This document shows positions 1-64,000 of a stretch of 64,000 nucleotides of DNA, piece by piece. Origin of the DNA: Scenedesmus sp. PABB004. Lineage: Eukaryota. The position numbers were made by a program, and so were the translations under genes. The notes under the pieces are model-generated. The model saw only the letters and a program-made list of their open reading frames with translations. It was not told the origin of the DNA and made no database searches. The stretch is from contig JABVCE010000010.1 in assembly GCA_014905635.1 (NCBI GenBank), positions 496,001 to 560,000 of the forward strand. Reading direction: 5' to 3'. Position 1 is the stretch's first letter. Each line of letters begins with the position of its first letter.

Positions 1-274
1 GGCCGCCCGGGCAGGCCCCCGCGACCGATCGCCAGGCTGCCGGCTCAAGAACGTGCCGCGGCGAGGCCAGGGCTCGCCGTGCTCGCCGGGCGGGCTGCTC
101 TGCGCCCGCGAGCTCAACAACCCCCCCCGATCGGCGCCCGCCGCCACGCCGGCCGCTGCCACGGCCCACCCGACAGCTCGGCCGGCCTCCCACGCCCGCG
201 CCGCGCCCACCTGTGGCGGAAGCGGGCTCTCGTGCGCGCCGGGCGAGCGCGGGCTCTCGCGCTGCTCTGGCTGA
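1..274 (+). CDS. possible 3' end of an upstream gene (partial, unknown product)
   Basis: The frame is open from the window edge to TGA at 272-274 and converges on the CDPK 3' end. No recognisable motif. Confidence 0.25.
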   Translation, partial: AARAGPRDRSPGCRLKNVPRRGQGSPCSPGGLLCARELNNPPRSAPAATPAAATAHPTARPASHARAAPTCGGSGLSCAPGERGLSRCSG

Positions 275-517
275 GCGGGCAGGGCGGCAGGGGCTCGGGC
301 AGGACTGGAGCGGGAGCGGGGGAGGGCGTGGGCAGCGCATGCGCGCCGCGTCCGCCGCCGCCGCGCAGAGCCCTGCCGAGGCGCCGCCAAGTGATTTAAT
401 GCGGGCCCGCCCCTTTGTGCACACATCTCCCCGCCCCGCCCCCCCGTCAGAACCAGCCCTCCCCGGCGACCCAGGCCTCGAGCGCCGCCGGTCGCGCCGG
501 CCGGGCGGCGGCGCGCG

Positions 518-3500
518 TCAAAAAAACTTGGACAGCGTCGTCTTGGCGCCCGCGCGCCCGCTCGCGCGCAGGTCCTCGTTCGTGTTGCGCAGGAGCCAGC
601 TGAACTCGGCGTAGTCAATGAGGCCGTCGCCGTTGGTGTCGGCGGCCTCGAGCAGGGCCTTGGCGTCGTCGTAGATGCCAAAGCGACGCAGCGCGTCGCT
701 CAGCTCCTCGCTCGTGATCGTGCCGCTGCCGTCGCGGTCGAGCTGCTTGAACGCCTGCGCGGCGGGGCAGGGCGGGCGGGCGGGGCAGACGCGGGGGGGG
801 GGGTGCGTGTGAGTGAGTGTGCGTGCCGTGTCGGGTGGTGTGCTGCGGGGGGTGGGAGCGGAGAGCGGGGCCGGCGCGCCGCCTCCCACACAGAGCGCGC
901 CGCGCAGCGCCGGCCGCGCCTCGCCTTTTGCAGCAGCTCCTCCTTCTCCAGCTTGCTGAGGTGCATCGTCGCGGCGACAAACTCGTTGTAGTCGATCAGG
1001 CCGTCCCCGTCGACGTCCGCGATCGCCATCACGCTCTGCAGCTCAACCTGCGGCGCGGCGTGTGTGCGCGGAGCGGGCGGCAGGTGCGGCGGCGGGGTGG
1101 GCGGCGTGGGCGCGGCGGCGCAGCGCCCCCCCCCCCCCCCCCCCCCCCCGCGGCGCGGCGTGTGGCGTGTGGCGGCGGCGCGCGTGCTTACGTCGCTGAT
1201 TTTGTGGCCCCAGTTGAGCAGCGCGCGCTTCATCTCCTCGACCGTGATGGTGCCGCTGCCGTCGGTGTCGATCGACTTGAACAGCGCCTGCATGCCTGCG
1301 CGCCGCGCCGCGCCGCGCCGCGGGCGGGGGCGGGGCGGGGGGCGGGGGCGCGGCGGCGGCGGGCGTGGGTGCCGCGCGGCGCGCGTGCCCTGCGCCGCCC
1401 CGCCGCCCCGCCCGACACACGCGCCCGCACCCACGCCACACCCACGCACCTGTGAGCTCGTCGGGCGAGAGGTTTTGGCCGACGACCATCATGGCCATCT
1501 TTTTGAGCCGCGTCATCCCCGCAAACGCGCGCATGCGGCGCAGCACGACGCTGTCCATCTCGGTGCCCGGCGCGGCGCCCTCCTTGACCAGCCAGTCGTG
1601 GCGCAGGATCTGGCAGGGCGCGGCGGGGCGTGTGCGCGTGGGGCGTGCGTGCGTGTGAGTGTGCGCGAGGGCGGGCGGGCGGGCGCGCGAGAGGCGAGGG
1701 GGTGCCGTGCAGCGGCGCGCGGCGGCGGTGCGGCGCGCCTGCTCCGCGGTCGCGCGCTTGGTGGGGTCCATCTCCAGCAGCCGCCGCACGCAGTCCTTGG
1801 CCGCGTCGCTGATGGAGGGCCACGGCTCGCTCTTGAAGTCGATCGCGCCCTTCAGCACCTGGCCGCGCGCGGGCACGGCGCGCGAGCGGCGTGCGCGCGT
1901 GGGCGCCGCCCCCGCGCGCCACACGCCCGTCGGCAGGCCCCCCGCGCCGCGCCGCGCGCCGCCCCTGCCCGCGGCGCCGGGGCCCGCCCTCGCGCGCGAT
2001 GAAACCAGCCAGCCTCCGGGTTTACGGAGTCGAGGCGCGCGCGCGTGCGTGCGCGCGCGTGCGTGCCTAAACTGCCGCCGCGTCTGCGTGTGCGTGTGCG
2101 TGTGCGTGTGCGTGTGTGCGTCTGCGTGCGCGCGTGCGCCGCGCCGCACCATCTTGAAGATCTGGTCCTCCGTGTCGCCCCAGAAGGGCGGCAGCCCCGA
2201 GAGCAGGATGTAGAGGATGACGCCGAGGGACCACATGTCCGCCTCGTGGCTGTAGCTCTTGCGCAGCACCTGGGCGCGGCGGCGCGGCGCGCGGGCGCGC
2301 GGGGCGCGCGGGGCGGGACGGGACGGCAGGCGGGCGGGCGCGCGTCGGCCGGCGGACCGCGGGCGGGCGGCGGGCGCGGGCCCGGTGCCGCGGTGTGTGT
2401 GTGCGCGTGCGTGCTGCGCGTGCTGCGCGCACCTCCGGGGCGACGTAGTAGGGCGAGCCCACGAGGTCCCGGAAGCGCTCGCCGTGCCGGAAGAACACGC
2501 CTGCGCGCGCGCGCGCGCGCGTCGGCGCCCGCGCGCCCGCGCGCGCCGGCGCCCCGCTGCGCCCCGCTGCGCCCGCGCGCGCCCCGCTGCGCCCGCGCTG
2601 CGCGCGCTGCTGCGGGCGCGGCGCCACCGCGTGCGCGTGCCGCGCCGCACCGAGGCCAAAGTCTGTGAGCTTGAGCTCCGCGTCGAGGCTCTTGGCGGTC
2701 AGCAAGAAGTTCTCGGGCTTCAGGTCCCTGCAGGAGGGGGCGCGGCGCGGCACCGGCGCGGCGCGCGTGAAGAGCCGGGACGCGCCGACCGGCGCGCGCC
2801 GCGGCTGCGCGCGCTGGGTGCGCTGCGGCGCGCCCTGCCCCGCCGTCGCCCCGGGCCCCTGCCTCGCTCCCTGCCTCGCTCCCTCCCCGCTCGTGCGCAT
2901 GGCTGGCCGCGCCTGTGCATGACTCCGAGCTCGTGGCAGTGGTTGACGACCTCGACCATCTTGCGGAAGATCACGGCCGCCTGGGCGGCGGCGGGGGGAG
3001 CGGCGGCGGCGCAGTCGGCCCGCGCGCCCGCCGCGCCGCGCCCGCGCGCCCCTGCTGCCGGCGTGCGCCGCGGCGCGCACAGGCCGCGCGCAGGCTGCGC
3101 ACCTTTCTCTCCGAAAAGTGCTGCGCCTCGACGATGTGGTCAAACAGCTCCCCGCCGCCGCAGAGCTCCATGACAATGTGCACATACTCCTTGTCCTCGT
3201 GCGTGCTCTGCACGGTGGGCGCGGGCACGGCGGCGCGCGTGTGGCGGCGGCACAGCGCGCGGCGGCGGCGGCGCGGCTCGCGCCGCGGCGCCGCGCCTCG
3301 AGCGTGACGACGTTGGCGTGGCCGGCGACCAGGTTCATGATCGCGACCTCGCCCTGCACGTCCTTGACGTCCTCCTTGCACACCAGCTTGGCCTTGCTGA
3401 TCGACTTGACCGCGACGGGCTCGGACGTGGCCTTCCTGCGCGCGAGGCGCACGACGCCAAACGCGCCCTTCCCGATCTGCTTGTCGAGCTCAAACAGCTC

Positions 3501-3572
3501 GTCCAGCCGCGGGTCGGCGGGGCCCTTGCCCAGGACGTTGGCCACGGAGAAGGAGGACGACGGCGGCGGCAT
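518..3572 (-). CDS. CPK: calcium-dependent protein kinase (CDPK), 11 exons; alternative in-frame ATG at 3764
   Basis: Spliced motifs [57 protein letters not shown] and [21 protein letters not shown]. These are followed by a junction domain and four EF hands ([44 protein letters not shown]). Confidence 0.95.
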
Positions 3573-4345
3573 CGCGGCGCGCGGCCGCGGGCGCCCGCGG
3601 CGCGCGGCGCTGCTCCTGCCGGCGCGCGCGCGCGCTGCGCCGGCGGCGCCTGCGCCGGCGGCGGCGGCGATCAGGCGGCGCCGCCGCGGCGGGCCGCTGG
3701 CGCGGCCGGGCGGGGCGGGGCGGCGGCCCGGCCGGGAGCCAGGGCTGCTCTCGGGAGCCCGCATGCTGCTCCCGCGCGCCACGCCGCCCACGACCGGCGA
3801 GCCCGCGCACCTGGCTCTCGGGGACCGTCCGAGGAGCGCCCAAGCTAGCTCTCCGCGCCCTGTCGACGAGCAGACGCAGAGAGCGAGAGCAGCTCGCGGA
3901 GCTCGCGGCGCTGGCGCTGGGCGCCCGCTGCGACGCCGGCTGACTCGGGCCGCTGGCGCAGAGACCAGGGAACGGCACGGCAGCGGGCTGGGGCTTTGCG
4001 TCCGAACTGACCGCCGGGTGCTGCTGCTGCTGCCCCGGCGCGCAGCCCCGCCGCCCCCGGCTCAGTCACCGCAGCAGCCGGCTGCAGGACCGCGCTCCCA
4101 GCGTGGTCTGACAGGCTCGCAGCGCGCTCCCCAGGAAAGCTGAAGACCGCCTCCGCACGCTGCACGTTCAGGCCCTCTTCGCCCCAATCCCGGCCCTGCC
4201 GAGTCGCCCTGTGTGCTCGGGGTGAGGCCGCGGCGGGCGCCGGCGCCGGCGCCGCGCGGCGGCGGTTGGCGGCTGCCGCTGTGCTGCTCGCGCCGCCGCG
4301 CACGCCGCTCCCCGCGCGCGGCCGCTGCGCCGCATCGTTGACGCC

Positions 4346-6441
4346 ATGGCCCCGCTCTCACGCCCGCAGATGGGCAGGCGCGGGCGCGCCGGCGCGGCCG
4401 CGCCAGCGGCGCTGGCGGTGGCGCTGCTGCTGCTGCCCCTCCTGTGCGCAGCGGCGCCGGGCGCCGGGCGCGCGCTGGGCCGTGACCTGCGCCACGATGA
4501 GCAGCAGCAGCAGCAGCAGCAGCCCGCGGCGGAGCCGCCCAAGCAGCCCGCCGCAGACGCGGCGCCACCGGCGGCGGGCGGCGAGGCGCCGCAGGCGGCC
4601 GCGCCCGCCGACGGCGGCAAGCCCGCGGCGGCGGCGGCGCAGCAGCCGCCAGCAGCGGGCAGCGATGTCGGCGCGCCCGCGACGGCGCCCGCGGCGCCCG
4701 CGCCCGCCGGCGGCGCCGACGGCAAGGCGGCCGCGCCCGTCGTGGTGAAGGGCGAGGACGACGTCAGCGCTGCAGAGGAGTTTACTGCCGAGGACGAAGC
4801 GTTGCAGGAGGCGGCGGCAGAGGCAGACGCGGAGCAGACGGCGGCGGCCGGCGCGGTCGGCAAGCCCGCAGAGGGGAAGCCCGCGGAGGGCAAGCCCGCA
4901 GAGCCCAGCGGCGGCGCGCCGTCGCAGGCGGCCGCAGCCAACGCCACGGCGCCCCCTGTCGCCGCACCCGAGAGCAGCGGCGCCACGCCCGGTGGGGCGG
5001 TGGCCGCGGCCAACGCCACGGCAGCCCCCGCCGCCGCCAGCGGGCCGGCGGCCGCGGCCAACGCCACGGCGTCCCCCGCCGCCGCCAGCGGGCCGGCGGC
5101 CGCGGCCAACGCCACGGCGTCCCCCGCCGCCGCCAGTGGGCCGGCGGCCGGGGGCAACGCCACGGCGGCCCCCGCCGCCGCCAGCGGGCCGGCGCCCACC
5201 GCGGAGAGCAAGGCCGGCGCCGTGGCCGCGGCTGCCGGCGGCACAACCGGCGATGCGGGCACCGCCGCCCGCTCGCCGCCGCCGGCCACCGCACCTGGCG
5301 CGGCGCCCCCGGCCGCCGCCGGCGCCGCGGCGGCGGCGGGGCCCGCGCCCGACCCCACGGAGCAGCTGGCAAACCTGCCGGCGCGCGGCGACGAGGAGCG
5401 AAAGAAAAAGCAGGACGCCGCGGTGCCGACGAGTGGGTTTGGGCTCGCGCCCGAGCCGGACGGCGAGGGCGGCGCCGCAGCGGCGGCGGCAGGGGGCGAC
5501 GCGCTGGCCGGCGCGGTGGCGCTGGACGACGCGGAGGCGGAGGAGGAGCGGGAGGCCGCGGCCAAGGCGGCGGCGGGGCCGTCGGCGCAGGCGGCGGGCG
5601 CGGAGGGCCAGCCGGCGGCGGCGCAGCAGGCGGCGCCCGAGGGCGCGGGCGCGCAGCAGCCGGCCGCGGCCCTGCCGGCCAGCGGCCCAGGCTCGGCGGG
5701 CGGCGACGACGTCGACCTGGGCGGCGTCGACCTGGAGGCGCAGGCCCAGCGCATGCACGGGGCCGTCAGGTGCGCAGCGGGCGCGGGCGCGCTGCCGCGC
5801 GCCGCCGGCCGCCGGCCGCTCGTGCGAGGGCCGACCGCTGGCCGCCGGTCGTCGCCGCCGGCCGCCCGCGCGCGCGCAGGAAGGGGAGCGCGCTGCTCGT
5901 GCTGGCGCTCTTGGTCGGCGGGGCCATCCTGGCGGCCATCAACCTCAGCGGCCGGCGGACCGCCAAGTATGCCCCGGTCGCCACGGGCGCCGGCGGCGGC
6001 GGCGGCGGCCCGGCGCGCGGCGGCAGCGGGCCCAGCCCGCGCCTCGGCGGGCAGCTCAAGGGCGCGCGCAGCGGCAGCGGCGGCGGCTGGGGCTGGGGCG
6101 CCGAGCGCCGCGCGTCGCTCTCGAGCGACGGCGGCGGCTGGGGCGCGGGCGGCAAGGCCGGCGGCAAGGCCGGCGCCGGCGCCGCGCCCGCAGCATGGGG
6201 CGCGACCAGCTGGGACGACGACGACGCGTGGGACGACATGGAGAAGGCCTCGCCGCGCGCCGGCAGCGGCGGCGGCGCGCCCCCGGGCCGCGCGCAGGGC
6301 CGCGGCGGCCGCGGGCCCGCCGCCAGCCCGCGCAGCGGCGGCGGCGGCGGCACGCTCACGCCGCGCGGCGGGCGCGGCCTCGGCGGGCGGCGGCTCTCGA
6401 ACCGCAAGTCGGACGCGTCGTCGTTCAACTCGGACTGGTGA
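4346..6441 (+). CDS. type-I membrane Ala/Pro-rich glycoprotein, 2 exons (intron 5770-5879); start 4346 or 4370
   Basis: Signal peptide (ALAVALLLLPLLCAAA), low-complexity ectodomain with NAT sequons, TM helix ALLVLALLVGGAILAAINL, and a Gly-rich tail with WDDDDAWDD ending FNSDW*. Confidence 0.7.
4990..5200 (+). repeat. 48-bp coding tandem repeat (ANATA[A/S]PAAASGPAAA, about 4 copies)
   Basis: Repeated gccaacgccacggc...cgccgccgccagcgggccggcg is visible in the sequence. Confidence 0.85.
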
Positions 6442-6745
6442 CTGGTGAGCGCAGGGAGAGCGGGCAGAGGGCTGGCACGAGCTGGAGAGAGAGGTCCACG
6501 GCGCTCGGGGCGTGCCGCCGTCGAACCGCCGCCAAGCCGCCGAGCCGCGCGCATCTGCGCCCGCACGGGCTCCGTGGGCAGCCGACCTCCCGGCCAGCCC
6601 GGCGCAGCAGCGAACGAGCCGGCTCCGCGGGCCCCCACGCCGCTCCGCCGCTGCCGCTGCCCCTGCCGCTGCGTGCGCGCCTGCACTCGCATCAGCCAGC
6701 GCGGCGACCTGAGCCGTGCAGCAGCACAGCTAGTGGCCCACCCCC

Positions 6746-8507
6746 ATGCGCGCGCACCGCGCCGCGCCGCCGGCGGCGCGCGCCGCGCCCGTCGGCTGCT
6801 GCTCGCGCGGCGCCGCGGCGCGCCGCCGCCGCCGGCCGGCCGCGGCGCCCGCCGGAGCAGCAGGCCCTGTCACTGACTCGGGCCAACAGCAGGGGGACCC
6901 TCTGGCGGCGGTCTACGTCGACGCGCGGGCGGAGCCGCCGCCCTTCCTCGGCCCGGTCGCGGCGGTCCACCTGCCGGGCAAGGGCCGCGGCCTCGTCGCG
7001 ACGTCCGCGCTCGTGCCGGGGCAGCTGCTGCTCGTGTCGCCGCCGCTCGCGCTCGTGCGGTGTGAGATGGGCAACATCCCCGACCACGACGCGCTGCTCG
7101 ACGCGGTCGTGAGCGGGGCGGCGCGCTTCACGCCCTGGACGGCCGCCTGGCTGACGGCGCTTGCGGCGACGACCGACGACGACGGCAACCCCGCCGCGCC
7201 GCCGACGGGCGGCGCGCCGGCGCGCGCGCCCGCGGCCGTGCCGCCGATGCTGCCGCCGCCGGGCGAGCCCGAGGCCGGCGGCGTGGGCTTTGACGAGCTC
7301 AGGCCAGGCATGACGCTGGAACAGCTGTGGGCGGCCATCGTGCTCAACTGCTATGGCGAGGGCTACCAGGACCTGCCCGCGACGCTCGCGGCGGGCCCCG
7401 ACGCGGCACTGAGCGGACACCTCGGCCTCTGGGGGCCCTTCAGCCTGCTCAACCACGCCTGCTGGTGCGCGCGGCGCCCGGGCCCACGCCTGCGCGCCGC
7501 GCGGCGCCTTCACGGCGCCCAGGCTGGCGGCTCAGCCTCGGCGCCCCGCGCCGCTGCCTGCCTGAGCCCTGCAGCCCCAACGCGGTCGCCTACACGCTGC
7601 GCGACGCCATGGTCGTGCGCGCCGCGGCCGCCGTGGCGGAGGGCGAGGAGCTGTGCATCAACTACCTGGGGCGCGGCGCGCTCGAGCCGCTCGCGCAGCG
7701 CCAGGTGCGTTGACCGCGTTTGACCGCCGCGCGGCCGCGCGCCCGCGCGTCGGCGGGCGCCCGGTATGATTGCCTGCGCACGCCCACGCTCGCCCCGCCC
7801 GCCGCGGGGCTGGGCAGGCCAACCTGGACGCCAGTTACGGCTTCACCTGCACCTGTGCGCGCTGCGTCGACGAGGCCGCCGCGGCGGGCGCGGCCGCGCC
7901 GTCCGGCGCAAGCCTCGGCGAGCTGCTCGCAGGGCTGGTCGACGCGGTGCCGGCGTGGGACGAGCGCCTGGCGCAGCTGCTGGGCGGCGGCGCGCGCGAC
8001 GGGCCGGGCGCCGACGACGGCGAGTCGGCGGCGGGCGCCGCCACTCAGCCGGACCGCGCTGGGCTGGCGCAGCTCGCCGCCGAGCTGCAGGCGCGGTGGC
8101 GCGACGTCGACGGCGCGGCCGCCGCCGCGGGCGGCGGTGACGCGGCGGCCGCCGCGCGCCTGCGGGCGTGGACTGGCGCGAGCGCGTTCGACCTGCTCGG
8201 CCTGCTGCACGAGGCCCAGGCCGGCGCGGGGCAGCCGGCGGGCGCGACGCTCGACGCGGTGCTGCGCGTGTGCGAGCAGGTGTGCCCCGGCAGCGATCTC
8301 CACGTCTTTGAGGCAGTGCGGCGGCTCGCCGCGGCGCAGGCGGCGCCGGGCGGCGCCGACGACGGCGCCCCAGCCGCGCGCGCCGCGTCGGACGCGCTCG
8401 CCCGCGCGGTGGTGGCGCGGTACGGCCCAGCGCTTTTGCACGGCGACGGCGCGCTGGCGCGGCTGGTCGCGGCGTCGGTCGAGGCGTGCCACATGGTCCG
8501 GCTGTAA
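6746..8507 (+). CDS. SET-domain (SMYD-like) lysine methyltransferase, 3 exons (introns 7465-7574, 7705-7817)
   Basis: Motifs GKGRGLVAT, SLLNHACCPNA, EGEELCINY and post-SET YGFTCTCARC. Both introns are canonical GT-AG and restore the frame. Confidence 0.88.
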
Positions 8508-8615
8508 CCGCGACGCGCCAATCAGCTTCTCACCGGCCGCCGCCGGCAGCGAGCAGCGCCGGCAGCGCTGCGGCGCGCGCAGCACGCCCGGCGCGCCCCG
8601 CACCCAACGCCCCGC

Positions 8616-10079
8616 TCAACCGTGCCGCTGCTCGCCGAGCGCCAGCCCGCTCAGCGCGCCGTCCGCGGCGTGCGTGCGCACCGAGAGCAGGCGGCTGCGG
8701 CTGGGCGCGGCGCCGCCCTCGCCCGGCTGCAGCACGACGCCGGCCTCCGCGTGCGCCACGCGGCCGGCGTCGTCGACGCGCACCGCCGACCACGCGCCCA
8801 GCGGCAGCAGCGTGAGCTGCACGCCCTCGCCCGCCGCGCCCGAGGCGTCGAGGCACGACGCTGCGGCGCCGCCGCTGGCGGCGCCGCCGCCGAGCGCCAG
8901 CTGCTGCCCGCCCGCGTCGGCCCAGGGCCCCTCCAGCGCCGCCGCCTCGAGCGCCGGCGTCTGCGAGATGCCCGGCTGCCCGCCGCCGCAGCCCGCCAGC
9001 TCGCGCTTGCCAGTGAAGGGGCCGTCGTACCTGCGGAGGCGCCGGCCGGCGCGCGGCGCAGCGGCCGGCGGCCGGCGGTCGGCGCGCGCATGCGGCCGGC
9101 GCGCCCGCTCGCGCGCCGCCGGCGCACCGCTCGCGGTGGAGCTCGACGCCGTCGAGCCGCCACGGCCTGCCCGCGGTCCAGGCGCGCCTGAAGCGCTGCA
9201 CGACCTTGACGCGCAGCCGCTGCTGCTCCCCCGGGCCCGCCGGCAGCGCGAAGCAGTGCTCCACCGCCGCCTGGGCCACGGCCTCGTCTGCGGGCCACGC
9301 GACGGGGCCGGCGCTGTAGCTGCCGTCCGGCCGCGCCGCAAGGAGCAGGGCGCCCTCCGCGCGCGCGCCGCCGTCGCCACTGGCGCCGCTGGCGCCGCTC
9401 TGCTCCTCTGTAAAAGCGATGGCGTCCGCCTCGCAGCCCACGGTCGGCATCAGGCGGCGCACCGTGGAACTGCGCCTCGCGGCGCGGCGTGCCGCGCGTC
9501 GGCGGCGCGCTCGAGCCGCCGCGCGGCGCCCCGCGCGCGCGGGCCGCGTGCGCCCGCGGCCGGCGCGGCCGGCGCGGCCGGCGGCGGGCGCTCACCGCAG
9601 CTCGCCCGGCGCGGCGAGGGCGCTGCACTGGCTCTGCCAGTCGAAGAGCTCGACGCCCCACTCCCGGAACGCGCCAGGCACGTAGTGCTCCGGCAGCTGC
9701 TCCGCCTCGCCGCTGGGCCGGAACGTCGCCGTCACGCCCTCCCACTCGCCTGCGGGGTTGGGTTGCGTTGGAGCAGCGGGCGCAGCGGCGTCGGACCGGG
9801 CGCCGCTGCTGCGACCGCGCTGCCGCGGCGCGCCGCCGCGCGCTGCCCACAGCGCCCACGTGGCGGCTGCGCACCGGAGGCGGCAGCCGCCCAGGCCTCC
9901 CAGACCGCGGCGTCAGGGCCCGCCGCAGCGGCGTCGGACTGCGCCGGCGCCGGCGACGACGCGGCGGCGGCGCATCCGCCCCGCCGGCGCCGGGGCAGCG
10001 CGCATTGGCGGCGCGAGGGCGCGTGGGAGGCCGCCTGGCTCGGGCGCACGCCGGGAGCCCGCGTGGGGAGCAGCTGCAT
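8616..10079 (-). CDS. conserved plastid-targeted protein of unknown function (resembles plant At4g38225-type proteins), 4 exons
   Basis: Transit-like N-terminus, then SGEWEGVTATF, LPEHYVPGAFREWGVELFDWQSQC, RRLMPTVGCEADA and RYDGPF..ELAGCGG. The family assignment is from recalled motifs, not a search. Confidence 0.7.
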
Positions 10080-11153
10080 GCTCCAGAGCCGGCGGCAGCA
10101 GCGGGCGGCAGCAGCGGCGGGCGGGCAGCGGGCGTGGAGCGTGGGGGCTGGCGTGGAGCGCGCAGGCGTGGAGCTCGGGCTGGGCGCAGGGCTGAGGAGC
10201 AGCGACAGCGACCGGTAGGGCTCGACTCGCTTAACACCCACTTTCGCGCGCAAAGCAGCCAGCAAAGTCAAAAACTGGCCGCACAGTACTGCCGCGGCCG
10301 CACGCTCTCGTCAGAAGGTTGTTTGTTTGTGTGTTTTGGCTCTCGCTCCACCGTGCCGCACGCCCCGCTGCTTGTCGGCCGCCGCCCACGCGCTGGCGTG
10401 GCGGCCCCGCCGGCCCTGCCGCTGCTGCGCGCTGCCGCAGCGCGCGCTGCCGCCCGCTGCCCGCTGCGCATGCTCCACCCCGCCGCCGAGGCCCGGCCGC
10501 CACCTCCCTGAGTGACAGCCCCCCCCCCCCCCCCCCCCCCCCCCCCTGCCGACCGGCGCGTGCCGCGGTGCACCCTGCACACGCACGCAGCACGGCCCAA
10601 GATGCGTGCGAGTGTGATGTGTGAAGTCGTGCGGGCGGGCCCGAATGCTCCCGCCCCGCACGTTTATGGCCTGCCGACTGCGCCCGAACAGGCAAGAAGG
10701 AGCGCACGCGCGCGCCCAAGTGCGGTCCGAGCGCGCTGCCTCGCCGCTGTACGCCTCTTCTCGTCGCGGCCGGGCGCCACGCCGCCATCGCGCCGCGGAG
10801 ACTGTGTGCCGCAGCCGCCCCCTGCACACGCGGCGCGCATGGACAACGCTGCCCCCTCCCCCTGCCCTCCCTCCACAACGCACGACACGCCGGCGGCCGC
10901 GCGGCGCCAGCGCACGGCCGCCGCGCACGTCGCAGCGCGTCGGCCGAGGCTGGCGCGCGGCGCGGCAGCACGCGGCGCACACATCCCAGCCCCCCCCCCC
11001 CCCGATACAAAGGGTGGTGTACAGCGAGCTGCTGCAGGGCCGCCGCCCGCAGCGGCCGCGCCTGCGCCAGCGCCCGCCCCCCAGCGCATGCGCCCGAGTC
11101 GGCGCCAGACCCCCCGAGCCGGTCCCAGCGGCGCGTGCGCCGCCCCCGCAGCC

Positions 11154-14100
11154 TCAGGCCTCGCCGCGAGGCGTCCCGCGCGCGAGCGCCCGCCCCCGGG
11201 CGAGGCGCCCTCGGCAAACCTGAACACCAGCTCGCCGTCCTTTCCGGCGCTCACCGACACGTCGTCGCCGGCGCCGGCGCCGGCGCCGCCGCCGTCGCCA
11301 CCGCCCTCGCCCCCGGCAACGAGCGTGCTCGCCGCAGGCGGGCCGCGCGGGGCGCCGCCGCCGGCCTGTGCGCCGGCCGCCGGCGCCGGCGACGCCGCGC
11401 CGGAGCGCATCCGGGACTCCATGGCCGCCAGCTTGGCCTCCATCTTCACATACTCCTCACGCAGGCGCCGCTGGCGACGGCGACGGCGGCGCACGCGGGC
11501 GCGGGCAGGGCTCAGCGCGCGGCGCGGCGCGGGCGGCGAGGCGGCGCGGGCGCCGCGGCGCGCGCGGGCGGCGCGGGCGCCGCGGGCGCCGCGGCGCACC
11601 TGCTCCCAGCGCAGCAGCTGCAGCTGCGCGAGGTCCTCCGGGTTCAGCGCCGCCTCCTCGCTCGCGCTCAGCCCCAGCAGCGCGCCGTCGTCGAGGACGC
11701 GCCCGCCCGCCGGCTCGGCGGCAGCGCCGCCGCCGCCGAGCACGCCCAGCGCCTGGCCCGGCGCGGGGCTGGCCGCGCGGCGCGCGCCCGCACTGCCGCC
11801 GTCGGGCCCAACAAACGCGTCCATGCTCGCCCCCGCGCCGGCCGCCGCCTGGGCCATGGCCGCGCTGAACAGCGCCTCGCGCCGCTCATCGGCCAGCGCC
11901 TGGTAGCGGCTGTCGCCCCAGAGCTGGCGCGCGGCGGCGGCGGCGGCGGCGACGCGGCGGCGGTCGGGCGCAGCGGGCGCGGCGCATCGCGGCACGCGCG
12001 GCGGGCGGGCGCGGCGGGCGCGGCGGGCGCGGCGGGCGCGGCGGGCGCGGCGGGCGCGGCGGGCGCGGCGGGCGGCGCGCACCTCGGGCTTTGCGGCGAC
12101 CCAGGTGCTGCCCGGCGCGATGCTGCCGGCGGTGAGCGACTCGTCCAGCAGCAGGCGGAAGTCTGACTCGGCCTTCTCAGCCGCGGCCTGGCACGCGCGC
12201 TCCAGCACGACCTGCGCGGGACGGCGCGTGCGCGCCCGTCGGCGCCCAGCCAGGTGCGCCCAGCCAGCGGCGCCGCCCGCCGGGCGCCGCGCGCGCAGAG
12301 CGGTCGGGCGGGCGGGGCGGGGCGGGGCGGGGCCGCACCTCGCGCACGCGCGTGTCGAACAGCTCCGCTCGCCGGTCGGGCGGGACGTCGTTGCCGGCGG
12401 GGTGTGCTGCCAGCAGCGGCGCGATTTCGCCCCACTCGCTCTCGGGGCCGACGTTCAGCCGCGCCAGCAGCTCCAGCAGCTGCGCCTCGGCCTTGGCCAG
12501 CCGCTCCGCGGCGACCTGGCGGCGGCGGCGGCAGGCGGCAGCGCGGGTCAGGGGCGCGGCGGCGCGCGGCGGCGCGCGGACCCCGCGCCCCCGGGCGCCG
12601 GCCGCGCCGCAGGCCCCCACCGTGCGCAGCGCCTCCTGGTACGCCTCAAACAGCTCCCGCCGCCGCGGCTCCTCCGGGACCACCTGCCGCGGGCGCGCGC
12701 GTGCGGCAGGCGCGGTCGGGCGCGCCCCGCGCGCGGGGCGCCGCGCCGCCGCCGCGCCGCCCGCGCTCGCCCACGCTCGCCCGGTCTCGCCCGCACCTGC
12801 CAGGCGTCGTCGCCCTGCAGCGCGCGCTCCACGTCCTCGTACGGCGTCTCCTCGTCGATCGCCACGCGCATCGTCGCGAGCGCGGCCGCGACCGTGCCGC
12901 TGCTCGCCGCGCCGGGCGCGCCCGACAGGGCGGGCGGCGTGTTGCGGCGCAGGAGGGCCAGGAACGCGGCGTCGGCGGCGCGCCGCGCGCGCTTCACGGC
13001 TGCCTCCTCCTCCATCTCCTGCGGCGGCGGGGCGCGGGGTGTGAGCCGGCGGCGCCGCCTGCCGGCAGCGCCAGCGCCCCCGCCCGCGCGCGCCCGTGCG
13101 CAAACGCACCCGCAGCATCCGCCCGGCGTCGTCCTTGACGCTCGTGACCACGTCGGACGCGATGCGAACGGCGAGGCTGCTGAACTTCAGCCCCGCGTAC
13201 GCCGCCGCCGACAGCACGCCGCCGCCCGCCGCGCCGGCCGCGCCGCCCGCGCCGCCCATGCGCGCGAGCAGCGCCGCCGCCTGCTCCTTGGCGCGCGTGT
13301 AGCTGCTCTGGGCGGCCTCGAGCTGGCTCGACATCTCCCCGAGCGTCGCCTGCGCGCGCTCGAGCTCCGCCGGCGCGGCCTTGCCCGCCTCAACCCGCGC
13401 CTTGAGGCGCGCGACGTTGGCCTGCTGCTTCTCCGTGCGGCTGCGCTGCTCGCTCAGGCGGCCCTCCAGGAACGTGAGCTGCTGCCCAAGCGCCTCCCAC
13501 GCCTGCGCGAGCACGCCGCCGCCCGCGGGCTCGGCCGGCGCCGCCGCCGGCGGCGGCGGCGCGGCGCCGCCGCTGCCCCCGCGCCGCCGCCCGCCGCTGC
13601 CGGGCTTGGCGGGCGCCGGCGGCTGCTCCACCGGCGCCGCGTCGGCGCGGCGGCTGCGGCCGATGCCCAGGAACCCCAGCAGGCTGCTGGCGCGCTGCGC
13701 GGTCTGCGTCTTTTCGGCTTCCAGCGTGTCGAGCTGCCGCTGCATCTGACCGAGCCGCTGCTTCTCCGCCGCCAGCACCGCCGCGTCGGCCTGGCCCTTG
13801 GCGACCTGCGCGGCGCGGCGAGCGGCGGCGTCGGCGGGCGCCGCTGGCCCCCCTCCCAGAGCGCGCGGCGCGGTGCGGCGCGGCGCGGCGGCGCGCCGGC
13901 GAGGCCCGCCGCAGGGCGCAGCAGCGCCGAGGGCGCGCCTTGTCCTGCAGCTTCTTGACCTTCCCCGTCTGCTTGGCCGTGTCGCTCGCTGTCTTGATCA
14001 TCCGCGCCTCGAGGTCAAACAGCCGGTCCTGCAGCCCCCGCCACATGCCCGCGGCGGCGCTGAACAGGCTGTTGCCCCGCGGCGCCGCCGGCGCCTCGGC

Positions 14101-15220
14101 CTCGGCCGCGCCCGCGTCGGCGCGGCCGCGCGCGCCGCGGCCGCTGCCCGCCTTGGCCGCGGGCGCCGGCGGCGGCGGCGCCGCCTTGCCGCTGCCCGCC
14201 GGCGACTTGCCGCCGCCCGCCACCGCCGCCGCGGCCTTGGCCTTGCCGCCGCTGCCGCCCCACCAGCCGCTGCGGGTGTCGCTGCCGCTGCCGCTGCCGC
14301 TGGCGGGCTCGTCCGACTCGTCGGCCGTGGCGAGGCTGCCGAGGCTGGCCATGCTGCCGAGCGCGGCGCGCCGCGCGGCGCGCTCGTGCTCCGCCGCGGG
14401 GCGCAGGAAGGGGTGCCGCAGCGCCTCCTGCGCCCCGATGCGCTGGAAGCCGCCGCGCCCCGCCACAAACGCGACGCCGCCGTCGTCGTCGACCGTGATG
14501 CTCCGCGGCCGCAGCAGCGCCTGCGCGAGCGCCCAGCCCGCGCCGCCGTCGGCGTCCAGCACCGCCGTGTCGCGCTTGCTGAGCCACCTGCGCGCGCGAC
14601 GCGGCGGCCACGGCTCGGCGCGGGCGGCTCGGCGTCGCGACCGCGCGTCGCCACTGCCACCGCGCGCCGCCCCGCCGCCCGTGCGCCGCCCGCCCCGCCG
14701 CTGCCCACGCGCCGCCCCGCTGCCTGCCGCGGCGCCGCGCGCCTGCAGCTCGAGCGCCAGGCGTCAATGTCGTAGTCGGCGCGCTCATACTCTGTTTTGA
14801 ACAGGTTGAGCCCCCGCGGGCTGCGCAGCGGCGGCAGGCAGAGCTGCAGCAGCACGATGCCCGCGGACCACGAGTCGAAGCGGTCGGGCTTGTGCTGCGC
14901 CCACAGCACCGGCGAGAGCGCGAGCGCAAACGCGCTCTTGGCGAGGTGCGGCGAGTCGGTCGGCAGCACGTACTGCGCGGCGGCGGGCGCGGAGGCGGGC
15001 GACGCGCGGCGCCGTCAGCGGGGCCCTGTGGGCGCCGACCCGCCGCGCCGCCCGCAGCTGCGCCGCGGCCCCTCGCTGCTGCGCCCGCCGCCCACGCCGC
15101 CGCCGCTGCGCCCGCCGCTGCCGTGCCTGCTCTGGCGGGCAGTAGAGCGGGTCGAGGATGCTCTCCTCGGGGCTGTGGACGCGGCGGGGCGGCGCGGCGC
15201 GGGCGGCGCGTCAACACGGC

Positions 15221-15252
<32 letters not shown>

Positions 15253-16628
15253 TGCCAGCGCGGCAGGGCCCGCCCCGCGCTGCGGCGCCGCGGCGCGCGC
15301 CTGTAGTTGGTCCCCGTGCGCAGGTCTGCGGCGGCGCCGAGGTCGATCAGCTTGAGTCGCCCGTCGCGCTCGCTGGCGATGACGTTGAGCGGCTTGACGT
15401 CGCGGTGCACCAGGCCTGGCGCCGGCAGGGAGGAGGAGGAGGGGCGGGGCGGGGAGGAGGGGGGCGGCGAGGAGGCGGGCGTGTGGGGGCGTGCGCAGGG
15501 CGCGGCGGGGCGAGGGCGCGCAGCAGCGGCGGCGGCGGCGGCGGCGGCGCAGGCGCGCACCCGCGGCGTGCAGCGCGGAGAGGCCGAGCAGCAGCTGCCG
15601 CATCGCGACCGGGACGACGATGTCCTCGGGCACGCCCAGGTCGCGCGCGAGCGCGCGCAGCGTGTCGCGGCGGCGCATGTAGTAGGCGAGGGTGTTGGAG
15701 CCCTCGTAGCGCCACATCTGAGCGCGGGGCAGAGGGGGAGGGGGCGGGGCAGCACGCGCGTTTGGCGCACAAGCGCGGCCGCCGGCCGCCGCCGCTGCCG
15801 CCGCTGCTGCTCCGCTGTGGCTGCCCGCGCGCGCCGCCGCAGGCGCCGCCGCCGGCGCCGCGCGCGCACCAGCCAGAGGCCCTCCGTGAGCCGCGCGTTG
15901 GCGTGCGCGGGCGGGACGTCGCAGAAGCCCACAAACTCGGCGATGCTGCCCTTGGCCGCCTTGCTCGCGTACACGTTCATGAGGTGCTCCATCTGCGCCA
16001 TCTCAGCCGCGCCCTGGTGCGTGGCGTCGCGGCGTCGCGGCGGCGTCGGCGGCGCGCCACGGCGGCGCGGGCGGCGGGGCGGGGCGCGCGCCGCTGCGCC
16101 TCATGCCGCCAGGCCCCGCACCTCCACGCGCGCCTTGACGCGCTTCAGCACCACGCGCTCCGGCTCGCCGCGCCCCGTGTCGAGCAGGCCCTGGGGCCAG
16201 CAGGAGGGGCGGCGCCGGCGGTTGGCGCGGCCGCGCCGCGCCCCGGCGGCGTGCGCGCTGCGCTGCGCTGCCGCTGCCGCCCCGGCTGGTGCGGAACCCG
16301 GGCGCCGGGCGCCGCGGCCGCCGGCGCGCGCGGGCTGCGCCGCGCCTGCTGCCGCAGGCACAGCGGCGCTGCTCGCTGCCTTTGGAGGCACGCGCACCTC
16401 GAACACCTGGCCGAACGAGCCCTCTCCCAGCGTCTTCTTCACGGTAATCATGTTCGGGGCCAGCGCCTGGCCCCGCGCGACGAGCCGCGCGGCGACCGCG
16501 AGTGCCGTACGGCGCGGCGCGGCCGGCCGCCGCCGCGCTGCGACCGGGCGCGCCAGGCCCGCCCGACGCGCTCCAGGGCAGCGCGCCTGGGCCATGGCCG
16601 GACGCATGGCGCCTGGTCGAAGGAGCAT
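11154..16628 (-). CDS. STT7/STN7/STN8-family Ser/Thr kinase with C-terminal coiled coil and FF-like repeats, 15 exons; stop uncertain (11154 if a frameshift is assumed, otherwise 10664)
   Basis: Motifs [78 protein letters not shown]...[11 protein letters not shown] and EALRHPF. The N-terminus is transit-like. Confidence 0.88.
11999..12075. repeat. (GCGGCGGGC)n intronic minisatellite
   Basis: About 8 tandem 9-mers inside a kinase intron. Confidence 0.8.
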
Positions 16629-17020
16629 GGCCGCGTGCCGCTCAGCGCATGCTCGAGGCCGCGTGCTCGAGCTGGGCGGGCGCTGCGAGGCCTGATTTCA
16701 CCACACAGCACGCTCAGCAGCTCGAAAAACTCGACAGGGCGGGATTGCGCGGCGCGGGCGCGAGACGCGGGCTCTGCCAACCGCCTCCCACGCTGCCCGC
16801 GCGCGCCCCCGGCCACGCCGCGACGTGGAGCAGCCCCATTGTTGCCAGGCTCTAAGCCGCGCCCGCGCCAGGCCGCCAGCAGCACCGCCGCCGCAGCGCC
16901 GCCGCACCGACGCGCAGCGGGCGCCACCACCGCTGACCACAGCCGCCACAGCAGCACCGCCAGAGCGCCTCCAGGAGCAGCGCCGATCGCCGCGACCGCA
17001 CAGCCACGCACACGCCCGGC

Positions 17021-17823
17021 ATGGCGCTTCCGCCGCTGCCGCTGCTGCCGGCCGCGGCCCTGGCGTCGCAGCTGGAGCCGTACAAGCGCCTGCTGGGCGT
17101 GCTTGTCCGGCAGGACTGCGTCTCGCTGGCGATAAGCAACGAGTACCTCAGCCTCGCGGAGCCGGTCGGGTGCGCTGGCGGCGGCCCGCGGCACACCGCG
17201 CGCCGCCGCTCCTGGCGCCGCGGCGCCAGCGTCAGCTGCAGCAGTCGCGCGCCCCGCCCGCCCACCCGGCCCTCCGCGCGCGCGCAGGGCGCTCATGCTG
17301 CGCGGCGGCCGGCTGAGCGCGCGCTCACTGCAGCGCCTGCTGGACGGCCGGGAGCTGGCAGGCTTTGTGGTCGGTGCGCGCCGCCGGGCGCCGCCGACCG
17401 CGGGCGCGGGTGCGCCGCCGCGGCCGCTGCCGCCCTCGCCCTGACCGCCGCCGCCGCCGCCGCCGCGCAGGCTGCGAGGTCGAGGCGGGGGGCCAGGCGG
17501 CGCGGCCCTCGGCGGCGCAGCAGGCGGCGGTGCAGCAGCTGCAGGCCGCGCTCGCTGGCATGTCGCCGGCGCTGCCGGGCGGCTGGGCGGGCGGCTGGAG
17601 CGCGGCCGGCGGCGCGAGCTGCCGCATCATGCCGCCCGCGGGGCCCGCCGCGGCGGCGGCGCAGGAGCGCGTCCAGCCGGAGCAGCAGCCCGCGCAGCCG
17701 CCCGGCGGCGGCGGCGGGAGCTTGCGCGCGGCCGCGGGCGGTGGTGGCGAGCGCTGCTCGCTGGGCCAGCTGTTCCTGCAAGACTACCTGGACAGTCTGG
17801 GCGCGCTGAACACGTTCGGCTAG
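17021..17823 (+). CDS. YqgF/RuvX (RNase H-fold) family protein, degenerate, 3 exons
   Basis: Spliced KRLLGVLVRQDCVSLAISNEYLSLAEPVGAL...ELAGFVVG...LGQLFLQDYLD parallels the YqgF pattern LLGLDVG..VGLAISD...GLVVGYP...AVGILQEYLD. Confidence 0.6.
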
Positions 17824-18421
17824 GTGCTGTCAACGGCGGCGGGCGGCAGGCGGCTGCTGGCGGCGGGCGGCGGCTGCCGGCTGCTGGCGGCCTCGGCGTG
17901 ACACGGCAGAATATCGTTGAACGCCTCGCGTGCCACCCGCGGGTCGGCGCTGCGGAGCTCCCGGCCCCGCGCCGAGCCCACGCAGTCTCGGTCAGTCAGT
18001 ACAGCCAGCACGCCCACGCGGTGACCAGTGCATGCGCGCCTGCGCAGGCCCGCAGGGGGAGCAGCACTGGCCACGGGGGAGGGGTTGGGGGCAGGGAGGT
18101 GGCAGCAGTCGCTTCAAATAGCAGTCAACAGCGTGATGCCAGCAGTCCGCGCCAGCGTTGCCAGCAGATACTCAGCGAAGTCATGCTCCACGAGGTCTGA
18201 TCAGCATATGGCCTGATTCAGCGAGCCTCGGAGCCGCGCGGGGCGCGCACCAGATCCGCAGCGGCAGTGCTGTCCCCGGCTTTGCGTTTGTCGCGTCACG
18301 CCCAGACCCAGCCAAGGCAGCCCCGCGCAACAACAGCGCGCTGTATTCGTTCGGCGCCGGCGCGCGCGCGCCCGCGCCGCCGCCAGCCCTTCGTTCCTCC
18401 GCGGCCGACCGGCGCGCGCAG

Positions 18422-20058
18422 TCACTCGCACTCGCGGCGCAGCATGCACTTGACCGCGCAGCGCATGCGCGCGCCCTGCCCGGGCGTGAAGGTGCGCAGG
18501 CAGGTGCGGTCGCCGTACGACATGACGTTGTTGTAGTTGTTGTAATACTTGTCGCCCGCGGGGAAGCCGACCGCGCTCGTGCACGACTGCTGCGCGTACG
18601 CGGTTTTGTTGGTGTATGCGCCCGTCTCTGTGTCGCATTTGATGAACCGCAGGATCGGGGTGACGTTTGACGTCGCGTTGAGGCTCTGCGCCGTGGTGTC
18701 GCGCACGCCGTCGCTGCGGCTCGCGACGATGTCGGCCGGCGCCGTCGACGCGGAGCCCGCGCACTGCGTGCCCATTGACGGCGGGTTGGACGACGCCTCG
18801 TACCACGTGTGGTGCAGCATGCTGCGGCGGCGCGGCGCGCGGCGTCAGCTCCTGCGCGGGCCGGGACGTGCCCCGGGCGGCGCGCCAGCGCCAGCGCCAG
18901 CGCGGCGGCAGGGGCCCGGCGCAGGGCGGCGCTCACAGCTTGTGCCCGATCTCGTGCGCCAGCACGTAGCCGCTGTCTGCGCGGCCGCCGTCCACCAGGC
19001 TCACGCCGCCCGCCTCCGGCAGCGTCTTTTCGTAAATGTGCACCCTGGCGGCGCGGCGCGGGCGGGCGTGAGCGCCGGGCGGCGCCCCGCGCCCCCGGCC
19101 CAGCCCCTGAGCGCCCCGGCGGCCGCGCCGCGCCGCGCCGCGCCGCGCCGCGCCGCGCCGCGCCGCGCCGCGCCGCGCCGCGCCGCGGACGCCGTCCGCG
19201 GCGGCGCTCGCTCACCAGTTGAGGCAGCTGTCGCGCCCGGCAAAGGCAAAGTCGGCGGCATAGTACGTGTAGCCGAGCGCGCCGCTGCGGCGCCGGCAGG
19301 CGGGGCGGGCCCGTCGGCGCAGCACGCCGGCGCGGCGCGGGCAGGCGCGCGGCGCGTGCCAGCGGCGGCGGCGCGCGCGCGGCGGCGGCGGCCGCACCCC
19401 AGGTGCGTGGGCCCGGTGACGACGTTGACCGCGAGGGGGCCGCCGTACTGCTGCAGGGCGCAGATCCAGTCGCGGTCGTCGATCTGGTCCGTGCTCGTCG
19501 CGGTCGCGGCGTGGATGACGCCGTCCCAGCTGAACTGCACGCCCGTGCGCGCGTAGAGTCGGTTGAGGAACGCGATCTGCTCCGCCACGAGCTCCTTGCT
19601 GTACGTCCCGCCCTGGCACGCGCCGCCGCCGGGCGGGCAGACCTGCGTCGCGGTCCAGTGCACGTCGAGCACGACCGGCGACGCCGGCGGCCCCGCGTCG
19701 GCCGCCTGGCAGGCCTGCATGATCTCCTCGGCCCGCAGCTCCCCCGCCGACGCGACCGCGCTCGCGACCGACACGTCGCCTGCCTCGGCCTGCAGCTCCA
19801 GGCGGCGCAGCGGGAGGCCGCAGTCGCCGCCGTGCGCGCGCGCGTGCGCCAGCTGCGCCTGCAGCGACGCCGACGCGGTGGTCGCGGCCGCGTCGCCGCC
19901 CGCCGCCGGCGCGGCCGCGGCCGCGCGGGCGTCCGCCGCGGCGGGCTGCGCGGCGCTGCCGCGGCCGCTGCTGCTGCCGCCGCTGGTGGTGGTGGTGGTG
20001 CTGCTGCTGCCGTCGTCGCCGGCGGTGTTGCCGTCCTCGCCGGCGCCAGCGCCAGAGC

Positions 20059-20101
<43 letters not shown>

Positions 20102-20892
20102 CTTGCCAAAGAAGGGGTTGGCGATGGGGCAGCAGTCGTTGGCGTCGCTGCAGTCGCCGTCGCACCAGCACTGGCCGGGGCGGAACGCCGAGCCGGCGGT
20201 CTCGCCGACGCGGCAGTTTGAGATGCGCCGCTTGGCCAGCGTCGGCGCCTGGCGCGGGCAGTCGGCGCCCTTGGCCGCCGCGCTGCCGCAGCAGTCGCCG
20301 ACGTTGTCACAGTAGTAATCGCAGCCGCACGTCCCGCCCGCGCCGTCGGCGACAAACGCGCTCCCGCAGCGCTTGGCGCACGCGCCGCCCGGCCGCACGC
20401 AGCGGCGCGCCGGGCCGCGCCGCACAAAGCTGCGGGCGCGCGGGGCGGACGGCGGCCCGGCGGGTCAGCGACGGCCAGCGGAGCTCAGGGAGTCAGGGCA
20501 GCGCGCCGCGATGGCGGTCCGCGGGTGCGCCGCCGGGCAGCAGCGGCGGCGCCGGTGAGTCGCCTCGCCCCGTCCCCTGCCGCCACGTTCAGCTTAGTAG
20601 CGGCATGCACAGCGCAAGGAGTGCTGCACCGAGCCGCGCGCGACCGGCGGCAGGCCCAGGGAAGGCCGGTCTCGATGCGCGCCCGCCGCTCCCGGAGCGC
20701 CCTCCCTGTGCCTCACCCGGGCGCGCAGTCGCAGGAGCCAGCTGTGTTCAGGACGTAGTTGGGCCCGCACTTGGTGCAGCGGCTGCCGCTGGCCTCCAAG
20801 CAGCCGGCTTCCTGCTCGCTGCTGGCCAGCGGCGCGGCCAGCGCGAGGAGCGCGCCGGCCGCCAGGACCGCCAGCGCCAGGCCACGCGCCAT
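18422..20892 (-). CDS. secreted M43 (pappalysin/ulilysin-like) metzincin with somatomedin-B-like Cys-rich modules, copy A, 5 exons
   Basis: Signal peptide; CGCDYYCDNVGDCC and CWCDGDCSDANDCC; GDCG possible cysteine switch; QIAFLNRLY; LAHEIGHKLMLHHTW; Met-turn NNVMSYG; FTPGQGARM. Confidence 0.85.
19122..19186. repeat. (GCCGC)n intronic microsatellite
   Basis: About 12 tandem pentamers. Confidence 0.8.
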
Positions 20893-21339
20893 GGCGCCTG
20901 GCCGTCGCCGCGCGCTGCGCCGCGAGCGCGGAGCTGGGTGTCCTGCCCGCGCGGCTGGTGCTGATTGCGCTGGGCTGAGCCGACGAACGAGATACGGGAG
21001 TGGCGTGTGAGCGCTCGGGGTGGGGAGGCGGGCGATGGCGGAGTTCACAGCAGTCCGGGACCCCCGGTGCTCAACCGCGACCGCCCGCAGAGCTTAGGCC
21101 CAGGGACCTCCGCGCGCTGGGCGCGTTGGCCGAACAGCTGCCGCAGCCCCCCGGGAGCCCCGAGCCGCAGCGGCGGCACCGGCGGCGGCCGACGGCACCG
21201 GCGGCGGCCGCTGGGCTCCGGCGCCACTGGCGAGTCGGCACCGGCGGCGCGCCGCCGTCGGCACGCACTCTCCGGTGGGGGCAGGCTTGCGGGCTCCACA
21301 CGCACGCGGGGCAGGCGCCCCCGCCGGCGCGCGCCGCCG

Positions 21340-23900
21340 TCAGCACTGCATGAGGCGCATGCACTTGATCGCGCAGCGCGCGCGCGCGCCCTGCCCCGGC
21401 GTGAGCGTGCGCAGGCAGGTGCGGTCCCCGTAGGACATGAGGTTGTTGTAGTTGTTGTAGTACTGGTCGCCCGCGGGGAAGCCGACCGCGCTCGTGCACG
21501 ACTGCTGCGCGTACGCGGTGTTGTTGGTGTACGCGCCCGTCTTCGCGTCGCAGCCGACGAAGCGGAGGATGTCGGTCACCGTCGACGTCGCGTTCAGGCT
21601 CTGCGCGGGCGTGTCGCGCACGCCGTCGCTGCGGCCGGCGATGATGTCGGCCGGCGCCGTCGACGCGGAGCCGGCGCACTGCGTGCCGAGCGACGGCTTG
21701 CTCCACGAGCGCTCCTCGTACCACGTGTGGTGCAGCATCTGCGGCGGCGGCCGCGGCGCCGCGGCGGCGGCGAGCGCGCGTGGGTGTGTGGCCTGCAGGC
21801 CGCCGCCCGCCCCTGCGCGCCGCCGCGTGCCGCGGCGGTGGGCCCACACCAGCTGGTGCCCGATCTCGTGCGCCAGCGTCGCGCCGCTGTCGGCGAGGCC
21901 GCCGTCGACCATGGAGCGGGCGCCCATGTCGGGCAGCGTCTTCTCAAAGATGAACACCCTGGCGGCGGCGACCGGGTGACGGCGGCGCAGGGGCGGCGGC
22001 ACGGGCGGCACGGGCGGTCAGGGCGGTCAGGGGCGCGGGCACGACGGGGCTCGAGCGGGCGGCGGCGGCGGCGGCGGCGGCGCCCCCGGCGGCGGCGCAC
22101 CAGTTTGCGCACGCGGGCATCGCGCCCGTGGCCATGTAGCTCGGATACAGCGTGACGCCGAGGGAGTTGCCGCTGCGCGGCGGACGCAGCGCCCGGCCGC
22201 TCGGCCCGCCAGCCGGCCGCGCGCGAGGGCGCGGCGCGGCGCGCAGCCTGGCAGCCCCGCGCGGCGCGCAGCTTGGCAGCCCGGGGGCGCCCTGGCGCGC
22301 GCGCGCGCCGCACCCGAGGTGCGTCGGCGCGGTCATGACGTTGATGGCGAGCGCGTCGCCGTGGCGGGTCTGGCGGCACGCCCAGCAGTTGCCGCTCGCG
22401 GCGAGGCAGATGTCGATCTCCATCGGGTCGGACGCCGAGGCGGTGTGGATGACGCCGTCCCACGTGAACGCGATGCCCACGTGCGCGTACACGGCGTTCA
22501 CATAGTCCATCTGCTTCCGCACCAGGTCGGCGGTGAACTTGCCGCCCGTGCACTCGGTGCCGCGGCAGACCTGCCCCGCCGTCCTGCGACGGGCGGCGCG
22601 TCGCGCGCGGCAGCTCGCGCGCGGCGCGCGGCGGCACGCTGCAGCGCAGGCATCGCTGGCAGCGCCGGCAGTGCGGCGCGCTGCGGCGGCGCTGGCAGCG
22701 CGGGCAGTGCGGCGGCGCAGGCATCGCTGGCAGCACCAGCAGTGCGGCGCCGCACCAGTAGACCGGGATGACTATGGGCTCGGCCGGGGGCCCTGTGTCG
22801 GCGGCCTGGCACGCCTGCATCTGCTGCTCCGCCTGCAGCTGGCTGACCGGCACGGCGGCGATGCCCACGCCGCCCGCGGCGGCGGCCGCGGTCCCGACCG
22901 CGTCGGGGTAGGGCGCGTGCGCGCCGCAGTCGCCCGCGCCGTGCCCGGCCGCCGCGGCCGCGGCCGCCGCGACCGCCGCCTCGGCCGCGACCGCGCGCGC
23001 GAGCCCGGTCTGCGCGTCGGCGGCGAGCGCGGCGAGGGACGCCACGCTCACGCTCGGCGCCTCCGCGCCATCGTCGGCCTCGTCCGCGCCGCCGGCGCCG
23101 ACGCTGGCGACGCCGACGGCCGCGGCCGCCGCCGGCGCGCCGGCCTGGCGCCCGCCGCGGCGGCGCTTGCGCGCGGCGTCGCAGCGCGCGCAGGCGGGGC
23201 AGCAGTCGCCCGCCGCGGCGCAGTGCTCGTCACACCAGCACATCCCAGGCATGTAGCTGGCGGGGGCGGCCGTGGCGTGCGGGTCGCGCGCGCCGCGCCG
23301 GCCCGCCGCCCGCGCCGCGGCGGCGGTCGCGAGCGGGCCGTCGCAGTCAGTGAGCGCGGCCTTGTTCTTGGTGGGCGCCAGGTGCGGGCAGAGCGCGTTC
23401 TTGGCGGCCGCGCCGTCGCAGCAGTCCTTGCGGTTGTCGCACCTGCGCCGCGGCGCGCGCGCGCGTGCGCAGCGCGCGTGCGGGCCCGGGTCGGCGGCGC
23501 CGCCGAGCCGGCCGCCGCGCGGGAGCTGTCTGCGGGCACTGGAGCGCTGCAGCCAGCCCTGGCGGCGCGGCGCGCACCAGTAGTCGCAGGCGCAGAGGCC
23601 GCTGGCGGTCTTGATGAACGCCTCGCCGCAGCGCCCGAAGCACGTGCCGGGGACGCACTCGCCGTCCTCACGCTTGTACCCCACGGCGCAGACGCAGCTG
23701 CCGCCCTGCAGGGCGTACGCGGGGCCCTCGCACGAGCTGCACGCGCCGCCCGCGCCGACCGCGGCGCAGCCCGGCGGCGGGGCCTGCCGCGTGCCGGGCG
23801 CCCGGCGGGGGCGGTCCTGCTGGCCCTGCGCGCTGATGCCAGCCAGCGCCGCGACCAGCAGGGCCAGCGCCGCCCAGCGGCGGCGGCACGACGGTGCCAT
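21340..23900 (-). CDS. secreted M43 metzincin with somatomedin-B-like modules, copy B (tandem paralogue), 6 exons
   Basis: Signal peptide; CACDYWCDNRKDCC and CWCDEHCAAAGDCC; GDCG; LAHEIGHQLMLHHTW; NNLMSYG; LTPGQGAR. Confidence 0.85.
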
Positions 23901-24314
23901 CAGGCCGCCGCGGTTGGTTGCTGCCGTCCGGGCGGCGGGCTGAGCTGGCGGAAACGTTCGGGAACCGCAAAATTTCGCAAACGGAGCTGGCGGTGAGCTC
24001 GCGGGACCTGGGGCGGAGAGGACTCGGTCAGTGCGGCACTACGCTAACCGTCGCGCGTGACTGCCAGCCAGCGCCGGCCGAAGAGTGAGCTGCGGGCTGC
24101 CGGCGGCACCTCAGGGGACCAAAGCTGGTTCGGGGCTACAGCGGCGGCTGCTGCGGGGGCGACGGCGGGCGCGCACGTGGAGCGGCAACGTTGCCGCCGA
24201 TCGAGCCGCTCGCACCGACCCAGACGCCCCTGGCACGCACAAATGGCTCACAGCCGCAATCCTCGCGCTGCATTGTCACCCCCGCCGCTGCCCGCCGCGC
24301 GCGCGCCATCAGCG

Positions 24315-24953
24315 TCACATGCGCGGCCCGAGCGGCGGCCGCTGGTCGGCGGGCGCGCCGACGTCGCCGGCCGCGCGCGACGCGGCGATGAGGTCCTGCA
24401 GCTGCTGCACGCTCGCCGTGTCCATGCTCTGCCGCAGCGCGGCCGCGGCCGCGCCGCCGGGGTGCGCGTGCTTGAGCTCGCCCGGGTGTGCGCCCTGGCT
24501 GACGCGCAGCGTGTCGTCCATCACGCTCTCCAGGATGCTCAGCGCGTGCTGCATGCGGTCGACGCGCATCTTCAGGTACTCGCGCTCCTTGTGGAGCTTG
24601 CGCAGGTCGGTCTCCGCGGCCTTGCGCGCGGCGGCCTCCTTCTGCAGGCGGCGGTTGAGGTCCTCCTGGTGCGCCGCCGCCTTGCCGAGCGACTGCTTGT
24701 AGCCCGCGATCTGCTGCTGCAGGCCCTCGTTCTCCCGGCACAGCCGCGCCTCGTGGGCCTGCACCGCGGCGTGGAGGCCGCCCAGCTGCTCCAGCTCGGC
24801 GCAGCGCTGCTCGAGCTGCTTCGACAGGTGCTCCGCGCGCCGCGCCGCGAGGTCGGCGGCCTTGCGGAACTCCTCGCGCTGGCTGTTGGAGCTCTCCAGC
24901 AGCTCCCGCAGCTCCGCGTTCTCCGCCTCCGCGCGGCCGAAGAAGCAGGGCAT
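24315..24953 (-). CDS. single-exon coiled-coil protein
   Basis: gccATG context followed by MPCFFGRAEAENAELRELLE..., an E/L/Q/K heptad-rich sequence with coding-like GC3. Confidence 0.7.
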   Translation of the reverse strand: MPCFFGRAEAENAELRELLESSNSQREEFRKAADLAARRAEHLSKQLEQRCAELEQLGGLHAAVQAHEARLCRENEGLQQQIAGYKQSLGKAAAHQEDLNRRLQKEAAARKAAETDLRKLHKEREYLKMRVDRMQHALSILESVMDDTLRVSQGAHPGELKHAHPGGAAAAALRQSMDTASVQQLQDLIAASRAAGDVGAPADQRPPLGPRM

Positions 24954-25362
24954 GGCGGCGGCGGGCCCGCGCCGCGCACGCGCGCCGCCGGTGCTGCTGC
25001 TGTCCTGCGCCGGCCGCGCCGGCTCGGGCGGGCCGCCGCGGCGCTGCCGCGCACGCCCCCGGGCTTCAGGGGCCCGGGAGGCGGCTGGGAGGCAAGCGAC
25101 GACGAGCTGCGCGCGAGCGAGCGCGGCCCGCGGCGGGAAACGGCGAGCGCGGTGACGCTGGTCGCGGTGGCGCGGCGCGAGGCGCGCGGGGGGGCGAAGG
25201 CGGGACTGGCGCGGCGACTGCGGGGCGCGCGGGAATGCGGGTGGGGGCGCGTCAACAGCTGTCGCGCGTCGGTCAAATACCGCCACGCCGGCGGCGCCGG
25301 TCGCGCCGCCGAGCGCGCCACAACGGGCAATCCGGGCCCGCCCCCGCTAGATAGACAGCCAG

Positions 25363-28183
25363 CTAGAAGCGGCTGGCCCCGCTGGCGCCGCTGGCGGCGC
25401 TGCTGCCGCCGCCGCCCGAGGAGAAGGCGCCGCCGCCCGCGCCGCCACCGCCGCCGTAGCGGCTGGCGTGCGTGCGCCAGCGCTGCGCGTCGGCCGCCGC
25501 GGCGGCCGCCGCCGCCGCCTGCGCCGCCGCCTTGGCCGCCTCCGCAGCCGCCGCGTAGCCGCCGTAGTTCCAGCCGGCGCTGTACCCGCTGCTGGCGCTG
25601 CTCGCCGCGCTCGCGGCGGGGTGGTGGTGGCTGCGCGCGTGCGCCGCGCCGCCGCCAACGCTGCTGCCCCCGGCGCCGGCGGCCGCGCGCGCGCGTGCGC
25701 GGTGCATGAGCGCCGCGGTGTCGTGGTGCGCGCGCTTGGCCGCGTCGGACAGCACCGCGTATGCGCCCGTGATGAGCACAAACACCGTCTCCGCCGCGGC
25801 CTTGGCGGCGGGGCCCGCCGCCTTGTCGGGGTGGTGCTTCAGCGCCAGCCGCCTGCGTGGCGGCAGTTGCGGCGGCCGCGGCGGCGGTCGCGGCGGAACG
25901 CGTTGAGCGCGGGCGCGCCTTGGCGCGACGGCGAGGCACGCTCCCGGCGCCGGGCGCCGCCGCCGCCGCCGCTGCCCCCCGCGGCCCCGGCCGGCGCGCC
26001 TGTACGCGGACTTGATCTCCGCGTGCGAGGCGCCCTGCGCGAGCCCCAGCACCGCGTAGTGGTCCGGCCCGAGCCCCGCCGCCGCGGCGGCGCGCTGCCG
26101 CGCCTGCGCGTCGCGCAGCCGCGCGCCCGCGTCGCGGCTGCCCGGCGCGGCGTCGAGCAGCGCCGCGAGGTCGGCCGCCGCGGCGCCGTAGTGCTCAAGG
26201 GCGAGGTACGCCTCGGCGCGGCGCTGGCGGCGCGGGGGCGGCGGCGCGGCGGAGGGGCGGTGCGGGGTGTGAGCTGGCCGCCGGGCCGGCGCGCGCGGCG
26301 CGGCGCGGCGCGACGCGGCCCACCTGCAGCACTCGGGGTAGTGGGGGTCGAGGTGCGCGGCGACGCAGCAGTCGGCCACGGCGTCGAGGTGATGCCCGCG
26401 CGCGTGCGCCGCCGCGGCGCGGTTGCAGAGCAGCACGGCGTTCAGCGCCGCGTCGTCCACCTGCGGCGCCGGCCACGTGCGGTCGGGCGTGTGCAGCCCG
26501 CTGCGCGCGTGTGCGGCGGGGGCGCAGCCGCGGTTGGCCGCACCTGCAGCGCGAGCGCCTCCGAGTAGGCCGCATGCGCCGCGTCGTACCGCTGGGCCTG
26601 ATACAGCCGGTTGCCCTTCTGCAGGCGGCGCAAGGCGGGCAGCACGGGGCGGCGCGGTTCGCTCAACCACGCACGCGGTTGGGCGCTGCGCTGTGCGTGC
26701 CCGGCCGCCCGCCCGCCCCGCGCGGGCGCCCCGCCGCCGCACCTGCTTCAGCGCCTCCGCCGCCTGCCGGCGCTCGCGCAGCGCGCCCGCGTGCGCCTGC
26801 GCCGCCCGCAGCGCCGCGTTCTCGGCCTCGAGCTGCTGTGCGCGCTGCTGCAGGTCCACCAGCTGCTGCTCTTGCTGCTGCTCTTGCTGCTGCTCTTGCT
26901 GCGGCGGCGCCGACGGTGGCCGCTCCGGCTGCGGCTCCGGCTGCAGCTGCGGCTCCGGCTGCGGCTGCGGCTTCGGCTGCTGCGGCTGCGGCTGCGGCTG
27001 CGGCTGCGGCTGCGGCTGCGGCTGCGGCTGCGGCTGCGGCTGCGCCTGCTGCCCCTGCGGCCGCGGCTGCCGGTCTCCGCTCGGCTCTCGGCCTGGTTGC
27101 TGCTGGTCCGGCTGCGGCAGCTCGTCCGGCTGCTGCTCCGCCTGCTCCTGCTGCTGCCGGCTCTCGCGCATGGCCTGCAGCAGCTCCAGCAGCTGGCGCC
27201 GCTGCTGGTCCTGCTGCTGCTGCGCGGGCGCCACCGTGGGGCGTTGGCTGCCGCCGCCGGGCAGGCGCGCCTGCTTGGCCGCCGCCGCCCACGCGCCGGC
27301 CGCCGCGCCGCCATCGTTCTCCTGGCTGGTGCAGCTGCGCGGCGCGTCGCTGCTGCCGGCGGGCTGCTGCGGGCGCGAGGGCTTGGCGTCCCGCGCGCGG
27401 CAGCTGCCGTCCGCGCTCGCGTTGGCACACCGGCTCGTGGCGTCGCCCAGCGGCTGCTGCGCGGCGCGGCCGGCAGCGCCGCCGAGCCCGCTGACCTCCG
27501 CGGCGGGGACCGCCGTGCTGCCGCTGCTGCTGCAGCTGCTGCCGGCGCTGGCGCTGCGGCTGGGCGCGCCGCTCGCGCCGCCGCCGGCGCCGGCGCCGCT
27601 CGCGCCGCGCTCGCTCGGCTGCGGCTGCTCCTGCGGCGTGCCGGCGGCCTGCTTGGCCGCGATGGCGTGCAGCTGCTGCATGAGCGCCTGTATGTGCAGC
27701 TTGTTGGCCTGCAGCTCGCACTCCATGGCCGCGAGGCGCTGCTGCCACACGCGCCGGTCGTCCTTGGCGGCCGCCTGCAGCTGCTTGGCCTCGCGCTTCT
27801 TCTCGACGTACGCCGCCACCAGCTTGGCGTTCTGCTCCGCCATGTCAATGAGCGCCTCGCGCGCGGTGCGCTTCGCCGCCTTGACCGACTCCTGCGCGGC
27901 CGCGAGCGCTGCGGCGTGCCGCGCGCGGCGCGGGCGGCGGGCGCGCGGCGGTCGGCGGGTTCGCGGCGACGGCAGCGGCGCTCCCCAGCGCCGCGAGGGC
28001 GGGCGCGCTGCCGGCTCCCCCGGAGGGTGCCCTGGTCGGTGCTTCGCTCGCCCCCGGGCGCGCCGCCGCACCCGACGCGAGCGCGCTGTTCTCGGTCCTC
28101 AGCTTGCCCAGCTCCTTGGCCAGCGCCGCCTCCCGCGCGCATGAGAGCAGCAGCTCCTTCACGGATATCGGGTCGGCCGCCAT
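25363..28183 (-). CDS. coiled-coil + TPR + C-terminal J-domain co-chaperone (DNAJC7-like), 6 exons
   Basis: TPRs (AEALKQKGNRLYQAQRYDAAHAAYSEAL; LLCNRAAA; RRAEAYLALEHY) and the J domain DHYAVLGL..EIKSAYRRLALKHHPDK. One 1-nt frameshift near 26336. Confidence 0.88.
26925..27045 (-). repeat. (CAGCCG)n coding Gln-Pro repeat
   Basis: ggctgc tandem hexamers encode QPQPQP. Confidence 0.85.
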
Positions 28184-28472
28184 CGCGGGCGAGCGGGGCA
28201 GCGGCGGCGCGGCTGTTGTTGAGGCCGTCGGCGGCGCCCTCATCGCCGCCGCATGCTGCCAGCGCTCGGGGGCTGCTCGCGGACGCGGGAATGCGCATCC
28301 CGGGACAAGCGGGGGCGCGCGAAACGGGAGCCGCGGCGGCGCGGCGGTTCAAAGTCGCTCCGCGCGCGCACGACAGCTGAGGGCAAAAGAAGCAGACAGC
28401 CAGCAGCCGTGCGCGACGCCTGCATCACGACGCCCGCGGGCCTTGCGCGCGCGCCACGCCGCCGCGCGACCG

Positions 28473-29323
28473 CTACTGCGGCGCCGCCCGCTTCAGCTGC
28501 TCCGCGCGCTCCAGGTAGACCTGCGGCGCCACATCAGCGCAGGAGCTGAGGCACGCAGGCAGGCCGCGCCGCCGCCGCCGCCGCCGACCGCGCCCACGCC
28601 GCCGCCGACCGCTGCTCGCACGCACGGGCGCCGCCGCCAGCAGCGCGCGGACGCGTCCGCCGCGCACCTGGAACCGACTCATGATGGCCGCCTGCACCTC
28701 CGGCGCGGGCTCCAGCTTGTGGCACCTGCGCGCGCGGCAGCACACGGCGCGGCCGCTGGGCGCCCCCCTGGCAGCCAGGCCTGGCGCGCTGCGCTGCCTG
28801 CCGCCGCTGCTGCCCGCCAGCGCCAGCAGGCCGGCTGCGGCCCCCCAGGCCGGCCGCGCAGCCCGCAGCTTGCCGCCCGCCGGCCCCGAGTCGCAGCTGT
28901 GCTGCTGCCCGCCCAGCCGGGCCAGGCGCGTGCGGGGGCTCACTGGTTGAGCGCGTCCAGCAGCTCGAAATAGAGCCGCAGCGCCTCCGTCCCCCGCCCG
29001 GCGCCGTCGGCCGCCGTCGCCGCCTCCGCGAGCCGCTGCGCGCGCGCCTTGGCCGCGCCGTACGCGTCGCCGGGCGGCGCCGCCGCGCCGCCCGCGCTGC
29101 GAGCGGTCTGGAGCGCCTCCGCCGCTGCCAGCGCGTCCCTGAAGGCCGAGAGCAGGTGAGGCGGCGGGGAGGGCCCGTGGCCCCTGATGGCGGCGTCAAG
29201 AACGCCAAGGGCGTCTCGGTAGTGCGCGAGCGCGGCGCCGCCGTCGCCGCCCGCTGCCGCTGCTCGCGCCGCCGCCAGCGACGCCTCCACGCCGGGCGGC
29301 AGCGGAGGCCCAGCGCCCGACAT
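28473..29323 (-). CDS. small MIT-domain protein (probably two MIT-like units), 3 exons
   Basis: AQRLAEAATAADGAGRGTEALRLYFELLDALNQ|CHKLEP..IMSRFQ|VYLERAEQLK matches the MIT pattern (A..D..G..EA..LY ... YL.RAE.LK). Confidence 0.75.
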
Positions 29324-29912
29324 GTCAGCGCGGCATGGGGGCGCCTGCGGCCCGCCGCGGCGCTGCAGCGGCGGTTGGCGGCGCGCGCAGCGAGCTGCCC
29401 ACGCGAACAGCGAGCGCTCCCGGCTGCTGGACGGCTGCTGGGCGGCTGCGCGCGCGACTACGGCTGCAGTGGCGTGGACTGGCGGCCTGGAGAGGCCACA
29501 CCAGCAAAGGGGCGCCGCGTTTCAGGCACGACGAGCCCCCGGGTTTCAGGTCGCTGCACAGCTGCACACGCAGGAGCCGCAGCCCGCTCCCGTCCGGTCT
29601 ATGTGCGGAGCCCGCGCCGCCGCCATGGCATCTCTCTCAACGCCAAGCGCCGCGCCGCCGCGGGGCCGTCCCGCCGCGAGGTGCCCCGCCCCGCCGCCCA
29701 GCCCCGCCCCGGCCCGCCCGCCCGCCCGCGCCGCCCGCTCGCTGCCGCCAGCGATCAGGCCGCGCCGCGCGGGGGCGGCGACTGCCGCCAGCTGCAGGCA
29801 GCGCCCAGCCCCGCGCGGCGGCAGCGCCCGGGTCCCGCCCCGCCCCCCTGACAGCAGCAGCGTCTGCGGCTGCTGCGCGCCGGGCGCGCGTGCGCGCCGG
29901 CGCCGCCGGCGC

Positions 29913-31294
29913 TCAGCCCATGTGCGCGACGGCCTCCGCCTCCTTCACCGCCAGCTCCAGCTCGTTCAGCTTCGCCTCCAGGATCTCGAGCGCCTGCCAG
30001 ATGATCTCGCGCACCTGCGGCGGCGGCGGGGCCGGCGGCGCCGCCGCTCGGCGCCCAGCGCCGCGCCCTGCGCCGCTGCCGCGCTGCGCCCAGCGCCGCG
30101 GCCGCGCTGCGCGCCGCCGCCGCACCGGCAGCGCGCCGGTGCCCTCGATTCGGAAGATGAACGTGTCCTGGCGCTGCTTGATCTCCACGAGCCCCGGCTT
30201 GCCCAGCGCCGCGGCCTTGAGCAGCACCTCGTCGTCAAACGCGTACGCCTCCGGCTCGACCACGCTCACCTGCGCACCGCGCGCGCGTGCGTGCGTGCGT
30301 GTGCGTGTGCGTGTGTGTGTGTTTGTGTGTGGCGGGGGGGGGGGGGGGGGGGGAAGCGGGCGGTCGCCGCCGCCGCAGCGGCCCCTGCCATGCGCCGCCT
30401 GCTGCTGCTGCTGCTGCCGCTGCCGCCGCCGCCGTCTCCCTCTGCCGTGCGCGGCGCCGGCAGCTGCTGCTGCTGCCGCTGCCGCTGCCGCCGCCGTCCC
30501 CTCTGCCGCGCGCCGCCTGCAACGTGGCGCCGCGCCGCGGCGCGCCGCCGCCGCGCCGTGCCGCGCCGCCGGCGCCGCCCGCGCCCGCGCGCCGCGGCGC
30601 GCACCTGGCGCGTGGCGGGGTCGTACTTGAACGCGTTGCGGCTGGCAGTGTGGGGGTTTGAGTTGACAAACTCCTGCTTCTGCTCCTCGCTCAGCTCGTC
30701 CATGAGCGCGGCGTTGAGGGTGATGTCGGCGCCAAACTGGTACACCGCCGTCGCGACCGGGATCCACTTGGCGTGGTCCTTGCCGATTCCCTTGCGCGCG
30801 ATGGCCTTGAGCCGGATCTCCTGGTTGCGGCCGAGCTTGAGGATGACGACCGGCTTCACGCCCGACCCGCTCGCCGCCTGCAGCGCCGCCGTGACGGGCA
30901 CGACCGGGTGCCCGCCCTCAGGCAGCAGGTCCAGGTCGGTGACGTCCATGGAGCGCTCGTCGGTGCACTTGACGGCCAGCGAGAAGCCCACCTCCGCGAC
31001 CTGGCCCTCCACGCCCACCTCCTCGAACGGGCGCACCATCTGCCGCGCAAAGTCGCTCACCAGCGGGATCAGGCCCAGCCGGTGCGCGATGAACTCGTCG
31101 TTCAGCACGCTGGTGTTGTTCTCAAAGTCCACCAGGTCGATGGCGATGGTGGGGACCTCGGCGATGATGATTCGCCGCAGCGCGTTGGCCACCGAGACGT
31201 CCGTGTCGCTCAGCACGAACTCCCCGTAGTCGTCCTCCAGCCGCCGCATCGTAATCTTGGGCCGCCGGTGGCCCCCGGCCACGTACGCGGCCAT
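29913..31294 (-). CDS. RPB3: RNA polymerase II subunit 3, 3 exons
   Basis: Motifs SVANALRRIIIAEVPTIAIDLV, NTSVLNDEFIAHRLGLIPL, KAIARKGIGKDHAKWIPVAT and FIFRIEGTGALP. Confidence 0.96.
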
Positions 31295-31591
31295 GGCGGC
31301 CGCCGCCGCCGCCGGCGCGCCCTCTGCTGCTGCTGCGCCGGCCTCACAGCGGCGCGCGGGCCATGGCGGCGCCCCTGCGCGTGCCGGGTGCGCACGAGCG
31401 GGCTGTCGGCGTGGGAGTGGAGTGGGCAGTATGGCGCGCGGAGCGCGGGGCACGGGCGGCAGCGGCGCGCGGCTGCAGCGGCAGCCGCGCGGGCGGCGGG
31501 GGTTCAGCAGCCGTGTCGGGGCGCCGGGACGCAGCGCTCGGTCCAGTCTCCGTCACAACTCCCTCACCGGCACACCCGCACGGCGACGCCG

Positions 31592-32695
31592 TCAGTCCGG
31601 CGGCGCGGCGGCAGCGCACGCGACCACATGCACCGCTGCCGGCCGCGGCGCCCCACCGCCCGCCGCCTTGCCCTCTGCCGCGTGCGGCATGGGCGCCCTG
31701 CGCGGCAGCGCCGCAAAGCCGCCCGCGGCGTCCAGGCGCGCCGCCCACGCGGCTCCCTGCTCGAGCAGCTGCCGCGCCGCGTCGGCGCCGCACGCGCTCA
31801 CGCAGCGCAGCAGCGTCGCCGGGCGCAGCAGCTGGGCGTCTCGCAGCGGGTCGACCAGCACCAGCGGCGCGGCGGCGCTGGCGGCGGGCCGCAGCGCGGC
31901 GCAGCGCCTGCGCGCGCCGGCGGCGGGCGGGCCTGGCGGCGGCCGCCGACGGCGGCGCGGCGCGGGGCGCGCGCGCCGGCCGGCCCAGAGCCAGGGCCGG
32001 CCCGGCCCGCGCTGCGCCCCGCCCGCACCGCGTCAGGAAGTAGAGCAGGCTGCCGTCGACGGCAGCGCGCCCCCGCCAGGACGCGGCGAGGCGGCCGTCC
32101 ATGACCAGCGGGAGGTGGGCAGAGGCCAGCGCTGTGGCGATGAGGTCAGCTCGATCCTGCGGGGCGCGGGGAAGCGGGGCGCGCGGGCGGCGGCGCGCCG
32201 GTCGGAGCCAGAGCCGGGGCCGGCGCGCCCCTCCCTTGGGCGCGTCGCAGCAGCAGCAGCAGCCGCGCGCGAGCGCGCGCGCACCGCAAACTCGGAGACG
32301 GCGCAGCGCCGCAGCCAGGGCAGGGTCGTGACGACGAGGCGCACGCGCCCGCCGCTGCAGCGCGCCGCCGCGTCGACCGGCAGCAGACCGTCGAGCCACT
32401 CGCGGACGAGGCCGCCCCAGACGCCGAGCAGGCCCAGGGGTCGGTCGTAGACGCCGTGCCGCACGCAGAGCGCGTGCGCCGCGTCGAGCGCGGCCGCGGG
32501 CGGCACGTCGCACGCCGCCAGCACGCTCAGCAGGCCGCCCGCACTGCTCCCGACGCTCGCGACGCGGCGCAGGTCGAAGCCGTGTTCCTGCAGGTGGCGC
32601 AGCACGCCGAGCTGCCAGAAAAAGAGGGCGCCGTAGCCCGGCCAGCTCAGGGTGCACGCAGGCGGGCGCTGCACAGCACATCGCGCGTGCTCCAT
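31592..32695 (-). CDS. patatin-like phospholipase, 3 exons
   Basis: Oxyanion region SWPGYGALFFWQLGV, nucleophile VGSSAG (GxSxG), LASAHLP and VDGS (DGG variant). Confidence 0.85.
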
Positions 32696-33064
32696 CGCCG
32701 CCGCCGCCGCGAGCCCACGCGGGCGTTACAGCGCCCCAGCCGCCGGTGACCTCCGTCGCAGCAGCGTGGGCCTGCTGGGCGCGGGCGCCGAGCTCGCCGG
32801 GGCGCGCCGCGCGCTCGCGACCAGGACCACCAGAATATATGCTGGCGGCGCCTGGCCCGGTGCGCACGCGTGCCCAGGCCGCGCGAACGGCCGCCTGTCG
32901 TCGATTGAATTTGTGTGGGCAGCTGCACCAGCGCTCCGGGCGACGCAGGGCGTGGCGGCGCGCTTTTGCGAAAATGCCCGCCCGCCGCCGCCTCACGCAC
33001 CGCACGCCCGGTCACCGCCCGCCACAGACCGCCTAAGCTCGCCGCACGCACACCCGACGCGTCA

Positions 33065-34667
33065 ATGCAGGCCCGCGCGCACGCCGCGCCGCGCGCGCGT
33101 CCGCAGCAGCAGCGGGCGCTGCTGCCGGTCGGCCGCCGCTGTCCATCTGCGGGCCGCCGGCTGATGGCGTCTGCTGGACCCAGCGACGTGTTCGTGCTTG
33201 ACTTCGACGGCGTGCTCGTCGACAGCGAGCCTGAGGCGCGAGCAGCGCGGGTCGCTCGCTCAAGCGGGCGGCGCCGCACCGCGCGACGGCGGCGGCGGCG
33301 CGGCCGCTCACCCTCCCCCCTCCCTCCGGCGGGGCGCAGGTGTCGGCGAGCGCGCTCGCGGCGGCGCGCGAGCGCTGGCCCGAGGCCTTTGCTGGCCTGG
33401 GCGAAGACGGCGCGGCGGCGGTGCGCGCGGGCCTGCGCGACACGCGTCCGGTGCTGGTCCGGGGGTATGAGAGTATGGTCATGGTGCGTGCCAGGGGCCT
33501 GAGCGCAGGCTGGCCGGGGGCCCGGCCCAGGGCCGGCGGCGGCGCGGGCCAGCGCGACCGCGCGCCCCGCGCGCCCGCCGCCCGGCCCGGCCGCGCCGAC
33601 GCGCAGGCGCGCCTGCTGCGAGAGGAGGGCGGCAGCCAGCGCTGCGTGGATGCGATCCTGGCTGACTGGCCGCCGCTGCTGGAGGCGACGCTGGCGCGCT
33701 GGGGCGAGGACTGGCAGGCGCTGCAGGCCGCGTTTGAGGCGCACCGAGCCGCCTGGCTCGCCTCGGACCGCGCCGGCTGGCTGCAACGCAACCAGCCCTA
33801 CCCGGGTGCGGGAGCGGCGCGCAGCGCCCGCGGCAGCGCCAGGGGGGAGCGCGCCGGCCGCCGCGCCGCGCTGCACGATGCCGCGTGGCGCCCCGCAGGA
33901 ATGGTGGATGCGCTGAGCACCTGCGATTATCCTCTCTACTTTGCGAGCAGCAAGGCCGCGCACCGCGTGGCAACGCTCTTGGCCGCCCATTTTGGCCTGG
34001 CCGACGTCACGCCCGACTCGCCGCGCCTCTTCGCGTCGCTGCTGCCGCCGGAGGAGCAAAAGGCGGCGGCGCTGCGGTGCGCGCGGGGGTGCGCGGGCGC
34101 GCTTGCGGCGGCGCAGCTGGCCGGGCGGGCAGTGCGTCCCGGGCCCGACGCCAGCAGCCCCCCCCCACCCTCACATGCGCGCGCGCGCGCCGATGCCGCA
34201 GGACCATCGGCGCGCGGCCGGTGTGCGCGGGCGGCGCGCGCAAGCACTTTGTGGACGACCGGCTCGACACGCTGCGCGCGGTCCAGCGCGCGGGCGGGCT
34301 GGACGACTGGCAGCTCTACCTCGCAGACTGGTGCGCAACGCCGCAGGCCGCGCGGCAGCTGCAGCTGGCCGGTCGCCGCACGGCAGCTGCAGCTGGCCGG
34401 TCGCCGCAGGGCGGCGCGCGGCCCGCCGCGACCGGCCGCGCTCTGGGCCGCCCGCGTCGCTGCGCCCGGCGGCGCCACGGCCGCCGCCGCCCGGCGCGCA
34501 GGGGCTACAACACGGCGGCCGAGCGCGCTGCGGCCGCGGCGGCGCCGGGCATCCGCCTGCTGTCGCGGCCGGCCTTCCTCGAGCTGCTCAAGTGGGGCGT
34601 CGTGATGGGCGTCGACGACGGCTGCGAGCCCACGCCCGAGGAGGTGGCGGCGGGCGTGGACGGCTGA
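33065..34667 (+). CDS. HAD-superfamily hydrolase, probably plastid-targeted, 6 exons
   Basis: Motif I VLDFDGVLVDS, RPVLVRGYE, FASSK, HFVDDRLDTL and LYLADWGYNT. Confidence 0.88.
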
Positions 34668-34668
34668 C

Positions 34669-34702
34669 CGAGCTGAGCTGAGCTGAGCTGAGCTGAGCTG
34701 AG
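34669..34702. repeat. (GAGCT)n microsatellite immediately after the HAD stop codon
   Basis: gagctgagctgagctg..., about 6.5 copies. Confidence 0.85.
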
Positions 34703-35016
34703 CCCCCACGCACACACACACACCCACCCACGCCCGACGAGGCGAGGTGGCGCCACCTGTCGTCGGCCCCGGCGGAGCAGCGCGCGCCCGGTGACGAGCG
34801 CGCAGCTGCGGCCGCAGCCGGGGGAACCGATCTGCGATGCCGGTGCGATGTCGGGCGGCGGCTCCGCTGCGTCGTCCGCCTGCAACCCGCGATCTTCTGC
34901 CGGGTAAAATTCTGCTCGCCTTCCGCCCGCCCGCTCCGGCGCGTTGCCTCCGCCGCTCCCGGTCTCACGAGACTCTTCGACATCGCACGCACGCTCCGGA
35001 GCAGGCGACCTGCCAG

Positions 35017-37248
35017 ATGGCGTCCCCGCGGAGCGCCACCGCGGCGGCGGCGCTGCTCGGCGTCGTCGCCCTAGCAGGGCTCGCGGCGGTCGCTGAAGGG
35101 CAGAGCCCGGACCCCTTTTGCTCCGGCTCCGCGCTCGTGCCCACGCCGATCCTGTTCAGCGCGGCGCGGCGGGGCGGGGCGCTGCCGCAGCCGCTGGCCG
35201 CGGCGCCGCGCGCGGCCGATGGCACGCTCGATGCCAAGCTGCCCAGCCGCACGCTGGTGCGCGAGGGCGGGACCTACTCATGGTTATACCAGCAGATCAT
35301 CAACCTGCTGGGCTGGGCGCCCTGCCCGCTGGCAGACACGACCAAGGGTGCGTGCGCCGCCCGCGCACGTGCGCACCCGCGGCCCGCGCGCGGCTCGCGA
35401 CCCCCGCCGCCCACGCGCGCGCGCGCAGGCACGCCGTTCCCCACGCCCGCGGGCTGGCTGCTGCTGGGCGTGCTCAACTCGACCGCCACGTTTGCCGGCG
35501 CGGAGCGAGGCATACCCATCGCATCGATCCTGGCTCCCATGGTGCCCATGCCCCCTGCTCCCGACACCCCGGGCGGCGCCGCGGGGTTGCTGGTCGTGGC
35601 GGTGCGCGGCACGGCGTTTGCCGGCGAGAGCGCGATCAGTGAGTGCAATTGGGGCGCCACCAGGCGGGGCAGGCCGGCCGCGGCGAGGCGCGGGCGGGCG
35701 GGTGCCGCCCCGCGTGGGCGCGGCCCCGCCGCGCGCGCGGCCCGCGCGCGCGCGCGCGGCGCGTGCCCCAGGCTCACGCCCCGCCCCGCCCCGCCCCGCC
35801 GCCGCCGCCCGCCGCCGGCCGCGCGGCGCCGCGCGCGCCCCAGACTCTGACTACGTCCAGGTCGAGGACGCGGCGTACGGCCCCGGCCGCATCCACCAAG
35901 GCTACCGCGGCGTCGCGGAGCAGGCGCGCCGCCGCCCCCGCCCCCATCTCCCCCCATCCCCCCGCCTGGCGGCGCCTCGCGCGCGCGCACATGCGCGGCG
36001 AGGGCCGGGCTGGCGGCAGACGCACGCGGGCGCGCGGCCGGGCTGGCAGCCGCGCGCGCGCCACGCTGCCGCCGCCGCCGCCGCCGCCGCAGCTGTGGCC
36101 GGGCGTGAAGGCGGCGCTGGACGCGCTGGTCGTGGCCGGGCGCACCGACAACATCAAGCGCGTGATGTTTGCCGGGCACAGCCTCGGCGGCGCGGTCGCC
36201 ACGCTGCTCGCGGCTCGCGCACAGGTGCGGCGCGGCGCGGCGCGGCGCGGCGCCGCCTGCCCCCTCGCTCGCCGCGCCGCCCGACGCGCCGCCCGACGCG
36301 CCTCCCCCGCCGCCCCTCCCTCGCCGCAGCGCTACCTGGGCACCGCCTGCAAGCCAGCGGGCGCGTGCAAGTACTTTGCCGACAGGCGCAGCCCGACCGT
36401 GTCCCTGGTCGGCATCGGCGCAACCAACGCCGGCGACGCCGCGTTTGCGACGGACCTGGGCCGCCGCGTCAACGCGCGCATGGTCGACTTTGCCGGCGAC
36501 CGCGTGCCCCAGGCGCGGCGCGGCGACGGCGTTGCGCGGCGCGGGGCGGCGCGGCGCCCGTGCACGCGCCAGCCGCGGCGCGTCGCCGGAGCGGCGGAGC
36601 GCGGCCGTCGCCTGCCCCTGCCCGCGTGCCCACGCTCCCCCCCCCCCTCCCCACACATACACGCGCACCCGCGCAGTTCCTGCTCACGCGCTTTCCCCTC
36701 GACGTGGCGCCGCCGGCCGCGCCCGTGACGTACGCGCGCGTCGGCGGCGTCGTCGCGTTCGCGCCGCCCGACATGCCCGCCCAGCCCGACGCGTGGGCGG
36801 CGCTGACCGCGCCCGCCGGCGAGGCGGAGTTTGTGGCCTGGGGCGCCGCGGAGAAGGTGACAATAAAGAGCCCCCCCTTGCCGCAGCAGCGCGGCCAGGT
36901 GTTCACCGCCGGCTCCCACGTCTGCGCCTACATGTGCAAGCTCTCGGCCAGCGTCAAGGCGCGCGCGCGCGCGCGCGATATCGATGCGCCCGCCCGCCGC
37001 GAGGCCCCCAGGGCGAGGGCGCCGCGCGCGCCGCGCGCCGCGCGGCGCCGACACGGCGCGCCGCCGCCGCCGCCCCGGCCCTGCCCCCTCCCCGCCGCGC
37101 GCAGAGAATGACCAACGACTGGTGCCTGCTGCGCGACGCGGCGGCGGCGGCGCTGGCCAACCACACATACTGCGGCGGATTCCCTCCCTACGCCATTGCC
37201 CAGGTCTTTCCCGCCAAGCTCACCGCCACCGGCACGCCGTACCCCTAG
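35017..37248 (+). CDS. secreted class-3 (fungal-type) lipase, about 7 exons
   Basis: Signal peptide; VVAVRGT; IHQGY; VMFAGHSLGGAVATL; NAGDAAFA; GDRVPQ; SHVCAY. Confidence 0.88.
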
Positions 37249-37848
37249 GTCTGCCGGGGCGCGCACCTCTGGTCGTTCCTCTGTCGTTTCGCCCCACCCC
37301 TCCTCCTCCTCTCCGATGGGCCGCAGCACTTGAACTCGCGGCGTTGGCCGGTCACCTCCTCCTCCAGCATCATCAGCCACCGGTGCGCCGTCTGATCATA
37401 AACGCGCGCATTTTTTGTGGCGTCACCGCGCGGCCGGCGGTGACGCAGCGCGGCGGCGGCAGCGCAGCGCGGCCGCTGGCGCGTGCGCATGGCGCGTCCT
37501 AGTAGTAGAGAATGCCGTGGAGCAGACCCGTGATGCCTGTGCGCAGGCGGCGGGCAACTCCGAGAGAACGGTACCGTGGTGCGCCGTCCTGGCGCCGCCC
37601 CTGCTCGATCGCGGCGTGCCCATGAAGCCGAAAATAGTGGATTCCCGGCGAGGCCTGCGCTCGCGCCGGGGAGACGGCCCGGCGCGATGGAGTCAGCTGG
37701 CCGTGAACTCTGCGCCCGCGCGGCGCGCCTGGCCGTCCGATCGCTGCCTCCCGCCGGCCATAAGCCCAACAGCTTTGCGCCCATTCAAAGGCGCCGCCCA
37801 GGCACCCCCGGCAAGCTCCCACACCGCCACCACCGCAGCAGCAGCAGG

Positions 37849-38986
37849 ATGCGCGCCCTGAAGGCCGCAGCGCTCGCGCTGCTCCTCGGCGTCGCCTGCG
37901 TGGCGGCCCAGGGCAACAGCGCGAACGCGCCGGGCCACAACAAGCCCGCGGCCGCGCCCGGCTTCGGCGGCAGCGGCTCCTCCGGCGGCAGCTTCGGCGG
38001 CAGCGGCTCGTCCGGCGGCTCCGGCGGCAGCTTCGGCGGCAGCGGCTCCTCCGGCGGCTCCGGCGGCAGCTTCGGCGGCAGCGGCTCCTCCGGCGGCTCC
38101 GGCGGCAGCTTCGGCGGCTCCGGCAGCTCCGGCTCCACGCTCAAGGCGCTGCAGGTGGGTGCCGCTGGCGCCGCGGCGGGTGACGCCCTCGCGCCCGCTC
38201 GCGCCCTCGCGGCCGCTTGCTCGCGCCCGCTCACGCCGTCACCCCTGCTGCCGCCGCGCCGTGCGCCGCGCGCAGATGTGCAACATCATGACGCCGAAGC
38301 AGGGCGTGGTCTTCTCCGCCGACGGCGACATCCCCTGCAATGGCGCGGCGGCCTGCCGCGTGTGCGGGGCGAGCATCGCCGACGTGCGCGCCGCGTGCGC
38401 GCGCACGTCGCGCTGCGTCGGCTGGACCTGGCAGCCGTCGGCGCGCTGCGGCGTGCTCAAGGCCCACACCAGCCTCGACAAGCCCCTCCTGCCCCAGCGC
38501 GACTACGTCAGCTATGCGGCCGGGAACTACTTCACCGGCACCGGCACCGGCGGCGCCCAGAACGTCGGCACCGCGTCCGTCGAGCAGGCGCGCCCGCCCG
38601 CCCGCGCGCCGCGCCCCGCGCGCCGCGCCCCGCGCTGCGCGTTTTTCCCCCCGCCGCGGCCGCGGCGCGCGCCGCACACGCCCTCTCCCCCGGCGCCGCA
38701 CACGCCCCGGCGCCGCACACGCACCCGCCGCGTTGTCGCCGCCGTCGCGCAGATGTGCGTGACGCTGACGCCCATCCTCGACCGCATCGCGATCGGCAAG
38801 GACCTGCGCTGCGGCGGCGCGGAGAACTGCATGGTCTGCGGCGGCCCCGAGGCGGTGCGCGACGCGTGCGCCAACCGCGCCGCGTGCATCGGCTTCTCCT
38901 ACGACACTGCCACGCGCTGCGGGTACCTGAAGAAGGACGTCAGCAACGCGCAGACGCGCGCCGGGTGGGCGATCTTCGCGCGCTGA
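37849..38986 (+). CDS. secreted protein with Gly/Ser repeat and two PAN/Apple-like domains, 3 exons
   Basis: Signal peptide, then two modules, RAACARTSRCVGWTW..RCGVLK and RDACANRAACIGFSY..RCGYLK. Confidence 0.8.
37960..38135 (+). repeat. 39-bp coding repeat (SGGSFGGSGSSGG, about 4-5 copies)
   Basis: Repeated ggcggcagcttcggcggcagcggctcctccggcggctcc. Confidence 0.9.
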
Positions 38987-39299
38987 GCCCCGGCGCCGGG
39001 CGCACGCGCGGGCCCTGCGGGGGCGGCGGCGGCGGCCGCCGCTGGCGCGGCGCGCAGCGCGCGGCCGGCGCGGCGGCGCCGCATCGCACGCGATCACGAC
39101 TCGCACGTGGCAGCTCTGTTCAGCCGCGCAGCGGCGGCACTTGCAGGGGCGCTTGCGCCCGGTTGCATCGAGCAGGAGCAGGAGCGGCAGCAGCACGCCT
39201 CGACCATCAATGAATAGGAGAGCTGGCGCTGGGGCAGCGGCGGCAGCCAGGTTTTGAACGCACCAGTACTAGTGGAGTGCTGGGGGCCTCGTTTTGTTG

Positions 39300-39304
39300 T
39301 TACA
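39300..39304 (-). promoter_or_regulatory. TGTAA polyadenylation signal for PI31
   Basis: The established chlorophyte UGUAA signal lies about 70 nt downstream of the stop at 39375. Confidence 0.55.
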
Positions 39305-39374
39305 AACGCAACGCAACCCGCGCCGCGCCCTGACCACAACGCAACGCGCCGACGCGCTGCGGCGCGCCGCGGCC

Positions 39375-40938
39375 TCAGCCAAACATGCTGTCCCAGTCGG
39401 GGCCGCGCCCCGGGCCGGGCGGGGCGAGGTCAGGGTGCATGCCGTCCGGCCCGCCCGGGCCAAAGCCGCCGCCGCCGCCGCCGCGCCCCGGGCCAAAGCC
39501 GCCGCGCCCCGGCCGCGGACGCTGGAAATCGTCAGGCCGCCAGCCCTCCAGGCCCTCTGGGTCTGCCGGGGGAGCGCGAGCAGCGCGGAAGGGCGCGGGC
39601 GCGGCGGCGGCGGCGGCGGTGAGCAGGCCCACGCAGCGCAGGCCCCGGGTCGCGTGCGGCGCGGGCGGCCGGGGCGCCGGCCGCGGCGGTCGCCGCTGCG
39701 CGCCGCGCCACACACTGATGGGGTCCCAACGCGCGCCACCGGGGCCGCCGGGCAGGCCGCCGCCGCCGCCGCCGGGCATCAGGTCTGGGTGCCGCATCCT
39801 GCGGACAGGGCGCGGCGCCACGCCGCGTGTGGCCCGGCGCGGCGCCGCCGCTGCGCTCGGCGGGGGCGCCGCCCGCACGCGCGCGCCGCCCGCACGCGCG
39901 CGCCGCGCCCGCGCCCGCCCCACCTGTCGGCAAAGAAGGGGTGCCCCGGCCCCACGTGCATGCCGCCGCCGCCGACGGGGCCGCGCATTCCCCCCGGCGG
40001 CAGCACGCCGCCGCCGCCGCCGAGCATAGGCATGATGTCATCCTGCCCTGCACCCGCAGCGGCGGGCGGGCAGGGCCGCAGGTCAGGTCAGCGCTGGGCC
40101 GCGGCGCCGGCGCCGTGCAGCCGCGCAGCGCGCGCTGCACGCACCCACGCGCAGCGGCCGCCGCGGCGGGCCGATTCGCAGCGGGTCGTCGCCGTCGCCA
40201 CCGCCGGCGGCGCCGCGCTCGGGCTGCCGCTGCTGCTGCTGCGGCTCCGGCGCCGCGCCGCAGCCGGCCGCCTCCAGCCGCTGCTTCTTCTGCCCAGCGG
40301 CGCCGCCGCCGCCGCCGGCGCCGCCGCCGCCGCCGAGCCCCGCGAGCGCGCCGCCACGGCGGCCGCGAGCCGGTCCATGTTCCGCAGGTCCCCCGCCCGC
40401 GGCGCGCCGCCGCTGCCACTGGGGGCGGCCACGAACTCGTCCAGCGCCAGCTCCAGCACCGCCGGCGGCGCGGCGGGCGCGTCGCCCGTGAGCGTGGCGA
40501 GCAGCGCGTCGCCGCCGAGCGACAGCACCTTGAGCAGCAGCGCCGCCGGACGCGCCACCGCGCCGCCGCCGGGCGCAGCCGCGGCGTCGGCGACGTACCC
40601 GAACGCGTACTGCTCCGCGCTGGCGTCCCACCCCGCCACCGGCGCGTCGGGCGCGTCCGCGGACAGGCCTGCGCGCTCGGCGCGGGGCACGGCGCGGCGC
40701 GTGGGCCGCTGCCGGCCGCTGCTGCTGCCCGGGGCGCGCCGCGCCCGCCGCGCCCGCCGCGCCCGCCGCGCGCCGCGGGCGCACCTTCGAGCGTCGCGTC
40801 CTCACCCACCGCGACCAGGCGGTAGCCGCTGCTCAGCACGGCGGCGTGCAGCGCAAACGCGAGCGCGTCGGCGCGCGAGCGCAGCGCCGGCGCCGCCGCG
40901 CGCACGACCGCCAGCAGCGCCGCGGCGCCGCCGCTCAT
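39375..40938 (-). CDS. PSMF1: proteasome inhibitor PI31, 5 exons
   Basis: FP domain [31 protein letters not shown], followed by a Pro-rich tail with [20 protein letters not shown] and terminal DSMFG*. Confidence 0.88.
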
Positions 40939-41355
40939 GTCTCGCCCTCCACGCCCCGGGGCGACCGTGCCAGGCACGCGGACGGGCTGGCGCGCCCGCC
41001 TGGCGCTGGGCGCGCGGGGCTGGGCGACCAGGGCGCAGCGTAGCGCGCATGCGGGTGTCGAGCGCGCGCCGATCGGGCCGACGGAGCCGCTGTGGCCGGA
41101 GGAGACCGTGCGGGCGCGGCAGCGAGCGGAGCGGGCTTGTTAAAAACTTGGGACCTGGCTTCTGCTGTGCTGGCCGCGGCTGCTCAGTGCGGCGCCCGTT
41201 GGCAGGCCCCGGACACGACGCCACCGCCACCGCGCGCGCGCAGCTTGCGCCGCCCCCCAGGCGCTGCGGCCACCAGACAGCAGAGCAGCAGTGCCAGGCT
41301 CTCTCCGCGGCCCCAGGCCACCCCGCGGCCCGCGCCGCGGCGACTGCTCGTCACC

Positions 41356-41783
41356 ATGTCGACCGTCTACAACACCGAGCCGCCCACCAAGGGCAAGGTG
41401 CGGCGGGCGGCGCGCGGCGGGCGGCGGCGCTGCTGCTGCGGGTCGGTGGCCCGGCGGGCGTGGCGCGCGCCGCGCCGACCCCCGCGGCGCCCGCAGGTCA
41501 CGCTCAAGACCACCATCGGCGACCTGGACATCGAGCTGTGGCCCAAGGAGGCGCCCAAGGTGCGCGGCGGCGGCGGGGGCGCGGCCGCGCCCGCGATCGT
41601 GCGGCGCCGCGGAGCGGTGCGGCCGGCGCACCTCCCCACGCCGCGCGCGCGCCGCGGCGCCCCCAGGCGGTGCGCAACTTTGTGCAGCTCTGCCTGGAGG
41701 GCTACTATGACGGCTGCATCTTCCACCGCGTGATCAAAGACTTCATGGCCCAGGCGGGCGACCCCTCCGGCACGGGCGAGGGT

Positions 41784-41850
<67 letters not shown>

Positions 41851-44501
41851 TGCCGCTGCCGTCCGCGCCCGCGCCCTGCGCTCGACACGCCGCGTTGCGC
41901 CGCGCCGCGCCGCGCCGCGCCGGCCCCCAGGCGGGGAGTCCATCTACGGCGGCCCGTTCAAGGATGAGTTCCACAGCCGCCTGCGCTTTGCGCACCGCGG
42001 CCTCGTCGCGTGCGCCAACGCCAACGCGCCGCACACCAACGGCTCCCAGTTCTTCATCACACTCGACAAGTGAGCAGCAGCGGCGCACCCAGTGGCGGGC
42101 CGCGTGCACGCGCCCCGGCGGGCTGCGCTGCGCCGCCCGCGTCCACGCCGCCGCCCGCGCCGCCCGCGCCGCCGCCGCGCCACACAACAAGGACGGAGTG
42201 GCTCGACCGCAAGAACACCATCTTTGGCAAGATCGTCGGCGACACCGTGTACAACATGCTGCGACTCAACGAGCTCGAGGCGCGGCTGCGTGCGGCGCTG
42301 CGGGGCCCGCGGCGCCGCGCGCGCCAAGCGCGCCTGAGGCGCGCTTGGCGCGCCAGAGGGCCGCGCGCCGCCGCGGGCGCGCGCCGCCGACCGCCGCCGC
42401 GCGCGCGCGTGCGCGTGTGGGCGCAGGTCGATGAGGCGACCGACCGCCCGGCCGACCCTCCGGTCATAACGTCGGTGGAGGTGCTGTGGAACCCCTTTGA
42501 GGACATCGTGCCGCGCACCACGCCCGCGGAGCGCAAGGCGCAGGCGCAGTTCAAGTGCGGCCGCGGGCGCGCGCTCGGGCGCGCGGGGCGCGCCGCGCCG
42601 AGCGCCCGCCGCGCCGCGCCGCGCCGGCGCGCCGCCCCCGCAGGAAGGCGGAGGAGGTGCGCAAGGTGCGCAAGTCGCAGAAGCGCAACCTCGCGCTGCT
42701 GTCGTTCGGGGAGCAGGCGGAGGAGGATGAGGCCGACCTGGCGCGCGCGGCGGCCGCCACCGGCGGCGCCAAGATCCGGTGCGCGCGCCAGCAGCCAGCA
42801 GCAGCGCGCGCGCGGGGCCCCACGCGCGCGCGGGGCGGCCCCCGCGTGGCTGCCGGCCGGCGGCGCCGCGCCGGCGCCGAGGCTGCGCGCCGCGCGCTGC
42901 CCCGGCCGCGCGCCAGGTCGGCGCACGAGGTGCTGCGGGGTGACGCGAAGCTGCTGGCGCCGGAGGAGACGCGCCCGAGGTGCTGGCGGAGCGCGAGCGC
43001 CGCGCGGCGGCGGTGGCCAACGTGCAGAGCAAGCTGCAGGGCGCCGCGGCGGGCGGCAAGCGCGGCCGCGGCGACAGCAGCGGCAGCGACAGCGACAGCA
43101 GCGACGACGACGGCGAGCGCGGCGGCAAGCGCAGCAAGACCGCCGCCAACCGCAGCGGCGCCGCCGCGCTGGTGGCGGAGCGCGTGCGCGCGGCCACGGA
43201 GCGGGCGGAGAAGGCCGGCGGCGCGCGCGAGGCGCGCGAGGCCGAAGCAGCGGCGGCGGCGGCGGCCGCGGCCGCGCCGAGGGCGGCAAGGCCAAGCAGC
43301 GCGCGCGCAGCCGCAGCCGCAGCCGCAGCAGGAGCGGGAGCAGAGGCCGCGGCGGCGCGGCGGCGCAGGCGGCGGCGGCGGCGGCGACGAGCAGCAGCAG
43401 AAGCCTGGCAGCAAGGAGGATGAGCTGTATCAGCTCAAGGATAAGTCGGGCGCCGGCAGGTGGGCCCCCACGGCCGCGCGTGGCAGCGCGCGGCAGCAGC
43501 CCGCATGCTGGCGACCGCCCCGCGCCCACCACGCGCGCCCGTGTCCGCCGCCGCCCGCCGCGCCGCCAGGCTCCGCGTGGACGGCAGCGTCCCGGACGGC
43601 GAGCTGCTGAAGGCCTTTGAGCTGAGCCGGGCCAAGTACAAGACGCGCAAGCAGCAGGCGCGGCCGCGGCGGCGCCCGCGCGCCGCGCGCCGCGCCCGGG
43701 CCGCCCGCGCCGGCGCGCCGACGCCGCCGCGGGCCGCGCGCCGCCGCGCCGCGCGCCGCCGCGCCGCAGGTCGGCGGGCGGCAGAAGGACACGCTGTCCC
43801 GCCTCGCCGCCTTCACCAGCAAGCTGCGCGCGAGCCAGCAGGAGCAGCAGCATCAGCAGAGGCAGAGGCAGCAGCAGCAGCACGAGCAGGACGCGGCGGC
43901 GGCGGCGGCAGACGCCGGGGCGGACGCGGCCAAGCAGCAGGGCGCCGCGGCCGCCGCCGCCGCCGCCGACGGCGAGCAGGAGGCATACGACGGCAAGGTG
44001 CGCCGGCGGCCTCCTGAGCGCGCCGCACCGCCCACCCGCCCGCCGCTCACGCACGGGGCCCGCGCGTCGCGGCGCGCGCCGCCGCCGGCGCCGCACCCAG
44101 GTGCGGCGCGACATCGACCACCGCACCTACATGCCCGCCGCGTGGCGCGCCGACGACTACCTGGCGGGCGGCAGCGACGACGACGACGACCTCGACAGCC
44201 TGCGCAAGCACAAGTGCGGCGCGCCGCGCGCCGCCGCGGGGGCGCCGCGGGGCGCGCGCGGCCGTGCCGCCGCCGCCGCCCACGCGCGCCCGTCCGCCGC
44301 CGCCGCCCCCCCCCCCCCCCCCGCCGCCGCCGCGCAGGCTGGAGTTCAGCCGCGCGCCCGGCGACGCGATGGCGCGGCGGGACGAACTGGACGACTATGT
44401 CGTGTTTGACCCGCTGCTGGAGGAGAAGAAGGGCAAGTTCAGCCGCGCGGCGCAAAAGGAGAAGAAAGACGACCGGCTGGGCGGGCCGCGCGCACGGCTG
44501 A
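41356..44501 (+). CDS. CWC27: spliceosomal cyclophilin CWC27/CYP57, 12 exons
   Basis: [76 protein letters not shown] and DDYVVFDPL. Frameshifts near 42975 and 44466. Confidence 0.93.
41784..41850. repeat. (GCG)n intronic trinucleotide repeat
   Basis: About 22 copies directly after a splice donor. Confidence 0.85.
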
Positions 44502-44575
44502 GCGGCGGGCGGCGGGCTGCCGCGCGCGGCGCTGGCCGGCCGCAGCGCTGGCGGACTGAGCGCGGCGCTGCTGCG

Positions 44576-44580
44576 TGTAA
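44576..44580 (+). promoter_or_regulatory. TGTAA polyadenylation signal for CWC27
   Basis: It lies 75 nt after the inferred stop at 44501. Confidence 0.55.
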
Positions 44581-44643
44581 GCCAGCGAGCGGCGGAGCCG
44601 CGAGTTGCACGTCCCGCCGCCGCCGCGCGCGCGCGCCATCCGC

Positions 44644-47465
44644 TCACGCCTTGGACGCGCGGCCGACTTGTGGCTCGTCGGCAGCAGCGACTCGGCCGCC
44701 TCGCCCGCGCCGGCCTTGAGCTGGCCGTAGTACAGTAGCGCCGTGGCCAGCGCGCTCGCAATGAAGAGGCCGTTGAACCACCTGGGGTTTAGGGTTAGTG
44801 GGGGAGAGGCGACGGCGGGGCGCGGGGCGCCGCGGTCGAGCGCGCGGCGCGGACGCGCAGCGACCGGCCTCCAAGAACGCCGCCGCCCGCGCTGGCGGGG
44901 AGGAGCCCGCGCTCGCCCCGGCGGCGCCGCCGGCCGCACCGGTGGAAGTACTGAAACTCGAGCTCGCCGCCGCCGAGCACGGCGTCGATGGCGGCGCGGT
45001 GCGCGACGGGGACGTTGCGCCGGATGAGCAGCAGGCTGCTGATCGCGTACACGCCCGTGAGCTCGCTCAGCACGAGCACGAGGCTCGCGCCGCCGCCGCC
45101 GCGCGGCGCCGCGGCGTGCGAGCGCGCGCCGCCGCCGCCGCGCCGAGCCAGCCGCGCACGCTCGTGAGCGTGGCAAACACGCGCGCCGCGTTTTTGAGGA
45201 ACGCGCGGATGGAGAGTGCTGAGATGGTGCCGACAAAGAGCAGCGTCACGTACTGGCTCAGCAGCGCGGGGTCCAGCACCAGCCGGTCGTGGCTCAGCCG
45301 GCGCAGCACAAAGCCGAGCCACCTGGGGTTGACAAAGGCCGCGGGCACCGCGGCGGCGGTGGCGGCGGCGGCGGCGCCCGTCGGCGGCGGGCTCGGCGGC
45401 GGCGCGAGGGAGCGCCGGGCGCGCCGGGAGCGGGACGCCGCAGCGCGCCGCGCGCGCCGCGGCGCGCCGCGCCTGCTGACGGGGTCGCTGCTGAAGTCCT
45501 CGCCCACGGCGAGGGCCTTGGCGCTCGCGGCGACGCGGTAGAGGCAGTACGCTGACGTGGCGTAGCCGAGCGCGTTGCGCAGGTGCCCCGACAGCGAGCG
45601 GCTCGCGACCGCGCGCGCATGGTGGGCCTTGAGCTCCAGCAGCTCCACCAGCAGCGCCTGGCGCGGGGAAGAGGGGGGGGGCGAGGAAGGGCGTGAGGGG
45701 CAGGGAGGGAGGGAGGGAGGGAGGGGAGGGGTGGGGAGGGTGAGCAAGACGAGGGCGCGCGTCGGAGGGGGCGAGGGAGGCGAGCGATCGGCGGCGGCGG
45801 CGGCGGCAGCGGCGGCGGCGGCGGGACGCAGGCCGCGCCCTGCGCCAGCGTCTCCCACGTCGCGAGCTCCGCGTTGAGTGCGCGCAGCGTCTCGCGCGGC
45901 GAGCCGGGCGCGCTGCCGCCCGACCACGCGCCCACGAAGCTGCGCAGGCTGCCGAACAGCCCGCTGCTGCGCGCGGCGGCGCGGCGGCGGTGGGGCGGGG
46001 CCGGCGCTGGCGTGGCCGCCGCGGGCCGCGTGGCGCGCGCGCGCGCGCGCAGGGCCCACCGCTGCGCCCCGGCGTTCGGCTGGTGGCCGCGACCTCCTGG
46101 CTGATGAGCAGGATGCGCTTTTTCTTCTCGGCGCACACCTCCAGCGCCTGCCCGGGGCGCGGCACAGGGGCGCGGCGCGGCGCGGCGTCGGCCGCACGCG
46201 AGCTGCGCACACGCGGTGACGCACGCTGAGCACAAGCCACACACGTTCACTCAACACCAGCGCACACAGCGCGCGCCGCCGCGCACAGCGCGCCCCAGCG
46301 CGCAGCGCGCCCCCCCCCCCCCCCACACACACAGCGCGCGCCGCAGCGCGCAGCGCGCGTCGCCGCGCGCCGCGCGCCGCGCGCGCGCCCTGTCGATACT
46401 GCTGCTCCATGCCAGCGACCTCGCCCGCCTCCACGGGGCGGATGAAGAGGCTCAGGTAGCTGTAGGGGAAGTCGACGCTGGCATAGCCGCTCAGCAGGCT
46501 GATCACCCAGGTCCCCACCACGCCCAGCCGCGCGACCGCCTGCGTGCGTGTGTGTGCGTGTGTGTGTGTGTGTGGGGGGGGGGTGCGTGTGCGGTCGTGT
46601 GTGGGTGGCGGGCGCAGCGGCGAGGCGCGCGGCGTGCGGCGCGCGGCGCGCGGGCCTGGCCGACGGAGAGCGCGCTGCCGCCGAGGCCGAGGCCGCGGCC
46701 GAGGCGCCAGAAGGCGTAGAGGAAGGCGGCGTAGGCGGCCGCCGACAGCGGCAGCGCGCGCGCCGCCCAGAACGGGCCTGCGGCGCGCGGCGCAGCAGCA
46801 GCAGCAGCAGCAGCAGGGGTTTGGGCGCGTGGGAGAGAGGCAAGCGACCCCGCAGCGGGCCCCCGCGCGCAGAGCAGGGGGGGCGGAGGAGGAGCAGCAG
46901 GGCCCTCCCGCCCGGCGCTCACCGCTGGCGGTGAGTGTGCGGTATGCGTGATACCAGGGCAGCACGCACACGAGCAGCAGCACGAGCGCCCACACCGTCA
47001 GCCGCCAGTCCCACAGCCGCAGGCTGCGGCGCGGCGCGCGGCGGGCGGCGCGGCGGGCGGCGTCGTTGCGCCGCGTCCGCGTCCGCCGCTGCCGGCGAGC
47101 TCCGTGGTGCCGCCGCCGCGCGCACCTGGCGTCGAGGATGCCCAGGATTTCAAACACCACCAGCAGCAGCAGGTTGCAGGAGCACGCAAACGTGCTCGAC
47201 CAGAGCACCTTGCGCGGCGCGGCACGGCACAGGGCAGGTGCGCGCCGCGCGCTGCGCCGCCGCTGTCGCCGCGGAGCGCCCGCGCCCGCCCGCCGCGCCG
47301 CGCCGCGTCCGCCGCGCCGCGCGCCCGCCGCGCGGCGCCGCGCACCAGCACGCCCGTCTCGCGGTCGTCAAACGCCTGCAGCAGCGAGCTGCTCACGAAC
47401 AGCCAGCCGCCGGCGAAGCAGGCCGCCAGGCAGCCCAGCGCGAGCACCCAGTCGAGCGCCGCCAT
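44644..47465 (-). CDS. GTG: GPCR-type G protein / Golgi pH regulator (GTG/GPR89 family), 10 exons; exact stop uncertain
   Basis: Motifs FACSCNLLLLVVFEILGIL, QAVARLGVVGTWVISLLSGYASVDFPYSYLSLFIRPV, CAEKKKRI, SQYVTLLFVG, LSELTGVYAISSLLLIR and LEFQYFHRWFNGLFIASAL. Confidence 0.93.
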
Positions 47466-47965
47466 GGGCCGAGCCCGCGCCGGGAGCTACGCCGCGGCCG
47501 CTGCTGCTGCTCGGCGCTGCGCCCGCGGCGCGCCGCGCCGCGGCATGCGCCGACCGGCCCACGCGTGCGGCGGGCAGTCCAGCAGCCCCTGGCGGCGCGT
47601 TCGGGATCGCTTGCGGTGCGTGCGGCGTCGACGGGCGCCGGGGCAGCAGCGGCGGGGGTTGCGGCGGTTGGCGAGCGCTGCCGATCGCAGAAGCAGCGGC
47701 GGCGGTCGTGCTGGGTGCAGTGTCGTGCGGCGTCTCCGGAGGCAGCCGAGGTCGCGAGCGAGACGCCACGCAAAGCCGCGGCGCTCCGGCGCAGCGGCGC
47801 CGCCGCGCCGCACGGTGGCCCCAGCCGGCTGGCCGGCGCCAGCGCGCACCACCGTCGCCGCGCTGCCGCCCTCGCTGCGCTCCACGCCCCCGCTCGCAGC
47901 AGCAGGCGCGTCCGCGCCCGCGCGCCTGGGGCCCGCGGCGAGCGTGCGCGTCGCTGGGGTGCGCC

Positions 47966-50900
47966 ATGAGGTGCACTTCTTGTCGTCCGGGCCCGTGCGT
48001 GGGCGGCGGGCGCCGCCTGGCGCCGTCGCACGCCCGCGCGCCGGCCGGCGCGCCCGCCAGCGCCCGGCGCGGCCACTGCGGGCGGCTGGGGCGCGCCCCG
48101 CCGCGCCTGGGCCCGTGCGCGCTCGATCGGACGAGGAGGAGCCGGACTGGGACAAGGAAATGTCCATTTTCAAGCAGCGCACGATGCGCCCCAACCAGCT
48201 CGCCACGCTGCGCGAGCTGGAGTCCAAGGTCAACCTGGGCCGGTGAGGCGGCGGCGCGCGGGCCCGGCCGCCCTCCCGGCCGCCGGAGCGCGGCGCGGGC
48301 GCGGCGCGGCGCCGGCGCGGCGCCGCGAACGCGGCGCGCCCGCTGCCGCTCACCGCCGGCGCGCGGCCCGCGCGGGCGCAGGTGCTCTGGTGCGCCGACA
48401 GCCTGGCCATCATCAGCGGCATCAACCCCGACGCGCCCATCGGCACCAAGCTCGCCTTTGTCAGCGGCGGCTCGGGGTGCGCCCGCGGCCGCCCGCGCCG
48501 CGCGCTGCCGCCGCCGGGTCGGGCCGGGGCCGGGGACCGCGCGCCGCCCGCGCGCGCCGCCCACGCCCGCGCCCCGCCGCGCGTGCGCCGTGCCGGCGCA
48601 GCATCCTGCTGTGGCACCGCAGCGACAACCTCGCGTTTGCGATCGTCGCCGGCGGCGCGGACAGCATCCAGCCGGGCGAGGGCGTCGAGCCAAAGGTCAA
48701 GGGCATCCTCCAGGTGCGTGTGGGTGTGGGTGTGTGTGGGTGTGGGGGGTAAAGGAAAACCCTAAACCCTGTGTGTGGGTGTGTGGGTGTGGGTGTGTAG
48801 GTGTGGAGGGGGTGCACTCTGGGCGCGCACGCGCCCTGGACGCACGCGCGCCCGGGGGCCCCAGCCCGGGCGGTGATGGCGTCCCGTGCAGCGGAGGGCG
48901 CGCACGCGGCCCTCACCGCCCGGGCTCGGGCCCCGCGCGCGCGGCCGCGCGCGCGCGCAGCAGCCGCCGCGCCGGCCGCCGCACGCCCGGCGGCCGCACG
49001 CCCGCCGCAACATCCGCGACCGCCGACCGCGACCGCCACCGCGGCGCGGGCACGGCGCGCGCAGGTGCTGGACGAGGCGCGGGGGCCGATCACACGTAAG
49101 GAGTATGAGCTCATGCAGGCGCCCGCCGGCGACTCGCTGTACGGCGCGGCGGTCAACTACATCGGCCAGCCCGTGCCCGGCGTCTCCACGCCCGCCAACG
49201 ACGCGGCGGCCGCGGCGCGCGCGGCCGCCGCGCCGGGCGGCGCGCCCGCGGCGGCGGCGCCGGCGGCGTGCTCACGAGCTGGGAGGAGGAGGGCGGCGGG
49301 CCCGACCTCGCGGGCAGCGGCGCGAGCGCGCTGGGGCTGGAGCGGCTGAAGCCGCTCATCAACGCCCAGGTGGCGATGAAGAACCGCGAGCAGATCACCG
49401 AGCCCCTCTTTACCGGTGCGGCGGCGGCGGCGCGGCGCGGGCGCGGGCGGTTGGTCGGGCGTGCCGCGCGGGTGGTGGCCGAGCGCGGCGGCGGCGGCGG
49501 CAGCGGCGGAGGGAGGCGGCGGCGCGCGCTCACGCGCTCACGCGCCCGGTCGCCCGGCGCCCGGTCGCCCGGTCGCGCCCGGCCACGCAGGCGTCAAGGC
49601 GCTGGACACGCTCACGCCGCTCGGGCGGGGCGCGAGCCTGCTGGTCATCGGCCCGGCGGGGCGGGCAAGACGAGCCTCGCGCTGACAGCGATCCAGGGCC
49701 AGGCGGCCGCCGGCGTGCGCTGCGTGCTCGCGTGCACCACGCTCAGCACCGAGCAGCTCAACGCGCGCCTCGCGGTGCGCGCGGCGCGGCGGCGGGGCAG
49801 AGGAAGGAGGGGGGAGGGGGCACGCGCGGCAGGGAAGCGCGCGCGGGGCGCGCCCGCCGCGGCAGCGGGCGGCGCCCCGCCGACTCCCCCCCCCCGCGCC
49901 CTAGCCCTCTCCCGCGCCCACCCTCGCCCTCCCTCCCCGCCGCCGTGGCGCCCTCGCTCGCAGGAGCTCGAGGCCGCGGGGTGCCTGGCCAACACGGCCG
50001 TGTTCTACGCACCGCGCGACGCGCCGCTCGGCACCAAGCTGGCCACTCTCATGGCCGCCGCGGCGGCGGGCGAGCGCGTGCGCGACGAGGGCGGCCACGC
50101 GCTGGTGGTGCTCGACGACCTCACGCCCCTCTCGGGTGCGCGGGGAGGGGGGGGGCGCCGCGCCGCGCACGTGCTGTGCTGCGCGTGCTGTGTGCGCCGT
50201 GCGTGCTGCGCGGCGCACGGCACGCGCCTGCCGCCTGCCCGCCCGCCCACGCCCTCCCCGCCTCTGCCCGCTCGCCCACACGCCCACCCACCCCCGCCCA
50301 CGCCCACGCCCGCCCACGCCCACGCCCGCCCACGCCCGCGCCGCCTCGACCCTCTCCCGCCCCGCGCGCCCCCAGGCGCGTGGGAGCGGCTCGTGCTGTC
50401 GCTCGCGGAGCTCGGCCAGGCGCGGCTGCGCGAGGGTCTGATCAAGGACGAGGCGGGGCACGACGTGAGCCTAAACCCCGGCAGCGAGGCGGAGCTGGTG
50501 GACTACGAGGGCATGCTCGTGTCGGGCGCCGTCGCGCAGCGCCGCGGGTGCGCGCGCCGGCGGCGCGGCGGCGGCGCGCCGGGCGGCGTGGCGCACGGCG
50601 GCGCCGTCGCGCGCTTGCCACCCCGACCCGCCCACATCCCTGCCCCACCCCCTCCTCCTCCTCCTCAACCCTCTCCCTCCAACCCCCGCCCCGCCCGCGC
50701 CCCTCCAGCTTCTTCTCGGTCCTGTTCCTCCGCGCCGCCAAGCTCTCGTCGTCGTTTGGCGGCGGGTCCATGACGCTGCTCCCGCTCGTGCCGGGCCGCC
50801 CGCGAGCGGGCGCCGCGCGGCGGCGGGGCTCGACCTGTCAAAATACACCACGCTCAGCGAGGAGCAGAAGGCCAAGCTCGCGGCCGGCCTGGAGAAGCGG

Positions 50901-52113
50901 CGGGTGCGCGCGCGCGCGCGCGCGTGTGTGTGTGGGGGGGGGGGGGGGGTCGACGCGCGCACGTGCGGGGCACAGGCGCGCCGCAGGCGCGCGCCGCGCC
51001 GCGCGCGCGCGCCGGCCCACGCCGCCGCCGCCGACGGCCTGCGCGCGCGCGCGGCCCCAGGCGGCCGAGGCGGCGGTGCTCGGCCTGAGCGTCGGCCCCG
51101 GCGAGCTCAAGACCGAGACGGTGGAGGAGTTCATCTCAATCAGCGACGGCCAGGTGCGGTGTGCGACAGCCGCGGCGGCGCTGCGGCCCCGGCGCGGCGG
51201 CGGCAGACCGGCGTCCCTGGCGCGGCGGGGCGCGCCCGCGCGCCCGTGCGCCGGCGGGCCTGCCACAACCCCCTCCGACCGCCCCCCAGGTCGTGCTGGA
51301 GCCGAGCATGGCGCCGCCGCCGGCGCCCGGCGCCGCCGACGGCGCCGCCGGCGCCGCCGGCAGCGCCGCGGCCGCGCCGTTCAGCGTCAACGCGCGGCTC
51401 TGCGTCACGCGCATCGGCAGCCGCGCCTACTGCCGCGCGCTCGAGGCGCTCGCGCCGCAGATCCGGCTCGACCTCGCCCAGGCCGAGGACGCGCGCGCGT
51501 ACGCGGCCAACCCGGACGACCCCGTGCTGCGCCGGTGCGCCGCCGCGCCGCGCAGCCGCCGCTGCTCTGCCCTGCCCCCTGCCCTCTCCCCCCTGCCCAC
51601 TCCCTCCCGCTGCCCCCTCTCCTCCCCCGCCACACGCCCCGCCACGCCCCCAGGTATGAAGGCTACTGCCAACGCATTGCCGCGGCGCTCGCGCAGGAGC
51701 CGGGGCAGCCGACGCCGCTGGAGGAGCTGGTCGTCACGCTGCACGCGATCCAGGCGGGCCTCGCCGACGCGGTGCCGCCGCGCGACGTCGCCGGCTTTGT
51801 CGCCGCGGGGCTCGACGCGCTGCGGCGCGAGCAGCCGCAGGTGACGCGGCAGCGGCGGCGGCGCCGGCGGCGGCGGCGGCTGCTGGCTGCGGCAGGGGCC
51901 CCGCGCAGCTCCCCGCCCCCCGCCGCGCGCCTGACCTGACGGCGCGCCGCGCTGCCCCTGCGCGCTCATCAGGTGCTGCTGGACATCGCCGCCTCCAAGC
52001 AGCTCACCGCGGCGGGCGAGCGCGGCATCGCGGCCGCGTTCAAGGCGGCCGCCGCGGCGTGGCAGCAGAAGCAGCAGTCGCAGCAGCAGCAGCAGGGAGA
52101 GGCGCAGCAGTGA
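47966..52113 (+). CDS. divergent nuclear-encoded F1-ATPase alpha-subunit-like protein, 12 exons; several 1-nt frameshifts, start inferred
   Basis: REQITEPLFTGVKALDTLTPLGRG, P-loop GPAG(A)GKT, GERVRDEGGHALVVLDDLT, FLRAAKLSSSFGGGSMTLLPLV, FISISDGQ, VTRIGS, IRLDLAQ and LAQEPGQPTPLEELVV. Confidence 0.88.
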
Positions 52114-52382
52114 GCGGGGGAGGGATGGTCGGCGCGGCGGCGGCAGCGCAGCGGCGGCAGCGCAGCGGCGGCGGCGGCACCTGCAGCGGCAGGGGCCCGC
52201 CCATGGCGGCTGGCGCCCGGTGCGAGCGAGCGAGAGCGAGGGCGAGCGCTGCGGGGAGGGGAGGGCGCGTGGCGAGTTGAGCGAGCGCGGCTGTGCGCTG
52301 AGAACGGTAACCAGCGGCCTGGCAGATCGGACGCGGGCGCAGCGCGCGGGGCGGGGCGGGCGGGCGACGTGGCCGTATTCGA

Positions 52383-52387
52383 TTACA
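52383..52387 (-). promoter_or_regulatory. candidate TGTAA polyadenylation signal for the 53348-54199 gene
   Basis: ttaca on the + strand in an AT-richer patch about 1 kb downstream of the stop. Confidence 0.3.
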
Positions 52388-53347
52388 GCCGTGCTTTCAA
52401 CAAACAGACAGCCAGACCATCGTCCTGCGGGGGCAGCAGCAGCACGCGCGGGCGGCCCGGCTGCGCTGCCCCACGCACACCTACACCGCTCGCACACGCC
52501 GCATACCTGCTCGGCAGGGGTGTCGACGCAGCCTCACACAAGTGCAGTGCAGCCGGGAGACAGACGGGGGCGGCAGCGGCGGCGGCGCGCAGCGGCAGGG
52601 GGGCGGCGGCGCCACGTGCAGCAGGACCAGGCTCGGCGACAGTCAGCGCGCCGTCCGCGCCGTCCGCGACGTGTGTGGAGGGTCTGGGCGGAACCTGCGC
52701 CGACCCCGCCCTGCGCCCGGGCTCCCGGCAGCGGTGCCGCGTGCCTGCGGGCCTGTGCGGCTGCCGGCAGGCGCACGCTGCCGCCGCTGCCGCCCGAGAT
52801 GCGAGACACTAGCTAAACAAACAGATAAATGCCGGCCCACCTGCGCTCCGGAGCGCTCCGCACTCGCGAGGCGCCTGGGGAGGAGGCCTGCGGGGGGCTC
52901 GGCGCAGCGGGCACGCGCGCGCGCGCGGCACGCCAACACACGCGCACGCAGGCAGGCAGGCAGGCAGGCAGGCGGGCGCGCGGCGCGCGGGCGCCTCGCG
53001 GCACCTCACCAGCGCGTGGGCGCCACAGCAGCACGGGATCCTGCAAGGGGGGCGGCCATCAAGCGCGACGCCCCCGTGTCAAACCGACCGGCCTTCCGAA
53101 ACCAAGGCGCCACGTGAGCGCGCGCGGCGGCGGCGCGGCCGCGGCACCCACCGCGCGTGCGCCGCGAGCGGTAGCGTGGCGCACTCCCGGCGTGGGGGTG
53201 GGTGTGCCGCGCGCCCGAGGGGCGACGCGGTGTCGTGCGAGACGACGGCCTGTGGCAGGCAACGCGGGGCGGCGGCGCGCGCGCAGCGCGGCGCGCCTGC
53301 GCCGCCCCTCGCGCGCGCGGAGCCGACGGTGCGCACCGCGCGACGTC

Positions 53348-53531
53348 TCAGCAGCTCCACGCGGAGCCCGCGTCGCCCGCGTCCCCGCCGGCCGCGATGC
53401 AAGCGCCCTGCTGCGGCGGCTGCAGCGGCTGCGGCGGCACGCGGGGCGCTCGCAGCGGCACGACGCACGCGGTCGCCGCGCGCGACTGCGGGTCCCAACT
53501 GCACACCTCCTCATACTCCACCGTGCCGCCG

Positions 53532-53571
<40 letters not shown>

Positions 53572-54199
53572 ACGCCGCCGCCGCCGCCTCGCGCTGGCAG
53601 GGCGTGGCCGGCTGCTCCGGCTGCTCCGGCGCCGCCGGCTGGGGCTGCTCGGCCGCGGCGCTCGCGTGCTGCTGCGCGCGCTCCGCCTCGGCGCGGGCCA
53701 TGAGGTCGTCGTTGCAGATGTAGGGCGCCGGCGGCGGCAGCATCGAAAAGTCGTCGAGGAAGACGAGCAGGCGCGCGCGGCGCGCCTGCAGCCGCCGCCC
53801 TGCGCGCCGGCCGCGGCGCGACGCGCGGCGGCCGGCCGCCGCGCCGGCGGGGGCGGCCTGCTGCGTCGGCTGCTTCAGCTGCTGCTCCAGCTGCTGCTCC
53901 TGCTTCTTCTGCGTGGTCGTCGTGGCTGGCGCGGCGGCCGCCCGCTTGCGCGGCGCGGGCGCGGGGCTGCGTGCATGCATGGGGGGCGCCGCGGCCGGGC
54001 CCGTGCCCGCGGCGCCGTGGCGCGGCCGGCGGCCCGCCTGGCTGGCCCGGGGCCGCCGCGGCCGGGGCCGGGACGGCCCCGCGGCGCGCTTGGCGACGGC
54101 GCCGGCGAGGCCTGCGGGCGCTGCCGGCCGGGCGGCGCGAGGGCAGGCCGCCCAGGGCCGGCGCGCCGCACTGACGCTGCGGGAGCGTCGGGGCGCCAT
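53348..54199 (-). CDS. hypothetical basic, Gln-rich protein
   Basis: Single ORF divergent from importin alpha, with coding-like patches (RLLVFLDDFSMLPPPAPYICNDDLM; VEYEEVCSWDP) and polyQ. Confidence 0.55.
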
Positions 54200-54542
54200 G
54201 TGGGAGGCGAGGGGCTGCGCTGCGGCGGCTGCCGGGCGCGGAGGCTTCCAGGCGCGCGCGGCTGCGTGCGGTCGCTGCGGTCGAGCTGCGGGGTGGCCAG
54301 GGGTGTGGGGCGCTCGTGCGGCGGGTGACCGGGCGAGCGGAGTGGGCGGGCGGCGGGGGGCGCCAAGCGAGGGCTCGAGGGGGGGGGGGGGATTTTGGGG
54401 GCCGAGCCCCGAGCCCTCAGTTTGCAAATGCGCGAGGCGCCCCCGCCTCCCGCCCAGATCGCGCGCCCGTCCGCGCAGCACCTCCCACGTGCCCGCCCGG
54501 CCGCCCGCGACGCGCGAGGAGGCGCCGAGAGGCTCCGCAATC

Positions 54543-55784
54543 ATGAAGCCCGCTGCCGCGCCCCGCAAGAAGGAGTATAAGAAGGGCGTGGACGCGGACG
54601 ACGCGCGGCGCAAGCGGGAGGACAACATCATCGAGCTGCGCAAGAACAAGCGCGATGAGAACCTGCAAAAGAAGCGCATGGTGAACGCGGGGCCGTCCTA
54701 CGCGATGGAGGACTCCTCCGCGCGCACCAGCCTCGCCCTGCAGAACAAGGTGCGGGGCCCCCGCCCACAGCCGGCGGCGCGCCGCCCCGCGGCGCCGCAG
54801 CGCGCCGGGCGGGGTGCGCAGCAGCACGGCGCATGATGGCGGCCCGCCCCGCGCCCGCCCGGCGCCGCGGGCGGCCCCTCCGCGGCGAGACCGCGGCGCC
54901 AGGCCGTGCCTCAGTGCCGGGGCGCGCCGCGCGGCGGCGCCGGCGCCGCGGCGGCCAGCAGCGCGCGCGGCGGCGGCGGGCGGCGCGCCGCTGCTGCCGC
55001 CGCCGCCGCGGCGCCGGCGCGGCGCGGCGCGCGGGGAGGACGGCCGGGGGAGCGCCGCGCGACCGCCCTCCCGATGCGGCCCCCTGCGCGCGTCGTGCTG
55101 AGCGCTCGCTGAGCGCCGGGGCCTCGCCGCCGCCGCGCGCGCCGTCCGCCTCGCGCGCCGCAGCAACTCGACGAGCTGCCCGCCAAGGTGCAGGGCCTCT
55201 ACAGCCAGAACCCGCAGGAGCAGTACGACGCGACGCAGTGGTTCCGCAAGCTGCTCTCCATCGGTGCGCCGGCGCGCGCGCGCGCGGGCGCGGGGCCGAG
55301 CGGCGGCGGCCGCAGCAGCGGCGGCAGCAGCTGCGGCGGCGGCGGCGGCCAAGGCGGCGGCGGCAGCGGCGCCGCGCTCCCGCGGCCCCGCAGCGCCCCG
55401 CCGGCGCGCCCACGCCCGCGCCTCGCGCGCCCGCCGCGGCCGCGCGCGCGCGCGCGCCCAACCGCCGCAACCGCCGCGCTGCCTCTCGCCCACGCCGCCG
55501 CCGCCGCGCCGCGCGCTCGCCCCCGCGCCGCGCAGAGCGCAACCCGCCGATCGAGGAGGTGATCAAGCAGAACGTCATCCCGCAGTTTGTCAACTTCCTG
55601 AAGCGCGCGGAGATGCCGCAGCTGCAGTTTGAGGCCGCGTGGGCGCTCACCAACGTCGCGAGCGGCACGTCCGACCACACCAAGGTCGTCATCGACGAGG
55701 GCGCGGTGCCCATCTTCGTGCAGCTGCTGCAGTCGCCCAGCGACGACGTGCGCGAGCAGGTGACCCGGCGGCCGCCGCCTCGCA

Positions 55785-55817
<33 letters not shown>

Positions 55818-56891
55818 GCCGCACCACGCCACGCGCGCCGCCCACGCGCGCGCGCACCTGGTGCCGCCGCCGCCGCGTCGCCGCAGGCGGTGTGGGCGCT
55901 GGGCAACATTGCGGGCGACTCGCCGCACTGCCGCGACCTCGTGCTCAACGCGGGCGCGCTGCCGCCGCTGCTGGAGCAGCTCAAGGAGGGCAGCAAGGTC
56001 TCCATGCTCCGCAACGCGACCTGGACGCTCTCCAACTTCTGCCGCGGCAAGCCGCCGCCCAACTTCAGCGTGGTGCGCCCCGCCCGCGCGCTGCGCGCGG
56101 GGCGTGCCAGCGCCGCGCCGCGCGCGGGGCGTGCCAGCGCCGCGCCGCGCGTCGCAGCACGCGCCGGCCGGCCCACCCGCGCGCGCCGCCCCGCCCCCTC
56201 CCGTCCCGCGCGCGCGCTGCAGACGCGCAACGCGCTGCCGACGCTCGCGCGGCTGATCCATGCGGGCGACGAGGAGGTGCTGACGGACGCGTGCTGGGCG
56301 CTGAGCTACCTGAGCGACGGCGACAACGACCGCATCGACAAGGTCATCGAGGCCGGCGTGTGCAGGCGCCTCGTGGAGCTGCTGCTGTGAGCGACGCGCC
56401 GCGCGTGGGAGGGCTGCGCGCGCGCAGGAGGGCCGCGCGCCGCGCCGCGAGCGCGCGTGGGAGGGGGCTGCTGCTGCGCGCGTGCGGCGTGCGGCGTGCG
56501 TGCGTGCGTGCGTGTTTTGGAGGGCGTCGGCGACGCGCGCGGCGCGGCGCATCGCGCTCACAGGCCGCCGCCGCCGGCGCCGGCGCGGCGCCGCGCGCGC
56601 GCGCGCAGGCACACGTCGCCCGCGGTGCTCGTGCCGGCGCTGCGCACGGTGGGCAACATCGTCACGGGCAACGACATGCAGACGCAGGTCGTCATCAACT
56701 GCGGCGCGCTCGGCTGCCTGCTCACGCTGCTCACGGCGGCGCACAAGAAGAGCATCAAGAAGGAGGCCTGCTGGACGATCAGCAACATCACCGCCGGCAC
56801 CAAGGAGCAGATTCAGTCGGTCATCGACGCAAACATACTGCCCCCGCTCGTCGCGCTGCTGCAGGCGCGCGGCTGCTGCTGCTGCTGCTGC

Positions 56892-56925
<34 letters not shown>

Positions 56926-57429
56926 CGCGCGGCGGCGCGGCGCGCGGCGCGCGGGCGCGGCGGCGCGCGCGCGCTCGCGCGCGCCGCGCCCACGCGCGAT
57001 GCGCCCGCCCCGCCCCGCCCCGCAGTCGGCGGAGTTTGACATCAAGAAGGAGGCCGCCTGGGCGATCAGCAACGCGACGAGCGGCGGCACCGCCGAGCAG
57101 GCGCGCGCCGCGCCCGCGCCGCGCCCGCGCGCGCCGCCCACCGTCCCTCTCCCTCGCTGCGCCCCCCTCCCGCGCCACACGCACACACACACTCTCTCTC
57201 CCCTGCCCTCCGTCCCCGTACCCCGGCGTCCCAACACTTCACCCCTAAACCCCTAACCCCCCTCCCCCCTACCCCCCCCCCCCCTCCCGCAGATCCGCTA
57301 CCTGGTCGAGGTCGGCGCGATCCGCCCGCTGTGCGACCTGCTCAGCGTGCCGGACGTGCGCATCGTCACCGTCGCGCTGGAGGGCCTCGAGAACATTCTC
57401 AAGGCGCGCACCACCAGCACCCGCCGCAC

Positions 57430-57467
<38 letters not shown>

Positions 57468-58184
57468 TCGCTGCCGCCACAGCGACCAGCGCGCCGCGCA
57501 GCGCGGCGCAGCGCCTCCTCCTCTCTGCCCCCACCCGCCCACGCCCACACCCACACCCACACACCCGCACACGCAGGTGGGCGAGACGATGAAGCGCATG
57601 CCCGGCGGCAGCGGGTCCAACCCCTTTGCGCAGCTGGTGGAGGACGCGGACGGCCTGGACAAAATCGAGGCCCTGCAGGCGCGCGGCGCAGGCGGCCGCG
57701 CGCGCCACGCGCGGCGCCTGGCCGCGCCGCCGCCGCCGCCGCTCGGGCGCGCGCGCGCCTTGCTTGCGGCTCCCTCCCTCTCGGCCCCTCCCTGCCCCCT
57801 TCCCCCCACACTCGCTCGCTCGCTCACTCGCGCTCACTCGCACTCACTCACTGGGTGCCCACACTCGCTCGCGCACCCACTCCCACCCACACACCCACCC
57901 ACACGCCCACACCCACAGGAGCACCAGAACGAGGACCTGTACGAGAAGGCTGTCTCCATACTGGAGGCCTACTTTGAGTGCGAGGAGGGGGACGACCAGA
58001 ACCTCGCGCCCGCGCTCGCGGGCAACACGTACGCGTTTGGCGCGCCGCCCGGCGCGGCGGGCGCGCCCGGCGGCGCCGCCGCGGCGCCCGGCAGCGGCGG
58101 CGGCTTCAACTTCAACGACGGCGCCGGCGGCGCCGCGCCGCCGGCGGGGCGTTCAACTTTCAGGGCTTTGGCGGGCCCAAGTGA
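54543..58184 (+). CDS. IMPA: importin subunit alpha, 10 exons
   Basis: IBB domain ([34 protein letters not shown]) and ARM repeats ([40 protein letters not shown]). The FG-rich tail needs a frameshift near 58147. Confidence 0.97.
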
Positions 58185-58880
58185 GCGCGGCCGCGGCCGC
58201 GGCGCCGGCGGCGGCGGCGCGCGCGGCCCGGCGCGCGCGCCCGGGCGCTCGGGCCTGGCGGCGGCGCAGATCTTCCTGTGAGGCGCCGCGCGCGGCGGGC
58301 GGGCCGCGGCGCGCAGTGCATGGATTGACGGCGGCGGCGCGGCGGCGGCGCAGCGGGCGCCGCCGCCGGCGCGCGCGCCGCCGGCGGGCGGGGCTCCTCC
58401 TGTCTTGTGAAGTGTACATGTGCGCGTTTTTTGGTGTCTGAGCGTGACCGCAGGCCGGGGTCCGCGCCTGCTGCGTGCATGTCCGTGCGTGCGAGTGTGC
58501 CGCGGGCGCGGGGTCCGCGCCTGCCGCGTGGCGTGTGATCGTGTGGCGTTCTTGTGAGCGTGCCGCGGGCGCGGGGTCTGCGCCCGCTGTTGTCGCGCGC
58601 GCGCGCGTGCCCTGGCATCGGTGTGCTGTGTCTGCGTCTGACCAGCGTGGCGCGCGGGCGGCGGTCGTCCGCGCCTCGCGCGCGCTCCCTAGGCCTAGGC
58701 GTCGGAGGCGTCCGAGCGGGCGGTAGCTAGCGGGCGGGCGGGGGCGGGCGTGCATCGGCGGCGAACAGGTTGGCAGCGGCGCACGCTGCAACATCAACAC
58801 AACACGAGCCCGCCGCGCCCGCCAGCGATCCTCCGCGCCCGCCGCGCCCGCCGCGATGCGCCGCGCCCACGAGGGTCAGC

Positions 58881-60203
58881 CTAGCGCTCCGAGCCCACGG
58901 TCGCCGCGCACGCGGGCCGCGCCTTCACCCTGCGGGGCGGCGCCGAGCGCGGCGCGGCGGCGCGTCGCGGCTCGCGCGCAATGCGGCGGCGGCGCTCGCG
59001 CGGCGCTCCGGACCCCGCACCGCTCCATGTACTTCAGCACGTTGGGGTAGGGCGAGAGGTCGAGCTGCGCGGCACGGCGGGCGCGGCGGGCGGCGGCGCG
59101 GCGGTGTCAGGAGGGGGCCTCGGCCGCGCACGGGAGGTGGAAAGCACGGCAGGTTCCCCGGGCCCGAACGGCCGCGCCCGCGCGCGGATTTCCCCGCACC
59201 TGCGGGAAGAACATCGGCACGTACAGCAGGATGCTGCCGACAGCGACATCGCTGACCGAAAAGGCGTTGCCCTCCAGGTACTCCCTGCGCGGCGCGCCGG
59301 CGGGCAGCGGGGCGCTCGCGCGCCGTGAGCCGTGAGCCGCGGCGGCAGCGCCGCGCCCGGGGCGCGCGCTGTGCGCTGCGGCCGGGTGGCCGGCGGCGGC
59401 GGCGCCAGGGAGCGGCGGCGCCGGTCGTGCCGCGCTGGCCACGCGGGCGCCGGCGGCCGCCCGCGGCGCCGCCGGGCGCAGCCGCACCCGCGCCCGCACC
59501 TGTCCGCCAGGAGCTTGTCGAGCGCGCCATACACGTCGGGCATCGACTTCTCCCTGAACTGCTCCACAAAGACCGCGTTGGAGAGCGTGGAGTTGGAGAA
59601 CGAGATCCACTGCGCGGCCTTGGCCCGCGCCTCGGGCGTGGGCAGCGCGCCGTGCTTGTCCGCGAGATAACTCAGCAGCGCGCCGCTCTCAAACAGAGTG
59701 AACTCGCCGTCCTGCAGCGCGGGGACCTTGCCAAACGGGTTGACCTGCGCGCGCGGGGCGGGGTATGCGCCGGCGCCGGCGTCGGCGCCGGCGTCGGCGT
59801 GGGCCGGCCCGTGCGGGCGCGGCGCGGCGGGGCGAGCGCCGCCGCGGGGCCGCCGGCGGCCGGCCAGCCTCAAGCCGCCGCGCCTTGAGGAAGGAGGGCT
59901 CCTTGTGCTGGCGCTTCTCGCGCATGTCCAGGTTGACCATCTCCACCTGGTCCTCGATGCCCAGCTCCTTGATGTACCTGCGCGCGCGCGTGAGGGGGCG
60001 CGCGCACGCTCGACGTGCGCCGAGCAGCGCCGCACGCGCAGCGGCGCCGGCACCCCCGCTCACCACGCTACGATCTGCCCGCGCGACGCGGGGTTGGTGT
60101 ACAGCTTCACCGCCGCGCGCACGGCCACGGCGGCGCGGCGCACGGGCCGCGCGGGCGCCGCCGCCGCGGGGGCAGCGCGGCGCGCGCCGAGCTTCGTCTG
60201 CAT
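58881..60203 (-). CDS. GST: plastid-targeted glutathione S-transferase, 6 exons
   Basis: Transit peptide ..VAVRA, then KLYTNPASRG, VNPFGKVPALQDG, LFESGALLSYLA, YLEGNAFSVSDV and YPNVLKYMERVKARPA. Confidence 0.93.
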
Positions 60204-60494
60204 GGCTGCTGGTGCTCCTGCTGGCGCGGCTGCTGCTCGTAAGACGAATGCGTCTGCGGGGCGCGCAAAGTGCGGCAAATTGAGCGCGGTTTCGACCGGA
60301 GAACCGCCGCTGCTGCGCCGCTGCGCCGCTGGCTGAAGGCTGCGTTTGCGGGGCTCCCGTGCCAGTCTCACCTCGCCAGCAGACCTTCGCGAGCAAGCAG
60401 TGCTCCCGCGCGCCGCTGCTGGACAGCGCCGCCGACCGGCGCCGCGCCCGCCGGAGAGGACTGCCGCCCGCCGGCGCCGACAGCCAGCCGCGCC

Positions 60495-61926
60495 ATGGGC
60501 GCCGCCGCTGCGGCGCCGCGCCTGGCCCTCGCCGGCGGCGGCGCCGCCGCGCTCGGGCTCGCGGCCGCGCTGCTGCGCCGCGCCGCGGCCTGGCTCCGCG
60601 CGCGCCGGCGGCGCTTCGGCGGCCTCGAGAGCCTCGTGAGCTACTCGTCGCGCCTGATCGCCGCCGCGCGCGCCGCCGAGTCGGCGCGGCCGGACGCGTA
60701 CGTGGTCGACCCCCTCGCAGCGGTGCTCGCGGGCCCGCAGGCGATGGCGCGGCACCGGGTGGGTGCGCCAGCGGCCGCCCGCCGGCACGCGCTGCAGCGC
60801 CGGACCTCGCCCCGCGACGCCTCGCCGCCGCGCTGCGGCGGCCGCAGGACGTGGGCGCGGAGCAGCCGCCGCCGGGCGCGGCGGGGCGGCCGGTGCCGCG
60901 GCTGATCATGCGGACCGCGTTTTTTGACGACGCCGCGCTCGCGGCGGTCGGGCGGCCGCCCGCGCGCGCGGCCGCGGCGCTCGCGCCGCTCCTCGAGCAC
61001 GTGCGCGGCGCGGCCCTGCCGCCCTGCCGGCAGGTGCGCGCGCGGCGCGCGGCGTGCGGCGCTCGCCGGGGGCGGCGCAGCGTTGACGCCGCGCCGCGCG
61101 GCAGGTGGTGATGCTGGGCTCCGGCATGGACACGCGGCCGTGGCGCCTGGCGCTGCCGCCGGGCGTGGCCTGGTTCGAGGTGGACCGGCGCGACGTGCTC
61201 GCCGCCAAGCAGGCGGAGCTCGTGGCCGCGGGCGTGGGCTTTGAGCCGGCGGGCGCGCCGCGCGCCGGCGGCGGCCCGGGCCTCGCGGCGGGCAGCTGGC
61301 GCTGCGCCGCGGCGGACCTGCAGGCGCCGGGCTGGGTGTCGCGGCTCGCGGCGGCGGGGCTGGACGCGGACGCGCCCGTCGTGTGGCTGGCCGAGGGCCT
61401 GATGTACTATCTGGAGCCCAGCTCGGTCGCGCCCATGCTGCGGGTGGGTGCGCCGCGAGGCACGGCGGAGGGACGGCCGCGGGCCGGGGCCGGGCCCGCG
61501 GGCCGAGGGAGGGCGCAGGCGCCGACGCGCAGCTCCGCGCCGGCCGGCCGCGCGCGCGTGCAGGAGGCGGCCGCGGCGTCGCCGCGCGGCAGCGTGCTGG
61601 CAGTCAACCTCATCACCGCGGAGGGCCTGGCGCTCATCCGGGCGCGCGCGGCCGGCGGCGGCGCCGGCGGCGGCGCGGCAGGCGCCGCGCGGCGCGGCGG
61701 CGGGCGCGGCCGGCCGTCGGGGCTGATGTCCCAGTTTCGCTGGGGCTGCCCCGACGCCGTGGAGGACTTTTTCGCGGCGTGCGGCTGGACCGTGCTCGTG
61801 CGGCACAGCTGGACGCAGGCCGCGGGCCGCTACGGCTGGACGCCGCAGCTGCCCGCCGGCGACACCGCGCCGCGGCCGCCCCGCCTGGAGGTGCAGTTCG
61901 TCGTCGCCGTCGTGAGCAGCGCCTGA
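60495..61926 (+). CDS. SAM-dependent methyltransferase, LCM/ML2640-like, 4 exons
   Basis: IAAARAAES..YVVDPLA, MRTAFFDD, QVVMLGSGMDTRPWRL, WFEVD, ADL..W and VWLAEGLMYYL. Confidence 0.9.
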
Positions 61927-62266
61927 TCTCCCTGCAGCGACTGCGGGCCGATCTCCGAGCTCCCGCCGGCGGCGCGGCGCGCGCTGACCAGGTTGGCCGC
62001 CCGGCGCCGCCGGCGGGCCGCGCGTCTGCGCCGCCACGCGCCCGCCAGCTTCCAGCAGGCTGGTGCGGTCGAGGGGGAGCTGCGGGAGGGAGCGACAGCG
62101 CGCGTGGACGGGCGGTGGCGGTACCTGGCGCGCGCAAAAACCCCCGGACGAGCTCCCCCGCCCTGGCCGCCCCGCCCCACTCCCGGCGCGCTCCGCGATG
62201 GCGCGCAGGCCCGTCAAGCCCTGAGCACGCGCGCGCCGACAGCGCAACGCGCGAGGCCGCGTCGCG

Positions 62267-64000
62267 ATGGCGGCGCTGCCGGGCGGCAGCATGCAGCTCC
62301 ACGACGCCACGGCAGAGGTGAGACGCTGTGCATTCGCGCACCAGCGCTGCGCGGCGGGCGCTGCGCTGCCGGCGGGCGCGCAGTCCGCGGTTGGCCGATG
62401 CGCCGTGCTGCCCTGCCCCCGTCGTGCCGCCCAGGTGCTGGCGCAGATGCTGGCTCGCAAGAAGGTGATGGCCGGCTCCGCTGGCGCGCTGGGCTCGCAG
62501 GTGCGGGGCGGCGCCGGCGCCGGCGCGGGCGGCGGTCAACAGGCGCTGCGCCGAGGCCCGGGGCGCCACGCCCCGCGCCTCACGCCCCCACCGCTGCCGC
62601 CGGCCGCCGCAGCCGTGCGAGCTGGCGCCGGACGCCGGCGACGCCGGCGCGGGCGGCATGGGCGGCCTGGAGCGCGACATCGCCGCCGTGCTCGGCGAGG
62701 CGCAGCTGACGGAGCAGGAGCTGGGCCTGGTGTCCGAGGTCGTGCAGCAGGTCCTGGTCGCGCAGGCGAGCGCCACGGCGCCGGCCGCGCCGGCTGCGGC
62801 GCCGCGCGCGAGCGGCGACGGCGACGGCGACGGCGAGGCCTCGCCCGCCGACGGCGCCAGCGCGCGCGGCAGCGCCGCCGGCGCGGCGGTGGCGGCGGCG
62901 GTGGCCTCGGAGCACCACATGCAGGAGCTCGCCGCGGCGGAGCGGGTGAGGGCGGGCTGAGGCGCTGCTGCGCCCGTGCTGTGCCGCGCCCCGCGCGCAG
63001 CACGCACGCGCCCGCCCGTGCGTCACGCCCGCCCGCGCGCCGCCCCGCCCCGCCCCGCCCCGCCAGGCGCTGGAGCAGGAGCTGCAGGAGCTCGACGCGC
63101 GCTGCGCGCAGCACAGCGCGGCCGCGGCGGCGCCCGTGCCGGCGCCGGGCGAGTCGGCGGCGGCCGTGGCGGCCGCCGACGCGCTGACGGCCGCGCTGGA
63201 GGACCCTGGCGCGTCGGTGGACGACATCGTGGGCCTGCTGGACCAGGTGCTGGCCCTGGGCGGCGGCGGGCCGCACCTGCAGCAGCTGTTGGCGGCGGGC
63301 GGCGTCGTGCCGGGCGGCGCCGGCGCCGGCGCCGGCGCGCACGCGGGCGGGCGCGGCGCGCTCGACGCGCAGCTCGCGGCCGGCGCGCCGGCGGACGACC
63401 TGAGCAGCCTGTGCGCGGGCCTGGGGCTGGAGCCGCTGGCGCAGCTGCAACAGCCGCCGGCGGGCGCGGCGCTGACGACCGTGACCGCCGACGCGGACGA
63501 CGGCAGGCGCGGCTCGCCCGAGACCGCCGGCGAGATGGCGGCGCGGCTGCTGGAGCACGCGCGCGCGATGCATGGCCTGCCGCTGGCCTGCGACAGCGAG
63601 GACGGTGGCGCCGAGGGCGCGCAGGCGGCTGCCCCGCTGTCGGGCGCGGCGATCTACAGCCACGCCGGCAGCAGCGCGGCGCCGGGCGCGTCCCTGCTGC
63701 AGGCAGCGCGGCACAGCCTGTCCGCGTGGCGGGCGGAGGGCGGGCTGCTGCTGCCGGGCGCGGCCGGCGCGCGGCGCGGCGCCCCCGGCTACGCCGCCGC
63801 GCGGGCCAGCCGCCGCAGCGCGTCGCCCGACCGCCACCCCCGGCGCTCGACGCGCACGGCGAGCCGCGGCTGACGCCGCTGGAGGTCGAGCGCCAGTGGC
63901 GGCAGGGCCTGCGCGGCGCCGACTGCGGCGCGGCGGCCTCGTCGGCGCCGAGCACGCCGGGCGCCGCCGGCGCCCAGGGCTGGAACTTTGCGAGCGAGCT
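62267..64000 (+). CDS. hypothetical protein (3'-partial), at least 4 exons
   Basis: Canonical GT-AG junctions join coding-like exons (ATAE|VLAQML..GSQ|PCEL..ER|ALEQEL). Probable frameshift near 63838. Confidence 0.6.

Follow-up and report, generated by a model that had tools for sequence, protein, structure and literature searches.

The 64,000-nt stretch of Scenedesmus sp. PABB004 DNA analysed here (the window) raises the question of whether introns beginning with GC instead of GT are as common in it as they appear, and whether they call for an altered splicing machinery. G+C computed across the window is 77-82%, in a genome of 39.8 Mb and 78.5% GC (PMC12571836). The original prediction placed GC donors at 23 positions, about one intron in five, and at all 23 an exonic AG followed by GC is present on the predicted strand. 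Together with the 96 GT donors predicted in the window, these 23 clean AG/GC donors (the slash marks the exon-intron boundary) give a share of 19% (23/119), in line with that estimate. Counting every GC donor predicted by the parser raises it to 34% (50/146), and the range of 19-34% applies to this window only. The 27 extra predictions are doubtful: 21 of them lack the AG, and the six that have it are unusual in motif, acceptor or length. With genome G+C above ~65% and a share far above 1-2%, the window falls within the GC-content-linked enrichment of GC-AG introns.

GC-AG introns and the genes that carry them

All junctions are derived from protein homology or coding statistics. The claim that conserved proteins can be rebuilt only with GC donors holds with homology backing for 16 of the 23 sites (14 spliced alignments, one case of Pfam DnaJ continuity at 25999, and one solved human CWC27 structure at 42280), while for seven (33236, 35924, 36513, 36959, 38588, 43658 and 59883) an ab initio coding-frame parser is the main basis. 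Twelve of the 23 claimed sites served to train the GC-donor matrix of this parser, which predicts all 23. In what follows, the verified sets comprise 16 GC and 23 GT donors, and the predicted set 96 GT donors. The four best-conserved genes of the window contain two to four GC donors each. Their introns are listed below; paired numbers are enumeration scores of the GC-AG junction and of its GT-AG alternative.

3208..3296, minus strand: intron 1 of the calcium-dependent protein kinase (CDPK) gene, GAG/GCGCGG...CAG, phase 0; alignment to P0002; 134 vs 105
2728..2912, minus strand: CDPK intron 3, CAG/GCGCGG, phase 2; spliced alignment; 142 vs 88 (best GT-AG)
1610..1738, minus strand: CDPK intron 7, CAG/GCGCGC, phase 0; spliced alignment; no in-frame GT-AG within ±40 nt
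755..924, minus strand: CDPK intron 10, AAG/GCGAGG, phase 0; spliced alignment, enumeration
15173..15300, minus strand: STN7-like kinase intron, CAG/GCGCGC, phase 2; spliced alignment; no GT-AG alternative
14973..15126, minus strand: STN7-like kinase intron, CAG/GCACGG, phase 0; spliced alignment; no GT-AG alternative
14588..14742, minus strand: STN7-like kinase intron, CAG/GCGCGC, phase 2; spliced alignment; 138 vs 108
13806..13938, minus strand: STN7-like kinase intron, AAG/GCGCGC, phase 0; spliced alignment; 82 vs 47
46540..46655, minus strand: intron of GTG/GPHR, a GPHR-family membrane protein, CAG/GCCCGC, phase 0; 2/5 references (P0207, P0232); 102 vs 77
45323..45472, minus strand: GTG/GPHR intron, CAG/GCGCGG, phase 2; 4/5 references; 114 vs 94
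56865..57025, plus strand: importin alpha intron, CAG/GCGCGC, phase 0; 5/5 references; 132 vs 102
57101..57292, plus strand: importin alpha intron, CAG/GCGCGC, phase 0; spliced alignment; no GT-AG alternative
57404..57576, plus strand: importin alpha intron, AAG/GCGCGC, phase 0; spliced alignment; 121 vs 61
57679..57918, plus strand: importin alpha intron, CAG/GCGCGC, phase 0; spliced alignment; no GT-AG alternative

Four of the ten CDPK introns, with donors at 3296, 2912, 1738 and 924, are of the GC type by spliced alignment. Exon 1 of this gene is 100% identical to the deposited protein 'CPK2 [Scenedesmus sp. PABB004]', and the deposited protein P0001 is the same as the CDPK model built here along 483 residues that take in all four GC introns. 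Removal of intron 3 restores the HRDLKPEN catalytic loop, which a GT-only model destroys. In importin alpha GC donors open four of the nine robust introns (56865, 57101, 57404 and 57679) with all five references. In the STN7-like kinase the donors at 15300, 15126 and 14742 are all placed with three of five references, and the one at 13938 with four of six, exactly with P0186, P0188 and P0192 and with another acceptor in P0191. The GTG gene is less uniform: for 46655 the three remaining references picked GC donors 6-15 nt off, and for 45472 the parser agrees on the donor and places the acceptor at 45392. At 46389 and 45839 of the same gene, the homologues are fitted best by a CAG/GGCGCG donor, ahead of every GC or GT donor.

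The remaining nine introns, backed by other homology or found mainly with the parser, are as follows.

25853..25999, minus strand: intron of a DnaJ-domain gene, CAG/GCGCGC, phase 2; flanked by Pfam DnaJ positions 1-21, a split codon, and 23-63
33236..33339, plus strand: intron of a HAD-like gene, GAG/GCGCGA, phase 0; ab initio parser only
35924..36092, plus strand: intron of a class-3 lipase gene, CAG/GCGCGC, phase 0; ab initio parser
36513..36676, plus strand: class-3 lipase intron, CAG/GCGCGG, phase 0; ab initio parser only
36959..37104, plus strand: class-3 lipase intron, AAG/GCGCGC, phase 0; ab initio parser only
38588..38752, plus strand: intron of a Cys-rich gene (called PAN in the original prediction), CAG/GCGCGC, phase 0; ab initio parser only
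42280..42426, plus strand: 147-nt intron of CWC27 (cyclophilin), GAG/GCGCGG, phase 0; human CWC27 structure 4r3e, ab initio parser
43658..43769, plus strand: intron in the CWC27 C-terminal region, CAG/GCGCGG, phase 0; ab initio parser only
59745..59883, minus strand: intron of a GST gene, AAG/GCGCGG, phase 0; ab initio parser

The DnaJ donor was predicted by the parser from outside its training set, and at the CWC27 donor 42280 residues 125-150 and 154-179 of 4r3e border 49 unmatched intron codons. The exon following the lipase intron 35924..36092 matches Lipase_3 positions 49-83, with no Pfam match in the exon upstream of it. In the GST gene, the residue directly following the acceptor of the intron aligns with residue 46 of the solved GST 7pka, and the exon upstream shows no GST match. 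The Cys-rich gene matches no Pfam family at E≤0.001.

Junction tests and the possibility of artefact

GC, the commonest dinucleotide of the window, accounts for 21.5% of positions and GT for 3.5%, so that inference by hand or with a permissive aligner might always turn up an AG/GC near a true GT donor; T-to-C assembly errors could have the same effect. The aligner did make spurious GC-AG introns in low-complexity tails, and GT alone scored below GT plus any additional donor dinucleotide. When CG, GG, CC, CT or TG was added to GT in place of GC, GT plus GC had the top alignment score in all four genes; GT plus CG came just 29-37 points under it per gene, so whole-gene alignment leaves the exact junction uncertain by a few bases and the decoy control is not sharp. 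The argument at the level of the junction is carried by boundary enumeration together with the requirement for an AG acceptor. Every boundary pair within ±40 nt was scored at the 14 homology-aligned sites, and the claimed junction gave the top mRNA junction at 12; at the other two, non-splice-like boundaries outscored it by 2-3 points. At nine sites even the top GT-AG pair lay 20-60 points lower, and at five there was no such pair in frame. At the enumerated junctions the sole boundary pair with an AG acceptor giving the claimed mRNA is GC-AG, and removal of such GC...AG introns restores the conserved frame.

The parser points the same way. When GT donors alone are allowed, its parse drops by 561 log-odds units on one strand and by 479 on the other, resorts to atypical GTC donors within coding sequence, and cuts coding sequence at 11/11 untrained GC sites examined. 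In the HAD-like gene it takes GGC/GTGCTC at 33212, 24 nt upstream in an open frame, which would delete eight codons, VLVDSEPE. The verified exons (5,025 nt) contain the motif AGGCGCG twice and the intron interiors (4,738 nt) contain it once, and ten of twelve exonic AGGCGC lack G at +5. Given these results, the loss of HRDLKPEN in the GT-only model, the agreement with P0001 and the implausibility of assembly errors limited to +2 of AG-preceded donors, it is highly improbable that the GC donors are artefacts. Comparison of the predicted introns with one another revealed no intron family, the similarity among them being confined to low-complexity sequence or overlapping opposite-strand calls.

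Donor context and the origin of the GC donors

Exonic AG precedes all 16 verified GC donors, as it does all 23 claimed ones, and only 11/23 verified GT donors (Fisher p=3.7e-4) and 35/96 predicted GT donors (p=7.5e-7); GC donors thus follow exonic AG and GT donors do not need it, as had been claimed. This rule may be partly circular, the earlier reader and the parser both favouring AG/GC, and would be weaker if the 21 of 50 predicted GC donors without AG are real. Most GC donors read GCGCG (20/23), the exceptions being GCGAG (924), GCACG (15126) and GCCCG (46655). Among the verified ones G occupies +1 in 16/16, +3 in 14/16 and +5 in 16/16. This pattern (G at +1, a purine at +3, G at +5) is U2-type; none of the +1 to +5 words is GCATC, U12-type GC-AG donors being GCATCC (Sheth et al., PMC1557818). 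At +3 to +5 both donor classes have GCG, far from the familiar AAGT. Acceptors are mostly CAG in GC introns (26/29) and GT introns (92/96) alike, and interior composition is equal.

The canonical U1 target is CAG/GTAAGT. Over its nine positions GC donors have on average 5.25 matches, GT donors 5.48 and GT donors without AG 5.04. The original prediction had reasoned that AG/GCGCG pairs poorly with canonical U1 and hence that U1 or U6 may be variant; that step is not supported, the matches of the two donor classes to the U1 consensus being about equally good. Measured against the base composition of this genome, GC donors hold 10.1 bits of information and GT donors 8.1, A at -2 giving 2.98 bits and T at +2 giving 3.17. 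The mismatch at +2 is thus compensated by stronger matches elsewhere in the donor, as both the AG excess and the bit scores indicate. Among donors in AG context C stands at +2 in 23/58 (40%) against an intron-interior C/(C+T) of 0.86 (p=8e-16); T at +2 is still favoured in this context, far over neutral expectation.

The original prediction also proposed a comparison of orthologous introns in relatives, which proved informative at two CDPK donors, where lower-GC relatives carry GT. Intron 1 (P0002 residue 91) has GAG/GC here and AAG/GT in 11/11 metagenome loci having the intron, with locus GC of 47-71%. Intron 10 (residue 406) has AAG/GCGAGG here and AG/GT in 6/6 metagenome loci: AAG/GTGAGG in locus L023 and CAG/GT in L008-L012. 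Of the four CDPK GC introns only these two yielded orthologous GT donors, and the other genes yielded none.

The GC-AG introns of the window are probably ordinary U2-type introns that arose by T-to-C drift at +2 and were kept only in a compensating context. At ~78.5% G+C, T-to-C change is strongly favoured, and of the positions in GT...AG it is only +2 where the spliceosome puts up with a transition. Where the exon ends in AG and the intron has G at +1, +3 and +5, the change would leave enough pairing with a canonical U1; such AG-preceded donors may have drifted to GC, and those without exonic AG would have stayed GT. In this base composition the rare A at -2 supplies the information that GT donors have in the rare T at +2. 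The direction of the change, its cause, the role of U1 pairing as the constraint and a canonical U1 we infer from these patterns.

A real shift of splice-site choice, in which a lineage-specific change in U1 (a variant 5' end), the U6 ACAGAG box, U1C, Luc7 or Prp8 reads C at +2 as well as U, is unlikely. It would suit a GC share 10-30 times that of most eukaryotes and the GCG shared at +3 to +5, and might also explain the two CAG/GGCGCG junctions of the GTG gene; Iwata and Gotoh left open base modification or snRNP proteins as causes (PMC3033335). However, machinery preferring C at +2 would need no extra exonic pairing in GC donors, and that need is seen in 16/16, as canonical U1 predicts and opposite to a C-preferring U1. 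The retention of T at +2 in AG context and the canonical U1 5' ends reported for two other GC-AG-rich algae (PMC3033335) also stand against it. Rfam at gathering threshold gave no match in the window or in 17 related loci. Were the shift true, 19-34% would represent a changed rule rather than tolerated drift, in the most GC-rich nuclear genome compared. Somewhat less probable still is that selection, and not mutation pressure alone, keeps GC donors as weak, regulatable sites serving alternative splicing or intron retention. In human, nematode and Arabidopsis, alternatively spliced genes are enriched in such donors, and selection of this kind has been held responsible for their build-up in mammals (PMC2490688); in Emiliania huxleyi reads traverse 89% of 535 inspected introns (PMC4028052). 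The window, however, shows no sign of regulation: GC and GT introns share interior composition and CAG acceptors, and it is in ordinary housekeeping genes that GC donors cluster. Among the algae in the literature, the GC-AG share is tied to genome GC, a correlation its authors call weak once the three most GC-rich species are set aside (PMC3033335). Drift in a compensating context remains the preferred reading, and the data do not require a variant U1.

Comparison with known GC-AG-rich systems

In five model species GC-AG introns make up 0.37-0.87% of the total, and the standard account holds that the +2 mismatch is offset at other donor positions; GT-to-GC switching between species is frequent (Sheth et al. 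2006, PMC1557818). Like the U2-type GC-AG introns known from animals and plants, those of the window have GC at +1/+2, an AG acceptor, a compensated +2 mismatch and GT-to-GC switching between species, but they make up a share at least 20 times as large. Compensation is here almost wholly by exonic AG and G at +5, and +3 to +6 is GCGC, as in GT donors of the same alga, instead of AAGT. Chlamydomonas reinhardtii, of the same algal class, has 532 GC-AG against 25,053 GT-AG introns, about 2.1% (PMC2846911), or about a tenth of the share in this window; as neither U12 snRNAs nor U12-type introns were reported found there (PMC2846911), its GC-AG introns are U2-type.

A gene finder that recognised GT donors alone would leave a large proportion of the gene models of this genome broken. 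The window marks an extreme in the published relation of GC-AG share to genome GC. It also offers a simple rule that could serve to measure selection on +2: conversion is limited to donors preceded by AG, and even among these T remains favoured, with C at 40% where neutrality would give 86%. No new question is opened; the phenomenon, like the negative U1 result for two other algae, has been in print since 2011.

The closest parallels are GC-rich algae, which, like this window, combine many GC donors with canonical AG acceptors and very high G+C. The GC-AG share is 39.6% in Aureococcus anophagefferens, 22.2% in Micromonas pusilla, both with a consensus U1 5' end, and 7.7% in Chlorella sp. (Iwata and Gotoh 2011, PMC3033335); GC donors reach 56-61% in E. 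huxleyi (PMC4028052), and pelagophytes have about 14-17% GC-AG (bioRxiv 10.1101/2024.10.30.620910). The authors of these accounts ascribe the high share to GC content. Literature searches found no report of abundant GC-AG introns for Scenedesmus sp. PABB004, which, unlike the published cases, belongs to the chlorophycean order Sphaeropleales and has still higher G+C (78.5%), and in the accounts of GC-rich algae consulted no analysis was found of a strict AG/GCGCG context with GT ancestry such as that seen here at two orthologous donors. In these respects the window extends, and otherwise repeats, the GC-AG pattern known in other GC-rich algae, for which no altered splicing machinery is needed.

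Homology evidence for the GC donors

The original prediction placed GC 5' splice sites at 23 positions, about one intron in five, and the abundance of GC-AG introns in the window is confirmed by sequence analysis. All 23 positions (23/23) read AG|GC on the predicted strand. Genes were located by running Pfam on open frames of both strands, and the donors discussed individually are listed below them.

Genes placed by Pfam
Minus strand: CDPK (calcium-dependent protein kinase), protein kinase, DnaJ-domain gene, GPHR/GTG, GST
Plus strand: class-3 lipase, CWC27-type cyclophilin, importin alpha, leucine carboxyl methyltransferase, divergent ATP-synthase-alpha/beta-like gene

GC donors by gene
3296, 2912, 1738 and 924, minus strand: CDPK
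15300, 15126, 14742 and 13938, minus strand: STN7-like kinase
25999, minus strand: DnaJ-domain gene
42280, plus strand: CWC27
46655 and 45472, minus strand: GTG (GPHR-family membrane protein)
56865, 57101, 57404 and 57679, plus strand: importin alpha
59883, minus strand: GST

Since tblastn HSPs extended through introns, they were abandoned in favour of our own protein-to-genome spliced dynamic-programming aligner, which allows phases 0-2 and AG acceptors and has a selectable set of donor dinucleotides. Aligned to P0002 (484 aa, a Logan-assembly homologue with 86% identity to the query exon), the CDPK gene uses its four GC donors in 4 of 10 introns; the score is 2027 with GT and GC donors vs 1684 with GT only, and the GT-only model loses the catalytic HRDLKPEN loop. 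The first CDPK exon (minus strand, 3297-3572) matches P0001, the NCBI protein 'CPK2 [Scenedesmus sp. PABB004]', at 100% identity, and this deposited model equals ours over 483 residues spanning all four GC introns. Its independent support for the junctions is weak, because it skips a stop codon at a junction that is neither GT nor GC. P0001 (1117 aa, minus strand) leaves out the last two CDPK codons with their TGA (518-520) and resumes near 259 in a downstream gene (region 259-529); the implied donor is of neither kind, and two genes appear to have been fused in this model.

In importin alpha, aligned to P0065 of Tetradesmus obliquus, the four GC donors are consecutive among nine robust introns, the score being 2458 with GT and GC vs 2067 with GT only, and all four were recovered with 5/5 references. 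For the STN7-like kinase the first three donors were all found with 3/5 references, while of the remaining two P0184 gave 14742 only and P0185 gave 15300 and 15126; 13938 was found with 4/6 longer references. The reading frame of this gene (11850-16540, minus strand) exceeds 1000 residues and includes a coiled-coil and FF-domain-like region, as in P0186 (1162 aa) of Raphidocelis; P0178, the model from Scenedesmus NREL 46B-D3, ends at 553 aa. The GTG donor at 45472 was recovered with 4/5 references; that at 46655 was reproduced with 2/5, the other three taking GC donors 6-15 nt away.

Two further donors were located by domains and structures. At 25999 the upstream exon runs to position 21 of the Pfam DnaJ model, the split codon is position 22, and the downstream exon continues from 23. 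Residues 125-150 and 154-179 of human CWC27 (4r3e) were matched in one query reading through 42280, leaving 49 intron codons unmatched; this intron of 147 nt is in phase 0 and open in frame. For GST the structural match fixes the acceptor alone: past it, the first residue aligns to residue 46 of a GST structure of 192 residues, and the upstream exon gave no GST match against solved structures. A Pfam scan of 14 short exons yielded matches in five (both DnaJ exons, one GST, one lipase, one HAD) and none in nine (the second HAD, the upstream GST, three lipase, both GTG and both CWC27 exons); the DUF3701 match on the HAD exon was dismissed as chance. The 16 donors backed by spliced alignment (14), Pfam DnaJ (1) or human CWC27 (1) are referred to as verified.

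The window has 77-82% G+C in every 4-kb bin, and GC is its commonest dinucleotide (21.5% of positions; GT, 3.5%). Because GC is so common, two controls on junction placement were added. With decoy dinucleotides, GT+GC scored highest in 4/4 genes; the GT+CG decoy lay just 29-37 points lower, so whole-gene scores place junctions only to within a few bases. All boundary pairs within ±40 nt, with any dinucleotides, were enumerated at 14 junctions, and at 12 of them the best mRNA junction came from the claimed pair. At 3296 and 45472 it was outscored by 3 and 2 points, respectively, by boundaries that are not splice-like, e.g., TC-CG. Among boundary pairs producing the same mRNA, GC-AG alone has an AG acceptor, and the best GT-AG alternative is 20-60 points worse at 9/14 junctions and absent within ±40 nt at 5/14.

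Two GTG junctions, at 46386-46389 and 45836-45839 (minus strand), agree with neither a GT donor nor a clean AG|GC one. Going by the homologues, the exon ends at CAG and the intron would begin with GGCGCG, which is a GG donor, and the best GT/GC models, GGC|GCGCGC or GGC|GCGGCC, add one Gly absent from the homologues. Summed over four references, the first junction scores 983 with GG, 941 with GGC|GC and 887 with GT; the second is described from two printed alignments only.

Donor context

The canonical U1 target is CAG|GTAAGT. The features of the verified donors are compared with it and with each other in the table.

Features of verified donors (GC donors; GT donors)
A at -2 and G at -1: 16/16; 11/23
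G at +5: 16/16; 96% (n=23)
Commonest +1 to +5 word: GCGCG, 13/16; GTGCG, 18/23
Mean matches to CAG|GTAAGT, of 9, with G at +3 as a half match: 5.25; 5.48 (5.04 in those lacking AG)

Exonic AG thus precedes GC donors more often than GT donors, as had been claimed (Fisher p=3.7e-4), and the excess also holds against predicted GT donors, 35/96 of which have AG (p=7.5e-7). The AG|GCGCG context had further been called weak, and this is so by the vertebrate consensus only: the U1 matches, the information content and the 7-mer counts indicate that in the host genome the signal equals that of GT donors. Measured from -3 to +8 against window composition, the 23 GC donors hold 10.1 bits and the 96 GT donors 8.1 bits; the rare A at -2 contributes 2.98 bits to the former and the rare T at +2 3.17 bits to the latter. 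The 7-mer AGGCGCG is found at only two places in the verified exons (5,025 nt) and a single time in the intron interiors (4,738 nt), and 10/12 exonic AGGCGC words lack G at +5. Interior composition is alike in GC and GT introns. An Introner-like sequence family was ruled out, the similarity shared among introns being low-complexity only.

Share of GC donors in the window

Stops are very rare in the window: stop-to-stop frames of at least 40 aa span ~122,600 of ~128,000 six-frame codons. In verified exons, G+C is 95% at codon position 3 and 43% at position 2 (57% A+T), and verified introns have 87% G+C, 7% A and 6% T, which makes coding potential easy to score; the exons are the AT-richer compartment. 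Within CDPK introns lie 24 consecutive C (plus strand, 1126-1149) and, at 2085-2110, a TGCG/TGTG microsatellite. A parser combining a three-periodic second-order Markov coding model, separate GT and GC donor matrices and an acceptor matrix was trained on 31 verified introns, of which it recovered 29 exactly in leave-one-gene-out cross-validation. As earlier versions had chained the window into giant genes through rare stops and cost-free introns, an intron was kept only if both its flanking exons scored 8 or more and came out ahead in the comparison of strands.

The whole window yielded 146 introns, 96 GT and 50 GC, and all 23 claimed sites were among them, 11 lying outside the training set; seven are predicted by the parser alone. 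The claimed sites form a clean class of AG|GC with G at +5, and a CAG acceptor was assigned in 22/23; at 45472 the parser picked a different acceptor. The remaining 27 GC predictions are doubtful, as 21 lack AG and several have odd acceptors or a better gene on the opposite strand. The GC share of the window accordingly lies between 23/119 (19%) and 50/146 (34%), which bears out the proposed one in five. In the four fully aligned genes, picked for carrying claims, 14/37 robust introns are GC. Forbidding GC donors costs the parse 561 log-odds units on the plus and 479 on the minus strand, and it then resorts to atypical donors within coding sequence such as GTCGCG, GTCAAG and GTCCGC.

A multi-exon gene at 49100-51900 (plus strand) has weak ATP-synt_ab (29.3 bits) and ATP-synt_ab_C (22.7 bits) matches, both under curated cut-offs, and is a divergent alpha/beta-like gene. 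It was rejected as an unbiased test gene (49.1-51.9 kb) for being too divergent; its 7/7 filter-passing introns between 49775 and 51972 have GT donors.

Origin, mechanism and comparison with other algae

A comparison of orthologous introns in relatives, which had been proposed, could be made at two of the four CDPK GC donors, and the relatives have GT at both; the other two, at residues 149 and 277, lack a resolvable counterpart. A metagenome scan with P0002 gave 26 loci, aligned with the same spliced aligner. The window donor at P0002 residue 91 (phase 0) is GAG|GC, vs AAG|GT in 11/11 loci with an intron there (L004, L005, L007, L013-L015, L018-L021 and L025; locus GC 47-71%, several being near-duplicates). 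At residue 406 (phase 0) the window donor is AAG|GCGAGG, vs AG|GT in 6/6 loci with an intron. The closest CDPK relative found, L023:67-2650 (VFQR01017190.1; 80% identity, 54% GC), has AAG|GTGAGG there and differs from the window within the +1 to +6 hexamer at +2. Five of its intron positions (P0002 residues 126, 174, 197, 330 and 406) coincide in full with those of the window, and at 277 only the acceptor side could be placed in common. The window's intron at 237 is missing from L023, and the alignment over residues 250-277 is poor. Among window donors with exonic AG, C stands at +2 in 23/58 (40%), while C/(C+T) in intron interiors is 0.86 (p=8e-16), so either T at +2 is still favoured in the AG context or +2 is not yet at equilibrium.

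C at +2 mismatches U1 and is described as tolerated where the remaining positions pair well (PMC1557818). The simplest reading of the GC donors is this standard account of GC-AG introns, in which good pairing elsewhere in the donor would compensate for the mismatch and extreme GC pressure would drive such introns to high frequency. The original prediction had instead offered a variant U1/U6 snRNA or relaxed +2 recognition, which appears unnecessary. Exonic AG is a requirement of the GC class alone, an asymmetry that speaks against a U1 adapted to C at +2. The idea was in effect tested in Aureococcus and Micromonas pusilla, where the putative U1 5' end is reported as consensus, Iwata and Gotoh leaving base modification and snRNP proteins as possible causes (PMC3033335). 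Rfam at gathering threshold gave no matches in the window or in 17 related metagenome loci.

GC-AG introns make up 39.6% in Aureococcus, 22.2% in Micromonas pusilla and 7.7% in a Chlorella, as given by Iwata and Gotoh (PMC3033335); GC donors reach 56-61% in E. huxleyi (PMC4028052), and in pelagophytes a 2024 preprint gives about 14-17%, ascribed to GC content (10.1101/2024.10.30.620910). A GC-AG report for Scenedesmus sp. PABB004 or its order was not found in the literature searched, although further algae may be listed in Additional file 1 of PMC3033335, and none of the papers retrieved for this strain concerns splicing by its title or the start of its abstract. Chlamydomonas, of the same class as PABB004, differs, having 532 GC-AG vs 25,053 GT-AG introns (PMC2846911, Table 2). 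The PABB004 assembly (GCA_014905635.1) is described as 39.8 Mb in 77 contigs with 7,092 genes and 78.5% GC, the top value in the comparative genome table of that source (PMC12571836). The abundance of GC-AG introns in the window is a new instance, in Sphaeropleales, of a published pattern, in the genome with the highest GC among the sources compared.

Follow-up and report, generated by a model that had tools for sequence, protein, structure and literature searches.

A nuclear xATPA (ATP1B) gene with an intact set of nucleotide-binding motifs and an interrupted assembled reading frame in Scenedesmus sp. PABB004

The analysed stretch of 64,000 nucleotides (hereafter the window) belongs to a very GC-rich scenedesmacean alga and carries, on the + strand at 47966-52113, a nuclear gene of 12 exons for a divergent F1 alpha-like protein. 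Judged by its sequence, this locus is the xATPA (ATP1B) gene, the orthologue of Chlamydomonas Cre10.g419050, and neither mitochondrial ATP1 nor plastid atpA. The family had already been described in a July 2026 bioRxiv preprint, and the identification is thus correct and not new. What is new, at the level of conserved motifs, is that chlorophycean xATPA proteins retain Walker A, Walker B (DD) and the arginine finger together. Additionally, four one-base deficits interrupt the frame of this copy as assembled. They are attributed here, with a probability of roughly two in three, to consensus or assembly errors, in which case xATPA is probably unbroken in the living alga.

The gene model comprises 693 residues counted from position 48112, its exons are separated by 11 spliceosomal GT-AG introns, and its GC3 of 0.96 is the same as that of the host. 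It lies between the genes for GPHR and importin-alpha, both ordinary eukaryotic genes. The preliminary description had reported a full alpha-type layout, and all the motifs it named were recovered on the + strand by three-frame reading and by tblastn with an orthologue (P0004), including DDLT (within VVLDDLTPL), GGGSMTLLP, ISISDGQ and TRIG (within VTRIG). The P-loop altered to GASLLVIGPAG/AGKT, the long replacement of RRPPGREAYPGD and the second insertion DLSKYTTLSEEQKAKL are likewise present, and so are the frameshifts to which that description alluded. Between P0004 and the window model identity is 75-78%, and a metagenome scan returned one related contig, L001, from a different species (79% identity), which confirmed the exon structure and left the run lengths unsettled. 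The features of the locus are as follows.

47966..47968, + strand: candidate start ATG in frame f1, the conserved coding DEEEPDWDKEMSIFKQ being in f0
48112..48243, + strand: exon 1, conserved part (ending in DEEEPDWDKEMSIFKQRTMRPNQLATLRELESKVNLGR), with its donor out of phase by one base
48382..48476, + strand: exon 2, N-terminal beta-barrel, located by tblastn of P0004 and ending in a GT-AG phase-2 junction that is the same in L001
48602..48713, + strand: exon 3, beta-barrel, 92% identical to P0004 residues 61-98
49065..49415, + strand: exon 4, in which the frame moves by -1 from f2 to f1 at some point within 49211-49265, in an Ala/Gly-rich stretch
49591..49774, + strand: exon 5, Walker A GPAG-AGKT at 49650-49672, lacking one base after 49660, within a run of G
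49964..50135, + strand: exon 6, Walker B VVLDDL, its two Asp codons at 50114-50119; PF00006, E 1.5e-7
50376..50547, + strand: exon 7, first insertion, in place of the RRPPGREAYPGD region
50709..50903, + strand: exon 8, GGGSMTLLP, the lack of one base after 50801, within a run of C, and the first half of the bump (ending in LDLSKYTTLSEEQKAKLAAGLEKRR)
51061..51153, + strand: exon 9, second half of the bump, then EEFISISDGQ
51290..51534, + strand: exon 10, arginine-finger VTRIG at 51404-51418, with the Arg codon at 51410-51412
51654..51840, + strand: exon 11, C-terminal helical domain; PF00306, E 8.7e-6
51973..52113, + strand: exon 12 and stop codon (52111-52113)

Of the 14 exon pieces searched against Pfam, three scored. 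Two matched PF00006 (E 1.5e-7 for 49964-50134, E 0.0036 for 49590-49661) and one matched PF00306 (E 8.7e-6 for 51655-51840), while the remaining 11 pieces gave no match in that search. A read-through query retrieved 14 proteins with E <= 1e-3, among which were the PABB004 protein named 'atpA' (P0001), Tetradesmus proteins and Cre10.g419050; the last is equated with both ATP1B and xATPA in the preprint (10.64898/2026.07.08.737214). In an unrooted tree of 84 rows (LG+G4, SH-aLRT support, beta outgroup absent), the window protein grouped with P0003 and P0004 (100), and this group fell inside a clade of 15 rows (100) and on an xATPA side of 38 rows (95), while all 37 canonical alpha rows, defined by GDR..GK[TS], were placed on the opposite side. 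A phylogeny had been called for in the preliminary description, and this tree returned no grouping with canonical alpha. The NCBIfam profiles gave the same picture, since the orthologue P0004 reached 159.1 bits against the canonical alpha model TIGR00962 (cut-off 484.45) and 165.8 bits against NF009884 (cut-off 554), whereas a canonical control, P0089, scored 589.2 bits. Identity to canonical F1 alpha was 25-28%.

The product of the window gene is predicted to adopt the three-domain F1 alpha fold. The structure predicted for P0004, which was folded as a stand-in for the window protein, had a pLDDT of 90.0 and a pTM of 0.90, and Foldseek ranked F1 alpha chains highest among its matches (E 2e-38, TM 0.72-0.82, target-normalised). 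In canonical F1 alpha the P-loop reads GDRQTGKT and the RRPPGREAYPGD segment is unbroken. With the canonical proteins (ATP1, AtpA; TIGR00962) the window protein shares the three domains, Walker A and Walker B, as well as SI(S/T)DGQ and (S/T)R(I/V)G, which are the contributions of alpha to the beta catalytic site. It differs from them in having GPAGAGKT for GDRQTGKT, in carrying three insertions, in its position on the other side of the tree and in the score of P0004 below the curated cut-off. One of the insertions is the bump between GGGS.T.LP and SI.DGQ, by which the family is defined. By counts on the window model, on alignment A1 and on PDB alignment blocks, the VVLDDL-FFSVLF interval spans 62 residues in the window model versus 29 in canonical alpha, and the SMTLLP-EEFISIS interval spans 61 residues versus 14 in 11 of 11 canonical rows; this second interval measures 56-144 residues in 31 of the 32 xATPA-type rows. 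From the length and position stated for the bump in the preprint, the second insertion of the preliminary description appears to be that same element.

Walker A was kept in 25 of the 32 xATPA-type rows, including all 11 of the closest chlorophycean ones (the orthologues read GP(x)G(S/A)GKT), and the seven rows that had lost the P-loop were the more distant ones; Arg occupied the arginine-finger column in 41 of the 43 rows of A1. The window gene has in common with the xATPA/ATP1B described so far its clade, the alpha fold, an insertion of about 60 residues before SI.DGQ, the arginine finger and a nuclear location. However, the Walker A motif is intact in the window copy and its chlorophycean relatives, whereas the preprint stresses P-loop loss in xATPA (10.64898/2026.07.08.737214). 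The chlorophycean members are further distinguished by a second, variable insertion that replaces RRPPGREAYPGD, and the window copy by its four frame breaks.

Two other identities have to be weighed against this assignment. The locus could be an ordinary nuclear gene for the mitochondrial alpha subunit (ATP1), made divergent by the extreme GC content, and the names in use point that way, since P0001 is called 'atpA' at NCBI and, according to the preprint, Chlamydomonas databases label the orthologue ATP1B, as an isoform of mitochondrial ATP1A (10.64898/2026.07.08.737214). This is very improbable, being refuted by the place of the window protein in the tree, apart from every one of the 37 canonical alphas, and by scores far under the canonical cut-offs; the replacement of GDRQTGKT and the intervals of 62 and 61 residues in place of 29 and 14 also speak against it, and according to the preprint a mitochondrial localisation has never been obtained for ATP1B. 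The preliminary description had also proposed a comparison with the alpha subunit of the N-ATPase (alternate F1F0), an identity for which the non-canonical P-loop speaks and which would imply, as would any other bacterial alpha-like ATPase, acquisition by transfer or contamination. That origin is more improbable still, as P0004 scored 117 bits against the N-ATPase model TIGR03324 (cut-off 750.5), less than it did against canonical alpha, and it is contradicted by the 11 spliceosomal introns, the host-like GC3, the eukaryotic genes on both sides and the existence of orthologues in green algae.

The xATPA preprint (10.64898/2026.07.08.737214), whose Dataset S1 holds 222 sequences, describes a clade separate from mitochondrial, plastid and bacterial alpha. 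Features of the family are an N-terminal sequence for organelle targeting, a predicted structure like that of alpha, a conserved arginine finger and a bump whose position is fixed and which shows as a gap in canonical alpha. The preprint reports for the Phaeodactylum protein (B7FRE6) a plastid location and binding to beta in vitro, the binding of the diatom xATPA being five times weaker than that of canonical alpha, and growth that differs from that with canonical alpha when the diatom protein is placed in a yeast delta-ATP1 strain. The bump is predicted there to block a third beta, and a role with unassembled F1 is proposed, the evidence for beta binding and for a place in incomplete F1 coming from Phaeodactylum alone. 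By orthology to the diatom protein, the window protein would enter an organelle, the plastid being the likeliest, and would bind a beta subunit at an alpha-type interface. Since the neighbouring beta is predicted to be blocked by the bump, the protein would belong to incomplete F1-like complexes that also contain beta and gamma, modulating beta or the biogenesis or activity of F1 rather than making ATP in the holoenzyme. The preliminary description had suggested a neofunctionalised organellar alpha paralogue, perhaps a regulator or assembly factor of F1/CF1, and this suggestion is supported, since it matches the xATPA of the preprint and since the tree, the NCBIfam scores and the insertion counts assign the window gene to that family and not to canonical alpha; a family first characterised in 2026 was in this way recognised from raw sequence. 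The preprint authors also propose that a 70-kDa F1-associated non-catalytic protein of Chlamydomonas thylakoids is xATPA (10.64898/2026.07.08.737214). That protein associates with CF1 subunits, and its size class is similar to that of the 693-residue window model.

A more specific and tentative reading, which we regard as somewhat doubtful, is that chlorophycean xATPA acts as a nucleotide-binding stand-in for alpha and forms with beta one catalytically competent site in an incomplete, bump-capped F1. It would draw on the retention of a complete nucleotide site (Walker A GP.G.GKT, Walker B DD) and of both residues lent by alpha, the Ser of SI.DGQ and the arginine finger. Such an assembly might then work as a soluble ATPase of the stroma, or hold back CF1 assembly by sensing nucleotide, instead of being an inert competitor, which would set the chlorophycean proteins against the diatom-type ones that lack a P-loop. 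Green-lineage xATPA keeps nucleotide-binding motifs that the preprint treats as dispensable (10.64898/2026.07.08.737214), and this retention makes Chlamydomonas, for which mutant libraries and chloroplast genetics exist, well suited to asking about nucleotide binding by xATPA and its effect on beta.

In comparison with the orthologues, the assembled gene has four one-base deficits, located at the exon 1 donor (48242/3), in exon 4 (49211-49265), in the P-loop (49659-60) and at 50800-01. At the exon 1 donor, the window reads CCGG/TGAGG where L001 has CGG/GTGCGT at the same junction (slashes mark the splice site). Exon 4 is a single unbroken frame in L001, and the codon model puts the shift of the window at 49251. 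The broken codon of exon 5 is GGN and therefore encodes Gly whichever base is restored; likewise, that of exon 8 is CCN and therefore encodes Pro, and P0004 reads LVPGRPASG across this break. Apart from the exon 1 donor, all splice dinucleotide sites (21 of 22) are canonical, no in-frame stop occurs in any exon of the gene, and the codon-bias signal detected by the codon model is intact throughout the exons.

These deficits could also be real. The gene would then be a recently inactivated pseudogene in which four, perhaps five, deletions had occurred, the first of them truncating the product, and the sugar-secreting, reduced-genome strain would be a natural xATPA knock-out. This alternative is the less likely one, although several facts favour it. 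The deficits are concentrated in the xATPA gene, whose coding sequence of about 2.1 kb holds four of them, whereas RPB3 (compared with orthologues), CDPK and importin-alpha (both read by eye) showed zero or one candidate in a total of about 4.2 kb in the same window. A binomial calculation by hand gave p ~0.05 for this clustering against the three controls and a lower value against the whole window, which rejects an assembly error rate that is uniform. A codon-model scan of the 31,497 coding bases of the window called 12 shifts, of which three were the internal breaks of the xATPA gene, and for each of the other nine a short GT-AG or GC-AG intron offers an explanation, although a test that admits GCGCG-type GC-AG donors is too lenient to decide the matter. 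In simulations the self-trained model recovered 35 of the 40 deletions introduced and 32 of the 40 insertions. Additionally, the assembly is reported to be 96% BUSCO-complete (PMC12571836), and xATPA is, according to the preprint, absent from or lost in several algal groups (10.64898/2026.07.08.737214).

What weighs against inactivation is the lack of accompanying excess substitutions. Under the usual substitution-to-indel ratio, four indels should bring many more amino-acid changes than are seen here. At the columns invariant in nine green orthologues, the window protein has five unique changes, compared with four in P0004, 13 in P0003/P0007/P0015, 20 in P0016 and 0-3 in four mutually close volvocine rows, a tally in which P0012, having no printed count, was taken as 0. 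Its terminal branch (0.13) is no longer than those of its sisters (0.15 and 0.12), and dN/dS between the window and L001 is 0.11 over 195 codons. Since only deletions are seen and the gene keeps its other splice sites and has no excess of amino-acid change, assembly error is favoured over a recent pseudogene; the uninterrupted codon bias in every exon, the lack of in-frame stops and the two breaks whose codon gives the same residue with any base put back argue in the same direction.

The breaks have a direct consequence for the public annotation. The NCBI protein 'atpA [Scenedesmus sp. PABB004]' (P0001, 581 aa) was built from the same sequence and splices around the deficits. As many as 553 of its 581 residues lie in exact 12-mers common to the exon model, and the remaining 28 are the out-of-frame reading of the window upstream of the P-loop. 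P0001 is mis-named 'atpA' and mis-built around the frame breaks, and for that reason it is without Walker A and the GGGSMTLLP strand, so that mining xATPA from the PABB004 genome by means of P0001 would mislead on motif loss.

The start of the gene raises a similar question. The ATG at 47966 is the sole + strand ATG between 47545 and 48160, and it lies in f1, whereas the conserved coding DEEEPDW...MSIFKQ is in f0; because of this mismatch, the Arg/Ala-rich N-terminus needs a fifth shift or another start. Between 48046 and 48126, GC3 is 1.0 in f1 versus 0.81 in f0, and a fifth -1 shift near 48110, close to the start, is possible. In Chlamydomonas, too, xATPA has coding sequence upstream of the beta-barrel (a presequence), as does the window gene.

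Elsewhere in the window, a base is likely missing at the C-terminus of importin-alpha (58143-58150), in the same CGGCGGGGCG context, which speaks for the artefact reading of the frame breaks, and a candidate frameshift in GPHR at 45140 was rejected, since a 74-nt GC-AG intron fits there. All 12 calls of the codon model are of the -1 type.

The gene at 47966-52113 (+) encodes xATPA, an organellar look-alike of the ATP synthase alpha subunit, whose family is already known. It was named in a preprint of July 2026 that covers the Chlamydomonas protein ATP1B, encoded by Cre10.g419050 (bioRxiv 10.64898/2026.07.08.737214). That preprint counts 222 xATPA homologues among microalgae and reports none from cyanobacteria, red algae or land plants; the homologues form a clade separate from mitochondrial, plastid and bacterial alpha, characterized by a "bump" domain roughly 60 residues long and by a conserved arginine finger, the P-loop not being consistently conserved. 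According to the same source, the Phaeodactylum protein is plastid-located, knock-outs show weak growth under constant light, in the cold and at low salt, ATPB and ATPC are brought down in pull-downs, beta is bound with a five-fold higher Kd than by alpha, and AlphaFold 3 models have the third beta blocked by the bump; ATP1B is described as carrying the annotation of a mitochondrial isoform, an assignment made without evidence of localisation. The motifs listed in the preliminary description (DDLT, GGGSMTLLP, ISISDGQ, TRIG, an altered P-loop and two insertions) were all recovered on the + strand within 47966-52113 by three-frame reading, and its interpretation as a neofunctionalised organellar paralogue of alpha is supported, the preprint describing a matching family.

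The window is uniformly rich in G+C (76-83% in all 32 two-kb bins), in agreement with the 78.5% GC listed for the PABB004 assembly (39.8 Mb, 77 contigs, BUSCO 96%, 7,092 genes; PMC12571836), and carries eukaryotic genes with introns. One contribution of the locus is a corrected xATPA gene model, for which tblastn of the scenedesmacean orthologue P0004 was combined with junction sequences, resulting in 12 exons. Pfam matched three of 14 exon pieces, the remaining 11 being too short or too divergent.

Exons (tblastn of P0004 and junctions) and Pfam matches of the xATPA gene
to 48243 (+), E1
48382-48476 (+), E2
48602-48713 (+), E3
49065-49415 (+), E4
49591-49774 (+), E5
49964-50135 (+), E6
50376-50547 (+), E7
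50709-50903 (+), E8
51061-51153 (+), E9
51290-51534 (+), E10
51654-51840 (+), E11
51973-52113 (+), E12
49590-49661 (+), PF00006, E 0.0036
49964-50134 (+), PF00006, E 1.5e-7
51655-51840 (+), PF00306, E 8.7e-6

All but one of the 11 introns are GT-AG, keep the phase and follow the consensus GTG(C/A)G...CAG, and the first four exons and their junctions are the same in L001, a related metagenome contig of 59% GC. The NCBI model P0001 ("atpA", 581 aa) derives from the sequence analysed here: it shares 553 residues with the exon model in exact 12-mers, and its other 28 residues are the out-of-frame translation of the window just upstream of the P-loop. Since it sidesteps the frame breaks via invented introns, neither VLWCADS nor the Walker A frame is found in it, nor is SMTLLPLVPG... 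Intron 3 also holds, at 48757-48770, two tandem CCCTAAA copies (AAACCCTAAACCCT), a telomere-type or telobox-like motif, and its remainder is packed with GT/GGGTGT microsatellite.

When the open frame 49109-50770, read through introns, was searched for homologues, 14 proteins were retrieved, the best being P0001; further ones came from Tetradesmus, two full-length scenedesmacean transcripts (P0003 and P0004), Chlamydomonas (CHLRE_10g419050v5), Volvox and Pleodorina. At E <= 1e-3, a HMMER search of 1.84 billion representatives gave 2,420 proteins, of which 592 reached E <= 1e-10 and 51 reached E <= 1e-30. Among the best 150 of the 2,420 together with the first matches, 83 had 480 residues or more; these were taken and the window model was added (84 rows, leaving out P0001, P0002 and all shorter fragments) for an unrooted LG+G4 tree obtained by quick search, with SH-aLRT supports only. 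In this tree, the window protein grouped with P0003 and P0004 (100), nested within a 15-row chlorophycean clade (100), a 30-row clade (98) and a 38-row side (95), and every one of the 37 proteins carrying the canonical GDR..GK[TS] loop fell on the opposite side, within one 38-row clade (100). The phylogeny thus places the window gene on the xATPA side, apart from canonical alphas. The NCBIfam scores agree with this placement: P0004 reached 159 and 166 bits where the canonical alpha models require 484 and 554, and 117 bits where the alternate (N-type) alpha model requires 750.5, the canonical control P0089 scoring 589 bits.

By phmmer, the protein matches 99 distinct PDB sequences at E <= 1e-5 (best E 5e-39), the best 60 of the 99 being alpha chains by their depositors' names. 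The alignment is split into three blocks (query 201-342, 403-430 and 486-652 on alpha 140-280, 308-334 and 346-506). In the 43-row protein alignment A1, VVLDDL and FFSVLF are separated by 29 residues in 11/11 canonical alphas versus 39-136 in 32/32 xATPA-type rows (62 in the window model), and SMTLLP and EEFISIS by 14 residues in 11/11 versus 56-144 in 31/32 (61 in the window model; the exception, P0033, has 15). Due to its fixed position and roughly 60-residue length, the latter interval matches the bump as presented in the preprint (10.64898/2026.07.08.737214), to which the second insertion of the preliminary description would, judging from the sequence, correspond. Between the beta-barrel and nucleotide-binding domains there is a third insertion, of low complexity. 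The locus adds to the published picture that nucleotide-site motifs are retained in green-lineage xATPA: Walker A (G....GK[ST]) occurs in 25/32 xATPA-type rows, among them each of the 11 chlorophycean ones closest to the window protein, and is degenerate in seven more distant ones; the arginine finger is present in 41/43 rows, and the window protein has the Walker B DD. The fold of P0004, predicted with A1 (pLDDT 90.0, pTM 0.90), renders the insertions mostly as helices, and Foldseek matched it to F1 alpha chains (E 2e-38, TM 0.72-0.82 normalised to target).

Compared with its orthologues, the gene as assembled is one base short at four places, and the locus raises the question of whether the PABB004 copy is intact.

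Frame breaks of the xATPA gene (f0-f2, reading frames)
E1 donor (+), CCGG/TGAGG in the window versus CGG/GTGCGT in L001
between 49211 and 49265 (+), inside E4, f2 to f1; a single unbroken frame in the same L001 exon
after 49660 (+), Walker A motif, f2 to f1, in a G run
after 50801 (+), f0 to f2, in a C run

With canonical splicing at the E1 donor, E2 is out of frame, one base short relative to L001. Whatever the lost base, the codon at the third break (GGN) specifies Gly and that at the fourth (CCN) Pro, and the read-through protein agrees with P0004 across both. A fifth shift near the start is possible: ATG 47966, the sole upstream ATG within reach, lies in f1, as does the higher GC3 over 48046-48126, and DEEEPDW...MSIFKQ lies in f0. 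The P0004 and P0007 models begin exactly at the Met of MSIFKQ, without a presequence, and conserved coding (…EEPDW..EM) extends upstream of it in the window, L001 and volvocine proteins; either these models lack their 5' end or an untargeted isoform arises from an internal start.

It is probable (about 0.65) that the breaks are assembly artefacts, and a local island of unpolished consensus would leave exactly such indels without substitutions. Every break is a one-base deficit, stops are absent from the exons, and of 22 splice dinucleotide sites the other 21 are canonical. Where nine green orthologues are otherwise invariant, the window protein has five unique changes, versus four in P0004, 13 each in P0003, P0007 and P0015, and 20 in P0016; the mutually close volvocine rows P0009, P0010 and P0011 have 3, 1 and 1, and P0012, missing from the tally, was taken as 0. 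The terminal branch (0.13 versus 0.15 and 0.12 in the sisters), a dN/dS of 0.11 against L001 (195 codons) and a strong coding signal in all exons under a self-trained codon model (GC3 0.96) point the same way. A recent pseudogene with real breaks, the less likely alternative, is expected to carry substitutions too, unless indels dominate the mutation spectrum.

What speaks for real decay is that the breaks are concentrated in the xATPA gene, since the controls and the codon-model calls elsewhere give no comparable shifts. The orthologue-checked RPB3 gene has no shift in about 0.95 kb, and no internal shift was seen in the CDPK and importin-alpha genes (about 1.6 kb each), whose frames were judged by eye from Pfam matches and general knowledge of the families; a uniform error rate does not account for the breaks (hand binomial about 0.05 versus the three controls). 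The codon model, which detected 35/40 simulated deletions and 32/40 insertions, placed 12 shifts within 31,497 coding bases (3259, 26542, 40356, 43247, 43300, 45140, 47224, 49251, 49653, 50818, 56874 and 63838), three being the internal xATPA breaks and the other nine lying at short introns or explainable by them. An assembly artefact is in turn favoured by the importin-alpha gene (about 54540-58183, +), where an equivalent deficit signature recurs in CGGCGGGGCG, the context of the P-loop break. At its end (58040-58183, +), the last 12 codons are in f2 and the preceding exon in f0, with the switch within GGGG at 58143-58150; beyond 58146 the frame of good codon bias goes on in f2 and the nominal one continues with poor bias, so that a one-base deficit in this essential gene is likely. 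All 12 calls were of the -1 type, though simulated insertions were found almost as well as deletions, and the nine outside xATPA, if they bridged short introns, imply lengths that are all 2 modulo 3.

Among the neighbouring genes, GPHR/ABA_GPCR (Golgi pH regulator) lies head to head with xATPA, and the roughly 500 bases between their ATGs (47465 and 47966) suggest a shared bidirectional promoter. The RPB3 gene (RNA polymerase II subunit 3) is intact; its protein had a best match of only 80% identity, with no match among PABB004 proteins, and the public 7,092-gene annotation may lack this essential gene.

Other genes of the window (CDPK, DnaJ protein, PI31, cyclophilin and methyltransferase from Pfam)
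about 560-3573 (-), calcium-dependent protein kinase (CDPK; kinase and four EF hands)
25366-28186 (-), coiled-coil/TPR/DnaJ protein
29922-31303 (-), RPB3
40170-40941 (-), PI31 proteasome regulator
41650-44000 (+), cyclophilin with long charged tail
about 44658-47465 (-), GPHR
61087-61923 (+), leucine carboxyl methyltransferase

Pfam fragments of patatin, lipase-3, SET and GST were also found. GC-AG introns usually make up roughly 1% in eukaryotes and look commoner in the window, where several short introns have apparent GC-AG donors, GCGCG(C/G), in the DnaJ-TPR (26016-25853, -), CDPK (3299-3208, -), importin-alpha (56867-57027, +) and GPHR (45157-45084, -) genes.
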